Counted from the first letter of the stretch, positions 1-64,000 are shown. The stretch is 64,000 bases of DNA from a bacterium (GCA_963663405.2 CAXXSM010000022.1:99785-163784); one strand, 5' to 3'. The notes: a model not told the origin generated them from the sequence alone. Made by a program: numbers and translations.

Positions 1-2
1 TA

Positions 3-1070
3 GGGCTTATTAAGGATGAGGAATGGTCTGAAGGACAAGGCGCTCTTGAATATACCGCGGAGTTAGTGTCGTACCAAATTGGGGAGGTCCGGGACTGGTT
101 ATTCATGTGGGGTATTAACTGGGATCTTGCATGCCAAGATACTGTTATTGCGCTCTATTTATATGATATGAATTCAGGAGAGTTCAGAATTATTAAAAAT
201 GACTGTAACGACCTGGATTCGTTTGGTGGTTTGAACCTGGACGGCAGCAAAGCCGTGTTCGCCGAGACGATGGAAGGCACAGATCAAGGTTCGATTAAGG
301 TTTATGACATTGCCTCAGATCGTATTATTACTGTTAGTACTTTCGAGAGTGTGGATGGAGATTTCGCCGCCTATTATGATACTAACGACAAAATCCTATT
401 TCTCGGCGGTGATGGTGAAATAAAACGGATGGATGGAGATGGTCAAAACGTCATCACCTTACTAAAACCTGAAATTCCATTCCGGTTTCAAGTGTTTTGG
501 CTGTCGCCGGATCGTAAGACCATAGCCGCTGTAGAAAGTTATGAAGGTAGTGGGGATTATGAAACAAACCATTATGAAAGATTGATCGTAATCAATCTGG
601 ATAACACTAACCGCCAAGTTCTTATGGAAAGTTTTTTGGGGGAATGGAACTTTCTGACATGGAAATCTGATTCAAGTGGATTCTTCTACTATTACCATAC
701 CTTCAATGGGGAACCGGAACCAAATCATGCCGCCTATCCACAATATTCACTAGTTGATCTTTCGAAGGATCCGATTGTTCAAAATGATCTATCCAACTCT
801 GATCTCGGAAGCAAAGAAGAGAATCTATGTTTTTATACACCATCCGGCTATTTACTTGGAGTAGTAACAGAAGAGTTGTATGATCCTCAAAGCGGCGCAT
901 TGATTCGTACCTGTCCGGATGGCGTTACATCGGTTTATTCGGGTATCATGGGAATCGATTCTTCTGGAGAGATTTATTTTGCCGATTTCAATGGCGGACA
1001 TTTTTATCAGTTTGATGATATGGATTGCTCTGGGATCATCAATTGGGAATTGTTGTATTCATTTGATTGA
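3..1070 (+). CDS. Acidic beta-propeller-like (TolB-like repeat) protein, 5' truncated by window edge; carries C-terminal W-motif
   Basis: Frame is open from position 3 (GLIKDEEWSEG...) upstream of the GTG at 66. Repeats such as LDGSKAVF, LSPDRKTIA, WKSDSSGFFY. Ends SGIINWELLYSFD. Confidence 0.65.
   Translation, partial: GLIKDEEWSEGQGALEYTAELVSYQIGEVRDWLFMWGINWDLACQDTVIALYLYDMNSGEFRIIKNDCNDLDSFGGLNLDGSKAVFAETMEGTDQGSIKVYDIASDRIITVSTFESVDGDFAAYYDTNDKILFLGGDGEIKRMDGDGQNVITLLKPEIPFRFQVFWLSPDRKTIAAVESYEGSGDYETNHYERLIVINLDNTNRQVLMESFLGEWNFLTWKSDSSGFFYYYHTFNGEPEPNHAAYPQYSLVDLSKDPIVQNDLSNSDLGSKEENLCFYTPSGYLLGVVTEELYDPQSGALIRTCPDGVTSVYSGIMGIDSSGEIYFADFNGGHFYQFDDMDCSGIINWELLYSFD
1029..1070 (+). other. 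C-terminal W-motif copy 1 (SGIINWELLYSFD*)
   Basis: Matches [TVS]-[PAG]-[VI]-x-[DN]-W-x-[LI] but with a longer tail than the other three copies. Confidence 0.55.
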
Positions 1071-1122
1071 AACACGCTTGTAAACCAGACGATTCAGGAA
1101 TCATCGGGAGAGTTTTCATTTC

Positions 1123-2220
1123 ATGAAGATTACCAGAGTAGAAACCTATTTACTCGATATCCCGTTGAAACAACGGGCGATCACGGATTCTCAAAGTTAT
1201 GTGGATTCAGTGGAATTCGTGCAAGTCCGGATCGAAACCGATGAGGGGATCACCGGGTGGGGATTTAATTGGAATTACACCAAAGGCACGCGGGCGGTCA
1301 AAATAATAATTGATGACACATACGCCCCGTTTCTTCCAGGGAAAGATCCCCTGCGGCGGAAGGAGATCATCCAGGAGTTGTATTACAATAATCACTTCAT
1401 TGGACGGGTGGGGATCGCGCGTGTGGGATTATGCGCGGTGGAGATGGCGCTGTGGGATATTCAACTCAAGCAGGCCGGTCTTCCATTATGGAAATATCTG
1501 GGGCCATGCAAGGAGCGGGTGAAAGCCTATAACACGGATGGCGGTTGGCTGACGTGGACGGTGGATGAATTGATCGCTGATATGACGCTGCTGGTAGAGC
1601 GTGGATTCGACGCGGTGAAAATGAAGATCGGGCGTTCCGATCCGCGGGAGGATTACGAGCGCGTGAAAGCGGTACGCAAGGCGCTGGGGGATGGGATTCA
1701 GCTGATGGTCGACGCCAATACGGTCTGGGATTTGAAAACGGCGAAGGTCTGGGGGCGGCGGTTGGAAGAATTCAATATCGCTTGGCTGGAAGAGCCCCTT
1801 CATCCATTCGATAAGCGAGGACACGCAGCGTTGGCGAAAGCGTTGAATGTTCCCATCGCGGTGGGTGAGACGATCTATACCAAATACGATTTTCTGGATT
1901 ATATCGAACTGGGGGCCGTCGATATCGTACAAGCTGATATGACGAAATTGCTGGGGATCGAGGAATGGCTCGAAGTGGCGGCGCTGGCGCGTGCGTACAA
2001 CCTGGAAGTAATTCCTCATACGAACGTGCAGCAAAAGATACATGTCCAACTCGCAGCCGTGTCATCCAACGTTCCAATGGTGGAATATTGCTATGAATCC
2101 CTGGCCGATATTTGGGAAGAGCCGCTTCAAGTGATCGATGGGTATTATACGCTTCCAGAGGCGCCTGGGCTTGGATGTAAATTAACGGATAGGATTTTGG
2201 ATGAATGCCGGGTGGAATAA
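1123..2220 (+). CDS. Mandelate racemase/muconate lactonizing enzyme family (enolase superfamily)
   Basis: N-terminal MKITRVET...VRIETDEGITGWG; KxK motif (VKMKIG); metal ligands in VDAN, LEEP, VGE. Confidence 0.9.
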   Translation: MKITRVETYLLDIPLKQRAITDSQSYVDSVEFVQVRIETDEGITGWGFNWNYTKGTRAVKIIIDDTYAPFLPGKDPLRRKEIIQELYYNNHFIGRVGIARVGLCAVEMALWDIQLKQAGLPLWKYLGPCKERVKAYNTDGGWLTWTVDELIADMTLLVERGFDAVKMKIGRSDPREDYERVKAVRKALGDGIQLMVDANTVWDLKTAKVWGRRLEEFNIAWLEEPLHPFDKRGHAALAKALNVPIAVGETIYTKYDFLDYIELGAVDIVQADMTKLLGIEEWLEVAALARAYNLEVIPHTNVQQKIHVQLAAVSSNVPMVEYCYESLADIWEEPLQVIDGYYTLPEAPGLGCKLTDRILDECRVE

Positions 2221-2353
2221 GCGTTTTCTTTCCAGTCTAGTATTAATCCCATCATTTTTTTCCATCCATTGAAAGATTTTTCCCGCATTCTCGTATTGAT
2301 TGAGTATGGCCTTCTATCAATCACAATCATTTCAACGATAGGGAGAATATGAA

Positions 2354-3241
2354 ATGAAAACATCCTACATACAAACGGCGATTACCCTTGTTCTCATTTT
2401 GTTATGTATTTGGAATACCGGGTGTGGTATCCCATCTGAGAAATTTTCGGAAACGAAGGAATTTACACAAGATGGAAACGGGATTGAAACGATCGACGCG
2501 AAGACGACAAACGGTCACATCTCTTTAATCGCCTGCGCGACGGATCAGATTTACGTTCACGCCAGGAAAGATGTCTACGCTTTCACAATGGAGGAAGCGG
2601 AGGCGTTCGCGGAGAAGGTTGAAATCTTAGTCAAGAAAGACGGGGATACTCTCCGGATTTACAAGGAACAACCGAAAAACACGATCGGGATCAATGTGAA
2701 CGTGCACTTTGATATAACCTGCCCCCAAAACGTTCAGGTCAATCTCGGTTCGACCAACGGAAAAGTTGAATCGAAAGGTGTGGAAGGAGCCGTCACCGCG
2801 TCTTCTACAAATGGCGCGGTTGAGGTGGATGGAGGATCGAAACAGATCTCTCTAAAAACGACAAACGGCTCCGTGAATTTTAAAAACATCACCGGCGCGA
2901 TAAAAGCCAGTTCGACCAACGGCGCTGTGAAAGGAACAATCGAAACATTAACAGACACAGCCCAGCTTTCCACGACGAATGGATCGATCGATGTATCAGT
3001 GGAGGAAGGCGTCGCGCCGATCAAAGCGGGCACGACGAATGGCTCCCTCTCCATCACGCTGCCGGAAGATTATTCAGGCCATCTGGACGCGAAAACATCG
3101 AATGGAAGAATCCATTCTGATTTCGACGTTCAATTTGAGGGAAAAAAGAAGAATCGCGTGGATGGCCCGATCGGTGCAGGAGGAGAAACAGAATTAAGCC
3201 TTCATACGACAAATGGGAATATTAATATTAAGAAACAGTAA
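2354..3241 (+). CDS. DUF4097-like beta-strand repeat protein, probable lipoprotein
   Basis: Signal peptide ending in a lipobox-like NTGC; many [ST]TNG repeats. Confidence 0.8.
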   Translation: MKTSYIQTAITLVLILLCIWNTGCGIPSEKFSETKEFTQDGNGIETIDAKTTNGHISLIACATDQIYVHARKDVYAFTMEEAEAFAEKVEILVKKDGDTLRIYKEQPKNTIGINVNVHFDITCPQNVQVNLGSTNGKVESKGVEGAVTASSTNGAVEVDGGSKQISLKTTNGSVNFKNITGAIKASSTNGAVKGTIETLTDTAQLSTTNGSIDVSVEEGVAPIKAGTTNGSLSITLPEDYSGHLDAKTSNGRIHSDFDVQFEGKKKNRVDGPIGAGGETELSLHTTNGNINIKKQ

Positions 3242-3264
3242 TTCTCTCGTGGTTTGAAAAACAT

Positions 3265-3343
3265 ATAGGGTGGATCGCACTTTATCGACCCACCATTTAT
3301 AATTAATTGATTCGGCGCCTCATAAAGACGCGACCCACCCCAC
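3265..3343. repeat. Inverted pair of REP-like palindromes between convergent genes
   Basis: ATAGGGTGGATCGCACTTTATCGACCCACC (3265-3294) and, on the - strand, GTGGGGTGGGTCGCGTCTTTATGAGGCGCCGA (3343-3312). Confidence 0.55.
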
Positions 3344-3371
3344 GGGGAATCAGTTTTCGTTCCAATGATTG

Positions 3372-4544
3372 TCACACTCCCGATTGCATCTTTTCCATGA
3401 ACTTTGACATTGAGATTACCGTTACATCATCCTTGACCGGAAATTCATCATCACCACCATATACGATGAATTTTTTGGTTGCGCCTATATCCTCGCATGT
3501 CTGGCTGTAATGTTTGTCTAACTTGGGGGCTGACCCATATTTAATTTCCACGGCCCAGACTTCCGATGATGGCATTTTGATCGCGAGATCAATCTCTGCG
3601 CCTGCCGCCGTGCGGTAAAAATAAGTCTCCGCCCGGCGCGGCAGGATAGAGTGGATGTTCTCAACCACAAAACCTTCCCAGCTTTTCCCCAGGATAGGAT
3701 TTGACAGTAGCGCGTCGTAGGTATTTATCCCCAATAACCGGTGCTGGATACCGCTGTCACGGATATAATAACGGGGGGATTTTATCAAGCGTTTCTTGAC
3801 ATTGGCATACCACGGCTCTAACCGTCTGACCAATAGCAAATCCACCAATATATCCATGTAATGATTGATCGCTTTGCGCTGTACTTCCAAATTACTTGCC
3901 AGTTTGCTGACATTTACGGTTTCACCTTGCAAGTGCGCGAGCATCGTCCATAAACGGCGCAGTCTGTTTGCAGGCACACGAAAGCCCATCTGTGGAACAT
4001 CCCGCTCAAGATAAGTACGGATCAGATCTTCAAGCCAATCCATGGCCATATCATCGTCTGCGGCCAAAAAACCGTCTGGAAAACCGCCCCTCAACCAAAG
4101 ATTTTGGAGATCATCTTTATTTTCTCCAATTTCCAACACATTCAAACCACTCAATTCGATGTAGCGGATACGGCCTGCCAAACTCTCTGAAGACTGGCGC
4201 ATCAAATCCATGGACGCAGAGCCTAAAAGCAGGAATTGACCTGATTTTTTGCCTTGCCGCCTATTCTTGTCGATCAGCCCACGCAGGACCTTAAACAAGT
4301 CAGGAGCGCGATGAATTTCATCTAGGATTACCAGTTTATCGTTGTGAGCGCTTAAAAAACTGGTTGGATCGCTGAGTTTCAGCAAATCTTCCGGGGATTC
4401 CAGATCGAGATAGATTGAGTTTTGCTCTTTTGCGATCGTTTTGGCAAGCGTGGTTTTTCCCACCTGACGCGCGCCAAGAAGCGCTACAGCGGGAACCTGT
4501 GTAATGCTCTTTTGGAGTTTATCTATAATCCGTCGCTTTAACAT
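3372..4544 (-). CDS. AAA_14 ATPase with C-terminal DUF4143 (PD-(D/E)xK-like) domain
   Basis: Walker A GARQVGKTT, Walker B ILDEIH, LLGSAS, ESLAGR, C-terminal YFYRTAAGAEIDL...AVEIK. Start assigned at MLKRR (4544). Confidence 0.9.
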   Translation of the reverse strand: MLKRRIIDKLQKSITQVPAVALLGARQVGKTTLAKTIAKEQNSIYLDLESPEDLLKLSDPTSFLSAHNDKLVILDEIHRAPDLFKVLRGLIDKNRRQGKKSGQFLLLGSASMDLMRQSSESLAGRIRYIELSGLNVLEIGENKDDLQNLWLRGGFPDGFLAADDDMAMDWLEDLIRTYLERDVPQMGFRVPANRLRRLWTMLAHLQGETVNVSKLASNLEVQRKAINHYMDILVDLLLVRRLEPWYANVKKRLIKSPRYYIRDSGIQHRLLGINTYDALLSNPILGKSWEGFVVENIHSILPRRAETYFYRTAAGAEIDLAIKMPSSEVWAVEIKYGSAPKLDKHYSQTCEDIGATKKFIVYGGDDEFPVKDDVTVISMSKFMEKMQSGV

Positions 4545-4696
4545 ACCTTGTATTTTGTGCCTAAAAAGCGCAAAATGCAAGGTATAAATTATATTGTAAT
4601 TGATCGGTCATCTGAAGTGATAGATTCCTCCCCAAGAAACGGTGTTTGTACCGGATCAGTAAGGGAGAGATTAAGGGGGTTGTCCCATCTATTCGC

Positions 4697-4770
4697 CGGG
4701 TGGCCAGGACAAGGTTTTTTTTCTGCCCTGGTATAATTTCCAGAACGTAGTCAGGGTATAAAAAAACCTT
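4697..4770. repeat. Intergenic GTAG-REP-like repeat family A, copy 1
   Basis: CGGGTGGCCAGGACAAGG-T8-CTGCCCTGG followed by ATAATTTCCAGAACGTAG; related to 38386-38467, 45155-45236 and 53445-53485. Confidence 0.7.
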
Positions 4771-4797
4771 CAGCCTTCAGTCTAAGCTACCTTCTAC

Positions 4798-5877
4798 CTA
4801 AAACACCACCATTGTTTGTGAATCGGCGGCGTTGCGGAGTTTGAGGACCAGTTCTGTAATGCGGAAGGCGTCTTCGGTGGATAGGATTAATTCTTCTTTG
4901 CCTTCGATGGCGGCAACCATGTTTTTGAATTGGGAGACGCTTTCGCTGGGCTCCACTTCATGCGTTTTTTTTGTTTCGGTGATCAATGTAACTTTTTCAC
5001 CGATTACCTCGACAACGCCTTTGGTTCCCGCGATCCGGAGGCGGTCATCTCCCCATGTGGAGGCAATGTCTGGACGACAGTAATCCAGGCGGATGGATAC
5101 TGTCGCGCCGCTTTCGGCGAGGAGAATCATGTTGGCGGTGTTTTCCATCGCGCCGAGTTCGGGACGTCCAACATTGTTATGAAACGCGGAGCCTTTCACA
5201 AAACGCAGGCCGGTTGTCCAGCGGATGATGTCCAAGGCGTGACAGGCGATGTAGGGGATGGTTCCGGCGAAGGATTCACGGGATTTCACCCAATCGGGGC
5301 GGGTTCCTAGCTTATATGATTTCTGCGCCGTGGCGAGGGTCACTTCGCCGATCACGCCGCTCTGGACGATTTCACGGACCTTGCGGTAATGGCCGTCGAA
5401 CCGCATGTTCAACATCATCGTCAAGACCACACCCGCTTCGTCAACCGCTTTTTTTACCCGTTCTAAATCCTTCAGGTTGGTGGTTAATGGTTTTTCCGTA
5501 TAGATATGAAGCCCTTTTTTGGCGCAGCGGATGAGGGTTTCCGCTGTATCGCCGTGTTGGGTATAGACGGCGGCGATATCGAGGGATTCTTTTTCCAGCA
5601 TTTCGCGGTAATCAGTGTAGATTTTGATTCCCTTGGGGAGAGAATTAAATTTATTACGGTTCGCTTTCTGGCTCGGTTCGGGGACCGCGGCGGCTACCAA
5701 TTTCACGTTGGACATTTCCGGTAATGGATCAAGGGTGTATTTATAATGGCCCTCCATATCGATCCAGCCAAGGCGAAAACCCTTTTTCTCCGCGCTCTTC
5801 GCCATCGCCGGGACCAATGTTCCCACGCCAGCCAACGCGCCGCCTATAAAACGCCGCCGGTTGATTTCATCGATCAT
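4798..5877 (-). CDS. Gfo/Idh/MocA family oxidoreductase with Tat signal peptide
   Basis: NRRRFIGG twin-arginine motif; YTDYREMLEKESLD and HIYTEKP; AAGGAG RBS upstream of ATG at 5877. Confidence 0.9.
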   Translation of the reverse strand: MIDEINRRRFIGGALAGVGTLVPAMAKSAEKKGFRLGWIDMEGHYKYTLDPLPEMSNVKLVAAAVPEPSQKANRNKFNSLPKGIKIYTDYREMLEKESLDIAAVYTQHGDTAETLIRCAKKGLHIYTEKPLTTNLKDLERVKKAVDEAGVVLTMMLNMRFDGHYRKVREIVQSGVIGEVTLATAQKSYKLGTRPDWVKSRESFAGTIPYIACHALDIIRWTTGLRFVKGSAFHNNVGRPELGAMENTANMILLAESGATVSIRLDYCRPDIASTWGDDRLRIAGTKGVVEVIGEKVTLITETKKTHEVEPSESVSQFKNMVAAIEGKEELILSTEDAFRITELVLKLRNAADSQTMVVF

Positions 5878-6114
5878 TTTCTTTCTCCTTCTTTTACTCA
5901 TACATTCATTCGAACCGTTTCCTTCTGTCGACGGTAGATAATCGATCATATCAGGTTTATGGATTTCGTCTACTATCGGAAAGGAATCTCTATTTTATTA
6001 AAAGATAGCTCTTTCGATACTTTGATATTGATTTCTCACATTAAATATGTTAAAAATAGATCGATTCAGCGCATTTCTGCGTTAGAAAATTCATTGTGCT
6101 CCTGGAGGCTTTCG

Positions 6115-7647
6115 ATGAACGGTCTTCGATTCAAGACTTTCGCGTGGTTTGCTTTTTTGGGATTCATCGTCTTTGGATTGTCAACACCGGCTTTCTCGGC
6201 GGTAAAACCCTGGGCTTCAACGGCTCATGTGGATTTCTTCGTGGAAGATGGCGGTTTTACTCCGCTGGTGGATGGTTTTATCGATGCGGAGGAATGGCGG
6301 TTTTCCCCGCAGAGTTCCGGCGCTTCCGGTTCGTTCTGGTATGTCCGGTGGAATGCGGCGCAGGATGATGAAGGCGTCGTTCAGACCGGTCTTTTCAGTT
6401 CCGATTCGGGGGATGAACCGTACGATACGAGTGATTGTTCGTTCTATGTCTATACTCTGTATGATGATGAATATTTATACATCGCCGTTTCCGTGACGGA
6501 TGATATCACTTCATTCAACGATACGGGGGAAGGAACCGAAGACGGCTCGACGTGGAACGATGATTCTGTGGAGATCTTCATCGACGGTGATTACAGCCAA
6601 TTCGAGACCAGTCTCACCGCCGCTTCCGCTGACGATCAAGCGAGAGAATTCGCCACGGGCGGACAGTTTGTTCTGACGAATAACAATTCGTGGAGAGACA
6701 ACGAAGCGGGGAATCCTACATTTGGAGAAGATGGGGATTGGTATGCGCGCGCCGAATGGACCGATGTGGGCTATGATGTTGAATTCAAGATCAAACTCTC
6801 CAAGATCGGGAATCCCACCAAGGGATCAACCATTGGATTTAACATCGCTGTGAACGACGACGATGATGACGGCGCCACAACCTCACCAGCCCGGTATCAG
6901 CTGCGGTGGGCGGGAGAAGCGCATGTAGAATCAACATATGGAGCCCTCTATTTCGGCCCGCGTGAAGTGACAGCGCCGTTGGTGGATGGGCCGGTCACGA
7001 TCGATGGTGTGATGGATGAAGCGGATTGGGCGAAAGCGGCTGTGGAGCCTGTGACTCCTTATAGTGGAGTGATTATCAACGATCAATTGCCCGTCTCATC
7101 GGAAGATCTCTCCTATACCTCATATATTATGCACGACGACACATGGCTTTACGTCGGTTTTATCGTGATGGATGAGGATGTCATCACCGACACGGAACCG
7201 GAAGGATCGCATAACGCCAACACATGGCATGATGATTCAATGGAAGTGTTCATCGATCAGGATCTCGATCATGGGGCCGATACGAGCAACAATCGCTATG
7301 GAAGCGCCGATTTGATCGAAGGACAGTTTGTTCTCACCGCCGGAAACGCGACTCGTGACGCCAACACAACCAATGTGCCATTGATCGGAGAGACAGATGA
7401 TGACGATTGGTGGTGCTGGGCGACTCTGACTGAAAGAGGATGGCAGGGAGAAATGCGTTTTAAGAAGGAAATGATTGTAGGATTTGACCAAATTGGATTT
7501 ACCATGGCCGTTAATGATGACGATCCATCGGATGTGGAGACCGACCATCAACTCCGATGGCAAGGCGCCCCACACGTGGAATCAAGCTATGGTGTGTTGA
7601 TTCTTGGGGAAGCCCCCGTCCCTGTATCGGATTGGATGATACATTAA
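6115..7647 (+). CDS. Secreted tandem CBM9-like (DOMON-like sugar-binding) protein with C-terminal W-motif
   Basis: GGAGG RBS and signal peptide. Two homologous domains (YDDEYLYIAVSVTDD / HDDTWLYVGFIVMDE; WNDDSVEIFID / WHDDSMEVFID; IGFNIAVNDDD / IGFTMAVNDDD). Confidence 0.8.
   Translation: MNGLRFKTFAWFAFLGFIVFGLSTPAFSAVKPWASTAHVDFFVEDGGFTPLVDGFIDAEEWRFSPQSSGASGSFWYVRWNAAQDDEGVVQTGLFSSDSGDEPYDTSDCSFYVYTLYDDEYLYIAVSVTDDITSFNDTGEGTEDGSTWNDDSVEIFIDGDYSQFETSLTAASADDQAREFATGGQFVLTNNNSWRDNEAGNPTFGEDGDWYARAEWTDVGYDVEFKIKLSKIGNPTKGSTIGFNIAVNDDDDDGATTSPARYQLRWAGEAHVESTYGALYFGPREVTAPLVDGPVTIDGVMDEADWAKAAVEPVTPYSGVIINDQLPVSSEDLSYTSYIMHDDTWLYVGFIVMDEDVITDTEPEGSHNANTWHDDSMEVFIDQDLDHGADTSNNRYGSADLIEGQFVLTAGNATRDANTTNVPLIGETDDDDWWCWATLTERGWQGEMRFKKEMIVGFDQIGFTMAVNDDDPSDVETDHQLRWQGAPHVESSYGVLILGEAPVPVSDWMIH
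7618..7647 (+). other. C-terminal W-motif copy 2 (VPVSDWMIH*)
   Basis: Last 9 residues of the CBM9-like protein. Confidence 0.75.
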
Positions 7648-7694
7648 ATCGGATTGATTCTGTTCCTTTATATAATATTGTAATAACATCTTCT

Positions 7695-7722
7695 CACCAT
7701 CCCAGTTCAGACTGGGACGGTG
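7695..7722. terminator. Hairpin between convergent genes, probable terminator
   Basis: CACCATCCCAGT-TCAG-ACTGGGACGGTG. Confidence 0.5.
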
Positions 7723-7781
7723 CTGTGCTCTATATTGGATTTAACTATATCCAATAGTACGTCAAGAAACATTAACGCGGA

Positions 7782-8060
7782 TCAAGACGAATTCATCGAG
7801 TTTCTATATTCCTCTATTAATTCATTGGGAATCCCTTTCAATGCGATCATGATGAGCAACGGGACGATAATTAAATCGTCAATGTGTCCAATGATTGGAA
7901 TCCAATCGGGAATAAGATCGATCGGGGAGAGGAGATATCCAACGGCGGCGGCGAGCAGCCATTTCGTCCATACGGGAGTCCGATTGTCTTTAAGGAGGGA
8001 TTGGTAGAGTTTGATTTCCTGTTTGATTTGATGGGCTATTAATCGGAGTTTATTGAACAC
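7782..8060 (-). CDS. YkvA/DUF1232 family small membrane protein
   Basis: YLLSPIDLIPDWIPIIGHIDD signature. Confidence 0.9.
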   Translation of the reverse strand: MFNKLRLIAHQIKQEIKLYQSLLKDNRTPVWTKWLLAAAVGYLLSPIDLIPDWIPIIGHIDDLIIVPLLIMIALKGIPNELIEEYRNSMNSS

Positions 8061-8104
8061 GGTAATTTCTTTGAACCGGAAAATTTAGTTTTGTATGTTC
8101 TCGA

Positions 8105-8719
8105 TTAGAAATTCGGTGGGAAATTGCCGTTGTACATGATGCCGTCAACTTTGAGGTTTCTTACCACGGATGAATCGCCTCCGTACCAGAAGATATCCCC
8201 ATTGCTGACTAAGCCGTTGCTGGTTCTGTAAGTGTTTCCATATCCATTGTTCCGTTGGATGCCGAAAAAGGGCTGGGCGGAATAAAGGCCGTTTTCCGCC
8301 AAATCGGGTCCACGAGAGAATATATTGTAAGCGACGTTTTTCTTGCCCCGGCTGGCGACGCCGGTTTCGTACGACGCTTCCTGCCCTTCCGCTCGTAAGA
8401 TCACGGAATCTTGGAACGGATCGTGTGGAAGAGATGACATATAGGCCACAGGCGCTGTCAGGAAAAAGAGTCCCGCTTCGGATTTCGCGCGGCGGCCTGT
8501 AAAAATATCATCCTCGGATTCGGGGGGATAGCCATTGTTATCCAAATTATACATTTCATGGGCTTGAGCCAACGCTCTGATATCCGATTGAACGCGGGCG
8601 ATTTTCGCCCGAATCTGGGCGTTGAGAAAATTCGGCACGGCGATCGCGGCCAGAATGCCAATGATGGCGACGACGATTAATAACTCGATTAGAGTAAATC
8701 CATATTGCGAGTGTTTCAT
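8105..8719 (-). CDS. Prepilin-type N-terminal cleavage/methylation protein (GspG-like pseudopilin)
   Basis: G|FTLIELLIVVAIIGILAAIAVPNF; YNLDNNGYP; DPF; SRGPD. Confidence 0.9.
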   Translation of the reverse strand: MKHSQYGFTLIELLIVVAIIGILAAIAVPNFLNAQIRAKIARVQSDIRALAQAHEMYNLDNNGYPPESEDDIFTGRRAKSEAGLFFLTAPVAYMSSLPHDPFQDSVILRAEGQEASYETGVASRGKKNVAYNIFSRGPDLAENGLYSAQPFFGIQRNNGYGNTYRTSNGLVSNGDIFWYGGDSSVVRNLKVDGIMYNGNFPPNF

Positions 8720-8793
8720 CTTTCAAAATCTCCAGGCGATTGTTTTTTACGGCGTTCCCAAAATTTAATAAGCCGTAGAATATAAATGAAGAC

Positions 8794-8833
8794 GGGGAAG
8801 CGCAAAGAATACGATACTCTATGGCGCTTCCCC
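8794..8833 (-). terminator. GC-rich hairpin downstream of the 8865-10379 gene
   Basis: GGGGAAGCGC-N20-GCGCTTCCCC. Confidence 0.45.
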
Positions 8834-8864
8834 TCGTATATTAAAAAAATTACGTCACATTTAT

Positions 8865-8897
8865 TTATTCAAATATAGACCAATCGCAGACAGCCGT
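8865..8897 (-). other. C-terminal W-motif copy 3 (TAVCDWSIFE*)
   Basis: Last 10 residues. Confidence 0.75.
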
Positions 8898-10379
8898 ATC
8901 AGTTCCTTCCGCTGGATTGACGAACGACATAACGACAATATCTCTCGTTCCCAATCCTTTACCAGGAACCGCCCGTGATCCCCAGGTAATGGAAACTCGG
9001 TCGTTAGTGATCGCCGGAATCGCTTCACCGGGATCGCCTGCGGTCGCCTCGCCGGTTGTGGGATCGGTGAATTCGGGCAGCGGGTGAACGACAAAGGCGT
9101 CGGTGGCGGGTGTGCCGTCCGCGTTGAAGATCCGGGCGACGACGCTTTCTGTTCCACTGTCGAGATCCGCGGCTCCATCATGCCATGAAATCACAAACGT
9201 GCCATTGGGCGCCATAGCGCATCGTTCCCGTCCTAAACTTCGGAAATCGGCGTGTTGTGTAACGGCGATGAAGGGAGTGATCGGTTCGCCTTGATCATCC
9301 CAGACACGAGCCATAATCTGGGTCATATCCGCCATATCCGCAGGATATCCCAAATCGACAGTGGCGTTCACGGTATGGACCGTGACGAACCGGTCTTCTC
9401 CACTCGCGTCGAACCAAGAGGGACGGATTCCAGTGGCTTCATCCGTCGCTGAGAATTCCTTGACGAGATTGCCGTCGTTATCATAAATAACGCCTTTGCT
9501 ACTACTCGTTCCACTAATGGCGCTTTTATCATCATAAAATATACAGACAAAACCGTTGGCTAAACCGCCTAAACGTAGATCTTGCTGTTGACCGGTTAAA
9601 TCGTCTGTCGCAAAGAATTCATCTTTAAATCGTGTTCCATCTCCGTTGAAGATATTAAGTAAGGGAACTCGTGATCCTCCATCTGGATAATCCGGATCGT
9701 CTACGTAGCGGTGATCCCGCGCTACGGTTCCAATGACGAATTTACCATCGCTAAGCCAGCAACAATCCCATTCACGATGGCCCGCGCTGAACTGAGAGAT
9801 AGAGATTGGTTCGGGGGTGGTTGGTTCCAACTGATCGTTGAACAGTTTGAAGAATCCGTGTCCCTGCCCATCGTCCTCGTGAATTCCATCCTCGTCAATG
9901 ACAGTATCAGGGATCACGGCGTCCGTCCCAAATAATTGTCCATATTGCCATGTGGCGGCGCCAAGGAATCCACCACCGACGCGATCGGCTTTATTCAGGG
10001 TCCAGTTCGTGTTTCCGCCGGTGTTGGCGCCGACAATAATATCGTCAGCGTTGTCTTCCGTGATCGTTGGGAAGACCAACGCGCCGGACGCGTCGATACC
10101 ATTCACATGATGGCTTCCCAGGCGATTGACCCAAAAGACCGTTGTTGATCCATTGTTGAGAATGGAAATTTTTGGTTCGCGATCATCCCCTGTGGTTTGC
10201 CCTAGAATCACAGGACCTTCCGTTGTTATGGCTTCCAGACCAGCGACATCGAATGTGGGTGTTTCGTCGATAATCGTGATCTCTTCCCCAAGTGGTTGAG
10301 CCACACAGGGATGATAAACCAATAAAGAAAACGCCGACACACACACGAAAAACAATGCAAATCGTAAGACTCTCATCAT
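8865..10379 (-). CDS. Secreted acidic beta-repeat protein of unknown function with C-terminal W-motif
   Basis: Signal peptide; recurring units FKLFNDQ, LNIFNGDG, VIYDNDG, ARVWDDQG, ARIFNADG; ends TAVCDWSIFE. Confidence 0.75.
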   Translation of the reverse strand: MMRVLRFALFFVCVSAFSLLVYHPCVAQPLGEEITIIDETPTFDVAGLEAITTEGPVILGQTTGDDREPKISILNNGSTTVFWVNRLGSHHVNGIDASGALVFPTITEDNADDIIVGANTGGNTNWTLNKADRVGGGFLGAATWQYGQLFGTDAVIPDTVIDEDGIHEDDGQGHGFFKLFNDQLEPTTPEPISISQFSAGHREWDCCWLSDGKFVIGTVARDHRYVDDPDYPDGGSRVPLLNIFNGDGTRFKDEFFATDDLTGQQQDLRLGGLANGFVCIFYDDKSAISGTSSSKGVIYDNDGNLVKEFSATDEATGIRPSWFDASGEDRFVTVHTVNATVDLGYPADMADMTQIMARVWDDQGEPITPFIAVTQHADFRSLGRERCAMAPNGTFVISWHDGAADLDSGTESVVARIFNADGTPATDAFVVHPLPEFTDPTTGEATAGDPGEAIPAITNDRVSITWGSRAVPGKGLGTRDIVVMSFVNPAEGTDTAVCDWSIFE

Positions 10380-10442
10380 GCTGCCCCTTTCTTGTTTCAT
10401 ATTCTGTTTTACTAAAAAGATTCAATAGATTTACAATTTTAT

Positions 10443-10470
10443 ATTATGCTATAAAACCGATAGAAGTCAA
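10443..10470 (-). promoter_or_regulatory. Putative sigma-70 promoter
   Basis: TTGACT-N16-CATAAT on the - strand in an AT-rich intergenic region. Confidence 0.4.
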
Positions 10471-10739
10471 CAAGACTCCATCGAGAATGGACAATCGATC
10501 ATCAAATTTTTTACTAAAAGAAAAGCATATATTTATTCAGCGTATATTAATTTTAAATTAATGATGATTAATTTTAGGAATACAGGGCTGGAAGATTCTA
10601 ACAAACCGATGGTTTTGAATGCGTTCATTAGCCGAATGATTCTTGTTTTTTGATAGATCGTTCCATTATCTATCTTATTTCCCTTTCATTTCAACTAAAA
10701 TAAAGTGAATGATATCTGATTGAAATAAGGGAAAGATGG

Positions 10740-11366
10740 ATGGTCAATCCAAAATGGAAGATCGTCACTCTTGGTTATCGTAATGAAAACGTGGATGGGG
10801 AGGAGGGAACTCATCCGCCGATCCAGGGGTGCACGTCTACGTTGATTGAAGTGGAAAATCGGCGGATTGTTGTGGATCCGGGATTGGATTCTATTCAAGA
10901 TTACGCAACGACACTCTTCCACCAAACCGGATATAATCCGGATGAGATCGATACGGTTTTTTTGACACATTTTCATGCGAATCACCGGCGCAGCCTCCAT
11001 CTCTTCCGAAAATCGGTCTGGTTGATGTCCCGTTCAGAAATCCGCTGGCGCCAGAAACACGATGAGACAAATGAAGAAGAGCGGGATGTTCTCGCCCGGA
11101 TCGTTCCGGCTGAGGAGCACGCGCTGCCCGGCGTGGAACTCGTTCCCACTCCCGGCCATACGCATGGCTCCACCTCGTTGTTGTTTGAAACGCGGGAAGG
11201 AATGATCGTCGCCGCAGGGGACGCGGCGTTGACGTTCGAGCATTTTGAGGATCGCCACGTATCTGAACATGCGGAAGACATTAAAGAGGCGAAACGTTCG
11301 ATCGACCGGATCGCGAAGATGGCCGATCTCGTGATTCCCGGCCATGAGAATTATTTTGTCGTTTGA
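10740..11366 (+). CDS. MBL-fold metallo-hydrolase
   Basis: IVVDPG, THFHANH (HxHxDH variant), TPGHT, GDA, IPGH. Confidence 0.85.
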   Translation: MVNPKWKIVTLGYRNENVDGEEGTHPPIQGCTSTLIEVENRRIVVDPGLDSIQDYATTLFHQTGYNPDEIDTVFLTHFHANHRRSLHLFRKSVWLMSRSEIRWRQKHDETNEEERDVLARIVPAEEHALPGVELVPTPGHTHGSTSLLFETREGMIVAAGDAALTFEHFEDRHVSEHAEDIKEAKRSIDRIAKMADLVIPGHENYFVV

Positions 11367-13804
11367 GAGAGAGCCGCACCAGCGGGTTGAAATCGCGCGA
11401 CCGTCACACCGGAACCGCCTTCGTACTCAGAACCGTTTTCATACGATGTCACGACGGGATTATCCTTTAAGAATTGGCGGACGGCGCGCCGCAGTGTTCC
11501 CGTGCCGTGTCCATGTACGATTATGACGTAGGGGATATTCGAGAGAAACGCGTGATCGATGAATTTCTGCAACAGAGGAGTCATTTCATCCACGGTCATC
11601 CCATGAATGTCGAGTTGATATTCAATACTTTGGGGACGATCGACGTTGATCCCTCCGGTTTTGACTTTGGTATTCTTCTTTTTGGGGGCGAGAACGGCCA
11701 GGACGCGTTCGCTTTTGATCCGCAAATTCATAGAACTGACGCTGACCTCCAATTCGCCTTTGTCAGGCCAGAGTTTCGTGACGGTTCCTGGTTCGGTGAG
11801 ACCACCGATGCGGACGCGGACGTTAGGTTTGAGTTGATCCCAGGACCAATCTTCCCGTTCGAAGGTTTCCACGACCGGCTCGTGTTTTCCCTGGGCAAAA
11901 ACGGTTTTCGCTTGCTCTAATTCACCCCGCAGACTAGTAAGGACGGTTTCCGCTGGGGCGGATTCGCTGGACCGCTCGACGAGTCGCTCCAGTTTTTCCT
12001 TCCATTGTTTTTGGTAACCACGTTCTTGTTTATCGAGTTGTTCGAGCCGCCGTTCCAGTTCCCGGATCACGCCCTGGGCTTTTCGTTCGGCCCGTTGGAT
12101 GACGTCGTTCGCTTCGTTCCTCGCTTTGCGCATTCGGTTTTCACGTTCGATGCGGAGATTTTTTGCTTTTTCAAATTCCCTTTCGGCTTCTTGGCGCTGG
12201 GCGTTGGAGGCGCGCAATTCTTCTCCTAGCTGGGTTAAGAGATCTTCAGGGGCGGCGCCACGGTGTTGGAGGTTTTTCTTCGCATCTTGGATAATCGAAT
12301 CCGGTAATCCCAACCGGCCGGCGATCTGGATGGCGTTGCTCTGTCCGGGAAGCCCCATTGTGAACGCGAATGTGGGTTGAAGCGATTGTAGATCGAATTC
12401 CATCGATCCATTCTCAACGCCTTCTGTTTGATGCGCGAAGACTTTCAAATCCTGCAGATGCGTCGTAACAAAGTACATGGCGCCTTTCTCGTGCAGTTGT
12501 TTCAAGATCGCGCCGGCCAGAGCGCCGCCTTCGGCCGGATCGGTGCCCGAGCCCAATTCATCCAGTAAGACAAGACTGCCGGAGCCGGTTTTTTCGATGA
12601 TGGAACGGATATTGGTGATGTGGGAAGAGAAAGTGGAAAGACTTTGTTCAAGGCTTTGTTCGTCTCCGATGTCAGCGCCGATCGATCGAAAGACGGGCAA
12701 TTCGGTCGAATCATCCGCTGGGATGTGCATTCCACATTGCGCCATCAGCGCTAAAAGCCCAATCGTTTTTAAAACGACTGTTTTTCCACCTGTGTTCGGA
12801 CCGGTGATGACCAATCCACGCGTTTCGGGTTCGAATCGAAGGTTTAAGGGGACCACCCGGACCTTACCATGTTGGACCAGCAACAGGGGATGGCGTCCAT
12901 TGACGATGGAGATTGTATTCTCCACCATGACCGGCGCGTTCATCTGGTGTTTGAAACTGAATCGCGCTTTGGCTGCAATCAAATCCAATTGGCGGAAGAT
13001 TTCCAGATTGTAGAGCAGTTCATCGTAATATTGACCAATCAGCGCGGTCAATGCGCAGAGGATTTTCCGGATTTCGATTTCCTCTTCGCGATGAAGACTT
13101 TTAAGCCGGTTGCCGTCTTCGACCAATTCGAGGGGTTCGATGAAGACGGTGGTTCCGGTTGTGGAGCGGTCGTGGATGATGCCGCGCAACTTATTTTGAT
13201 AGCGCGCGTCGATGGGGAGGACATACCGGCCTTCACGCTGGGTGTAATACGATTCCTGCATATAATCTTTGAGCCTTCCACGCATGAGCCGTTCAAGGCG
13301 CCGGACGAGGGCGCCGCGTTGTAGATGGATCGATTTTCGAACGCGGGATAATTCGTGGGAGGCGCTATCGCGAATCTGTTTCTTTTCGTCAAAGACTTTG
13401 TTGATGGCTTTCTCAATTTCGGGATGGGGAATCAGGCGGCGTCCATAGATCTGAATGTGGGGCGCGTCATTCTGGATTCCTTCCACCGCTTTGCGGATTC
13501 GGACCGTGGCGGCGCAGGTTTCACCGATGATTAGAATTTCGGAAGGATCAAGCATCGCGCCGGAGAGGAGGCTGCGTCCAAGAGATTCACGGATATCATA
13601 GAATCCTTCGAGAGGAAGAGGGCGGTTTGTTTCCCACAACCGGACCATTTCGGTCACTTCGCGAAGCGCGAAGCGGATCTCTTCCAACGAGAGGGACGGC
13701 GCCAGCGATTGGATGGCCTCCCGGCCCAGCGGGGAAACCGCGAACTGACTCAGAATGTCTTTGAGTTTATGAAATTCCAGTACCCGGAGAGCGTGTTCAT
13801 CCAT
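11351..13804 (-). CDS. mutS2: Endonuclease MutS2 with Smr domain
   Basis: TGPNTGGKT, DIGDEQSLEQSLSTFSSH, LLDELGSGTDP, TTH; C-terminal LDIHG...IVHGHGTG. Confidence 0.95.
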   Translation of the reverse strand: MDEHALRVLEFHKLKDILSQFAVSPLGREAIQSLAPSLSLEEIRFALREVTEMVRLWETNRPLPLEGFYDIRESLGRSLLSGAMLDPSEILIIGETCAATVRIRKAVEGIQNDAPHIQIYGRRLIPHPEIEKAINKVFDEKKQIRDSASHELSRVRKSIHLQRGALVRRLERLMRGRLKDYMQESYYTQREGRYVLPIDARYQNKLRGIIHDRSTTGTTVFIEPLELVEDGNRLKSLHREEEIEIRKILCALTALIGQYYDELLYNLEIFRQLDLIAAKARFSFKHQMNAPVMVENTISIVNGRHPLLLVQHGKVRVVPLNLRFEPETRGLVITGPNTGGKTVVLKTIGLLALMAQCGMHIPADDSTELPVFRSIGADIGDEQSLEQSLSTFSSHITNIRSIIEKTGSGSLVLLDELGSGTDPAEGGALAGAILKQLHEKGAMYFVTTHLQDLKVFAHQTEGVENGSMEFDLQSLQPTFAFTMGLPGQSNAIQIAGRLGLPDSIIQDAKKNLQHRGAAPEDLLTQLGEELRASNAQRQEAEREFEKAKNLRIERENRMRKARNEANDVIQRAERKAQGVIRELERRLEQLDKQERGYQKQWKEKLERLVERSSESAPAETVLTSLRGELEQAKTVFAQGKHEPVVETFEREDWSWDQLKPNVRVRIGGLTEPGTVTKLWPDKGELEVSVSSMNLRIKSERVLAVLAPKKKNTKVKTGGINVDRPQSIEYQLDIHGMTVDEMTPLLQKFIDHAFLSNIPYVIIVHGHGTGTLRRAVRQFLKDNPVVTSYENGSEYEGGSGVTVARFQPAGAALSQTTK

Positions 13805-13888
13805 TCCGTATAGCTCGTTATGTAATACGGCGCCGAGAAGGATTTCGTAAGGAGAAATTCAGGCGAGTGATGTCAACAAAATAGAATC

Positions 13889-13910
13889 AACGCCTAATAT
13901 TTTAGGCGTT
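13889..13910 (-). terminator. Hairpin downstream of the small - strand ORF
   Basis: AACGCCTAA-TATT-TTAGGCGTT. Confidence 0.4.
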
Positions 13911-13941
13911 TTATTCCACTTTCGGCCTTTCTAGGTTCTTC

Positions 13942-14232
13942 TTACATTGTTTCCTGAGGACGCGGTTCACGTATTTCTTTGTTCGTTACCCATTTGATAA
14001 AATATCGAATATGGCCGATCAATCCCACGTGTTTTTTCCAATTTTCGATAAAGATGTCACAGCGTGGACAACCGTTTTTGGTCGGTTTTTCGGCGCGGTT
14101 CATCAAGACAAAAAGTTTTCGTTCACGATGACTGGGCCGTGGCCGCATGGGTGTCATTATTTCTGGACAATGAAAGTCCCCATCTTTGAAGGGGCATATA
14201 AAATCAATCTGCCGTATTGGTTTATCGCTCAC
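13942..14232 (-). CDS. Small hypothetical Cys-containing protein (96 aa)
   Basis: AGGGGAG RBS 8 nt before GTG at 14232; CPF..HCP..CPRC; fills an otherwise empty gap. Confidence 0.5.
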   Translation of the reverse strand: MSDKPIRQIDFICPFKDGDFHCPEIMTPMRPRPSHRERKLFVLMNRAEKPTKNGCPRCDIFIENWKKHVGLIGHIRYFIKWVTNKEIREPRPQETM

Positions 14233-14417
14233 AATCAGAACTCCCCTTTTTGGTCTATAATCGACTGGATAGTATAGCATCACGGCCGCATTGGAGTAAT
14301 GTCCCGCTGTCGAAATTATTGAACTCCCATTGACAGACGAATGGTTTCGGAAACAATCATACAAAGTACGAACAAATGGCGTAGCAGCGCCCTATTTTTT
14401 CATTAAAAGGAGACAAA

Positions 14418-15863
14418 TTGATGACTGGGAGTAAGACAATCGAGATTTCTTCGTTGGTTCTTTCCCTATTCATGATGTGTTTCATCACGGGAGTCTGTGT
14501 AGGGGCGGACTTGACTGTAAAGCAGGACGGCTCTGGGGACTACCAAACCGTCCAAGAAGCGCTGGACGCGGCGTCGGAAGGAGACACCGTGATCGTCTCA
14601 GCGGGTGTGTATGAGGAGGATATTAATATTGGACATTTCAACGTGCCGTCCGAAAAGAAAGATGGGATCACCCTTGTTGCGGCGGATGGAGAAGATGTTG
14701 AAATTAGAGCGAGTAATACAGAACTTCGCTTCGCCGTTCTAGCGGCGGCCGGAAACGATCCAGGCCCCATGGACCGGATGGGTTTTATCATTCACGGTAA
14801 TAATATCACGGTAGAAGGAATTCGTTTTGTTCAACCGTCAGACGAAATTAACAACTTGGAGGTCAATACCGCAATCGCAGTAGGCGGCGCGGATGTAACA
14901 TTCCGCAACTGCGAGATTGTTGGCCCTGGACTGGAAGTAGACGAAGATATCGTGGGATTGGCGATCGCTATTTTTGATGTCCAAGGGATTATGGAAGGGA
15001 ATCCTACAATCGCGACGAATCTACTTTTAGAAGATTGCACGTTTACGAATGTTCCCTACGGCTTCGCCAACACGGATTTCCTTAGCACAGGGCTGCCGCC
15101 GGAAGTGACTCTCAATAACTGCGAGTTTTTCGGAACTGGAAACGCGATAGAAATCGACGCGGGCACCACTCATCTGATCGATTGTTACATGCATGATAAC
15201 GCGCAGGGTTTTCATATTTCCGATGATACCACCACCATTACGAACTGTATCATTGAAAACAACACAGTACATGGTATAGAGATTGACGATCAGGCGATCG
15301 AAGATGATGAACCGCCGGAGAATCCAGTCGTAACGATTGATGGCTGTACAATCTCAAATAATGGAACCGAGACGAACCATTATGGGCTGCTGATGGATAT
15401 CGGAACATTGACAATGACCAATACGATTATCCAAGGCAGTTCCGGCCCCAATGTGTTTTTTGGAACGGAATCGGGGCGGGAGAATATAGCCACGCTCGAT
15501 CACTGCGATCTCTATCAATCGAAAAGCGGTGTCGCGGTAAACACCGTCGCCGAATCGCAGGACATCATCACTTTCACGATGACCAATTCCATTGTTGTGG
15601 ATACAAAAGGCATTATCAACAGCGCGGATATTCTTGGCGATTTCACGGTGAATTACTGTGATGTCTATACGACTGACGCGCAGTTCGAAGGGCCGTTTCT
15701 CAGCACGGAGAATAATCTTAACGTCGATCCGGGCTATGTTGACGCGGCGAACGGGAATTTCTTCCTGCTGCCGGATTCTCAAGTCGCTACCGCCGGGGGA
15801 AATGGAACCTATATGGGTTCAAAAGGCGTTACGACTCCCGTCGGAGATTGGATGCTGCGGTAA
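14418..15863 (+). CDS. Secreted right-handed parallel beta-helix (pectin lyase-like) protein with C-terminal W-motif
   Basis: TVKQDGSGDYQTVQEALDAA start motif; repeated NC/DC-x-I/F units; DPGYVD...FFLLPDS; AGGAG RBS. Confidence 0.85.
   Translation: MMTGSKTIEISSLVLSLFMMCFITGVCVGADLTVKQDGSGDYQTVQEALDAASEGDTVIVSAGVYEEDINIGHFNVPSEKKDGITLVAADGEDVEIRASNTELRFAVLAAAGNDPGPMDRMGFIIHGNNITVEGIRFVQPSDEINNLEVNTAIAVGGADVTFRNCEIVGPGLEVDEDIVGLAIAIFDVQGIMEGNPTIATNLLLEDCTFTNVPYGFANTDFLSTGLPPEVTLNNCEFFGTGNAIEIDAGTTHLIDCYMHDNAQGFHISDDTTTITNCIIENNTVHGIEIDDQAIEDDEPPENPVVTIDGCTISNNGTETNHYGLLMDIGTLTMTNTIIQGSSGPNVFFGTESGRENIATLDHCDLYQSKSGVAVNTVAESQDIITFTMTNSIVVDTKGIINSADILGDFTVNYCDVYTTDAQFEGPFLSTENNLNVDPGYVDAANGNFFLLPDSQVATAGGNGTYMGSKGVTTPVGDWMLR
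15834..15863 (+). other. C-terminal W-motif copy 4 (TPVGDWMLR*)
   Basis: Last 9 residues. Confidence 0.75.
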
Positions 15864-15905
15864 ACGAATTCGTCTTGTATTAAACAAACACAAGAGGAGT
15901 GAAGC

Positions 15906-17192
15906 ATGAAAACGAGAGGAACAGGATTTTTATTCATCGCTGTTGTGGTAAGCGTTCTCATCGCCGCGCCCGCGTGGAGCGAGATAGTCGCGCGGGAAGG
16001 TAAAGGCTTTTTGGAGCGTGTGGACGGGCAGCTGATCCTTCATTTAAAAGGAAGTTATTATGAGATCGGCTATCAGCATGGGAAATTGCTGAAAACCCAA
16101 GTCGTCCAGAATATGAAGAACCTCGCGGACAATGAGACCGAGAAGGGCCAAACCATGGAGTATAAGATGTATAAAATGCTCCGTGGCGGCATGCACACCC
16201 GTCTCTTGCCCCATATCCCTAAAAAATTCATTGAGGAAATGCATGGCATCGCGGATGGCGCTGAAATGGAGTATGAAGACGTTCTGGCGGGGAATCTGTT
16301 TCCCGAAGCGTTTCATTGCAGTGGCGCCGCGTTTATGGGGAAAGCCTCACACGACGGCTCACTTTATCACGTCCGGATTCTCGATTTCATGGTTGACGCC
16401 GGTTTGCAGGACAACGCCGTTCTCTCGATCGTCGAACCGGAAGGCGCCTACGCGTTCATGAATGTTGGGTACGCGGGATTTATGGGTTCTGTCACCGGCA
16501 TGAATGAAAAGCAGATCACCATCGGTGAAATGGGCGGTGGCGGTCAGGGGCACTGGGATGGCCTGCCGATGTCGCTGCTGCTCCGGGATACGCTGGAACG
16601 GGCGTCGACCCTGCAGGAAGCGATGGATATATACAAAAACACGCCTCGCACTTGTGAATATTTTTACGTCATTTCCGACGCGAAGATTCCGGACGCGCGG
16701 GGTGTGTATGCGACACCAAAACAGATTCACTTCATCAAACCGGGAGAACGCTACGCGTTCTTTGATATCCCCCCCGCCCCGGAAAAAGACAGCGGTGGAA
16801 ACCGGGTTCTTCTGAAAGGATTCCGGGATATCATCTCTTCCCCCGTACAGACGTTGATTGAATCTCCGAAAGGGGATGAAATCGCCATGTTCAACCTTCA
16901 ACCGGAAGACTGCGTTATTATTTCCGGACCCGACCGGTACCGGTATTTCGCGGAACGGATTGTTGAGCAGTATGGCAAGGTGGATGAAAACGTATTACAG
17001 GAAGTGATCAAACGCCCCGTTTCGATGAAAAGCAATCTGCACAACGCGATCTTTCACCCTTCAACGTTAGAAGCCTGGGTGGCCCACGCCGATAAAGAAG
17101 GGAATCCCTCGTGCAACCAACCCTATCATCACTTCAAATTGGTGAAACAGACGGAGGAGAAAGAAGGCGTGCAAACGACGTTAGCGAAATAG
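15906..17192 (+). CDS. Secreted Ntn-hydrolase, peptidase C45 / acyl-CoA:6-APA acyltransferase-like
   Basis: LKGSYYEIGYQHG, EEMHGIADG, H-C-S nucleophile site, RILDF, TGMNE. Confidence 0.8.
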   Translation: MKTRGTGFLFIAVVVSVLIAAPAWSEIVAREGKGFLERVDGQLILHLKGSYYEIGYQHGKLLKTQVVQNMKNLADNETEKGQTMEYKMYKMLRGGMHTRLLPHIPKKFIEEMHGIADGAEMEYEDVLAGNLFPEAFHCSGAAFMGKASHDGSLYHVRILDFMVDAGLQDNAVLSIVEPEGAYAFMNVGYAGFMGSVTGMNEKQITIGEMGGGGQGHWDGLPMSLLLRDTLERASTLQEAMDIYKNTPRTCEYFYVISDAKIPDARGVYATPKQIHFIKPGERYAFFDIPPAPEKDSGGNRVLLKGFRDIISSPVQTLIESPKGDEIAMFNLQPEDCVIISGPDRYRYFAERIVEQYGKVDENVLQEVIKRPVSMKSNLHNAIFHPSTLEAWVAHADKEGNPSCNQPYHHFKLVKQTEEKEGVQTTLAK

Positions 17193-17353
17193 AACGTTGA
17201 TTGAAGCAATAAGTTTTTGAGCTCAGGATATATAGTCCTGGGCTCTTGTTTTATCCATCGGAGTATAGGAATTTTCCACTCATTTGGATAATGAGTACAT
17301 CGCAATGGACAAACCATTCACTTTTCATGGAAAATTGTGAAGCCGATCAAACC

Positions 17354-17399
17354 GCCCAGAGTTGAAACACTGGGCTAGTATATTTTGTCCCTGCGGGAC
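17354..17399. repeat. Double-hairpin intergenic element
   Basis: GCCCAGAGT-TGAA-ACACTGGGC followed by GTCCC-TGC-GGGAC. Confidence 0.4.
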
Positions 17400-17509
17400 A
17401 TAAAATTAGTTCTAGTTTTACTCGGAGAATATGAAAGAACAATTTTCGAATACGTATGTTTTGTTCTTATACTTTTTTAACTGGGTAAACTAACTTTATC
17501 GATCAATAA

Positions 17510-19366
17510 TCAAATCTCATTTTCTTCCGCAGGCGTTTCTGATGGATTGCGCACTGCTTCGAGGATACGTTGAGCCAGGTCTATTGTCACACCTGGCAGG
17601 GATATGAGTTCCTCGATCTCTGTTTGCCTGATTTTTTCCAACGATCCAAAACGTTTTAATAGAGCGCGTTCGCGGGCGGGGCCGACACCGGGAATTTCAC
17701 GCAGTGTGGACCGTTTGACTCGTTTACCGAATAAGCCGCGATGGTAGGTGATCCCAAAGCGGTGCGCTTCATCGCGGACTTGTTGGAGCAATTTCAATCC
17801 GGCATTGCGGCGATCGAGGCGGATAGGCGCTTCGACGCCTGGAAGGAAAATTTCTTCTTCCCGTTTCGCAAGGCTGCAGATCGGGAAATGATGAACATCG
17901 ATCTCATCCAAGGCTTCCATCGCGGCGTGGAGATGCCCTTTTCCTCCATCGATTAATAGAAGATCGGGTGGTTCGGCGAATCGGCGTTTTTCGTTTTCGT
18001 TCTCTTCCCTGTGTTGGAACCGGCGCTGGAGCATTTCACGCATCATGGAATAATCATCCACCTGATCCACATTCTTGATTTTAAAGCGGCGGTAGGAGGA
18101 TTTGTGCGCTTTACCGTTTTGAAAGACAACCATCGCTCCGACGGCTTCGGCTCCTTGGGTGTTGGAGATGTCGTATCCTTCGATGCGCAAAGGCAGCAGT
18201 TCGAGGCGGAGAGATTCCTGCAAGGCGATGACATTCGCAGGAACGCTTTGACGCACACCGCGCAGGCGCCGGTATTGCTGCTGCGCGGTGTCACGCGCGT
18301 TCTTTTCGGAAAGTTGGAGCATATCGTATTTAGCGCCACGTTGAGGCACAAGGATTTTAACCAATTTTTCCGCGACCCGCGCCAGCCATTTTTCCAAAAT
18401 GCGTACGCGATCGATTCCCAGAGCGTTGGAGACATAAATCTCCTTTGGGATATCTGTATTGCGAGCGTAGAATTGATTGAGGAAAGCGTCGAGGATTTCC
18501 GGCGTGTCCGCCTGTTTGACATCGTCGAGAAAGTGCTTCGATGAACCGACGACGCGTCCTCCCCGGCGGCGGATCACCGCGACGCAGGCGATGTCATGCA
18601 CCCGCGCGTATCCGAGAAAGTCTTGGTTTTCCACCGAGAGGCTCATCATTTTCTGTCGCCGGGCGAATTGTTCCGCCGCTTCAAGAATATCGCGATAGAA
18701 TCCCGCTTTTTCGAAGAGTAAATCATCCGCGCAATCCTGCATACGTTGTGTCAGTTTCTGAATCACAAGATCCGTATGACCGCGAAGAAAGCCGGTGACG
18801 CCTAGGCAGATCTGTTGGTATTCTTCCGCGCTTACAATCTCACCGCAGGGCGCGCAGCACCGGCCCATTTCATAATCCAGACAGGGACGAACCGAGAGCA
18901 GTTTATCTGAATCGTGTTTGCAGGAACGGATGGGGAAAATCTCGTGCAGAGCGTTTAAGGTCTGGCGCGCCTGACCGGCGCGCGGGTAAGGGCCGAAATA
19001 CGCCGCCCCATCCACTTCAACGGTCCGGGTGAGATACGCGCGGGGATACTTTTCATCGGTCAGTTTAATATAGGGATAACGTTTATCGTCTTTGAGTTTG
19101 ACGTTGCAGGGGGGATGATATTTTTTGATTAAGTTATATTCGAGTAGAAGCGCTTCGACTTCATCATCGGTGATAATGACATCGACCATTTCAGCGTCTT
19201 CCACGAAGGGAGACGCGTACCGCCCATCCTTGCGGCGGCAATGAGAGCGGACGCGCTTTTGGATGTCGATGGCCTTGCCGACATAGATGACTTTTCCCTG
19301 GGCGTTTTTCATCAGATAAACGCCCGGTTCGTTGGGAAGAAGAGATAATTGTTCCGCGTCAATCAT
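17510..19366 (-). CDS. uvrC: Excinuclease ABC subunit C
   Basis: GIY-YIG PGVYLM...YVGKA, UVR domain, RIEGYDIS, PDLLLIDGGKG, RDEAHRF, HhH IPGVGP. Confidence 0.97.
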   Translation of the reverse strand: MIDAEQLSLLPNEPGVYLMKNAQGKVIYVGKAIDIQKRVRSHCRRKDGRYASPFVEDAEMVDVIITDDEVEALLLEYNLIKKYHPPCNVKLKDDKRYPYIKLTDEKYPRAYLTRTVEVDGAAYFGPYPRAGQARQTLNALHEIFPIRSCKHDSDKLLSVRPCLDYEMGRCCAPCGEIVSAEEYQQICLGVTGFLRGHTDLVIQKLTQRMQDCADDLLFEKAGFYRDILEAAEQFARRQKMMSLSVENQDFLGYARVHDIACVAVIRRRGGRVVGSSKHFLDDVKQADTPEILDAFLNQFYARNTDIPKEIYVSNALGIDRVRILEKWLARVAEKLVKILVPQRGAKYDMLQLSEKNARDTAQQQYRRLRGVRQSVPANVIALQESLRLELLPLRIEGYDISNTQGAEAVGAMVVFQNGKAHKSSYRRFKIKNVDQVDDYSMMREMLQRRFQHREENENEKRRFAEPPDLLLIDGGKGHLHAAMEALDEIDVHHFPICSLAKREEEIFLPGVEAPIRLDRRNAGLKLLQQVRDEAHRFGITYHRGLFGKRVKRSTLREIPGVGPARERALLKRFGSLEKIRQTEIEELISLPGVTIDLAQRILEAVRNPSETPAEENEI

Positions 19367-19495
19367 TGATTATCGTTGTATTCGTATTCTTTTCATAAAA
19401 CTAATATTACTATTATTGTATCCACAAAACGGATTGCAGTTATTGTGAGCGATGTCATAATGGTTAAAAGATTGAACGCCAGTGGAGATCACACG

Positions 19496-19747
19496 ATGGA
19501 AGCAGAAACCATTCATATCAAGATTACAGGAGAACTTCGAAACCATCTGCAACAACAGATAGGGCCTCGCGGGCTTTATGAAAACGCAAGCGAATATGTC
19601 CGCGATCTCATCCGGCGCGACCTAAAGAGTCAACAAGAAGCGTGGGAATGGTTAAAAAAGGAACTGGAGCCCGCCCTTCGCGCTGATAAGAGCGCCTATA
19701 TCGCAGTAACGGCGGATGATGTTGTGGCTAGGAATAAAAGGAAATAA
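19496..19747 (+). CDS. parD: ParD-like ribbon-helix-helix antitoxin
   Basis: GLYENASEYVRDLIR signature; GGAG RBS; directly upstream of toxin. Confidence 0.85.
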   Translation: MEAETIHIKITGELRNHLQQQIGPRGLYENASEYVRDLIRRDLKSQQEAWEWLKKELEPALRADKSAYIAVTADDVVARNKRK

Positions 19748-19749
19748 CA

Positions 19750-20124
19750 ATGGCCGGCTATCGTTTTTTCCCGGCGGCGGATTTACGACAAGATGAGATA
19801 TGGGAATATACTTGTAAGCATTGGGGAGAAAAACAAGCGGAGAAGTATATACGAGATTTGCATAACCATCTACAAGAGCTCGCCGACAAGAAAAAACTAT
19901 GGAGACCATTATCCTGTTCTATGATCATTCCATCTGATATCAAAATTAATGTATATTTCAGTCACTATAAGCGTCATTACATCTTTTTTCGTGAGTTATC
20001 AGATGATTTGATTGGTGTCATGAGTATTCTTCACGACTCTATTGATATTCCAGTGAGGCTTGCAGAGGACTTACAAGATATAGATAATATAAGTGGGGAA
20101 AAGGATTCATTTAACAACGATTAG
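19750..20124 (+). CDS. parE: ParE/RelE family toxin
   Basis: AADLRQDEIWEYT...WGEKQAEKY...HYIFF...ILH pattern. Confidence 0.85.
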   Translation: MAGYRFFPAADLRQDEIWEYTCKHWGEKQAEKYIRDLHNHLQELADKKKLWRPLSCSMIIPSDIKINVYFSHYKRHYIFFRELSDDLIGVMSILHDSIDIPVRLAEDLQDIDNISGEKDSFNND

Positions 20125-20188
20125 ACTCTATCTTAAGAATCATTTCATTACAAAAAAAATCAAGACAATTTTATGTCATTCCTTAAAA

Positions 20189-21631
20189 TCACCGATTCCT
20201 CAAAACGCGAAATAGGTTTTCGATATCCTCCCGGCTGATTCCCCGCAGGAGGAGCAGGGAGATCGCATAGACAGTGGCGCCGAGGAGGATGGCGAAGTAC
20301 CAGGGGAGCTGGATGGAGAGGATAACCAGGGCCATGATGAGTGATGCGGCGAGGATGGCGAGATAGCGTTTCCCTTCGGTGAATAAGTGTAAATCCCTTG
20401 TGTGATAGCTCATCAGAACGCCATATAATCCTTGAGAAATGACCGTCATGACGGAGGCTCCCAGCGCGCCCCAGAGGAGAATGGCGGGTACGTTCAGAAT
20501 CGCATTGCTGACGAGTCCCCAGGCGGACGCCTGTAAATTTTTGCGTTGCCGGTCGGTCGCGTTGAGAATGGCGCCGAGTAGAAAATTGGCAAAGATGAAG
20601 GGCAGCGACCAAACCAGAATTTTGAAGACATCGCACGCCCGTGGATCGACTTTTCGCAGCAGCTGCGTAACCAGATCATCCGCGACACACGTTCCCCCGA
20701 CCGCCATGGGAATTGCGATGATCATTAATCCACGCAGAAAAAGGCCCGCCGTCCGGGAGAACGGACGATTTTCGTGATAGAGTTTGGAAAAGACCGGATA
20801 GGCGGCGATGGAGAGGACCTGTGGAAAGAGAAACAGCCCTTCAAATATTCGGTAAGGGGCGCGGTATAAGCCGGTTTCGCTGTCATCCCAGATCCAATTG
20901 ATCATCGCGGTGTCTTCGCGGTGCAGGAGCAAGACGCAGGCCGATGATAATCCAATAGGAACCGCCAGTTTCTGCCACTCAAACCATTCGGAATACTTAA
21001 ACGTCCGGCGGGACCATCCCACACGTTGGAGAATCACCTTCCAATAAAACGCTACGGATACAAGCGAACCGGCTGTGTAGCATAAAAACACAGGAGGAAG
21101 GTGGGGATAAAACAAAAGCATAGGGATCGCCAAGCCGATGTGGACGATTTTTTCGAGAATATTTGCGATCCCTTCCATCGAAAGAAGTTCCAGACTGCGT
21201 ACAAAGGAGCGGATAAACATCATGTGAAGAACAGCGAAAAAAAAGAAGACTGCGCAGACAATCAAACTCCATGTATGTTCAGGTTTTCCCACTGCGGCGA
21301 GAAGGAACATCATGATGATCCCACCCACGATCGAAATCGTCAGGCGGAAATAGAAAAGAGAGCGCAATACGTTTTTCAATCGATCGCGGCGCCGGGCGAT
21401 CTCCCGCGTGATTGTTTGTTCCAATCCGAAGTCGATCAACACGCAGAAAATGATGGCCATTTCCATAAAATATTCGATCCGGCCGAATTTCTCCTGACCG
21501 AGAATCTCTACCGCAAGGAGCGTATAGCCCAGGACCATCAATTTACAGAAGATTCCACTGATACCTAAAATCGATCCATAGCGTGTGATCCGGCGGCCAA
21601 CGCCTTTATCTGAAGCGGAATTGGATATCAT
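20189..21631 (-). CDS. Wzx-like polysaccharide flippase
   Basis: Many TM segments; LGQEKFG, DFGL...REIAR, GLYRAPYR, LWGALGAS; start overlaps upstream stop (TAATG). Confidence 0.85.
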   Translation of the reverse strand: MISNSASDKGVGRRITRYGSILGISGIFCKLMVLGYTLLAVEILGQEKFGRIEYFMEMAIIFCVLIDFGLEQTITREIARRRDRLKNVLRSLFYFRLTISIVGGIIMMFLLAAVGKPEHTWSLIVCAVFFFFAVLHMMFIRSFVRSLELLSMEGIANILEKIVHIGLAIPMLLFYPHLPPVFLCYTAGSLVSVAFYWKVILQRVGWSRRTFKYSEWFEWQKLAVPIGLSSACVLLLHREDTAMINWIWDDSETGLYRAPYRIFEGLFLFPQVLSIAAYPVFSKLYHENRPFSRTAGLFLRGLMIIAIPMAVGGTCVADDLVTQLLRKVDPRACDVFKILVWSLPFIFANFLLGAILNATDRQRKNLQASAWGLVSNAILNVPAILLWGALGASVMTVISQGLYGVLMSYHTRDLHLFTEGKRYLAILAASLIMALVILSIQLPWYFAILLGATVYAISLLLLRGISREDIENLFRVLRNR

Positions 21632-22776
21632 TACGCTGATTGTCCCATGAGCGATTGATAGAATTCGGTGATCTGATCCGCAAAGCGCGGCCAAGTATAC
21701 AATCCACGGCTGCGGATGATTCCTTTTTGCCGCAGCCGTTCACATTCTGCGGGGCGCCCGCGGAGATACTTGATTTTCGCGGTTAAATCCTCAATAGAAT
21801 TTTCTTGGAAGATCAATCCTGCATCGCCGGTTACTTCGGGGATGGCGCCGGAGGAGGATCCAATAACAGGAGTTCCCACGGCCATCGCTTCGATAATGGC
21901 TCGGCCCAGTTGTTCTTGCCAACCTTCCATTGTGCGGGAAGGCAGAACAAAAAGGTCCATGCGCCGCAGCACATCAACAACCCGCCGTTCGGACACGGTG
22001 GGAATCCATTCAATCCGATCTTGAATTTGCAAACGTTCAGCGTCCTTTTTCCATCGTTCTGTGTCGCCTCCTCCGGCAAGGATCAGGCGGCAGTCCGGCA
22101 GTCCCGCCAATGCGCGGAGGAGCAGATCCGTTCCCTTCATATAAATCAAACGGCCTACGTATCCGATGGTAAATGATTCATTTTTCTGGCGAGGGCCGGC
22201 CGGTTCCGCAAAGAAATACGATGGAATCCCATAAGAAATAACGCGCGTTGGTTTTGTATAACCCTTCCGGAGAAGGACATTCCTCGCTCCTTCGGTTGCG
22301 CAGACGGCGGCGGTTGAACGGGCGTGGAGCGTCTTATCAATCAACCGGTAGAATGGAGACGCCTTGGCTGGATAGATCCAGGGACGGTAGATGTTCTCCC
22401 AAGTATAAAATAGGAGGCGGGCTGAATGCGCGATCGCGCCTGCGGTGAGTAGAGTTTGAAGGGCGCTGATGGACCAGGGTTCTTCGAGCAGTTGGATAAT
22501 ATGAGGGCGCGCGCGTGCGATCGCTCTCATTAATCCGGAATAGTATCCTGTCCGGGCATAGTAGTCTTTCCAGAAAACCTTTCCCGAATGAGAGGTGTAA
22601 GACGCGTCTGGATGGGAGCGCCAGATCACTTCCCGCCCATTTTCGATCCAATGTTCCGGACCAAGGACATGCAGATCCACGCCGGGCCGCCGTCCCAGTT
22701 CCTGATGCCGTTCGTGCGAGGAATCCAATCCCGCCGTTTTATCGATTATAAGAACACGTATCATTTCCATCCCCAA
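21631..22776 (-). CDS. Glycosyltransferase family 4
   Basis: YVGRLIYMKG, DLFVLPS...EQLGRAIIEAMAVGTPVIGS. Confidence 0.92.
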   Translation of the reverse strand: MGMEMIRVLIIDKTAGLDSSHERHQELGRRPGVDLHVLGPEHWIENGREVIWRSHPDASYTSHSGKVFWKDYYARTGYYSGLMRAIARARPHIIQLLEEPWSISALQTLLTAGAIAHSARLLFYTWENIYRPWIYPAKASPFYRLIDKTLHARSTAAVCATEGARNVLLRKGYTKPTRVISYGIPSYFFAEPAGPRQKNESFTIGYVGRLIYMKGTDLLLRALAGLPDCRLILAGGGDTERWKKDAERLQIQDRIEWIPTVSERRVVDVLRRMDLFVLPSRTMEGWQEQLGRAIIEAMAVGTPVIGSSSGAIPEVTGDAGLIFQENSIEDLTAKIKYLRGRPAECERLRQKGIIRSRGLYTWPRFADQITEFYQSLMGQSA

Positions 22777-22796
22777 ACGATACTTATAAAGGTGTT

Positions 22797-22821
22797 TAGG
22801 TTGAAGGTTGAAGACGGAAGG
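22797..22821. repeat. Heptamer-repeat element (TAGGTTGAAGGTTGAAGACGGAAGG)
   Basis: Reverse complement closely matches the 25-nt core of the 38486-38613 repeat. Confidence 0.6.
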
Positions 22822-22980
22822 TTTTTAAAAATGGCCTTCGGCCAGAATGTATTTATAATCTCCTTAAAGAAGCGGATCGGCCCAATCATCATAAACATCA
22901 ATCGTTAGATTCCCGTTTCGGACGTTACGGATAGGATACCCTATCGTATTTAAATAAAATTTTACTACCGGGAAACGAGA

Positions 22981-24327
22981 ATGAGATTTATTAATGCTTT
23001 GTTTTTTATTGTATTTTTCATTGTATGCTCTCCATTATTGTCTAATGCGGATTCCACATCACCCGAACCGAATTCACCTCCAATCGATGTCCGGATATTA
23101 ATAGACGAAAGTCTCAGGAAAGACGGATTTGAAGAAGATATCAAAAAGTGGCTTGCGTTTTCAAAAAACATTCTATTGAAAGAATCCGGCATCAACATCC
23201 GATTCATTGAGCATCACCCCATTACCATCCCGAAAAAGAATCTAGACTCGTGGCATCACCATAAACAGAGAGACATATTTAAGGAATGGGTTAACGAACA
23301 TCGAAGAAAGGATGAAATCATCTACGCCTTTGTCTCCGCAACGGATGATGCGGGAAAGTGCATGTCCAGTATGGGGATATCCCTAACCGCCATCGATTCA
23401 ACAAAAACACAATCTCGTAAATGGCTCGTTCTTCACGAGTTCGCCCATCTCTTCGGCGCTCCAGACGTCGTTTTGAAGGATCACGTTATGAATGACGAAT
23501 GCATATTGGAATATGGAGACGAGCCCCTTCAATTCGATCCTCACACGCTGGCGATTATGAGAATTGCAAACGAATATCTCCAATCTACAAAAAGAGGATT
23601 TTTCAGTTTCGCCCATATACCACCCGATTACGGTAAACGCATAATTCCACACCTTAATACGCTGCTATTCCATGCAAAACATAAAGAGTCGATGCACTGT
23701 GAATTGGGAGAATATTATTTAATTAACAGCCAGTATAAACAGGCTTTAAGCGAATTCGACCGTTCTCTTCAAATCGTCTCTGATCGAATCGCTTGCGCTA
23801 CCCCATCACCCAAGGACTTTCAAGAAGTGGCCGTTGACCTGATTCAATACAATAAAGGATTGTGTTTAGTGCCGCTGGGAAAATATCATGAGGCTTTATC
23901 CTTGTTTCAACTTTCCTTAACAAGCGGGCCTGAAAATAGTGACAAGCATTTCTGGATATCAAGGACGTATCATATTTTGGGAGAGATCGATCCCGCATTG
24001 CGGCACAGTGAAAACAGCCTGCGTCTCAATCCTTCTAATCCACCGATCTGGCATTACCATGGCGTCTTGCTTTTAACACAGATACCAGCGAATACATGGG
24101 AAGGAGACGAGATGGATAAGGCTATCCATTGTTTCAACAAAGCAATCGAACTTGATCCTTCCATCGCTATCTCCCATGCGTATCTCGGCGCGATTTACAT
24201 TCAGCGAAACGATCTTCCAAAAGCGGAACCGTATCTGCAATATGCGAAAAAGAATGGTTTTGAAGATGGTTTGAGAATTAAGAAAAAGGGGGAGACAATC
24301 CACGTGAGTTTTTCCAAGCAGCGTTAG
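22981..24327 (+). CDS. Secreted metzincin-like metallopeptidase with C-terminal TPRs
   Basis: Signal peptide; HEFAHLFGAPD plus Met-turn-like HVMN; TPR motifs such as AIHCFNKAIELDP. Confidence 0.75.
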   Translation: MRFINALFFIVFFIVCSPLLSNADSTSPEPNSPPIDVRILIDESLRKDGFEEDIKKWLAFSKNILLKESGINIRFIEHHPITIPKKNLDSWHHHKQRDIFKEWVNEHRRKDEIIYAFVSATDDAGKCMSSMGISLTAIDSTKTQSRKWLVLHEFAHLFGAPDVVLKDHVMNDECILEYGDEPLQFDPHTLAIMRIANEYLQSTKRGFFSFAHIPPDYGKRIIPHLNTLLFHAKHKESMHCELGEYYLINSQYKQALSEFDRSLQIVSDRIACATPSPKDFQEVAVDLIQYNKGLCLVPLGKYHEALSLFQLSLTSGPENSDKHFWISRTYHILGEIDPALRHSENSLRLNPSNPPIWHYHGVLLLTQIPANTWEGDEMDKAIHCFNKAIELDPSIAISHAYLGAIYIQRNDLPKAEPYLQYAKKNGFEDGLRIKKKGETIHVSFSKQR

Positions 24328-24406
24328 TCAATTCTTCGATTTTCCACCTTTCGTCTATAATAAAAAATCCTAATTTAACTCGAATCCTGAGGAGCCGAAG
24401 ATTTTC

Positions 24407-26257
24407 ATGCCCGATCCGGTATTACAAGGCAATGCTTTCTGGCGTATTAATATTGACGCGCTGCAAAGAAGAGACAGCACGCTGGCTGGCCGTCTGCGGA
24501 CGGCGACAGTACGGATGGATGAGTTTATCTTCGCCCGCGCGGCAGATGGGTCGCCGGTTCTTGGGCTCAAGGCGCCGGATGGTCAGAGGATCGCTCTGAA
24601 CGATCCCGCAAATCCAGAGGGGGATGCGGACCGGTGGATTCAGGAACGGGCGGATCAATGCTTGAAGGGGGCGCATGTGATGCTGGTGGGTTTCGGCGCC
24701 GGGTATCACGCGCTATCGATGTTCCAACAGTCGGATGAAAACACGTACATCTGGATCGTGGAACCGAATCCAGCTGTATTGAAAGCCGCGTTTCATTTAA
24801 GGGATTTTTCAGATTTGATCGAAGCGCAGCGGATTCGTTTTGTATCGGGACTGCCGGAAGAGGAGATCGCGCGTCTGCCATTCAATGGAATCACCTCGAA
24901 CCGGATGAGAGCGCAGGGGATTCGTTTGATGTATACGCCGACGGCGGGTCAGCTCTATGGAGCGTTCCTTCAGCGATTGGCGAAGGCGATCGCGGAAGCG
25001 ATTCAGTTAGAAGGATTAAAATTCAGAACCTCGCAAATCCAAGGCAAGCGGATTTTGGAAAACGTTTCCTCAAACCTATCCTATATTTTACAGGGCGCGC
25101 CGTGTCTGCGGCTGGATGGTAAAGCGGCGGGAATCCCGGCTTTGATCATCGCGCCCGGTCCCAGCTTGGAAGAGGCGCTTCCTCTGATCCAAGCAGTCAA
25201 GGATCGCGCCTTGCTCATCACTGTCGATACCGCGCACCGGATTCTGCTTCGAGAGGGGATTCAATCTGATTTGGTAGTCAGCCTGGATTTCACGGAACTG
25301 AACGCCAAGCATTTTGAGGGGATCGATGAGGATGACGCGTGTTTAGTGGCGTTTCCCGGTATTGAATCTATAATTCTGAAGCAATACGCAGAGCGCAGTT
25401 TTTTCTTTACCCACAACGCCGATCACCTGCTGCCTGCGCTGCGCTCGCTGGGGCCGTTGGGGAGTTTGAAATCGTATGGGTCCACCGCTCACGCCGCCTA
25501 TCACATCGCCCGCCTGATGGGCTGCGCGCCGATTGTGTTGATTGGCAACGATCTCGCGTTTCCTTCCGAACGCTGGTACACGGACGGCGCCATGCAGAAC
25601 GATCTCGATCAGCCCGAACGGGAGGAGGAAGAATTATTAGAAGTTCCCTCCAATAATGGTGGAACCGTGAAAACCAACGGCCTGTATAAAGTCTACCTTG
25701 ATACGTTTACGGTATTGATTCAAGAAACCGCCGGCGCCGTGGTGAACACATCTCCTCATGGGGCGGTCATTTCCAGCTGCCAATGGATGACATTGGAGAA
25801 CGCGCTTGCGGAGTTTCCCCAAACTACGATCGATCGATCGTTCCTGCGAAAGGCGCTGCGTCCCACTCTGGCGTTTCAGCGGGAGAATGTTCGAAATGAT
25901 CTCCATGCGTTGCGTGACACATGTAGAAACGTTCACACGCGGTTGACGAAGTATATCAAACGGGTGGAGGCGTTGAATCCTTCTTCGAAAAATTTTTCTA
26001 CCGGTCTGCGGGATGCGATTACCCAATTTGTGGCGATGCTCGACCGGGACAATCAGGCGTGTTCATTGTGTACGCCGCTCTGCCCACGATCGACTGTGGC
26101 GCTGTTCGGACAATTGGACAATGAGAGTATTCTCGGAGGAGACACACCCCAAAAAAACCAAGCCGCCTTGGAGCGCTTTTTGGAACTGGTCAATGATTTT
26201 GGCTCCGCTCTACGCGTGAATAGCAAAGCGCTGGAGCATGCGGCGGAGATTCTTTAA
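24407..26257 (+). CDS. Motility-associated factor (Maf / DUF115, MptE-like) glycosyltransferase
   Basis: GFGAGYH, IVEP, IIAPGPSL, PIVLIGNDLAF, VNTSPHGA. Confidence 0.85.
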   Translation: MPDPVLQGNAFWRINIDALQRRDSTLAGRLRTATVRMDEFIFARAADGSPVLGLKAPDGQRIALNDPANPEGDADRWIQERADQCLKGAHVMLVGFGAGYHALSMFQQSDENTYIWIVEPNPAVLKAAFHLRDFSDLIEAQRIRFVSGLPEEEIARLPFNGITSNRMRAQGIRLMYTPTAGQLYGAFLQRLAKAIAEAIQLEGLKFRTSQIQGKRILENVSSNLSYILQGAPCLRLDGKAAGIPALIIAPGPSLEEALPLIQAVKDRALLITVDTAHRILLREGIQSDLVVSLDFTELNAKHFEGIDEDDACLVAFPGIESIILKQYAERSFFFTHNADHLLPALRSLGPLGSLKSYGSTAHAAYHIARLMGCAPIVLIGNDLAFPSERWYTDGAMQNDLDQPEREEEELLEVPSNNGGTVKTNGLYKVYLDTFTVLIQETAGAVVNTSPHGAVISSCQWMTLENALAEFPQTTIDRSFLRKALRPTLAFQRENVRNDLHALRDTCRNVHTRLTKYIKRVEALNPSSKNFSTGLRDAITQFVAMLDRDNQACSLCTPLCPRSTVALFGQLDNESILGGDTPQKNQAALERFLELVNDFGSALRVNSKALEHAAEIL

Positions 26258-26417
26258 ACACCGAGTCTTCTCTTCCCCTTTTTTTTCTTTTTCTCATCTA
26301 TACCCGGTATGGTTTGATTGAATGCACTATATCGCCTACTATCTAATAAACGCGCCGATGCGGGCGCATTCCAATACGGTGTCCAATCATGGACGCTTAA
26401 AAACCGGAGGAAATCTC

Positions 26418-27362
26418 ATGAAGATGAAATCGATCAGTTTATTGTTTGTCCTGGCTTTTGTTTGTGGATTGGTTTACACGCCTGCGGGGATCGCGGCGGA
26501 TCCTGTAAAAGTGCTCTTTTTAACCAAGTCATCCGGATTTGAACACAGCGTTGTCCACCGGGAAAAAGGCGAACTCGGTTATGCGGAAAAAATCATGCTG
26601 GACCTTGCCGGGGATAACGGTCTGTTTGTCGTTGTGACGAAAGACGCGGGCATGATTAATGCGGACCAATTAAAATGCTTCGATGTCGTCATGTTTTACA
26701 CGACCGGCGATCTGACCCAACCCAGCAAAGACAACGGGACTCTCATGAGCGAACAAGGCCGTCAAGACCTTGTTGATTGGGTGAACGCGGGAGGCGGTTT
26801 CGTTGGTTGTCATACCGCGTCCGACACATTTCACGGCTGGGAACCGTACCTCAAACTCACTGGGGGAGAATTCCTGACGCATAAAAATCAGGAAGAAGCC
26901 AAGATGACGGTCAAAAAACACCCGATTACCTCGCATCTGGGCGCTTCATGGATATTGAAAGATGAATATTACATGTTCAAAAATGTAACGGGTACATTCA
27001 CACCCCTATTAATTCTTGAAACGAAAGAGATGAAACAGGACGCGTACAACCAAGTCGATCCTTATGCGAACACATACATCGAAGAGATCGGGGAAGGCCG
27101 GGCCTTCAACTGCGCGCTGGGACATCGTGAAGATGTTTGGGACGCTCCAGAATTTCAAAAATTAATGGTAAAAGGCGTCAAATGGGCGGCGAAAGTGGAT
27201 TTAGAAGCGGGAGACTCGGCGAATACGGACGATATCTTCACAAAAATGAGAGACATGACACGCGAGGAGCGGCGGGAATTTATCCAGGGTCTCAGCGAAG
27301 AAGACAGGGCCAAACTGAGAGAACGGTTCCGGGAACAACGCAGCCAACGTGAACGGCAATAA
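26418..27362 (+). CDS. Secreted ThuA-like domain protein with charged C-terminal tail
   Basis: KSSGFEHS, GGGFVGCHTASD, DEYY, ALGH; GGAGG RBS. Confidence 0.85.
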   Translation: MKMKSISLLFVLAFVCGLVYTPAGIAADPVKVLFLTKSSGFEHSVVHREKGELGYAEKIMLDLAGDNGLFVVVTKDAGMINADQLKCFDVVMFYTTGDLTQPSKDNGTLMSEQGRQDLVDWVNAGGGFVGCHTASDTFHGWEPYLKLTGGEFLTHKNQEEAKMTVKKHPITSHLGASWILKDEYYMFKNVTGTFTPLLILETKEMKQDAYNQVDPYANTYIEEIGEGRAFNCALGHREDVWDAPEFQKLMVKGVKWAAKVDLEAGDSANTDDIFTKMRDMTREERREFIQGLSEEDRAKLRERFREQRSQRERQ

Positions 27363-27437
27363 ATAGCATAAGCATTCTTATAGTTCACACCGCAACTGTA
27401 AGTTGATGAGTGGTCTATTTTCAAACTATTGTTGTAC

Positions 27438-27469
27438 AAAATGGGGCGGCTTTATAACCGCCCCGTTTC
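27438..27469. terminator. Probable bidirectional intrinsic terminator
   Basis: AAAATGGGGCGG-N8-CCGCCCCGTTTC between convergent genes. Confidence 0.65.
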
Positions 27470-27511
27470 TTTGAAGGAGAATTCTCATAAATCGGATATC
27501 AATAACACGAG

Positions 27512-28711
27512 TTATTCTACTGTGGTTTCATCAATGATGTTATTTTTGATAACGCCTCTTGAGCCGCCTAAATCCATCGGATTGAATTTACCTGGGGATG
27601 AGCGGGAGAAGTCGAATATGATGTTAGATTCGATCAAAATTCGTTCGCAATTACCTACGGCTTTAATGGCGCTTTCTGAAAGACCGGTAAAGATATTGCC
27701 CGTGATGGTTATATCGCTCGTGCTTTTCAAAATCACACCCATTGATTCATCATCCCGTTTTCTTCCTGGGCCGATATGAGCGTTGGAGAAATTATTGCCC
27801 GTGACTGTGATGCGTCCGCTGCCCGGTCCGATTTCCAAACCCCGCTTGGCGGCCATCGTGAATGTATTCGCTGAAACGGCGCATCCCCACGCGTCGATCA
27901 GATCCACGCCCCCGCCGGAATTATGTGCGATCACGTTCGCGCTGATTGTATTTCCATAGCAATCCCGGTCCAAGACAATCGCCGTGCCCTGGCATTCTTC
28001 GATCATGTTTCCCGAAAGAACCGATCCATATGTGTTTTCAATCACGACGCCGTTCCTGAGATGATCGTCGAGGTTGTTGCCGTTCATGCAGAGATTGAAA
28101 CTGTCAATGCAGCGCACCGCGTCCAGGTTTTCTTCAAACTGATTGCCGTTTACGACGATGTCATGGCCACGCAGGATATTCAATCCAGCATTGGCGTTGT
28201 ATGTGACGATTGAGTCGGCGATTCGGGGATCTTCATAACAGTCAACTAGGTTAATCCCATGTCCGCCGTTATGATCGATGGAAAGGTTGTGAACAAAAAT
28301 CTCGTCCACGCCCTGCGCGAGGAGTCCATCGCCGCTTTTTGGATTCCCGCTGATCCGGAAATCGGCGAGTTGCATGCGCCATATTCTCGCTCGTGGATCA
28401 TCTGTATACTGTTGATGGCGCAGGATTAGCGCTGGTTCGCCTTCTTCATTCTTGTTAATCAAATGTGTCGCGGCGCCGGCGCCTTCAATTCTTGTATTCT
28501 CCCGCACGCAGATCAACGGCTGCGTCAATTCATAATCTCCTGGAGGAATTCTCACAATCCCACCCGTTTCAGGAACCGCGTCGAACGCGGCTTGGAGACT
28601 CTCGTATTTCGACGCGTCAATCACTGCGCCGGTGTTTTCTTCTGCGAAAACGCTAGTGAAACTAGAGAGCGCGAAAGCGAATATGGCGAATATGGATAGG
28701 ATGTTCTTCAT
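27512..28711 (-). CDS. Secreted right-handed parallel beta-helix protein
   Basis: SLQAAFDAVPETGGIVRIPPG; repeated xxGN/AN beta-helix rungs. Confidence 0.85.
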   Translation of the reverse strand: MKNILSIFAIFAFALSSFTSVFAEENTGAVIDASKYESLQAAFDAVPETGGIVRIPPGDYELTQPLICVRENTRIEGAGAATHLINKNEEGEPALILRHQQYTDDPRARIWRMQLADFRISGNPKSGDGLLAQGVDEIFVHNLSIDHNGGHGINLVDCYEDPRIADSIVTYNANAGLNILRGHDIVVNGNQFEENLDAVRCIDSFNLCMNGNNLDDHLRNGVVIENTYGSVLSGNMIEECQGTAIVLDRDCYGNTISANVIAHNSGGGVDLIDAWGCAVSANTFTMAAKRGLEIGPGSGRITVTGNNFSNAHIGPGRKRDDESMGVILKSTSDITITGNIFTGLSESAIKAVGNCERILIESNIIFDFSRSSPGKFNPMDLGGSRGVIKNNIIDETTVE

Positions 28712-28816
28712 GGTATTGATTCTCCTTTGTTGAAAATTGTATGATTTAATTTATAAAAAGAAGACTCATGACGCCTGTTTGGGACTTAATAGGAAACGCC
28801 GTACGCTATGTATTTT

Positions 28817-29431
28817 TTAATTCAATTTGGCCTTCGCTAATTCTAACATCGTGTCTAAGAGTTTTTTCAAATAGGGACATTTATTGTATGCGATTTCTGG
28901 ATCGAGTTTGAGGAACAGTTCGTTCCCATACGCTGCCTTTTTGTAGTTTTCTTGGATCTTTTGTTTGTATAATCTCTTCAATAATTTTCCAGGTGGTTCA
29001 TTGAAGTTTATTTCCTCTGGCTGACTGATTTTTCCGGGAAATGCTTTTCGTACATTCTCAGGGAAGATGGAAGGATCGCTCAGCAGCCACGCTTCCAATT
29101 CATGCACCGCAAAGAATACATGAAATTCCTTTTTATTAACCTTTTTTTCAAGGTCTTGTTTCGCCCATTCATAACGTTCGACAAGTGTTTTTTTCTCTAC
29201 TGGATAATCAGGCCCATAAAGATCGAGCAATGCGACCACAGCGATCGTGTCTTTATTTTTCAATTGTAACGCGGCTTTTTTGGGCGCTTCTTTTATAAGA
29301 TCGTTACATCCATCAAATTTAACAGGCTTGATCCCGCAGGGATGGTTCAATTTTTTGTCTAACCACCTCTTGAAAAAATGTGGCAGCGCTTTCCGTTCCG
29401 TTTCTCCTTCCACGAAGAGAACGAATTTCAT
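28817..29431 (-). CDS. DUF4276 family (TOPRIM-like) protein
   Basis: FVEGETE, LLDLYG, VHELEAWLL, PEEIN, CP; ATGA overlap with upstream ATPase. Confidence 0.8.
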   Translation of the reverse strand: MKFVLFVEGETERKALPHFFKRWLDKKLNHPCGIKPVKFDGCNDLIKEAPKKAALQLKNKDTIAVVALLDLYGPDYPVEKKTLVERYEWAKQDLEKKVNKKEFHVFFAVHELEAWLLSDPSIFPENVRKAFPGKISQPEEINFNEPPGKLLKRLYKQKIQENYKKAAYGNELFLKLDPEIAYNKCPYLKKLLDTMLELAKAKLN

Positions 29432-30639
29432 ATCATGCCCTCCAGTTCCCCCGACTGGAAGAGTGATCCTAAAGAATATTCCTTCAACCAATCCTTTAAT
29501 TCTTCTCCATCTATCGTTTTCAGAATCGTCTGCCCATCTTCACATAGTGTCACAGTAACGGTAGGTTGTTGTATCTCCTTAAACGCGCTGAGAAAATCTG
29601 GAGAATGAGTGGTGAAAATCACTTGTGTCTTTTTAGAAGCTTCCGCTGCGTATTCGGCGATGACTGGAAACATGGAAGGATGAAGTCCTGTTTCCGGTTC
29701 ATCAATTGCAATCAATGGCGGTGGGGAAGGATTGGATAATGCTGTAATTAGAAACAGATAACGTAAAGTTCCATCAGAGAGATCCGAAGCGGGTATTGTT
29801 CGTTTAAGCGTTTTCCAACGAACTCGCAACTGTATTCGTTGATCGGCGGCGGGTGAAAAAATTAATTCTTCATAATCCTCTCCAAAAGCCCATAACATAG
29901 CAGCATCGATACGTTCCTTGAAATTGCGGTTCATCGAATAAAGAGTGTGGAGGACATTTATAAGATTTTCTCCATTGGAGGAAAGAGTTTTCTCATAGCG
30001 TGTAACAACAGACGGTTGCCGGATTAATGAATTTGTAGATACATCTATATCGTGATAGATAGCCCAATGAGTAAGATCGTCGCGAAAAGTCAAAATTCGG
30101 AAATCAATATTAGAAAAAGGAACAATAATCATTGAAAGTATGGTCTTGTCTTTAGGTGATTCAAATCGCTTGTCTTTTTTTGACATATCGATTATGACGC
30201 TCTGAACACCATCGATTATCCAACTATCAAGACCTTTCCTTTCAATTAGATATTTTGGAACGCGATCATGTTTTTCATCCAACCCGTTATATATTAAATA
30301 TTCAGAGCCAATACAATACTCACTTGTATTTTCAATCCGTTGTATTAAAACTTCATATTCTGTTATTTCTCTCGGATCTTCATCCATATTGGGTATTATT
30401 ATTATTTTATATGAAATTTCATTTGCTATTCCGTCCCAAACAAGCGCTCCAATCCCCCCCGTTCGCTGAATATGGTTTCGTAATTCCACTTGCGCTGAAT
30501 TCACAATCAGCTCAAGAAACCGCAGCAAATTCGATTTCCCCGAACCATTCGGGCCGATGACTACATTTAAATCGCCTGGTTCCCAGAGAACTTCTTTTAG
30601 GGACCGGAATCCTTTAATTTCTAGACTTTGTACTTTCAT
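29428..30639 (-). CDS. ABC-type (AAA_21) ATPase
   Basis: GFRSL, GPNGSGKSN, LSDGT, IDEPETGLHP, TTHSP. Confidence 0.9.
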   Translation of the reverse strand: MKVQSLEIKGFRSLKEVLWEPGDLNVVIGPNGSGKSNLLRFLELIVNSAQVELRNHIQRTGGIGALVWDGIANEISYKIIIIPNMDEDPREITEYEVLIQRIENTSEYCIGSEYLIYNGLDEKHDRVPKYLIERKGLDSWIIDGVQSVIIDMSKKDKRFESPKDKTILSMIIVPFSNIDFRILTFRDDLTHWAIYHDIDVSTNSLIRQPSVVTRYEKTLSSNGENLINVLHTLYSMNRNFKERIDAAMLWAFGEDYEELIFSPAADQRIQLRVRWKTLKRTIPASDLSDGTLRYLFLITALSNPSPPPLIAIDEPETGLHPSMFPVIAEYAAEASKKTQVIFTTHSPDFLSAFKEIQQPTVTVTLCEDGQTILKTIDGEELKDWLKEYSLGSLFQSGELEGMI

Positions 30640-30738
30640 GATTGGACGCCTTCGATTGATTCCTTTTGTGAACGATCTCATAATACAGTACTCAATCCAG
30701 ATTTTACAGGAACATCCATCATAGACTGAGTCAAATCA

Positions 30739-31368
30739 ATGGCGGGTTTTTTTATTACTCTAGAAGGAATTGAAGGGACGGGGAAAACCACGCAGGCGGC
30801 CCGTATCGAAGAGTGGCTTCAAAACCAGGGCCGGCCCTGCCTCCGTACACGGGAACCGGGGGGGACGGCGGCGGGGGAATCGATTCGTGAAATTCTGCTG
30901 AACGCGGATTACACCCTCAGCGTTGAGACGGAACTGCTACTCATTGAAGCGGCCCGGTCTCAATTGATGGATGAAGTCATACTTCCCGAATTGGACGCAG
31001 GGAAAATCATCATACTCGACCGTTTTTATGATTCGACGACCGCTTACCAAGGGTATGGGAGAGGATTGAACCTCGATTTTGTCTCACGTATAAACCGCTT
31101 CGCCTCCCGTCAGTGTGTTCCTGATTTGACCCTTATTTTCGACCTGGACGTAAAAACCGGCTTGGAACGCGCCCGAAAAATCGTTGAACGAGCCAATTTC
31201 AAAGACCGTTTTGAGTCGGAAACGATCGAATTCATGGAACGCGCCCGTAAAGGATTTTTGGAAATCGCCGCATCGGAACCTAATAGAACGCGCGTGATCC
31301 CGGTTGATAGTGATCCAGAAACCATCTGGGAGCAGATCAAGCCGATACTCGAAAAGGAATTGAAATAA
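30739..31368 (+). CDS. tmk: Thymidylate kinase
   Basis: FITLEGIEGTGKTTQ, TREPGGT, DRFYDSTTAYQG, DRFESE. Confidence 0.97.
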   Translation: MAGFFITLEGIEGTGKTTQAARIEEWLQNQGRPCLRTREPGGTAAGESIREILLNADYTLSVETELLLIEAARSQLMDEVILPELDAGKIIILDRFYDSTTAYQGYGRGLNLDFVSRINRFASRQCVPDLTLIFDLDVKTGLERARKIVERANFKDRFESETIEFMERARKGFLEIAASEPNRTRVIPVDSDPETIWEQIKPILEKELK

Positions 31369-31429
31369 GAAAAAGGTAAAGAAAGGGACTGCCATCGGCG
31401 AATGGGGAGGGTCAACGAAAGAGTTTCGT

Positions 31430-31621
31430 TTACGCGATTACGTCAAGATTCTCGCCTAAGCCTTCTAGGGCTGTGGCGTTAGTGTTGGCGGTAATCATCT
31501 GCTGTGCCGATGACATGGCTTGTTGACTCACCAATTCAGCCGCCTGATCAAGGACATCCGTGATCAGTCTTCCCATAGCGGCCTGGGCGCTCAACGCGTT
31601 TGAAAGTGCAGAGATTTCCAT
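31430..31621 (-). CDS. YjfB-like putative motility protein
   Basis: 63 aa, Ala/Gln/Ser-rich, MEISALS start and LGENLDVIA end; sigma-28 promoter upstream. Confidence 0.75.
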   Translation of the reverse strand: MEISALSNALSAQAAMGRLITDVLDQAAELVSQQAMSSAQQMITANTNATALEGLGENLDVIA

Positions 31622-31661
31622 TGTCCTATACCTAAACTAATAGGTTTAACCCTAATCGTTA

Positions 31662-31688
31662 CTATCGGCAGGGACTTAGTAAACTTTA
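31662..31688 (-). promoter_or_regulatory. Sigma-28 (FliA) promoter
   Basis: TAAAGTTT-N11-GCCGATAG versus consensus TAAAGTTT-N11-GCCGATAA. Confidence 0.85.
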
Positions 31689-31897
31689 GTGTTTTTCAAT
31701 ATTTTTTTTTGTCTTTTTTTCTATCACTATGTCTATATCGAATATAGATAATTCATGTATTTCCCTTGATTTTAAGTACTTTTGACCTGAAGCATTTTAT
31801 TTGGTGTAACATAAAAATAATTCGGAAAATTTCATGAATTTGGGTGAATAAGAAGAAATAAAGCCCTTTCACAAATAATCAGAAAATCAAAATCCAC

Positions 31898-33073
31898 CTA
31901 TCCTTCCTTATATTCAATCCCATGTAAAAACGCTTTGGCTCGAATTCCTGGAGTCTTTGGATGTTTCATGGATAGGCGCAGGAAATTTTTTCCGGTTCGC
32001 AGGTTCATCTCAATAGGATAAATTTGAGGTTCAGAGGAATGAATCAATACATTTTTTAATAAATTGTGATTCAGAAAGACCTCCATTTCCGGGATTACCG
32101 TTCCCACCGCTTCCCCCGATAGGTTCAATTGCAATGTACAAACACTATCACGCGCGGCGTAAATATTATAATAAATCACATCGATCAACCGTGGTTCTTT
32201 ACTTGCGGGTGGGAACGCGCTGGAAATCGTTACTGGTTTAAAATTCTGTGGAAAACCTGATCCTATGAGAGATTCATAGTAATAACGGGCGTCGATATCG
32301 TTTTTTTCCTTCTCAAGATACGCTTTCAGGCACGGTTTTGCTTCTTCATCACGCCCTAACGCTTGAAAGGCGCGGCCCCGGATGTAATCCCGCCTTGGAT
32401 TCGCGCATTCGGCGGTTCGCCTAAACTCCTGCCAATAGTCTTCAAAAACCTCCCGGTCATAATATTGGATGTAGAAATACCAGTCATCACACGCCTCATC
32501 AACTCTTCCCAATCGCGCGAGGGAAAATCCGCGTCCATAGAGAGCGTAGAATAGCATGAGGCCTTGCCCATTTTTGATAACGTTGGTGTAGGATTCGATC
32601 GCTTCTTCATACCGTTCGAGGCGTTTTAAAACATCCGCGCGGCGCAGGTGAGGAGTCCAATCGGCGAAATCAGGGATCATTCGAATCGCGGCCGCATAAA
32701 TATCGACGGCCACTTTCATTTCATCGGTCGTGCCATGAATGGAATACGTGTCGGCGATCGCGATCTCGTTTAACACCATTTGGCGTTTGTGCCCTTCCTC
32801 GCCCGTTTTTTCATAGATTTTCCGAAAGAAATCCCGCCCTCTTTTAAACGAAGCGACCGCTTCCTGAATCCGCCCTTTCTCAATCAATTCCAATCCCCGC
32901 TCGTAGGCGATTCCTGGTTGACGCTCTTCGATTTTCAATACAATCTGTGGATTTTCTGAGAGATAGGCGAAGAGAAGCAGCGATCCGGATACACAAAACA
33001 CCCAAATCAAAAGCAGCCACTTATCCCAGCGGGTCAACGGATTCCATAGGCGGCCCAATAACGATTGATTCAT
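31898..33073 (-). CDS. Membrane-anchored TPR protein with C-terminal beta-sandwich (possibly carbohydrate-binding)
   Basis: N-terminal TM helix, TPR-like helices (RYEEAIESY, GRVDEA), beta-rich last ~90 aa. Confidence 0.65.
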   Translation of the reverse strand: MNQSLLGRLWNPLTRWDKWLLLIWVFCVSGSLLLFAYLSENPQIVLKIEERQPGIAYERGLELIEKGRIQEAVASFKRGRDFFRKIYEKTGEEGHKRQMVLNEIAIADTYSIHGTTDEMKVAVDIYAAAIRMIPDFADWTPHLRRADVLKRLERYEEAIESYTNVIKNGQGLMLFYALYGRGFSLARLGRVDEACDDWYFYIQYYDREVFEDYWQEFRRTAECANPRRDYIRGRAFQALGRDEEAKPCLKAYLEKEKNDIDARYYYESLIGSGFPQNFKPVTISSAFPPASKEPRLIDVIYYNIYAARDSVCTLQLNLSGEAVGTVIPEMEVFLNHNLLKNVLIHSSEPQIYPIEMNLRTGKNFLRLSMKHPKTPGIRAKAFLHGIEYKEG

Positions 33074-33106
33074 AACGCAACGTCTTTCCGTGAGCGGTAG
33101 AGTGAA

Positions 33107-34264
33107 TTACATCGGTTGGATGCGGATATCTTTAAACAAAATTGTCGTATTCCGGTGATGCATCTGGAGCGCGATATGGCCCTCCCGGTCGATGGTGTCA
33201 TCCATCTCAGCGACAATTTTTGAATTAACAAGCACTATTGTATGCCGGTCTTTGCAAACAATCTGCATCAGGAACCACTGTCCAGGAACTCCATAAAGCG
33301 CCGGAGCAGGGACTTTGTTGTAGATACTCCCGGTCATGTTTTTGGCGCCTTTCACATTATAGATCTGCGCTTCGTGTCCACGGTCGCCAAGTTTGTTCCA
33401 GCGGAAGAAAATACCGCCATTCGCGTCCTCGCCGATCGTTTTTACATAGGCCCAAAGGTAAAAATTTTTATATTGTTTATCTGTGATTAAATATCCATCG
33501 CCATCATCGGCGACAATCACGCCGTCTTCGACTTTCCATTTCGCATCGCCGATGATATGCCATCCTTCGAAATCTTTGCCGTTGAATAAATCGGTCCAGT
33601 TCTCGTCCGCGTTCCCGCCAAGATCTTTGATGCGGATGTTTCGGAACCAGGCTTTTCCGCCGTGATCCTGCAAACCAATCGGCCCAACACGATTGCGCCA
33701 TTTTAATCGCTCATCGCTTGTTACATCCAAGTCGTGCAAGAGTTTCCCATTCATAGTCACTTTCAGCCGAGGCCAGACGCAGGCGAGTTCCAACTGGTTC
33801 CATTCTCCCGCCGGCCGGATTGCGCTTATTTTGGGGGGATATACATTATAGAGGGCGCCCGCTGTTTCCATGGTTGGTTCCTGGCCGTAGGTGTCTCGGA
33901 TCTGGATTTCTCCACCAATCCGGGAATGACGGCCATGCTTGGCCATATGAAAGAAGAGTCCGCTGTTACATTTTGGCGCGATTTTGAATTCCAGCCGCAG
34001 GATAAAATTCTCGTATTTCTTTTCCGTTTGTAGACATTGTCCGGCTTTTGCCAGGCAAGCGATGTTTCCGTCTTCAACGATGAATCCTTTTGGATTGCCC
34101 ATCGGTTTCCAGCCATCCAGGTTCTTACCATTAAACAAGGGAACAAATCCCGCCTCTTGTTCTTCCACAGAAAGTTCCATTCCAAATACCGTGTCCGTCA
34201 TCACAGACAATAAAACCAGTGATAAACATAGACCAAGCGCCCAACCATGTTGAAATCTAAACAT
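33107..34264 (-). CDS. Secreted tandem DUF1080 (3-keto-disaccharide hydrolase) protein
   Basis: Two copies of LFNGKxxxGW...NSG/NGG...EIQI/EAQI...IGLQDH/IALQMH...FRNIRIK/FKDIRIQ. Confidence 0.9.
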   Translation of the reverse strand: MFRFQHGWALGLCLSLVLLSVMTDTVFGMELSVEEQEAGFVPLFNGKNLDGWKPMGNPKGFIVEDGNIACLAKAGQCLQTEKKYENFILRLEFKIAPKCNSGLFFHMAKHGRHSRIGGEIQIRDTYGQEPTMETAGALYNVYPPKISAIRPAGEWNQLELACVWPRLKVTMNGKLLHDLDVTSDERLKWRNRVGPIGLQDHGGKAWFRNIRIKDLGGNADENWTDLFNGKDFEGWHIIGDAKWKVEDGVIVADDGDGYLITDKQYKNFYLWAYVKTIGEDANGGIFFRWNKLGDRGHEAQIYNVKGAKNMTGSIYNKVPAPALYGVPGQWFLMQIVCKDRHTIVLVNSKIVAEMDDTIDREGHIALQMHHRNTTILFKDIRIQPM

Positions 34265-34401
34265 TGTTACACCTAACCTTCCCTACAGTAAAAGAATTTT
34301 CTTATTATTGTGTGTCTTCCTGGTATAGACGGCAATCCCTAGTGATAATAGACAGATTGATTGGAAACAGAAAGCGGAAAGAAAGGTAAAGGTTTGGTTT
34401 C

Positions 34402-36300
34402 ATGTTGAAGTTCAGAACAATTGCATTGCTCCTCACGCTTGCGGTCTCTATTCCCTGCGCGCAAACGGAGACGATTCCCCGTTTAGAAGCCTATTTTATG
34501 TCGGGTCAAGTCAGGGCTCTGCTCGCGTCGCATGATGATCGGATTAAGGCGCTGCAGGTTTTACAAGAAATCGGGGTGACGAAGGTTTATCTCGAATCCA
34601 TTCGAGATGGGGTTCAGCCAACTGTTGAATTGCTCGAAACGGCTCGAGATTTCTTTCAGGAACATGGGATTGAAGCGTCCGGCGGCGTTACTCTGATTTC
34701 TGGCAACGATTTCAGTACCGCGTCGAATCAACCGGGGCTCTGGCTCAATTATCAAACAGAAAAGACCCGGAAAGATGTAGCGGAACATTTTCGGACCATC
34801 GCCGCTATTTTCGATGAAATCATGGTTGATGATTTTCTCGCGACTGACGATACCAGCGATATATCCCAACAAGCCAAAGGTGATCGGACTTGGTCTCAAT
34901 ACCGCCTGGATCTGATGTCTGATTTCGCGAAACGGTATATGATCGAACCCGCTCGCGCAGTGAATCCGGATGTGAAAATCATTATCAAATATCCTCAGTG
35001 GTATGATCGCTTTCATAAATTCGGTTACGATGTTGTGCGGGAGCCGAAACTCTTCGATCGCGTTTGGGTGGGGACGGAAACGCGCAATCCGGAAACGAAA
35101 CGCTATGGGTATGTGATGCCAACGGAGGGGTATATCAATTTCTCGTGGCTGAAATCCATCGCAGGGGAAAAAATCGGCGGTGGCTGGTATGATTTCGGTG
35201 ACTGTACGAAGGAAACCTATCTCATGCAGGCCTATCAAACCGTCCTCGCGGGAGCGAAGGAACTGGTTCTCTTTGAAGCGGGGAGTTTGATTCAGGGGAA
35301 TCCCTGCAATGAGACCTTTTTGAAACGCCGGGACGCGCTCTTTGCATTAGGCGAAATTCTGAAAGATCGAAAACCAATGGGAATCTGCGCCTACAAACCA
35401 CCTCACAGCAACGGCAGTGATACAAACGGCGCGGGGAACCTATATATATACGACTATCTCGCCACGCTTGGTCTTTCCCCGATTCCCGTAGCAAAAGTTC
35501 CGGACAGCGCCAAGACGATATTCCTTCCCCGCCAGGCCGCTGACGATCCCACGATCAAAAACCTCGTTCATACATGGTTGACCGCTGGGAAAACGCTGTG
35601 GATGACACCGGATTTCCTCTGCGCAGTGAAGGATCAGAAAATCACTGCAGCGGCGGGTTTTGAATATCCACTTGTTTTGACCTCGGAAACAAAAAAAGTG
35701 ATTGGCTATGGTGGACAAGGCATTGATGAAATCTTCACAGTTAGAGGGCCAGACGGAAAAGAGACCAAAGCGGACCAGATCCCCGTGGAATTGCGAGTTT
35801 TACCCACGCCTCTCCATGCAAGTATGAAATGTTATGGAATCACCACTGATGGGAAAATTCCGATTCTTACCATGAACAAACCGGAGGAAGGGGGAACGAT
35901 CTTTACATTGAATCTCCAGACGTATACCCATGAGGAATTCGCCCCGGATAGAGAGCAATTCCTGCCTCCCCGGCCACTTACGATTAAGAACTGGCCATCA
36001 AGTGTCGTTGGTTGGATTCGCCGGGAAATCAAATATCCCTATAACATCCGGATCAACGCGCCGAATAATGTAGGATTTTATTTTTATAATGATAATCTAC
36101 TCGTGCTGGCAAATTTCAATTCCACTCCCGCCGCTTGCACGATCCATCCCTCTTCGATCGACAGCGATAAAGAGATGAAACTGCATCCCCGATTCCCGCA
36201 TGTGGAAAACGTTCATTTTGAGAAAATGGAAACTCCAAAATCTCCTTGCTATTCGCTTTCTCTTCCACCTTGGGAATTGGTGTTGGTTACGTGGGAATAA
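34402..36300 (+). CDS. Secreted hypothetical protein, probable glycoside-hydrolase-like TIM barrel
   Basis: Signal peptide; FDEIMVDDF, IIKYPQWYD, GTETR motifs. Confidence 0.55.
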   Translation: MLKFRTIALLLTLAVSIPCAQTETIPRLEAYFMSGQVRALLASHDDRIKALQVLQEIGVTKVYLESIRDGVQPTVELLETARDFFQEHGIEASGGVTLISGNDFSTASNQPGLWLNYQTEKTRKDVAEHFRTIAAIFDEIMVDDFLATDDTSDISQQAKGDRTWSQYRLDLMSDFAKRYMIEPARAVNPDVKIIIKYPQWYDRFHKFGYDVVREPKLFDRVWVGTETRNPETKRYGYVMPTEGYINFSWLKSIAGEKIGGGWYDFGDCTKETYLMQAYQTVLAGAKELVLFEAGSLIQGNPCNETFLKRRDALFALGEILKDRKPMGICAYKPPHSNGSDTNGAGNLYIYDYLATLGLSPIPVAKVPDSAKTIFLPRQAADDPTIKNLVHTWLTAGKTLWMTPDFLCAVKDQKITAAAGFEYPLVLTSETKKVIGYGGQGIDEIFTVRGPDGKETKADQIPVELRVLPTPLHASMKCYGITTDGKIPILTMNKPEEGGTIFTLNLQTYTHEEFAPDREQFLPPRPLTIKNWPSSVVGWIRREIKYPYNIRINAPNNVGFYFYNDNLLVLANFNSTPAACTIHPSSIDSDKEMKLHPRFPHVENVHFEKMETPKSPCYSLSLPPWELVLVTWE

Positions 36301-36389
36301 AGATAATTCATATCTAGAAATATTTTGGGCTATAGATCCTGCTGACGCTAAATCTTATTCTAACACAGCATTCTCCCCTTTCACCAGTA

Positions 36390-36417
36390 TTGACTTTTCG
36401 TATGGGGTATCTATAAT
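36390..36417 (+). promoter_or_regulatory. Sigma-70 promoter of tRNA-Leu
   Basis: TTGACT-N16-TATAAT just upstream of the tRNA. Confidence 0.75.
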
Positions 36418-36443
36418 TTTTTCTCTACGAACAGAATACGAGC

Positions 36444-36526
<83 letters not shown>

Positions 36527-36557
36527 TTCTTTTTCTCTCCTATAATCATCTCCCCAT

Positions 36558-38238
36558 TTAATCCCGCGCCGTTTTTGCAATATTTTTATAAATCTGCAGC
36601 GCCGTGCGATATTCACCCAAAGCCCCTTCGGGCAAGATACCCTTGTTGCGTTGGATCTGTTCTTCCATCCGCTGGATGAGAAAATTGATCTCGGCTTTTC
36701 GAGGACGCAGCGGTTTTCCAGGGATATCAATGAAAAACGGGGCGGTGTGTGCGAAGCGGATGCGCCCATTCGGACGTTCTTCAAAACAGCGGATCACAAA
36801 CCATTCCGAAGTACCACTCAAATTTAGAAATTCATACAGCTGGCTTGTGTATCCTCCTTTGGAGGTTTCCAGGTTACCGGGTTTGATCGTTTTCACATAC
36901 GGCTCCATTTCTCACGATCTCGATGGTCCTTCAATGGATATGCGCTCTCAATCGAGCCGCCTAGAATCAACCAAACTGGATTGTTCAGAGGATTGGCGCC
37001 TATCATTGTAAACGGAAGTTGAATACGCCGGTAATTCCCCGGACAGCGTAGATCAAAATCATCGGTCCAGTAGTAACAAAACTCCATGCCTTGACGTTCA
37101 AACCTATCTGATCCAGTTCGGTCGATAAGTAAAATCATAGCCGATTCATATACGTGTATACCCGCCCAAATCCAAGCGGAACCGGATGCACACCCGACGC
37201 GGTTCCCGCTGTGGGGCGGAGCCGGAATCCGCAGTTAAGCAATGTGTAGTAATTTTGGAATCCATAATCGATCCAGCCCGCTTCGGTGAATCCTTTTTCG
37301 TCCATTTCGATGTTCATATAATCTGGTGGGGCTTCGCCGAATTCGGAGAAGGCGAATTCCGTGCGCCAGATGTGGTTATTCGCCAGTTCATAGAGATCGA
37401 CATCCATCACCGGGACCAGCATCATCGACCAGGGCCAATTGTGTTTATCTAATTCCAGCAGCGCGCCTTCTTTCCTGGCGCGCGCGGCGATGGGGCCTAC
37501 CGGCGGCGCGCCTTCGGTGAAGACGGATTTATGATTGAGAATGAAGACAGCTCCCAGTGAATGGTTTTTCCCATCTACTGTAAAAATCTCGTACTCTGTA
37601 TTCAGAGGATACATCACGTGAGTATCATCAATCAGAATCTCTTTTGGAGACAAGTTAGCACCCGTTGTTTTATCCCCGGTTCCTGGAGGGGTATACGCTT
37701 TCGTCACCCAATAGTGAAGTGGGAATGACACATTCAGGTCTTCGGCCAATTGCACGGTGGGCAGTTCGTCCATTGTCCGGTGAGTGTGCGTGTCACCGGA
37801 GTACCATCCAAGATCCGCCATGTTGATCCAGCGTTTCAATTGAATGGTAATTTCAACCGGCTGATCTTTCATCTCCACTTCTTGGCTATTCGAGAACCAT
37901 TCCGTCCCCCGTTCCACTGTTATGGTATATCGTCCTGACGGCAGATCGACAGTCCAGGGATGCGCCGAAAGGGATGTGTGCATCTCAACGGATTTTTCGT
38001 TCGCCCAATTCTGCTTTTTGTAATAAATCGCCTTCCCCTTATCGGAAACGGATTGAGGAAAATACCATTGGCCATCTTCCCCTTGAATATACACTCGCGA
38101 AGGAATTAATTTACCATTGTCCGCGTCGACTACGGAGCCTCGAAGAGTTGTTCCACTCTCTTTCCCCCAACCAACTTCCGCAGAAATAAAACATAGAACA
38201 CCTAGACATAGAACGATCAAACGCCGAATCATAATCAT
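36558..38238 (-). pseudogene. CehA/McbA-like PHP metallohydrolase, multiply frameshifted between ~36890 and ~37140
   Basis: WYSGDTHTHR and GTASGVHPVPLGFGRVY in the main ORF; SFVTTGPM, IEIVRNG and RFAHTAP continue in shifted frames. Confidence 0.75.
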
Positions 38239-38385
38239 TCTCCTTATCGAAAGCCGAAGTTATACTGAACGCGGTTATAATCTGAGCTTTTTTTATCCAT
38301 GTTTTTGCTTTCAACAAGCTGGTTTTTTATTTACCGTGAAGCACAGATTATGACCGCGCAGAGTTTATACCAATCATCTAAGCGC

Positions 38386-38467
38386 CAAGGGGAAGACTTA
38401 TTCTCTCCTTGCATAATTTCCGGAACGTAGCGCCAGGGCAGATGAAAAACCTTGCCCTGGCCACCCG
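38386..38467. repeat. Repeat family A, copy 2
   Basis: CAAGGGGAAG..CTCCTTG-CATAATTTCCGGAACGTAG-CGCCAGGGCAG..CCTTGCCCTGGCCACCCG. Confidence 0.8.
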
Positions 38468-38485
38468 TCGAAAGTATATGTTTTT

Positions 38486-38613
38486 CCTTCAGCCTTCAGT
38501 CTTCAACCTAATCCCCTAATAAACGTCTTTCCTTCAGTCTTCAGCCTTCAACCTAATCCCCTAATAAACGTCTTTCCTTCAGTCTTCAGCCTTCAACCTA
38601 ATCCCCTAATAAA
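38486..38613. repeat. 45-bp tandem repeat, ~2.8 copies
   Basis: Unit CCTTCAGTCTTCAGCCTTCAACCTAATCCCCTAATAAACGTCTTT starting at 38486, 38531 and 38576. Confidence 0.95.
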
Positions 38614-40892
38614 TAGTAGGTTTGATTGGCTTTCAGCCGGGCTTGGATGACGCCGTTTACGTTTTTGATTAGACGAACTTTCTTACCTTCTTCATCCACC
38701 AACGAGCATTGAGGCCAGGGAGGAAGCCATTGGCAATCTCCTCCCACCTCACTATAAATCGTCGCATCAGATACTTCACCGCTGACGAGTTGGGCGGAAA
38801 CAAGAAATCCACCTTTCGCGCGCAGTGTGTTAAATGCCGCGTCTTTCTCATGAGGCCATGCGGGGAAGAAGCGGATGATCCCATCCACGCTCTGCATCAG
38901 CAGTTCCGATACCCCCGCGGCGGCGCCGAACATCTCCGTGTAATGCCCGAATTCATTGAACCGGTGGGCGCCCTCGATACGGTTCAGGGTCAATGTGCCA
39001 TTGGGGCGCTGCCGCGCCTGGGCTTCGCGTTTCAAGTGTTCGAACGCGTCCGGCATACTCAGCCGCGCGCGGGCGATGGAGTTGATGACCGTATCATTGT
39101 TTCCATTCGATCGCATCCCCGCGATTGTGCGCTGAAAGATCTGTTTCTGTTTTTTCGATGAGAAGAACGAAAGGTGTTCACCGGGGAAGATCACGGTTGA
39201 GGGAATGGGGATATTGTATTCAATCGGTGGCGCGCCCGCCACATCAACGATAATGGGCTCGTCTTCGCCATATGTGGGATATGGCGGTAATAATTTCAGG
39301 GCTTTTTCCCAGGTTTGCCGTTCATCCCGGTCCACGTGGAGAATCTTGGACGCCTGAATCGCGGCGTTAAGATTGAATGCGATCAACGCCGTGTCGAACG
39401 CGCAGTTGCGGTTGCGGGATAACTGAGGCGCCCAACCACTCCAGTGCTCCGGCGAGACCGTTGGTGGATACGAATACCCATCGTTTTCTTTGAATCGCTC
39501 TAACAACCGGGTGTAAAACCGGGCGGTTTCTTTCACTACGGGATACACCGTTTTCCGTAAAAAGAATGGATTGGGCGCATATTCGTAACTCCACCATAAA
39601 TTCTGGACCGTGAACGCCGTCACACCCAACGTGTATCCCCATTGAATGTGGAGGTATTGGCGTTTGTTTACACTGACGCATTTCTCCGGCGGGGGCTCAT
39701 ACGCGAAAATCACATGCGGGTAAAACGCGCCTTTAACATCGTAGATCTCCTTGGCCAACCATTGCGCGCGCGGGAGATAATCCACAACTATCCGGTTGTA
39801 CGGTTCCATCCATTCTGGATGATTGTTCTCCAAGACCGCCCAGAATGTCTGCTGGATGTTGTAATTCGTGTGATAATCGCCATGCCACGCGGGACGGTTG
39901 GTTGTCAGTGGGGCGAACAATCCTGGCGCCTGTTTCTCTGGGCGGATTGAGATCGCGGTAAAATACATCTGCCGGTACCACAACGATTCCAAATAAGAAT
40001 CTGACAACGAAATCGCCGAATCCGCCCAATAGCGTTCCCACCACGCCCCATGTTCTTCTAATGACTGCTCGATTGGGATCTTCGCTTGAGCGGTTAGCGC
40101 CCTTTGCGCGGATTGGAGAGGATCGGTTTGTTCCCGGCTGGTCACGACACTAACGAGGGAACCATCCTTCATTGGCCGCAGCGCGGCGGCGAAAAGCATT
40201 CCCGGCGCGTCTTCATCACCAGGGATTATTTGTGTGATCCACTGCGCAGAACCGTTGGCTCCCGATATGGGTGGAGGAAGAATATCGGGATCGAGAATCG
40301 GTTCCAACACCGCCTTGGGCGTTTCCATATCTGTACATTGAATCATAAAAATATTGCTGTCAGCGAGTATCAATAGACGCATGATCCCCCCACTGGCGAA
40401 ATTAATTTCCGCGATCCCTTCTGATAAGCGTACCCGCGCTGATGTGATTTTCTTTTCAAACGAAGGAATCGTAAGACGAATCCGCGCGGCCATCCTAGGG
40501 CAGGGATAGGGATTACGGTGATAGGAATCATCATTGGGGGCGTGTTTCTTGAATAGATCGTTCAACGCTTCCTGGGGTGGTTTCCCATCGGCGCCTTCGT
40601 TCGCGATCTGGATAATGTCCTTCAGTGGAACTAATGGCGCGTCGTGTTCGGTCTCCAACCGGCAGTCCCAGATATCATTTTTTGAAAGATAGATGATTAG
40701 GTCATCATCAATCCGTTCGACGGCTCCCATCAAATCCCCATTACCGATCAAAAGATGGGTATCGAGTCCTTTATTAATATCTCTTAGGAGAATATCCGAC
40801 CGGGACAAACCGCTTTCATATCCCGAAACGGAACAAACAGCCTGCGTTAAAATAAACGCCGTCACAATGAGAACCAATCGTTGGGTGTACAT
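38598..40892 (-). CDS. GH95-like glycoside hydrolase
   Basis: IGNGD, WHGDYHTNYNIQ, VSPEH, LMQS...FPAWP, LRAKGGFLVSA. Confidence 0.8.
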   Translation of the reverse strand: MYTQRLVLIVTAFILTQAVCSVSGYESGLSRSDILLRDINKGLDTHLLIGNGDLMGAVERIDDDLIIYLSKNDIWDCRLETEHDAPLVPLKDIIQIANEGADGKPPQEALNDLFKKHAPNDDSYHRNPYPCPRMAARIRLTIPSFEKKITSARVRLSEGIAEINFASGGIMRLLILADSNIFMIQCTDMETPKAVLEPILDPDILPPPISGANGSAQWITQIIPGDEDAPGMLFAAALRPMKDGSLVSVVTSREQTDPLQSAQRALTAQAKIPIEQSLEEHGAWWERYWADSAISLSDSYLESLWYRQMYFTAISIRPEKQAPGLFAPLTTNRPAWHGDYHTNYNIQQTFWAVLENNHPEWMEPYNRIVVDYLPRAQWLAKEIYDVKGAFYPHVIFAYEPPPEKCVSVNKRQYLHIQWGYTLGVTAFTVQNLWWSYEYAPNPFFLRKTVYPVVKETARFYTRLLERFKENDGYSYPPTVSPEHWSGWAPQLSRNRNCAFDTALIAFNLNAAIQASKILHVDRDERQTWEKALKLLPPYPTYGEDEPIIVDVAGAPPIEYNIPIPSTVIFPGEHLSFFSSKKQKQIFQRTIAGMRSNGNNDTVINSIARARLSMPDAFEHLKREAQARQRPNGTLTLNRIEGAHRFNEFGHYTEMFGAAAGVSELLMQSVDGIIRFFPAWPHEKDAAFNTLRAKGGFLVSAQLVSGEVSDATIYSEVGGDCQWLPPWPQCSLVDEEGKKVRLIKNVNGVIQARLKANQTYYLLGD

Positions 40893-41064
40893 AATCCTGC
40901 TCCTTCTTAGCGCGCGTATAATGATTGAAAAGATTTCTGAGTATGACTCCAGCGCGTTCCCTTAACCAATAAAACTTCACCGTGTATCTTACCAGAAGGA
41001 ACTTCGCAGGATAGAGACCATAGCCGATCGATTCCGTGAGGCGTTTCATTGCTGGAGGACAAAA

Positions 41065-42798
41065 ATGAACCAAGCGTATTGCGCCCGTCTATACTCCGCC
41101 ACACTATTATTGCTGTTTCTTATTTCATGCGATTCGGGAGTACAAATCGCCGATCTGGTTCTTGTGAATGGCAATATCATCACTTTAGATGAAGACAAAC
41201 CTACATGTGACGCGCTTGCGATTCATGGAGACCGGATCATCGCCAACTGCGATAAAGAAGAGATCAAAGCCTATATAGGCCGCAACACACAATATGTTGA
41301 CCTGAAAGGGAAAACCGCGGTTCCCGGATTGATTGACGCGCACGCGCATTTCACCGGCGTCGGCCGTTCCAAAATGATCCTCAATTTGACCAAAGCCGCA
41401 AACTGGGGAGAAATCCTCGATCTCGTGATGGATAAAAGCATTAACGCGGAACCAGATCAATGGATTATTGGACGCGGCTGGCATCAAGAGAAGTGGGATC
41501 AGGCGCCTGCTTCAAACGTGGATGGCTATCCCACACATGACACACTCAGCGCAATCTCCCCAAACAATCCCGTTCTATTGACACACGCCAGTGGGCATAT
41601 GGTGATAGCCAACGAACGCGCCATGAAACTGGCGGGTGTCACGGTGGAGACTCCCAACCCACCGGGTGGAGAGATTGTCAAAGATGAACATGGCGATCCC
41701 ATCGGCGTTTTTCGCGAAGCGGCCCAAAGTTTAATCCAAAACGCGTACAATCAATCCCGCGAGAATATGACGGCCAATGAACTTCGGAACGAAATGGTCA
41801 AACAGATCAATGAGGCGATGTATGAATGTCTATCCAAAGGACTCACCACCATCCATGACGCCGGATCCCCCTATGAAACCATCAGTTTGTTCAAATTGTT
41901 AGCGGAGACAAATCAACTTAAAATTCGTTTATGGGTAATGACAAGCGACAGCAACGAGCGGCTGCAAAAGAACATCCCCTACTACAATGAGCTAAATGAA
42001 AAGAATGACTATCTGAAAGTGCGGGGAGTGAAACGCTTCATGGACGGCGCGCTTGGCGCGCATGGCGCATGGCTATTGGAACCATATAACGATCTTCCCG
42101 ATAGTTCCGGTCTTAATACAATCTCTTTGGATGAATTCCGCGAAACCGCACGGATCGCTATCGAGAACGATTTTCAACTCTGTACACACGCTATCGGAGA
42201 CCGCGCCAACCGCGAAGTCCTCGATGTGTATGAAGCCGCATTCAAAAGTCACCCCCGCAAAAAAGACCTGCGCTGGCGAATCGAACACGCCCAGCATCTC
42301 AACCCAATCGATATTCCCCGCTTCGGCCAATTGGGCGTCATCGCTTCTATGCAGACTTGTCATTGCGTATCAGACGCGCCGTACGTGATTCAGCGGTTGG
42401 GGAACGAACGGGCGGAACATGGCGCGTACGTCTGGCGAAGCCTCATGGACACAAATGCTTTGATCTGCAATGGCACGGACGCGCCCGTCGAGGACATCGA
42501 TCCTATCCGCAATTTCCACGCGGCGGTGACGCGGCGGCTTAAAGACGGTTCCACGTTTTTCCCCAAACAGAAAATGATCCGCATGGAAGCGCTTCGATCG
42601 TGCACAATCGACGCCGCGTACGCCGCGTTTGAAGAAGATCGGAAAGGAACTCTCTCCCCCGGCAAACTGGCCGACATTACGGTTTTATCCCAAGACATTC
42701 TCACGATCCCCGAATCGTCTATACTTCAAACCACGGTCGAATACACTATTGTTGGTGGTGTGATACGATACGAACGGGGAACGGATGACGCCGGTTAA
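41065..42798 (+). CDS. Amidohydrolase 3 family (YtcJ-like), probable lipoprotein
   Basis: PGLIDAHAH, HAIGDRAN, RIEHAQ, GTDAPVE, GKLADI; lipobox LISC. Confidence 0.92.
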   Translation: MNQAYCARLYSATLLLLFLISCDSGVQIADLVLVNGNIITLDEDKPTCDALAIHGDRIIANCDKEEIKAYIGRNTQYVDLKGKTAVPGLIDAHAHFTGVGRSKMILNLTKAANWGEILDLVMDKSINAEPDQWIIGRGWHQEKWDQAPASNVDGYPTHDTLSAISPNNPVLLTHASGHMVIANERAMKLAGVTVETPNPPGGEIVKDEHGDPIGVFREAAQSLIQNAYNQSRENMTANELRNEMVKQINEAMYECLSKGLTTIHDAGSPYETISLFKLLAETNQLKIRLWVMTSDSNERLQKNIPYYNELNEKNDYLKVRGVKRFMDGALGAHGAWLLEPYNDLPDSSGLNTISLDEFRETARIAIENDFQLCTHAIGDRANREVLDVYEAAFKSHPRKKDLRWRIEHAQHLNPIDIPRFGQLGVIASMQTCHCVSDAPYVIQRLGNERAEHGAYVWRSLMDTNALICNGTDAPVEDIDPIRNFHAAVTRRLKDGSTFFPKQKMIRMEALRSCTIDAAYAAFEEDRKGTLSPGKLADITVLSQDILTIPESSILQTTVEYTIVGGVIRYERGTDDAG

Positions 42799-42855
42799 CC
42801 GGCGCAATTCGCGGTTTTGACGTGGGAATGTCAAAGACGGATGGAGATGATCCTT

Positions 42856-44505
42856 ATGGATAAATCATTGAATATACTGATGGCCGCCAGCGAAAACGGC
42901 TGGATCCCCGGCGCCAAAGCGGGTGGAATCGGCGATGTTGTGCGGGACGTTCCGATCGCGCTCGCTGAAGAAAACCACCGTGTCACAATTGTTCTCCCTT
43001 CCTATGGGTTTTTACATAAAGAAGACAATGGAAGAAAAAGTCAGTTGATCGAGACGATCATTTTCGAATTTGACGGCGAATCAGAGAAAGCGGATATTTA
43101 TGAAATCACGGTTGACAAGAAACCCGCTCATCCGAACATTAAACACCTTGTGATCGATCACCCGCGTTTTCTCATCATCGATCCAAATAAAGGAAAGTGT
43201 GATTATTCAATCTATTACAACGATCCGCCGGATGAACCGTTCGCGACCGACGCCCTTAAATTTTCATTTTTCTGTTTAACCTTAGCGGAAGCGATCAAGC
43301 AAAATCCGAAGGATCTTTTCTCTTCGATTGATTGTCTTCACTTGCACGATTGGCATGTGGCCTATCTGCTGATCCTGCGCAAGTACCATGAACACTATAA
43401 AGATTTGCAGGCCATCAAACGAACGGTCTTTACGATTCACAACCTCGCCTATCAAGGAATCCGCCCGTTTAAAAACCATCCTTCTTCTTTGGAACTCATG
43501 TATCCAGGGATGACATACAACACTCTCGAGTTGGCTGATCCTCGATGGCTGGACAGTTTTAATCCAATGGCGGCGGGCATCCGGCTCTCGGACGCTGTCC
43601 ATACGGTTTCTCCATCCTACGCGGAAGAAATCACCAAAGCGAGTATCGCCACAGAAACAGAGCGCTACTTTGGCGGGGAAGGATTGGAAGAGTCCATACG
43701 AGCAGCGAAGATGGAAGGCCGCCTTTTTGGCATTCTGAATGGATGCGAATATCCAACGGCGGCGCCTGCCCAACCGGAACGCTTTCCAGATTGGATTCAT
43801 TTTTTAAAACAGATGATGATCCGCTGGATGGCGCCGGAAAAACACCTTCCTACCGCGCATTACATCGCGCATACCCGCTTGTCGGAAATCGATACAGGCG
43901 CGAAGCCGGATATCATCCTAACCAGCGTGAGCCGGGTCACAGAACAGAAAATGCTCCTGCTGAAACACACGAGGGAAGTGGCGCCTGGAGTCTATCAATC
44001 AACGCTGCAATCGCTTTTAGAAGAACTTGGAGACCGGGGATTGTATATCCTGCTTGGCACTGGGACGGAAGAATATGAACAGTTTTTCATCCAAATGAGT
44101 TTTGAACATAAGAATTTTATCTTTCTCTGTGGGTATTCCGACGGCTACGCGGCTTCGCTTTATGAGAATGGGGATCTGTTTATTATGCCGAGTTCCTTCG
44201 AACCCTGCGGCATCAGCCAAATGATCGCCATGCGCGCAGGGCAGCCCTGCGTCGTTCATAATGTGGGTGGTTTAAAAGACACAGTTCGCGACAAGGAAAA
44301 TGGTTTCGTTTTCGAAGGCGGTGGATTGAATCTCGACACGCAGGCGGAGAATTTCCTTCAAAAATGCAAAGAGGCGATCGATATAAAATCAAATGATCCA
44401 ACGCAGTGGAACACAATCCGCCAAAACGCATTGAATGCGCGTTTTATGTGGAAAGATTCAATTCAGCAGTATGTTGAGAAACTTTATAGTTCTCCCTTAA
44501 GTTAA
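42856..44505 (+). CDS. glgA: Glycogen/starch synthase (GT5)
   Basis: KAGGIGDV, HLHDWH, FTIHNLAYQG, TVSPSYAEEI, MPSSFEPCGISQ, VGGLKDTV. Confidence 0.92.
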   Translation: MDKSLNILMAASENGWIPGAKAGGIGDVVRDVPIALAEENHRVTIVLPSYGFLHKEDNGRKSQLIETIIFEFDGESEKADIYEITVDKKPAHPNIKHLVIDHPRFLIIDPNKGKCDYSIYYNDPPDEPFATDALKFSFFCLTLAEAIKQNPKDLFSSIDCLHLHDWHVAYLLILRKYHEHYKDLQAIKRTVFTIHNLAYQGIRPFKNHPSSLELMYPGMTYNTLELADPRWLDSFNPMAAGIRLSDAVHTVSPSYAEEITKASIATETERYFGGEGLEESIRAAKMEGRLFGILNGCEYPTAAPAQPERFPDWIHFLKQMMIRWMAPEKHLPTAHYIAHTRLSEIDTGAKPDIILTSVSRVTEQKMLLLKHTREVAPGVYQSTLQSLLEELGDRGLYILLGTGTEEYEQFFIQMSFEHKNFIFLCGYSDGYAASLYENGDLFIMPSSFEPCGISQMIAMRAGQPCVVHNVGGLKDTVRDKENGFVFEGGGLNLDTQAENFLQKCKEAIDIKSNDPTQWNTIRQNALNARFMWKDSIQQYVEKLYSSPLS

Positions 44506-44555
44506 AAATTATGTTTTTAAGATTGAATTTAAGCAGGAAAATTTATGCGAAGTTA

Positions 44556-45089
44556 TTAAAGAAAATAGGCATGTCTTAATTGATTTTTTTCTTTACGGGC
44601 AAAATCGTCTACTGCCATCTTTCTTGAGTATATATATGCGATTCTGATAAATCGGTTGATATTGCCAGTGATTTGAAGAAACAATAAAACAGCGAAACCA
44701 CTCGGTGTACCCCAGCGGATATAGTATAATAGCGCTTTTATTATTTGGTTTCTTGTATCATCAATATCTTTTGCCAAAGGCGTATTATTGATATTTAATT
44801 CATCTTTCTCTATGGACAAATGGCGCTGTATCCAAATATACAGAATTGAAAAACCATTCATTCCGTCAATTAACCGCAATAGTCCATTCATCGCATTTTC
44901 TGCTTGTTGATAGGCTGGATCATTAAAGGCGTTTTCTCTATATGCTGCGTCAAATAAATCCGCGCGCGCTGAAAATACTTTTTGCCTGGTCCACGTCGCA
45001 AGTGACAATCTCCACGCTTTAATCGACAAAAAGAATAAACAAAAAGAAAAGAATGTAATATATCCTGTGAAGACAACATCTATGCCCAT
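44556..45089 (-). CDS. AT-rich hypothetical membrane protein
   Basis: GAAGGAG RBS; N-terminal TM helix. Confidence 0.6.
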   Translation of the reverse strand: MGIDVVFTGYITFFSFCLFFLSIKAWRLSLATWTRQKVFSARADLFDAAYRENAFNDPAYQQAENAMNGLLRLIDGMNGFSILYIWIQRHLSIEKDELNINNTPLAKDIDDTRNQIIKALLYYIRWGTPSGFAVLLFLQITGNINRFIRIAYIYSRKMAVDDFARKEKNQLRHAYFL

Positions 45090-45154
45090 TTTATTCTCCT
45101 TCTTCATCACTTGGAGCGGTTCCGTCGTACAGAGTATAAATCAACAGCTGGATA

Positions 45155-45236
45155 GCAAGGGGAAGGCTTTTTCCTCCCCTTGCATAATTTCCGGAACGTA
45201 GCCAGGGCAGAAAAAAAAGCCTTGCCCTGGGCACCC
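45155..45236. repeat. Repeat family A, copy 3
   Basis: GCAAGGGGAAGG..CCTCCCCTTGC-ATAATTTCCGGAACGTAG-CCAGGGCAG-A8-GCCTTGCCCTGGGCACCC. Confidence 0.8.
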
Positions 45237-45293
45237 ACTCAATATTAATAAAAAGAGGAGCCTTTCCCTCATTGGATATTGTATCGCAAAAAA

Positions 45294-46283
45294 TCATAAT
45301 TGCCGTATCAGCAATCGTTTCTCAAAAAACGCCAACAAACCCGGCAAATCAATCTCATGCCCACCAGCATGAACATCCAACTCTACATGACCGATCGCGC
45401 CGAAATCGGAATAGATTTCTTTGATTTCTTCTAAGGCTTTCCGGGCAAGAGGGACGGTAAACATTTTGGGGCTTTCTTGAAGGCCGTTTTGACATTGGAG
45501 GAAACGTGGGGCGGTGAGTGAATAGATATCCGCGAAATCCACTAACTCCCGCAGGCCATCGAATTTCCAGCACATGCAGTGGTTTTCTTCCATCTGATCC
45601 ATGACGGTTAGAAAACCGGAACTGACCGTCGCGGCGATGCGGGTATCCATCGCGCCCAGCCACATCGCCATCTCTCCCCCCAGCGATAAACCCGCGCAAC
45701 CGATCCGGGCGCGATCCACCTGCGGCATGGTCTCCAAATAATCAACGCAGCGCATCACATCCCAAAGACGCTCTCCCATGAGAATGCGTCCGGATTCATA
45801 TACGTTGTGCTGACCGACGTCCATCGAGATCGTCACACAACCACGTGACGCCAAGACGGCGGCAAACGCTTTGTAGATCCCTGGTTCATGCGTGCTGCGC
45901 CGGTTTCCGCCATGTCCGTGAATGCAGACTACAGCTGGGCATGGTTTCTCCACCGAGTCAGGAATTGTCACGATCGCCTTGATCCGGCGGCCCGGTGTGG
46001 AATGGAACGCGATCTCTTTTTCGATGTATCTATCCCGGTGAACTGAGGATAGAATCCCTGTGTGAAATGGGATGGGCTGTTCTCTCGCGATGAGATCGTC
46101 TAGTTTTAATATCGTGAATAGTTTTGAACGGAGCGTGTTCTGCCAAACCCGCGCTTCTTCTTTCGAACGGGAGGTATACTTCATCGAGCGTAATTCGCTT
46201 TTCTTTTCCTGAGCGCCCGACTCAACACACAGTGACGCTAGAACTATTGGTAAACATAAAATCAGATTTCGAACAATTGCCAT
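45294..46283 (-). CDS. Secreted alpha/beta hydrolase (acetylxylan esterase / dienelactone hydrolase-like)
   Basis: PAVVCIHGH, GLSLGG nucleophile elbow, GGHE. Confidence 0.85.
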   Translation of the reverse strand: MAIVRNLILCLPIVLASLCVESGAQEKKSELRSMKYTSRSKEEARVWQNTLRSKLFTILKLDDLIAREQPIPFHTGILSSVHRDRYIEKEIAFHSTPGRRIKAIVTIPDSVEKPCPAVVCIHGHGGNRRSTHEPGIYKAFAAVLASRGCVTISMDVGQHNVYESGRILMGERLWDVMRCVDYLETMPQVDRARIGCAGLSLGGEMAMWLGAMDTRIAATVSSGFLTVMDQMEENHCMCWKFDGLRELVDFADIYSLTAPRFLQCQNGLQESPKMFTVPLARKALEEIKEIYSDFGAIGHVELDVHAGGHEIDLPGLLAFFEKRLLIRQL

Positions 46284-46366
46284 GCTTCGCCTCCTGCAAT
46301 AGATTCTTCTTAAAAAAATGGAAGCGCAGAATCTCTCGCTCCCATTTTTCGCTATTCGATACTGAA

Positions 46367-47872
46367 TTACTCCGGTAATCCGGCCAGCAGTTCCTCACTC
46401 AGAATCGAAGGGCACCAGTATTTTTCAATGTGCTGGACGACCAATTCCGTGCCTTCATCATGGCTGACGTAGGGAGAATCTTTTGGATCGTACATTGTAT
46501 CCGTCAGATCCCGCACTAACACGCAACGCACACCCCATCGTGTCATCTGACGAATCGCGAACGACCGGCCCAAGACGCACATGTTCGTATGTACGCCCAT
46601 AATGAGTAAATTCTCAATCCCTTCCTGGCGCATGAAATTGTAGACTTCATTCCCATTATCGGAGATGCCGTCATATTCACCGATGTGGATATGCGGGCTT
46701 TGCCGCGTCCAGGCGCGATAGCTCTCCTGACCGGTGTCGCATCCTCCGTCGGAATCATCGATCGGGAGTTTATGATCCGGCAGATCCAGCGGTTCCGGCT
46801 TCGGAACATTGGGAGCCATTGTCATCCGCCGCCGCTGGGGCCAATCCGCATAGAAGGAGAGTGTGTCTGACGGGGCGTGGATGATCTGCACTCCTTTAGC
46901 CCGCGCTTTTTGGAGAACACCATCCATCTTTTTCGCGATCGCCTCGCAGCGCTCCGTCGCGCCATCGCACCAATGTTTATCCCACATATCGCATATAAGA
47001 ATTGCGGTTTTCGCGATGGGGAATTCCCGCTCGATATGGACTTCATCCCACACACCGCTTCCCTTGAACGATTCAACCCGGCTGCGGAGACACAAAGAGA
47101 GATCCCCTTCCGGTTTCACCCTTTTCGGGGGAATGGGTAAGGGTTTTATCTTCATTTCTTTCTCAGCGGCCCAGAAGAGCGCATTCGCCAACATCCGGCA
47201 AAACAAGGCGTTTTCAAAATCCTCCACGCCACCAAGCTGTGTGTAAAAAATCCGCTGTCCGTTTAAGACGCGCGTCCATGTCACTGGCTGCTCTTCCTCT
47301 CCCGGAATCGAGCCGGTCATTAACACACGGCAATTTTCCGCGAGCGGAGCGGTTTTATACAGGCTGTATCGGGATGCGATCCGTCCGGTGACGCCGTTGA
47401 GCGTGATGTGATCTTTCACTTCGGATAGAATGGTAACATTCTGTGTCGGCCCATTTCCATAGTGCCCGTTATAGTTCCCACCTAAAATCTCGTGATCGAA
47501 TTCAAGATAGTTCTGAAATCCATGGCTGGCCGTGCGTAACGCAACAATGGGCCGGCCCGATTCGCAGTACTGTTTGACGCGCTCCAGCGGTTCGCCGTCA
47601 ATCGTGAGCCGCCGCGTGAAAAACAGCGCCACATCACAATCTTCCAGCGCTTCCAGTCCGGGCAGTTCCTCAAATCCACGCGCTTGGAGCAGCGTACATT
47701 CCGCGTTGTAGCGGTCTTCCAGATACGTTTTGAATTTCGGCAGGGAAATATCCGATCTATATTCCGCCGAACCTGAGACCAAACATACCTTCAATACTGG
47801 TTCAGCTTCCGCTGTCCACAAAAAACAAGCGCAACAAATACAAACAAACATGAACAATACATATTTTCTCAT
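46367..47872 (-). CDS. Secreted ThuA-like + isochorismatase/nicotinamidase-like fusion
   Basis: N-terminal LRTASHGF / FYTQLG; C-terminal ICDMWDKHWC, MGVHTNMCV, RDLTD. Confidence 0.85.
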   Translation of the reverse strand: MRKYVLFMFVCICCACFLWTAEAEPVLKVCLVSGSAEYRSDISLPKFKTYLEDRYNAECTLLQARGFEELPGLEALEDCDVALFFTRRLTIDGEPLERVKQYCESGRPIVALRTASHGFQNYLEFDHEILGGNYNGHYGNGPTQNVTILSEVKDHITLNGVTGRIASRYSLYKTAPLAENCRVLMTGSIPGEEEQPVTWTRVLNGQRIFYTQLGGVEDFENALFCRMLANALFWAAEKEMKIKPLPIPPKRVKPEGDLSLCLRSRVESFKGSGVWDEVHIEREFPIAKTAILICDMWDKHWCDGATERCEAIAKKMDGVLQKARAKGVQIIHAPSDTLSFYADWPQRRRMTMAPNVPKPEPLDLPDHKLPIDDSDGGCDTGQESYRAWTRQSPHIHIGEYDGISDNGNEVYNFMRQEGIENLLIMGVHTNMCVLGRSFAIRQMTRWGVRCVLVRDLTDTMYDPKDSPYVSHDEGTELVVQHIEKYWCPSILSEELLAGLPE

Positions 47873-47897
47873 TGATTAAACCTCCGTTTGTTGGGAA

Positions 47898-48158
47898 TCA
47901 CACAGTTTCTGGAATAACGTACGGTTCACGGTATTTCCGTTTCAATAATCCATTGGCCTCGTCATCATTGGTAAAACTCTCGGTGACAGAATCGAAAAAG
48001 AGTTTGCGGTGACCGAGCCGGTAGGAGATGTTCCCCAGATGGGCCAGAATCGCGGAGACAGCGCGTTCGGATTTCCCAATGACGAATGAAGCGGCCGTAA
48101 GTCCCGCCACGCTTGTCCCCGTTTGTTGGATAAAACTTCGCCGGTTTTGTTTTGTCAC
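47898..48158 (-). pseudogene. Internally deleted Tat-exported Gfo/Idh/MocA oxidoreductase (86 aa)
   Basis: Tat peptide NRRSFI joined directly to the family's C-terminal HLGNISYRLG...DDEANGLL.R.YREP. Confidence 0.75.
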
Positions 48159-48199
48159 GTTTCTCGTTCCTTCTATATGATTTTAATGTTTCACTCTGA

Positions 48200-48826
48200 T
48201 TATTTCCAAGGTTTATCATCCACAATGCTCACTTCCCGCGCAGGCTCTCCGCCCTGGAACGCGTAGATATCTCCCTGGCTATAAAGGCCGTTACTCACTT
48301 CAAAACGAAGCACACGGCCCGTATACGGATAACTCATCGCGCCCTGGGTATCATCACCCGCCAATCCCCCCAATCCCTCTTGGTCAAACGCCGAATCCGG
48401 GCCGATGGAGTTCAGCATCCAATCATCGAAAGGATAGTTGTTAAATGAATCGGTCCCGTGATTGCCTGTGCATAATTCATAGAGCGACAAGGTCGTTCCT
48501 GGATCCTGGTCACCGGGAACGACGAATTTCGCTTTGAATGGATCGTGCAACGAGGAGGAATTAATGTAGGTTACAGGTGACGTCAAACCGATCCACCCGC
48601 TTGGCCGCCGCTGAAATCCACGCCAACCGTCGTGTGGATAGGAATTGTTATCCACCCGATACGCCTCCAGCGCGGTGCGTGTCCCTTGAAACTCCGCCTG
48701 TACACGAGCGAGTTTCGCGCGGGTTTGCGCCTGCAGAAAATTCGGCACGGCGATCGCGGCCAGAATCCCGATAATGGCTACGACGATCAGAAGTTCTATC
48801 AAGGTAAACCCCATTCGTTCTCTCAT
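48200..48826 (-). CDS. Prepilin-type N-terminal cleavage/methylation protein (GspG-like pseudopilin)
   Basis: G|FTLIELLIVVAIIGILAAIAVPNF; YRVDNNSYP; DPF; SIGPD. Confidence 0.9.
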   Translation of the reverse strand: MRERMGFTLIELLIVVAIIGILAAIAVPNFLQAQTRAKLARVQAEFQGTRTALEAYRVDNNSYPHDGWRGFQRRPSGWIGLTSPVTYINSSSLHDPFKAKFVVPGDQDPGTTLSLYELCTGNHGTDSFNNYPFDDWMLNSIGPDSAFDQEGLGGLAGDDTQGAMSYPYTGRVLRFEVSNGLYSQGDIYAFQGGEPAREVSIVDDKPWK

Positions 48827-49074
48827 GGCTGCTTCCCCTTTGTTTGAAATCGAACTTCATCCACCTTCGATTGTACAGAAAATTGGTTGGCTTCTCAATA
48901 GACTCTCTTATATTCTGTTTTTGTAGTTTGATTGTTTCCCTTCTGCAAAAAAACTATGAAATCGTTACGGGATGAAGGATTCAACCGTAGAATAAACAAC
49001 ATATTGCTTTATAATATAAAGTGATTTATCGTAGTCGGTTAGCAGGTTGGTTGTCCCGCGAATTGTGGTCAACA

Positions 49075-49119
49075 TTTGTCAGAATCGGGATATTCAGGAT
49101 TTAATGGATGAACAGGATA
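49075..49119. repeat. Half copy of 9-nt-period GGAT element
   Basis: TTTGTCAGAATCG then GGAT at 49088, 49097, 49106 and 49115. Confidence 0.65.
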
Positions 49120-49145
49120 ACGTCTCTCACGAAAACAAAAATACT

Positions 49146-49889
49146 ATGCTCAACTTTCTAGACCGTATTCAATTCTTAAATATTAAAATTTGGGATTTTA
49201 GTTTCCGCAGCCTGATCCGCGTTTATGGTAGAGAATTCATGACGAAAATCATCCTGCGGCATCCGATCAAAACCATCAAAGGAATCCAGCATTACAGAAA
49301 CTCTCCCGGTACACATATTGGTGTGAATCGATCATTCAATTCCGAATCAAACGCGGATCTTTCGATCACCGGCGTGGGCTTTTGCTTAAAACCACTCGAT
49401 CCCCCCTGTGTATCGGGCCGGGCCAATCACGACTGTCTCTTTTTTGAACGCAACCTGCATCTGACGAATCAAGTTATTCCCTGCTGTGAAGAGTGCCGTA
49501 TCCAAAAAATCGGGCGGCTCGCATTCGCGGCGGGGCATAGTTTTTATATAATGACCTCGGCTAGGGATATTTTACACGATGTTTTTTTGCCGGCGTTGAA
49601 TAAGCGACAGTATTCGAAGGGTATTTTCGCTTTATGCCGGTACTCCTTTGAACCATTCAAACTCGCCTTGTCCATCGCCCGGATCGAGGCGGACCTGATC
49701 CCCTACGAGCGGGGGGATTGCGCCGATTACCATACATGGCTGCTGGCGGATGATGGGATCAAGGAGGAACGAACCGAATTGAGCGCGGATAATCTCAACA
49801 CAATCGAACAATTGATACAACAATCCACGACAACGGACTCGGTTCCTAATCGGTTCAATAAAATTGGGAATCTATTCTATCCACAATGA
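49146..49889 (+). CDS. Cys-rich hypothetical protein, DUF116-like
   Basis: FCLKP..C....HDC...CCEECRI...ALC pattern; start uncertain. Confidence 0.5.
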   Translation: MLNFLDRIQFLNIKIWDFSFRSLIRVYGREFMTKIILRHPIKTIKGIQHYRNSPGTHIGVNRSFNSESNADLSITGVGFCLKPLDPPCVSGRANHDCLFFERNLHLTNQVIPCCEECRIQKIGRLAFAAGHSFYIMTSARDILHDVFLPALNKRQYSKGIFALCRYSFEPFKLALSIARIEADLIPYERGDCADYHTWLLADDGIKEERTELSADNLNTIEQLIQQSTTTDSVPNRFNKIGNLFYPQ

Positions 49890-50629
49890 TCGAATTCATT
49901 TTAACGCGATGGACGTTTCCATCTCTAATATACTGGATCACCGTGTTCCCAGTGGGGATTCTTCTAGGTGGTTTGGCCGGATGGTTCGCGGGTTGGATCA
50001 AAGAGCGCTTTGATCTGCATGTCGGCTATTCAAGGAAAATCTTCCATTTCATCATTTTCACGCTGGCTGGGATTACTGGATTGATGGGCGGATTTAAGGC
50101 TGTCCAAGTGTTCGGCGCTTCACTCGTGTTTATAGTCGGCTATGCGTATCTAAAAGGTGATGACAGCCGATTTTTTCGAGCCATCGCCCGCCCGTCCGAC
50201 GCGCCGTATCAAAAGTTTTATATCGCCACCCCCTTTCTCATGACGGCGCTGGGAGGAATGATCAGCAATATCTTATTCGGTCCCTACGCCGTCATTGGTT
50301 ATATTACCACCGGCTGGGGTGACGCGGTCGCCGAACCCGCCGGTACACGCTGGGGCAGACATAAGTACCGCGTTCCCACATTGACGGGAATCAAAGCGTA
50401 CCGCAGCGTCGAAGGCAGCGCCGCTGTATTCACCGCCTCGTTCCTGGGTTGTGGATTGTTTCTATTCGCTGGTTTTCATCTCCCAATTGGAACCGCTCTC
50501 GCCGCTGCGGCGCTTACCGCTCTTACAGCCACACTAGTGGAAGCGGTGACATTTCACAGCCTTGATAACTTGACCATCCAAATCAGCGCTTCTGGCATAT
50601 GCCTTTTGCTCGTAGAATACCTTCTATAA
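49886..50629 (+). CDS. Dolichol/phytol kinase-like (CTP-dependent) membrane protein
   Basis: RKIFH, GWGDAVA..G..WG, RSVEGS, LDNL; ATGA overlap with upstream gene. Confidence 0.8.
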   Translation: MIEFILTRWTFPSLIYWITVFPVGILLGGLAGWFAGWIKERFDLHVGYSRKIFHFIIFTLAGITGLMGGFKAVQVFGASLVFIVGYAYLKGDDSRFFRAIARPSDAPYQKFYIATPFLMTALGGMISNILFGPYAVIGYITTGWGDAVAEPAGTRWGRHKYRVPTLTGIKAYRSVEGSAAVFTASFLGCGLFLFAGFHLPIGTALAAAALTALTATLVEAVTFHSLDNLTIQISASGICLLLVEYLL

Positions 50630-50697
50630 CGCTTGATTCATCAACAAACTCAAAGCATGTAAATCTCATTCTAATCACCCATTCGAAGGGATGCGTA

Positions 50698-51450
50698 ATG
50701 CGGTATAAACTCATCAGCTGTGAAATCTTCTTTCGTGAGATCTGCGCGGCGGCGGCGCGGTCAGAGCATGTTCTCGATATCGAATTTCTCCCCAAAGGAT
50801 TGCACGATCTCGGTCAGGAAAAGATGCTGCGGTATTTGGAGGATGTTCTGAGTAAGGTGGACGAATCTTGCTATGAAGCCATTCTCCTGGGCTATGGTCT
50901 CTGCAACAACGGCGTCGCAGGACTGCGCGCAAAAACGATCCCCCTCGTCATTCCCCGCGCTCACGATTGCATTACTCTATTTTTAGGAAGCAAGGAGCGC
51001 TATCTCGATTATTTCAACAAACATCCCGGTGTGTATTATTTCACGACGGGCTGGCTCGAACGCGGCGAGGACACCAGCGAAATCCACACCCAATCGATCC
51101 AACACATCCAAGGTTTGGATATGACCTATGAGGAGCTAGTGGAGAAATACGGCAAAGAGAACGCAGACTATCTTTACAAGGAACTGGGTGATTTAACCCG
51201 TAACTATACCGGAGCGACGTTCATCGAAATGGGAATCGAACGTGACGATCGGTTTGAACAAAGAACCAAAGAAATCGCATCCGAACAAGGCTGGGCCTTC
51301 CAAAAAATCCAAGGTGATATGGGCCTCATCCAACGATTCCTCGATGGAGATTGGAACGACGAAGATTTTTTGATCGTCCCTCCCGGCCATCAAATCAAAC
51401 CGAAACATGACGGACAGATCATGACCTTGGAGATGATCGACACGGACTAA
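50698..51450 (+). CDS. DUF1638 domain protein
   Basis: [34 protein letters not shown]. Confidence 0.85.
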
Positions 51451-52178
51451 CCCACCGCCGGAACCGGCAGCCCTCCAAATCGGCGTTCCCGGCGGTGGAA
51501 CTGCGCGACCGCCGCGTTGAAATCCTCCGCGTTGAAATCTGGCCACATCCGGTCTGTAAACACCAGTTCGGCGTACGCGCTCTCCCAAAGCAGGAAATCA
51601 CTCAACCGCTTCTCACCGCCTGTGCGGATCAATAAATCCACATCGGGTGAATTCGATCCATCATGATTCGCGTCCGCCAGGGCGGCGGCGAATGTCTCCC
51701 GCACCGCATCCATCCCCGCATTCCAGCGAGACGCGGCGCGCACAATGGAATCCCGCGCGGAATAATCAATCGCGATCCGCAGACAGAGTTTTTCTCCATC
51801 CGCCGTCACCTTCTCCATCGCTTCCATCGCCGTGCGCAGGGGAAGCGAGAGGCGGTCACGCCGGCCGATCGCGTGAAAGCGGATTCCATTCATGACGCAA
51901 CGCTCTTTTTCCGCATGAAGATACTCGTAAAACGACTGCATTAAAAAATCGACTTCGCTCGCAGGACGAGTCCAGTTATCGCTTGAAAACGCATAGAGCG
52001 TCAGCGTTGTGACACCGAAATCCGGCGCGCATTCCACCACCCGCCGTACCGCTTTCGCGCCTTCCCGGTGCCCCTCACGCCGGGGCAAACCCCGGCGGAC
52101 CGCCCAACGGCCGTTTCCATCCATAATAATGGCCACATGAAAAGGTCTCGATTGATCTTTCAATAAAGTACTTTGCAT
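51447..52178 (-). CDS. uppS: Undecaprenyl/isoprenyl diphosphate synthase (cis-prenyltransferase)
   Basis: [46 protein letters not shown]; GGAGG RBS. Confidence 0.92.
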
Positions 52179-52186
52179 AATAAAGT
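52165..52186. promoter_or_regulatory. Putative operator overlapping the uppS start codon
   Basis: AAAGTACTTT palindrome plus ACTTT-N7-AAAGT; related copy at 53238-53259. Confidence 0.6.
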
Positions 52187-52206
52187 CCTCCGGCAAAAAA
52201 ATAAAC

Positions 52207-52599
52207 TCAATTCCGCATCGCTTGAATTAACGTCTCCATATGCTCTAAGTAACGCTCAAATGCCCGTTTTCCCTTGGCGGATAAACGGAATTCGGTTTTG
52301 GGAACCCGGCCGTCAAAGGTTTTTTTACACAAAATATAATCCGCTTCCTCCAGTTTTCGCGCGTGAACGCTGAGATTGCCGTCCGATGTATTCAGAATTT
52401 TCTTGAGATCTTTGAAACTGAGCGATTCATTGACGGCCAACGCGCTGATAATCCCCAGCCGGATCCGCTCGTGAATCAACCGGTCCAATTTCGTGGGATC
52501 GGATTTCGACATGAGATTATGCACGACCCGTAGTTTGTTGGATTCCGCAGGTGTTTCTTTACTGTCTTGTTTTCTGAGAGCGTTTGGTTTAGCCACCAT
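52207..52599 (-). CDS. Winged-helix (HTH_34, MarR/ArsR-like) transcriptional regulator
   Basis: [13 protein letters not shown]...[15 protein letters not shown]...G..AF..Y. Confidence 0.9.
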
Positions 52600-53203
52600 A
52601 CCTCCAAGCGATTACACAACCAAATAAAATATGCGTCCCACCAAATCCCACGGCGAGGAACACGTTACCCCACGATGCGGGAGCGAAAAGCGCGGCTACG
52701 CCAAGGCCGATAAAACAATAGCCCATCATCTGGATGACCCGCACGGAAAATACACCTCCCGTCACGACTCCCACACCATACAGCAACATCCACAATCCAG
52801 GGAGCGACGCGGCCAATCCATTTTGATACAACACAACAGTCAACGGAATCGCAGCCAGGATGGGGATGCACAAATTCAGCATGAATTTCCCACCGGCGCC
52901 GGTAAAGATCGCCGCGTCCGCGGCGTTGGCTTTCCGTTTCATTGTTACGAATCCAATCGAGACGGCGAACACCGCTTCAATCATCCAAACCACAAGCCAC
53001 GTCTCAATCGCTGTGCAAAAAAAAGCGATCGAGGCCGCCACCAGCGCCGTGCTTCCCATGACGGTCATGCCCCAGCCGGGAACAGCGGTAAACGAAGCGG
53101 ACCGTTCCATCATATCCCGGATAAAACGAATATTATTCATCGCGCTGGTATGCAGCGCGGGTGGTTCCGTTCGCTGAGCCGAGTAATTACGATTCGCAAC
53201 CAT
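52589..53203 (-). CDS. Conserved multi-TM membrane protein
   Basis: NIRFIRDMMERS start motif, ~6 TM helices, GFGGTHILFG. Confidence 0.8.
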   Translation of the reverse strand: MVANRNYSAQRTEPPALHTSAMNNIRFIRDMMERSASFTAVPGWGMTVMGSTALVAASIAFFCTAIETWLVVWMIEAVFAVSIGFVTMKRKANAADAAIFTGAGGKFMLNLCIPILAAIPLTVVLYQNGLAASLPGLWMLLYGVGVVTGGVFSVRVIQMMGYCFIGLGVAALFAPASWGNVFLAVGFGGTHILFGCVIAWRYGG

Positions 53204-53210
53204 AATAGGT

Positions 53211-53259
53211 AGTTTATCCTATAAACTCAGAAGTCACAAGTACTTTATTTTTTAAAAGC
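53211..53259 (-). promoter_or_regulatory. Putative sigma-70 promoter with operator abutting the -35 box
   Basis: TTGTGA-N17-TAAACT on the - strand, 7 nt before ATG 53203; AAGTACTTT-N7-AAAAG at 53238-53258. Confidence 0.5.
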
Positions 53260-53287
53260 TAAAATGGGCCATATCATACAATAATCG

Positions 53288-53385
53288 TTTATCTGAATCA
53301 CGGATTTTATGGATAAGACACGGTGGACACGGATTCTTTTTCCGTGAAATCCACGTTCTTCTAAGCCCTCCGTGATTCAAACAAA
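53288..53385. repeat. Inverted-repeat GGAT element (degenerate)
   Basis: TTTATCTGAATCACGGA ... TCCGTGATTCAAACAAA arms. Confidence 0.65.
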
Positions 53386-53444
53386 AAGCCGGGCGCCGAA
53401 GGCAAATACCGACGCTTTCATCGGAGCCATCACTTCATTCTACT

Positions 53445-53485
53445 GGGTACCCAAGGCAAGGCTTTATTCTGCCTTGGCATGCTAC
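53445..53485. repeat. Repeat family A, copy 4 (inverted, partial)
   Basis: GGGTACCCAAGGCAAGGC..CTGCCTTGGC..GCTAC. Confidence 0.55.
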
Positions 53486-53553
53486 CACACAAGTATGAAA
53501 TGAAGCGATAGTTTTCTTATTCTCAAAGAGGCGTCCTACTGACAGGAATTTCA

Positions 53554-54459
53554 TTATTTCAAATGCTCCTCAAAAAACACCGTCACCCGATCGAGAATCT
53601 CTCGATTCGTGGGCTGGGTTTTCTCGTTCCATCCGCCGTGCCCTCCACCTTTGACCGTGATGAATTCGACATCGACCTCCGCCTTCTTCAATGCGTCATA
53701 CAGTAAAACCGACTGGTTGTGTGGAACTAAGGGATCTTTGTCCCCATGCGCGATCAGGAATGGAGGATCGTCTGGGGTCACATAAGTAATCGGATCAATC
53801 GATCGAACGCGGTCTGGATGTTCGCTGACTTTGCCTCCAATGACAAGCGATTCGGGAGAATCCGATGCGCCATGATCCATCTGGCTGGGATACTCGCACA
53901 TTTTTAAAAAGTTTGTAGGACCGAAATAGTCAACCACCGCCTGCACGCGGCTGGATTGGTCTCCCCAGCCTCCTTCACCTTCCAATTCCTTCACACCACC
54001 CGATGTACCCAACATCGCCACAAGGTGCCCCCCGGCCGAACTACCCCATACGCCGATCTTATCCGGATCGAGATTGTATTTTTTTGCGTGCGCTCGCAAA
54101 TACCGGATCGCCGCTTTGCAATCATGAATCTGCGCGGGCCAGATCGCTTCCTGACTGAGCCGGTAATTAATGCTGGCGGTCAAATAACCCAACGCAGTGA
54201 ACCGCATCGCGGGATTGCGGTCTTTGTTACCCGCGAGCCACGCTCCGCCGTGTATCCATACGATAACGGGCCGGGGAGTATCGCTTTCCTCCTGGGGATA
54301 GGCGATATCCATCTTCAATTCTTTACCATCCACCGTTGAATAGACAACATCGCGGACCACTTTCACATTTTCTGGAATGGGCCGTTCCCCCGCCTGAGAA
54401 AACGGCGCCAATACTGCGAATCCAAATAGAATTAAAATACAAATCCATCTCATTCTCAT
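53554..54459 (-). CDS. Secreted alpha/beta hydrolase (BD-FAE-like esterase)
   Basis: IHGGAW, GSSAGGHL, HGDKDPLVP, GGGHG. Confidence 0.9.
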   Translation of the reverse strand: MRMRWICILILFGFAVLAPFSQAGERPIPENVKVVRDVVYSTVDGKELKMDIAYPQEESDTPRPVIVWIHGGAWLAGNKDRNPAMRFTALGYLTASINYRLSQEAIWPAQIHDCKAAIRYLRAHAKKYNLDPDKIGVWGSSAGGHLVAMLGTSGGVKELEGEGGWGDQSSRVQAVVDYFGPTNFLKMCEYPSQMDHGASDSPESLVIGGKVSEHPDRVRSIDPITYVTPDDPPFLIAHGDKDPLVPHNQSVLLYDALKKAEVDVEFITVKGGGHGGWNEKTQPTNREILDRVTVFFEEHLK

Positions 54460-54676
54460 GCTCAGAACCTCCCACTTAAAACATTCTATTTGTTTTTCCA
54501 TTTTTAACGGCCAAATCTAAATCTACGTAACATATAACTAATGTCTACTTTAACAGGAAATGTAAACAATTTATATCTGAAAGATCGTAGAAAACCACCT
54601 TTAACCTTCCACCACCAACCGAAAAAACTATAAACTTATACCATTGCGGAAATCGAAATAAGGAAAGGAATCTTTC

Positions 54677-57109
54677 ATGCCGTACAAGCGAATGCTCTCT
54701 CATTTCATCAGCGTGGTCTTTTTCTTCACCGCCGCTTCATTTCTTATGGCGGAGGAATCCACGGAAACAACCGGTCCGGTCATTCAGGGCGCAGACACTC
54801 CACCGGAAGGTGAATGGATTCTTTGGTATCAGCAACCAGCGTCACAATGGGTGGAAGCGCTCCCCATTGGCAATGGCCGGCTTGGAGCGATGGTATTCGG
54901 CGGCATAGAGCGGGAACGCATTCAGTTGAATGACGACACCCTTTGGGATGGATATCCCCGCGACCGCATAAATCCCAAGGGCATTGAAGCGCTCCCGAAA
55001 ATTCGCCAGCTGCTCTTTGAAGGCAAAAACAAGGAAGCGGAACAACTCGCCGGGGAAACCATGATGGGGATTCCGGAACGTATTCAATCCTATCAATCCC
55101 TGGGAGACCTGAACCTGGAAATGAAACCGGCGCAAACGATCACCGGCTATCAACGTTCTCTCGATCTCGACCGCGCCGTCGTCACTACGAGTTATACAGC
55201 GGATGGCGTTCAATACAAGCGCGAAGTGTTCTCCTCCACCCCCCATCAAGTGATTGTAATGAGAATCACGGCGGATAAACCCGGCTCGATTTCGACTTCC
55301 ATCTCCATGACAAGAGAACAAGACGCCCAATGTTTCAGCCTGGGCAAAACCGATCTCGTTCTTCGCGGTCAGATCAACACAAAACATCACGAAACAGGTG
55401 AAATCGTTGGTATGAAATTCGAAGCCCACCTGCGGGTTTTAGCCGAGGGAGGAAAAATCCATAACCAAAGCGGCGTTTTCAAAATCGAAGACGCCGATGA
55501 GGTGGTTCTCCTATTATCGTCAGGCACAAACTACCGGGGAGGGGATCCAAAAAAGAATTGTCTCGACACACTCAATCAAGCGCAAAAGATTTCATACGCC
55601 GCGCTGCTTAGTAAACACATCGCTGAACACCAAAGCTGGTTCCGGCGGGTGGCCATCAATCTGGGCCCGAATGCGCAGCCTACTTTTCCAACGGACAAGC
55701 GGCTCCAAGCGGTGAAAGACGGCGCGCATGATCCCCAGTTGATGGCCCTCTATTTCCAATTCGGCCGCTACTTGCTGATCGCCTGTTCCCGACCGGGTTG
55801 CATGCCCGCCAACCTCCAAGGTTTATGGAACGAGCATATGAACGCCCCCTGGAATAGCGATTATCACACCAATATCAATTTACAGATGAACTACTGGCCG
55901 GCGGAAGTCTGCAACCTCGCCGAATGTCATACTCCCTTGTTTGACTATATGGAATCACTGGTCGAATCTGGATCGAAGACCGCGAAAGAACTCTATGGTT
56001 GTAATGGATGGGTCGTGCATCATCTCTCTGATGTTTGGGGATTCACCGTCCCAGCGGATGGCGTTTGGGGCATCTGGCCAGTCGGCGCGGCGTGGCTTTG
56101 TCAGCACGCTTACGAACATTATCTCTTTAGCGGAGACAAAGAGTTTCTCGCCAAACGCGCCTATCCGTTAATGAAAGGCGCCGCGCAGTTTATGCTCGAT
56201 TTTCTCGTGGAAGATCCAAATGGGCGCCTCGTGACCAATCCATCTCACTCGCCCGAGAATTCATTTCTTAAAGCCGATGGGACGAAATCGATGTTCACCT
56301 ACGGCGCAACGATGGACCTGGAAATCATATACGATCTATTTACTCACTGCATCGAAGCGTCAAAAATTCTTGGAATCGATGAATCGTTTCGGGAAGAGCT
56401 CAGCACAGCGCTGACAAATTTAGCGCCACTTCAGATCAGTGATTCGGGACGGCTCCAAGAATGGATCGAAGATTACAAAGAACCGGAGCCGGGCCACCGC
56501 CACATGTCACATCTCTTCGGTCTACATCCGGGCAATATGATCAAATTGCGTGAAACCCCCAAACTGGCGGAAGCCGTTAGAAAATCGCTTGAATACCGCC
56601 TTTCCCACGGTGGTGGACATACAGGATGGAGCCGCGCTTGGATGATTAACTTCTGGGCGCGCTTGGAAGAAGCGGAGAAAGCCTATGAAAATCTCCATGC
56701 GCTTCTCGCGAAATCCACGCTCCCGAATCTCTTTGACAATCATCCCCCCTTCCAGATTGATGGCAATTTTGGTGGAACCGCCGCCATCGCCGAAATGCTC
56801 ATTCAAAGCCACGCGGGTGAAGTCAGCGTCCTCCCCGCTCTACCCAAAGCCTGGCCCAACGGCTCGGTGAAAGGCCTGCGCGCGCGGGGCGGATACACAG
56901 TCGATTGCAAATGGGAAAATGGGAAGACAACCGGGATTACGCTGCGCTCATCTCTCAAAGACACTTGCATTTTGCGTGTCAGAAACGGTGAGCGAATCAA
57001 AGCCATCACCGTCGGGGATAAGAACATTGATTTCGAATCCACAGCGGATCCATCAGCCGTGATTTTCCCAGTCGAAGCGGATACAACCTATACAATTACC
57101 TTTCAATAA
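54677..57109 (+). CDS. GH95 alpha-L-fucosidase-like glycoside hydrolase
   Basis: [56 protein letters not shown]. Confidence 0.95.
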
Positions 57110-57179
57110 TGCGCAGAATTTTTGATATGCCATTATATTGATTAATGATGGAGCGAAATGAATGTGATTGGAGATTCGG

Positions 57180-58283
57180 ATGAAAACAACAATCAAATAC
57201 ATCATTCCATTCTTTCTGTTTGTTTTGAATGTCAATTGTGATTCAGCGGAGAAGGAACTCAGCGAACCGGAGAAGAATTTTGAAGTTTTGTGGAAGGCTT
57301 TTGAAGATAACTATTCGTTATTCGACGCAAAACATGTGAATTGGCATGCGATTTACAAAGTCTACAGGCCTCAAATTACTCCTGAAACAACTGACGATGA
57401 TTTGTTTGAAACCATGGTAACGATGTTGAAGCATTTGAATGATAATCATGTTCATTTGCGGTCGCGTAATCCCGAACGGCAAAACAGCGCAGGTTATCTA
57501 GCGCAATATGTTGAAGAATTTGGAAAAAAAGACTTTGATGAAATGATGTCGAAAAAACCGGTTCCGGAATCCTATTTTGTCAAAAAACCAGAATCGAAAT
57601 TCAATGATCGTTTTTCTTTTGGCTGGCTGCCTGACAATATTGGATATTTTCATTTCAATGGATTTGGCAATGTAGAAAAAAGCGCTGAAGCGGTCGATGA
57701 GATTCTCGATAATTTCAAAACCGCCCGCGCGGTTATTATCGATGTTCGCCGAAATGGTGGAGGTGATGACGCTGTGGGGAAAGCAATTGCGGACCGTTTC
57801 GCTGACCAGAAAAGGCTGTACATGATAACAAAAGTGCGAAAAGGCCCTGGATACAGCGATTTTCTTCCCCCTAAATATTGGTATGTCGAACCCGATGGGC
57901 CTTTTCAATTTACAAAATCGGTCATTTTATTGATTGATCGTACATCCATCAGCGCGTCTGATAATTTTACTTTAGCGATGAGAGTCCTTCCCCATGTTAC
58001 AATCGTAGGAGATTCAACTTCAGGGTGTAACGCCGACTCGAAAAGAGTCATGCTTCCTAACGGCTGGACTTGTACGATTCCATTCAACCTGTTTCTTGAT
58101 CAAAATGGATTTTGCTGGGAAGGAATCGGTATCCCACCTGATATTCGTCAAATTAATTCCAAAGAAGATATCAAGAACGGAAAAGACCGCGTAGTTGAAC
58201 TCGCGATTTCATTGATTCAATCCGGTGAATTGAAAGCTTCTCCGCGAAAAAAACAAACAATTGACGCCACATATAGTAATTAA
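57180..58283 (+). CDS. S41 family peptidase
   Basis: NFEVLW..F...Y, LNDNH, IIDVRRNGGG, SISASD, EGIGIPPD. Confidence 0.88.
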   Translation: MKTTIKYIIPFFLFVLNVNCDSAEKELSEPEKNFEVLWKAFEDNYSLFDAKHVNWHAIYKVYRPQITPETTDDDLFETMVTMLKHLNDNHVHLRSRNPERQNSAGYLAQYVEEFGKKDFDEMMSKKPVPESYFVKKPESKFNDRFSFGWLPDNIGYFHFNGFGNVEKSAEAVDEILDNFKTARAVIIDVRRNGGGDDAVGKAIADRFADQKRLYMITKVRKGPGYSDFLPPKYWYVEPDGPFQFTKSVILLIDRTSISASDNFTLAMRVLPHVTIVGDSTSGCNADSKRVMLPNGWTCTIPFNLFLDQNGFCWEGIGIPPDIRQINSKEDIKNGKDRVVELAISLIQSGELKASPRKKQTIDATYSN

Positions 58284-58474
58284 ATCCTATCAATCATGAT
58301 TTTCAGTAGTAGAAACAGTATTTGATTGTAACATCGCTCTACTCCCCTTTTCTATATAAATATATTATACACCAACATCATTCTTGACTTTTCCTCCCAA
58401 ATCCTGTATCCACAAGACAGAGCCAATACTTTCAAGAGTAAATAAATCTATTGCTTAATAAGGAAAATAAATCC

Positions 58475-59482
58475 ATGAATGGACGCGAACGTATCTACGC
58501 CATGATGGAAGGACGACCAGTCGATCACCTGCCGTTTATGCCGATCACAATGCAATTCTCCAGTCATCTCATCGGCCGGAAATTTCGGGATTACGCTACG
58601 GATTACCGGATTCTGGTGGAAGGGCAGCTCGCCCTAGCGGAGAAGTTTGATAGCGACTATATCTCCTGCATTTCTGATCCAGCGCGCGAAACAGCCGATT
58701 GTGGCGGGTCCATCATCTACGCCGAAGACTCGCCTCCCGCCATCGACCATGCGAACGCTCTCCTAGCTGATAAGACCAAACTGGCCCATTTGAAGGTTCC
58801 CGATCCCCTCGGTGGGGGGCGGATGCACGACCGTGTGAAAGCGGCGGCGTTGTTCAAGGAAAAAGTGGGACAAGATAAACTGATAGAAGGCTGGATCGAA
58901 GGCCCCTGCGCTGAAGGCGCCGACCTGCGCGGCATCAATACGATTATGATGGATTTCTATGAAGATCCCGGATTCGTCCGCGATCTCTTCGATTTTGTCT
59001 TGGAGATGGAAATTCAGTTCGCCAAAGCCCAGATTGAAGCCGGATGTGATGAAATCGGCATCGGAGACGCCGCGGCCTCCCTAATCGGCCCTCAGCTCTA
59101 TGAAGAATTCGTCTGGCCAATCGAAAAGAAAATGGTGGACGGCATCCATGAGATGGGCGCGGCCGTGCGGCTGCATATCTGCGGTGACACACGCAAGATT
59201 TTAGACGGTATGGGACGTTTGGGCTGCGAAATCGTCGACTTGGATTATTTATCCCCTGTCGAAGAAGGCCGGAAAGCGATGGGCCCAGATCAAACGCTTC
59301 TCGGCAACATCGATCCTGTCGCGGTCTTGCGCAATGGAACTCCGGAATCCATCACCCTAGCGGTCGCGGAGTGTCACCGGCAGGCCGGTCCCCGCTATAT
59401 CACCGGCGCCGGTTGCGAGGTCACACTCGACACTCCCCACGAGAACTTGCAGGCGATGACGGATTACGCCCAGTCGCACTAA
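58475..59482 (+). CDS. Uroporphyrinogen decarboxylase family (MtaA/CmuA-like methyltransferase)
   Basis: MNGRERI, EGP, LHICG, LLGNIDP, GAGCEV...TPHEN. Confidence 0.88.
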   Translation: MNGRERIYAMMEGRPVDHLPFMPITMQFSSHLIGRKFRDYATDYRILVEGQLALAEKFDSDYISCISDPARETADCGGSIIYAEDSPPAIDHANALLADKTKLAHLKVPDPLGGGRMHDRVKAAALFKEKVGQDKLIEGWIEGPCAEGADLRGINTIMMDFYEDPGFVRDLFDFVLEMEIQFAKAQIEAGCDEIGIGDAAASLIGPQLYEEFVWPIEKKMVDGIHEMGAAVRLHICGDTRKILDGMGRLGCEIVDLDYLSPVEEGRKAMGPDQTLLGNIDPVAVLRNGTPESITLAVAECHRQAGPRYITGAGCEVTLDTPHENLQAMTDYAQSH

Positions 59483-59560
59483 ATTTCGTTCTCTTCTACG
59501 ATCGGAGTGGAAAATCTCAACGCGTTCACTCAAAAAAAACAGATAGAAAAGAGAGTAAAA

Positions 59561-61285
59561 ATGTTAAGACGAGAATTCATAAAAACCAGCGCTGTGGTGA
59601 CGTCCGGCTATCTCGCATCCGCTAAAAGCGCTCCAGCAGGCGCCTCATCCAAACCGGTGGATACACGCCCGAATATTCTTTGGATTACATGCGAGGATCT
59701 GTCTCCCCATTTGGGATGTTATGGCGATAAGACGGTTCCCACACCGAACCTCGATCGTCTCGCTCGTGAGGGCGTTCTCTTCAAAAACGCTTTTGCGACA
59801 ACAGCGGTCTGCGCGCCCAGCCGTCACGCGCTGATGACAGGAATGTATCCCACATCAACGTACGCTTTCCATATGCGCAACCATAACCGGACAGGCGCGT
59901 TACAAGAGATCAAAGATCCCGCGTTGCGTGAATTCGCGGAAAACCGGCCTCTCTATGAAGCGGTTCCACCACCTGATGTCCGCTGCCTGACGGAATATCT
60001 CCGTATGGCCGGATATTATTGTTCGAATAATGTAAAAGAGGATTATCAATTCCACGCGCCGGTAACCGCTTGGGATGAGTCTTCTGATAAAGCGCACTGG
60101 CGTAATCGTCAACCGGGACAACCGTTCTTCGCAGTCTTTAATTTCACGGTGACGCACGAATCCGGGATCTTCGGCGAAGGGCGATCTCCAAAAGTAGTCG
60201 ATCCCAAAGAGGTTCCCGTGCCTCCCTATTACCCAGACACACCCACGGTTCGGAAAGACATTGCGAAATATTACGACAACATCGCCGCATTGGACAAGCA
60301 AGTTGGAGCCCTGATCGGGCAACTCGAAGAAGATGGCCTGCTCGATGAGACGATCATCTTCTTCTATGGCGATCATGGCGATGGTCTGCCTCGAAGCAAG
60401 CGGTGGGTTTACGATTCGGGAACGCGTGTGCCGTTGATCATACGATTTCCGGATAAAAAGAACGCTGGAACTGAGTGTGACCGGCTTGTCAGTTTCGTCG
60501 ATTTTGGGCCGACCAACCTTTCATTGGCGAATGTGAAAGTACCGGATCATGTACATGGCGTTCCCTTCCTGGGCGCCCAGGCGGGGGAACCGCGTGAGTA
60601 CGTCTATTTTCACCGGGATCGCAATGGGGAAAACCGGGAAACGATCCGTGCGATCCGAGACAAGCGATTCCGGTACGTTCGAAATTACAAGCCGAATGAA
60701 CCATATATCAAACCATTGGCCTATCGGGACCGCCAATACATCATGCAGGAACTCAACCAGAAGATTGAGCGAGGTGAATTATCGGAGAATCAATGGCAAT
60801 TCACAGCGCAAGCCAAACCAATGGAAGAGTTCTACGAAATCCAAACCGATCCATTTGAAATCCATAACCTCGCGTCCGAACCTATGTATAGCGCGAAGAT
60901 CGCGGAAATGCGCAAGGCTTTGGACGCTTGGATTGAAGATTGCAATGATCCACTGGACATGCCGGAAGATGAACTCGTGCGCACACGCGTCTATCCGCCG
61001 GATGGACAGCAACCAACGACAGCGCTTCCAACCGTTAAAGTGGTTCCAAGCGCCCAAGGAAAGTTCAAACTAACCATCACATGCGAAACAGAAGGCGCAT
61101 CCATTGGCTATCGCTTGAAAGGGAACAATGGGACGAAACCAACCAGCGATGGAACCAACGAACCTTGGTCAATTTATAGCGGATCTGAAGAAATCCAGCC
61201 TGCGGACACAATCGAAGTGATCGCGCACCGCATCGGTTTCAAACCAAGTGAACGCGTTGTGATTCCACTGAGCAGCGCGAAATAA
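59561..61285 (+). CDS. Tat-exported sulfatase
   Basis: RREFIK; PNILWITCED; CAPSR formylglycine motif; GDHG. Confidence 0.93.
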   Translation: MLRREFIKTSAVVTSGYLASAKSAPAGASSKPVDTRPNILWITCEDLSPHLGCYGDKTVPTPNLDRLAREGVLFKNAFATTAVCAPSRHALMTGMYPTSTYAFHMRNHNRTGALQEIKDPALREFAENRPLYEAVPPPDVRCLTEYLRMAGYYCSNNVKEDYQFHAPVTAWDESSDKAHWRNRQPGQPFFAVFNFTVTHESGIFGEGRSPKVVDPKEVPVPPYYPDTPTVRKDIAKYYDNIAALDKQVGALIGQLEEDGLLDETIIFFYGDHGDGLPRSKRWVYDSGTRVPLIIRFPDKKNAGTECDRLVSFVDFGPTNLSLANVKVPDHVHGVPFLGAQAGEPREYVYFHRDRNGENRETIRAIRDKRFRYVRNYKPNEPYIKPLAYRDRQYIMQELNQKIERGELSENQWQFTAQAKPMEEFYEIQTDPFEIHNLASEPMYSAKIAEMRKALDAWIEDCNDPLDMPEDELVRTRVYPPDGQQPTTALPTVKVVPSAQGKFKLTITCETEGASIGYRLKGNNGTKPTSDGTNEPWSIYSGSEEIQPADTIEVIAHRIGFKPSERVVIPLSSAK

Positions 61286-61383
61286 AAATCCAAATCGAAA
61301 CGCGCTATTCTCCGCTAGAGCGTAACTACCCAAAACGATACAATAAGATCATGTAATTTCTTATATACACATTGATAGAAATT

Positions 61384-61530
61384 TTTTGTCTGAATCCGGA
61401 TGGTCAGGATAATCAGGATATATAGGATAGGTAATATCATAATTATAGTGATCATCGAATGATAAAATTCGTAATCAAAGTTTTTATCCTGGCTATCCTT
61501 TATATCCTGGTTATCCTGATTCAGACAAAA
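61384..61530. repeat. Inverted-repeat element with 9-nt periodic GGAT/ATCC arms
   Basis: TTTTGTCTGAATC then GGAT at 61398/61407/61416/61425; ATCC at 61486/61495/61504/61513 then GATTCAGACAAAA. Confidence 0.8.
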
Positions 61531-61604
61531 GCAGATTCAGATAAGAACTTTAATCTATTGGTTTGCATAACATCAGTGAATGATCAATCCCAAGGAGCCT
61601 TACA

Positions 61605-63571
61605 ATGAAACTACGAATCACTTGCCTGACATTCGCGTTCGTTTGTCTCGCGCTGCAATCGGATGCGGTTAATAAACACTATCCCATCAACCAACCCCCT
61701 TTGCTGCAAACACAATTTATTGCATTGCCACTTGGTTCGGTTAAACCAGCGGGATGGTTGAAAGACCAATTGACCATACAGGCGAATGGGCTCACGGGCC
61801 ACCTCGATGAATTCTGGGCTTCGATATCCGAATCGGCGTGGAAAGGCGGCGGTGGTGAAAGCTGGGAACGCGGCCCCTACTGGCTCGATGGCGCGGTTCC
61901 GTTGGCGTATCTGCTGGACGATGAACGCCTACAAGAAAAAGTGAAGGTCTTTATTGAATGGATTCTCGCAAGTGGGCAAGAGAACGGCTGGTTCGGTCCT
62001 GCGAAGAATACAGACCGGTGGCCTCTCGCGGTCGCCATGAAGGTCCTCATCCAATACCAAGAAGCGACCGGCGATCCCCGCGTGATCCCGCTTCTTGAAA
62101 AGTACTTTCATTTCCTCAAAACCAATCCACCCGACTGGCCCGATAAAGAATGGCGCGGCGTCCGGGCGATGGAAAACCTTGTTACCGCTTATTGGCTTTA
62201 CCGGCGCACGGGGAACAAAGACCTGCTCCAAGTCACCGAGTCAATCCAATCCAACTGCTTCGATTGGATTGATTATTTCAATCATTTTCCCTATCCCACA
62301 AAGGTTTTGAAGGAAGGAATCAAATACGGTCATCCCACTCACGTCGTCAATATCGCGATGGCGATCAAACATCCTGGCGTTTGGTATCAGCAATCCCATG
62401 ACGAGACCGACCGTCAGGCGGTTTTTAACGGTATGGGAAGCCTCGATAAACACCACGGCCAAGTCGCGGGACGATTCGGTGGAGACGAACACCTTTCTGG
62501 ACGAAGCCCGATCCAGGGCACAGAACTATGTGGGATTGTAGAGTACATGTTCTCCCTTGAAAACCTCATCGAGATTCTTGGAGACGTTGCGCTGGCGGAT
62601 CGTCTCGAATCCCTCGCGTATAACGCGAAACCCGGCACATGCACGCCAGACTATTGGGCGCATCAATACGACCAGCAGGCCAACCAAGTTCTATGCACAA
62701 TCGATAAACGTCAATGGAGCACGAACGGCGATCAATCCAACATCTACGGCCTAGAACCAAACTATGGATGCTGCACTGCTAATATGCACCAGGGATGGCC
62801 TAAACTCGTCTCCCATTTATGGATGGCCACGCATGATAACGGGCTGACGGCTGTCGCGTATGGCCCTTGTATCGTGAAAGCCAAGGTCGCGAATGGCGTC
62901 GAAGCGACGATCATGGAAGAAACGGATTATCCCTTTAAAGGAACCATCCGCTTCTCCATCAACGTTCCTAAGCCCGTCACATTCCCCATTTACCTGCGCG
63001 TTCCGGGATGGGCTGATGGCGCGGAGATCAAAGTTAAGGACACAACACTCAAGCCCGGCGCCGGAACGTTCTTCGCAATTGAACGCGAGTGGAAGCCAGT
63101 CGACACGATTGAGCTGACGCTCCCGATGCGTCTCCGCACGGAAACCCGGTACAACAACGCCGTCTCTATCCTGCGCGGCCCGCTTTATTTCTCACTGAAA
63201 ATCGGCGAGCGTTTTGAAAAGGTGAAAAGTTACCACGACACGCTTCCCGTAGCGGATTGGTATGTCTATCCCACCACCCCTTGGAACTATGGGCTAATCA
63301 TAAACCACGAAAATCCGGAACAATTTATCGAGGTTGAAACTCACAAGATCAGCGCTATCCCCTTTTCGAATGAAGAGCCTCCTGTTGTGCTGAAAGTAAA
63401 GGGAAGAGAAATTCTGGAATGGAAACTCGAAATCATTCCGCTACATTCGCTGGAGACACCCCCATCAGCCCCGTAAAATCCAGCGCCGGCGTCACCAGTC
63501 TGGAATTAATCCCTTATGGAAATACCCGCTTGCGGATTACTGAATTTCCTGTCATAAATGAGACAGAATAA
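61605..63571 (+). CDS. GH127-like beta-L-arabinofuranosidase, frameshifted near 63430-63450
   Basis: VKPAGWL, GDEH, TELC, CCTAN, ETDYPF, RGPL. Main ORF stops at 63476, but LIPYGNTRLRITEFP continues in another frame to TAA at 63571. Confidence 0.85.
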
Positions 63572-63573
63572 AA

Positions 63574-63999
63574 TCATTTCGCCTGCATGATACAATCGCG
63601 GGTGAGCACAGCCAGTTCGGGACCATTGGTCCCTGATTCGCGTAGTTCCCGCGCGCCTTTTTCATTCATTAAATCGACAACTTTTTGGGCGAGGTATAAA
63701 TTATCTCGGGAGATCTCAATGAATTTTCGTGGATCATCGCGATAAGGGAATAGATCCAGCCCATACCAACCATCGTAATCAATTTCATCCAAAATATACA
63801 TGACGGAAACGAGGCGGATAAAGTTGACCGTGCCGGGAGGTAGATCCGCGTCGCATTGTTGATCGTTGTCGTTGAAATGGGTGTGATAGAGTTTCTTATA
63901 CCGGCAGATCAAAGCCAATTGATCTTCCAGGTTCTCCGCCGCGATCAGACTGTGGCCGATATCGAGATTGATCCCAAAATTCGGATCGTTGACCTCATT
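63574..63999 (-). CDS. Xylose isomerase-like TIM barrel protein, 5' truncated by window edge
   Basis: Frame is open to the window end: GINLDIGH, HTHFNDN...DADL, YDGWYGLDLFP. Confidence 0.8.
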   Translation of the reverse strand, partial: NEVNDPNFGINLDIGHSLIAAENLEDQLALICRYKKLYHTHFNDNDQQCDADLPPGTVNFIRLVSVMYILDEIDYDGWYGLDLFPYRDDPRKFIEISRDNLYLAQKVVDLMNEKGARELRESGTNGPELAVLTRDCIMQAK

Positions 64000-64000
64000 A

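Follow-up and report, generated by a model that had tools for sequence, protein, structure and literature searches.

LPXTG/sortase, PEP-CTERM/exosortase, GlyGly-CTERM/rhombosortase and IPTL-CTERM signals are short C-terminal signatures found on many unrelated exported proteins. They are lineage-restricted, with carriers numbering from dozens to hundreds in a genome, and each of them has a transmembrane helix and a basic tail behind its motif. The PEP-CTERM signal has a PEP motif and an Arg-rich end, and the IPTL-CTERM signature is IPTLSEWG-like. In Bacteroidota, proteins of many unrelated folds that are exported by Sec end in the T9SS C-terminal domain (CTD; Por_Secre_tail, TIGR04183/PF18962), a folded β-sandwich of about 70-100 residues that takes them over the outer membrane and onto the surface. 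The β-signal of outer-membrane barrels and the YxF ends that DegS senses combine an aromatic end, hydrophobic residues just before it and a free C-terminus that is read in the periplasm; in the β-signal, which forms the last strand of the barrel, the hydrophobic positions alternate. The WxL domain (PF13731) of Firmicutes, about 150-190 residues long with two WxL motifs, places W-x-L near the C-terminus of non-covalently attached surface proteins. In type IVb pilus systems the export signal of TcpF and CofJ is reported to be a short, disordered N-terminal peptide of the mature periplasmic exoprotein. It binds the minor pilin TcpB/CofB of a type-4-filament machine, and the cargo gene adjoins pilin genes (PMC9565799, PMC10120004). 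The TcpF signal is also described there as cleaved upon secretion (PMC10120004).

A preliminary description of a 64,000-nucleotide stretch of bacterial DNA (the window) had reported near-identical C-terminal peptides on four unrelated exported proteins. All four peptides were present where it had placed them, and three proved to be true instances of a tag when scored with a position matrix built from the C-termini of the window's genome (threshold 12). The exported tandem-CBM9 protein (5959..7647, plus strand; open reading frame and translation, Pfam CBM9_1 in two stretches) ends in VPVSDWMIH (7618-7644, plus strand, matrix score 25.3; stop codon 7645-7647), and its true start is likely the internal MNGLRF... 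signal peptide. The exported protein encoded at 8865..10400 (open reading frame and translation), on the minus strand, which had been left unstated for this third example, gave zero matches in Pfam and NCBIfam. It ends in TAVCDWSIF plus one extra residue, E (8868-8897, minus strand, matrix score 21.6 at offset 1). The exported right-handed β-helix/DUF5123 protein (14418..15863, plus strand, assigned by Pfam) ends in TPVGDWMLR (15834-15860, plus strand, matrix score 21.8), and its Trp at -4 is invariant across 21 aligned orthologues.

The remaining example, the first of the four in that description, did not hold. It concerned an exported β-propeller-like protein, the 3′ part of whose gene lies at 3..1070 on the plus strand, the whole gene starting 474 nt before the window. 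The best matrix score of its ending SGIINWELLYSFD (1029-1070) was 5.1, none of 16 database homologues had the tag, and an ending of the family's own, GEIYFAD.NG..F, was common to the homologues. Two further observations on the window proteins were borne out: the four are acidic (D+E 15.0-17.6%, K+R 2.9-6.3%), and signal-peptide-like N-termini, noted before on the three with visible N-termini, are present on all four. The exported enzymes named as untagged (GH95, ThuA, 3-keto-disaccharide hydrolase and the β-helix protein at 27512) have different endings, as described.

The tag is real, strictly terminal and modular. Of the 6692 proteins predicted in the genome of the window, that of an uncultured bacterium, 178 carried the C-terminal sequence [TV]-[APS]-[VI]-x-[DN]-W-x-[LIVM]-[YFH]-COOH, with 0-4 extra residues allowed. 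It was flush with the C-terminus in 144 proteins, against 0.044 predicted for the 6692 proteins from the internal rate, and was followed by one extra residue in 26 and by two to four in 8 (34 in total). Internal matches numbered just 15 in about 2.28 million positions. The DNA pattern GTNNNNRAYTGGNNNNTNYWYTRR, whose count is independent of gene calling, occurred 62 times in this genome, its reversed control twice. Conservation spans the last nine residues only, and the linker before them is rich in Pro, Gly, Thr and Glu. Hydrophobic residues occupy positions -1, -2, -4 and -7, and the final residue was Tyr, Phe or His in 132 of 138 proteins. The consensus given previously was close to ours, except that position -5 is looser than [DN].

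In the structure models the tail is disordered and lies outside the fold. Residues 554-562 of the tandem-CBM9 protein and residues 475-480 of the β-helix/DUF5123 protein had AlphaFold (AF2) pLDDT values below 50 and were modelled without secondary structure, so that in two of two models the tail is predicted not to be an integral strand of its domain.

The carriers are diverse. After trimming of the tails the 178 proteins fell into 76 dissimilar clusters, 53 of them singletons, the two largest holding 47 and 23 proteins. When 60 representatives of the clusters were annotated with Pfam, the matches comprised CBM9, β-helix, FG-GAP, LamG, cohesin, WD40/PD40, FGE-sulfatase, CotH, esterase and LRR families. 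Among exported proteins the tag is confined to a subset set apart by its composition. Signal-peptide-like N-termini were found on 134 of 178 carriers (75%) versus 1844 of 5020 others (Fisher p 1e-24), by a heuristic that, like the gene calls, is crude and was positive in 37% of the other proteins; one clear carrier was of the Tat type. Carriers had a K+R content of 5.6%, and 99.4% of them were net negative; the corresponding values for the remaining signal-peptide-like proteins were 9.8% (p 3e-71) and 72%. Only 2 of 178 carriers had a membrane-helix-like segment past residue 60. Whole exported families were nearly or entirely free of the tag: it was present on 1 of 48 sulfatases, on none of 95 Gfo/Idh/MocA proteins (62 with a twin-arginine motif) and on none of 19 3-keto-disaccharide hydrolases. 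In family 3, 23 of 55 members had it. The large untagged exported families (Gfo/Idh/MocA, sulfatases) probably stay periplasmic.

We compared the tag with the systems outlined above. With the LPXTG-like signals it shares the short C-terminal signature on many unrelated exported proteins, the restriction to particular lineages and the number of carriers per genome; unlike them it has neither helix nor basic tail, the protein ending three residues past the Trp. For these reasons, and because Pfam and NCBIfam gave no match on the tails (0 of 10 for NCBIfam), an LPXTG/sortase signal was ruled out. So was a PEP-CTERM signal, the tails being free of a helix; TIGR02595 gave no matches among 74 first-look candidates, the control genomes being silent too. 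The P-x-x-S-[DE]-W part of the tag bears a loose resemblance to the IPTL-CTERM signature, and the best TIGR04174 match (13.9 bits, E 0.97) lay below the 20.5-bit cut-off and at an unrelated place. The T9SS CTD is likewise C-terminal on Sec-exported proteins of many folds, whereas the tag is nine residues long, is disordered in the models and has no sequence similarity to that domain; TIGR04183 had no matches, in controls as well. SprA_N (PF14349) was not found in the 82% complete genome of the window, nor in any of 14 control genomes. A β-signal would agree with the terminal aromatic residue or His, but the hydrophobic positions of the tag do not alternate and its carriers are soluble multidomain folds. 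WxL (PF13731) had no Pfam match on the four window proteins and was not one of the 25 families listed when the 60 representatives were annotated. Searches of Pfam, NCBIfam and the literature found no model or paper describing the tag, which looks like a hitherto undescribed address label for export.

The tag was also followed across genomes by means of the DNA pattern. In the window's class 31 of 34 genomes had at least six matches, the controls 0-4. Among the Sumerlaeota, which genome classification puts in a different phylum, 30 of 75 genomes had at least six matches, and of 364 other bacterial genomes sampled none was enriched except two belonging to the Sumerlaeota. The tag is conserved in orthologues and across two phyla, and 'lineage-specific', as it had been called, is too narrow in scope. 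With about 180 unrelated exported proteins in one genome and many more in relatives and in Sumerlaeota, the phenomenon is far larger than the window had suggested.

In the window's phylum tagged genes tend to adjoin pseudopilin genes. In the window's genome the GspG-like pseudopilins, a family with 141 members there, were alone in being over-represented among the neighbours of tagged genes (28 of 320, p 1.3e-10). By motif, 9.6% of tagged genes but 1.7% of other genes had an adjacent pseudopilin gene; gaps within these pairs were 6-160 nt, and most pairs were co-directional. One such gene lies in the window at 8105..8719 on the minus strand; it exceeds the Pfam cut-offs for N_methyl and T2SSG and stays under that of TIGR01710. 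It has the same direction as the tagged gene at 8865-10400 and lies 146 nt downstream. A second GspG-like gene (48200..48826, minus strand, Pfam N_methyl and T2SSG) has no tagged neighbour, which indicates that the pairing of tag and pilin is partial. Adjacent pilin-like genes were found at 7 of 16 tag loci in genome G021 (binomial p 2e-5 against a rough expectation of 6%), and the replication in G015 was weaker (4 of 21 loci, p 0.015); both expectations are rough estimates from first-look counts, and the genomes, being related, are not independent. About 84-90% of tagged genes in G000 had no pilin neighbour. In Sumerlaeota just 1 of 16 fetched tag loci (G064 and G383) had a pilin-like neighbour, the 16 loci examined for the second tag of G446 all lacked one, and T2SSG-like gene counts did not correspond to tag presence across 75 Sumerlaeota genomes. 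The window's genome has at least seven secretin genes; a search of it, at 82% completeness, found no GspC (PF11356).

In a general sense the tag is very probably a localisation tag of exported proteins. Export or docking to a surface scaffold had been the proposal of the preliminary description, and it is supported: chance frequency, internal positions, cytoplasmic carriers and an integral strand, the observations named there as refuting it, were not what we found. Export or docking itself is inferred. In the mechanism we propose, tagged proteins would first pass the inner membrane through Sec or, rarely, Tat, and would fold in the periplasm. A receptor would then read the free C-terminal peptide, for which a free carboxylate at the end of the tag would be needed, and would send the protein over the outer membrane, to be released or displayed on the surface; untagged exported proteins would remain in the periplasm. 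We give about even chances to the tag being a sorting signal of this kind, with a putative destination beyond the outer membrane. The likeliest candidate for the reading machinery would be a type II secretion-like (type-4-filament) system, a tentative assignment modelled on the case of TcpF, whose disordered terminal signal binds a minor pilin. As in TcpF and CofJ, a terminal segment, here the last 6-9 residues of the protein, is predicted to be disordered. Pilin-related genes are the only enriched neighbours, but most carriers have none beside them. The tag, in contrast, is C-terminal instead of N-terminal and serves about 180 proteins rather than one cargo per system, and its binding to a pilin is putative.

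The same residues could instead serve to hold proteins on the surface after export by any route, through non-covalent docking on a receptor or scaffold (outer-membrane protein, S-layer, pilus-like fibre or LPS) or through insertion of the Trp, Leu and Tyr side chains into the outer leaflet. The tag would then be a minimal counterpart to dockerin or WxL-type anchoring. Binding and scaffold modules among the carriers (CBM9, LamG, cohesin, FG-GAP, LRR) agree with such a role, the invariant aromatic residue, the aliphatic residues and the terminal aromatic would suit burial in a groove or interface, the acidic, Lys-poor composition marks a common physical environment, and the nearby pilin-like genes might reflect attachment to a fibre. 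We consider retention somewhat unlikely as the function of the tag: no candidate scaffold is at hand, and retention alone fails to explain why the tag takes the place of the T9SS CTD in homologues (see below), though that domain also attaches proteins. Retention and sorting over the outer membrane are compatible, not mutually exclusive, and inseparable on present data.

PDZ-type domains read free C-termini with a hydrophobic or aromatic end. The strict anchoring of the tag at such an end would suit a periplasmic C-terminus-binding protein, a PDZ-bearing or S41-type processing protease or a stress sensor. To such a protein the tail would be a pro-peptide removed on maturation, a degron or a mark of cargo in the wrong place, comparable to the YxF ends of outer-membrane proteins by which DegS is activated. 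An S41/Tricorn-C1 peptidase gene is present in the window (57168-58283), and the reported cleavage of the TcpF signal points the same way. It is however hard to rationalise why about 2.7% of the proteome should bear a pure degron that orthologues in two phyla have kept and that is restricted to one compositional class, and S41 or PDZ genes were not among the enriched neighbours of tagged genes. We regard this reading as improbable; recognition of this kind could also form one step inside a sorting pathway. That the tag is no signal at all, and merely caps shared folds or reflects paralogy in a few expanded families, can hardly be maintained. The clusters of 47 and 23 carriers would fit paralogy, but 76 unrelated clusters, conservation limited to nine residues behind a Pro/Gly/Thr/Glu-enriched linker, the disorder of the tail in both models and the variable occurrence of the tag within families (sulfatases, family 3) have already largely refuted it.

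Two clues bear on the destination beyond the outer membrane that sorting by the tag would entail. Chitin is insoluble, and a chitinase such as the tagged GH18 enzyme of Sumerlaea must therefore act outside the cell. This 1048-residue protein ends in ..AVSSWELY and the orthologue in G064 in ..AVEEWELY; the smaller GH18 proteins, two per Sumerlaeaceae genome, are untagged. In Bacteroidota homologues of a tagged β-helix family of Sumerlaeota (E 6e-20 to 3e-4, coverage 77-89%) the T9SS C-terminal domain (PF18962) replaces the tag at the same end of the protein.

The preliminary description had treated four C-terminal peptides of the window as a single motif. All four peptides are present, at the ends of the propeller protein (3..1070, plus strand), the CBM9 protein (5959..7647, plus strand), the ORF 8865..10400 on the minus strand, which encodes a protein without a Pfam family, and the beta-helix protein (14418..15863, plus strand). 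When scored with the matrix derived from the proteome, three of the tails reached 21.6-25.3, whereas the propeller tail, SGIINWELLYSFD, reached 5.1 and was rejected as an example of the tag: none of 16 propeller homologues ends in the motif, and they share a family-specific ending instead. The high scores of the three tails and the genome scan indicate that the observation holds for three of the four proteins and extends to the whole proteome.

The assembly of the window's genome, G000, comprises 8.44 Mb in 170 contigs, is 82% complete and contains the window at C22:99785-163784. Genes were called with a simple, home-made hexamer-likelihood caller, which yielded 6692 genes; errors in start codon assignment have no effect on the C-termini, because these depend on the stop codons alone. 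At position -4, counted from the C-terminus, tryptophan occurred in 287 proteins, a 2.6-fold enrichment. Iterative refinement of a position matrix on the endings led to [TV]-[APS]-[VI]-x-[DN>SEH]-W-x-[LIVM]-[YFH]-COOH. Every position of every G000 protein was scanned for the nine-residue core at a threshold of 12. The core was found exactly at the C-terminus in 144 of the 6692 proteins, with one additional residue after it in 26 and with two to four additional residues in eight, but at only 15 of the approximately 2.28 million other positions. At this internal rate, chance would yield 0.044 terminal matches; the motif is thus far above chance at the C-terminus and hardly ever internal. A DNA pattern that requires no gene calls (V-x-[DN]-W-x-Φ-[YFH]-stop) gave 62 matches in G000 and two in the reversed control. 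One of the 15 internal matches lies in the window: an untagged exported protein (61605-63476, plus strand) carries TLPVADWYVYP at about residue 546, 68 residues before its end (matrix score 17.0), which may be a chance occurrence or a relic.

In the sequence comparisons and structure models the tail is an appendage and not part of a fold. Conservation is confined to the last nine residues, and the preceding 15 show a slight excess of Pro, Gly, Thr and Glu. For the beta-helix protein, AlphaFold (21-sequence alignment) gave a model with a mean pLDDT of 88, in which residues 475-480 have pLDDT values below 50 and are predicted to have no secondary structure, yet Trp477 is invariant in the alignment. 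The CBM9 protein gave a weaker model (mean pLDDT 64), in which residues 554-562, which correspond exactly to the tag, are unstructured and lie past the last strand of the domain. A tail folded as an integral strand of its domain, the alternative named in the preliminary description, was thus seen in neither model.

When the tails were trimmed, the 178 carriers fell into 76 clusters without detectable similarity to one another, of which 53 were singletons. Among 60 cluster representatives, Pfam identified CBM9, right-handed beta-helix, FG-GAP, LamG, cohesin, WD40/PD40 propeller, FGE-sulfatase, CotH, esterase and LRR domains; many representatives had no family at all. The N-termini of the carriers resemble Sec signal peptides. 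The anticipated enrichment among exported proteins was observed with a crude, home-made signal-peptide heuristic, which was positive for 134 of 178 carriers versus 1844 of 5020 other proteins (Fisher p 1e-24); the 37% positives among the non-carriers show that the heuristic is unspecific. Many of the negative carriers are cut by contig ends or have a misplaced start. A twin-arginine leader was clear in one carrier, and a lipobox-like site was present in only one.

The carriers also differ in composition from other signal-peptide-like proteins: they contain less Lys and Arg (5.6% versus 9.8%, p 3e-71) and more Asp and Glu (14.9% versus 11.7%), and 99.4% of them are net negative, versus 72% of the others. 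The tag discriminates among exported proteins. It is absent from all 95 Gfo/Idh/MocA oxidoreductases of G000, 62 of which have RR motifs, and from all 19 3-keto-disaccharide hydrolases, and it is present on one of the 48 sulfatases of this large, sulfatase-rich genome; in an LRR-like family 23 of 55 members are tagged, and in another family 14 of 17.

Next we looked at the distribution of the tag across genomes. The tail, with its tryptophan invariant, has been kept in 20 orthologues of the beta-helix protein encoded by other metagenome-derived genomes; a search of genome contigs with the beta-helix protein confirmed no relative. The DNA pattern finds roughly one tag in three (in G000, 62 of 178), so that the following counts are underestimates and vary with codon usage. 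In the class of G000, 31 of 34 genomes had 6-55 matches (controls 0-4), counts that come from related genomes and not from independent samples; fewer matches were found in the class members G026 (three), G028 (one) and G033 (five). The pattern was also counted in 366 bacterial genomes representing about 260 other families; only two, G064 (nine matches) and G383 (seven), stood out, the rest having at most four. These two genomes belong to one family, and their matches are genuine tags on signal-peptide proteins (AGVADWALF, SGVSDWNLY and others). One G383 protein bears the source name Candidatus Sumerlaea chitinivorans, and the relatives of this protein bear the name Sumerlaeaceae. In Sumerlaeota as a whole 30 of 75 genomes, counted irrespective of kinship, had at least six matches (controls 0-4), and whole families were at background. 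According to an excerpt of PMC9324843, OLB16/Hinthialibacterota was earlier placed in Omnitrophota.

Three orthologues in a beta-helix family that is tagged in Sumerlaeota (P0054, P0056 and P0058) end in PVEL..F.[IL][ED], which replaces the Trp tag. This second tag, in its fullest form (L)PVEL[SD]xFx[VIL][ED]-COOH, occurs on signal-peptide proteins of varied size. The corresponding DNA pattern had 5-20 matches in nine of the 75 Sumerlaeota genomes and none in the control, except for one match in a single genome. All 16 loci fetched from the Sumerlaeota genome G446 code for signal-peptide proteins that differ in size and end in LPVELDxFxV[ED] (examples L195-L208). Some Sumerlaeota genomes have both tags; in G000 the DNA pattern detected no second tag. 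In both tags position -4 is aromatic and positions -2 and -7 are aliphatic, which suggests that they are two versions of one system.

How folded proteins are selected to cross the outer membrane is well understood only for systems with a clear signal, for example the T9SS C-terminal domain or motifs of the sortase type. The Trp tag does not qualify as an LPXTG, PEP-CTERM or IPTL-CTERM signal, because it has no helix, no basic tail and no match to a model. It also differs from the T9SS C-terminal domain (PF18962/TIGR04183), which is a folded domain, and it lacks the defining features of the outer-membrane beta-signal. The comparison with curated sorting signals, proposed in the preliminary description, gave no model that matches the tail: NCBIfam matched none of ten tails at E-values up to 10, Pfam yielded nothing relevant, and for the four whole window proteins no model covered the tail. 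A search of the main texts of openly accessible papers found no description of such a tag, and excerpts of PMC9324843 and PMC8092238 do not mention one. The tag would belong among the C-terminal protein-sorting signals, with an architecture unlike that of any curated one.

Two observations bear on the destination of the carriers. In the tagged beta-helix family of Sumerlaeota mentioned above, the Bacteroidota homologues (E 6e-20 to 3e-4, 77-89% coverage) end in PF18962 instead of the tag. The Bacteroidota-like matches to the window's own beta-helix protein (P0024-26; E 1e-4 to 3e-5, 9-13% coverage) were too weak to use. The Sumerlaea genome encodes a large multidomain GH18 chitinase of 1048 aa with a signal peptide, whose last residues are NTAVSSWELY; the G064 orthologue terminates in NSAVEEWELY. 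As chitin is insoluble, the tagged chitinase must act outside the outer membrane. The tag is absent from two smaller GH18 proteins.

The best-supported reading is that the peptide acts as a sorting tag on periplasmic intermediates. Tagged intermediates would be directed either through the outer membrane or to the cell surface, and exported enzymes without the tag would remain in the periplasm. The known case closest in mechanism is the export signal of TcpF and CofJ, a disordered terminal segment that, according to the abstracts of PMC9565799 and PMC10120004, hooks onto a minor pilin of a type IVb pilus. The abstract of the latter describes substrate recognition in type II secretion as 'not well defined'.

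All-against-all comparison revealed one family enriched beside tagged genes, 141 GspG-like pseudopilins (N_methyl + T2SSG) of about 200 residues with conserved LTTPVAY..S.P.DPF and SNGL.S.G.I motifs near the C-terminus. This family accounted for 28 of 320 immediate neighbours of tagged genes in G000 (hypergeometric p 1.3e-10), and the pairs were mostly co-directional, with gaps of 6-160 nt. The window contains one such pair on the minus strand, the tagged gene at 8865-10400 and the pseudopilin gene at 8105-8719, and a further family member at 48200-48826 (minus strand). Directly downstream of the pair lies a small co-directional DUF1232 gene (7782-8060, minus strand). The association was found at seven of 16 loci in G021, which represents another family of the same order, and, more weakly, at four of 21 loci in the relative G015. 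At least seven secretin genes (PF00263) are encoded in the single 8.4-Mb assembly of G000; they include C118:113062-114390, C109:14199-15596, C18:29369-31021, C29:1151-3163, C60:10457-11896 and C23:66436-69198, with fragments on C133 and C38, and several lie in operons with GspK-like and pseudopilin-like genes. GspC was not found in this 82% complete assembly. Searches for SprA_N and the T9SS C-terminal domain gave no match in G000, and both were silent in the control genomes too.

Tentatively, and by analogy with TcpF/CofJ, the leading candidate is a type II secretion-like route, given that pseudopilin genes are enriched beside tagged genes and that secretins are numerous. A simple pilin model is opposed by the lack of a pilin neighbour at most carriers, by the single tag locus with such a neighbour among 16 in Sumerlaeaceae, and by the numbers of T2SSG-like genes in Sumerlaeota, which do not follow the tag: a relationship between pseudopilin number and tag presence seemed plausible in five genomes but failed across the 75 Sumerlaeota genomes. 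First-look counts of T2SSG-like genes are 128 in G015, 196 in G021, 45 in G026, 32 in G028 and 18-137 in Sumerlaeota. When the window's pseudopilin, stripped of its N-terminal helix, was co-folded with the 40 C-terminal residues of the tagged protein encoded beside it, the run scored 0.02 (mark 0.32) and returned no verdict, which counts neither for nor against the model. Two less likely readings are that the tag serves purely for docking at the surface or that the tail is recognised by a C-terminal protease or a PDZ protein; either process could also be a step of the same pathway as sorting.

If the peptide is indeed a sorting tag, it would allow extracellular enzymes to be predicted by a simple sequence rule, among them chitinases and binding modules that are of interest to biotechnology, and would offer a handle for receptor discovery. 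It is present on 2-3% of the proteome and conserved in two phyla whose uncultured members degrade polysaccharides. The second tag variant of some Sumerlaeota would then be a natural experiment, in which the receptor could be identified by co-variation, and a true pseudopilin link would suggest a role for the large GspG-like expansions in these and related phyla. In its most far-reaching and rather doubtful form, the proposal is that the tag represents the first general linear signal for type II secretion-like (type-4-filament) export. A pseudopilin or an associated component would read the free C-terminus and so route roughly 100-200 folded proteins in each genome through secretins, in two phyla or more, and the interchangeable second tag (PVEL[SD]xFx[VIL][ED]-COOH) would reveal a co-evolving pair of tag and receptor.

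Two other loci of the window were recorded. An exported Peptidase_S41/Tricorn_C1 protein of the C-terminal processing protease family is encoded at 57168-58283 (plus strand); it is of note because such proteases read C-termini, and no link to the tagged genes was found. At 28817-30681 (minus strand) two genes overlap, one for a 417-aa protein with a Walker-A-like GPNGSGKSN and the other for a 224-aa protein; by eye they look like a pair of an AAA-ATPase and a small partner as found in defence systems.
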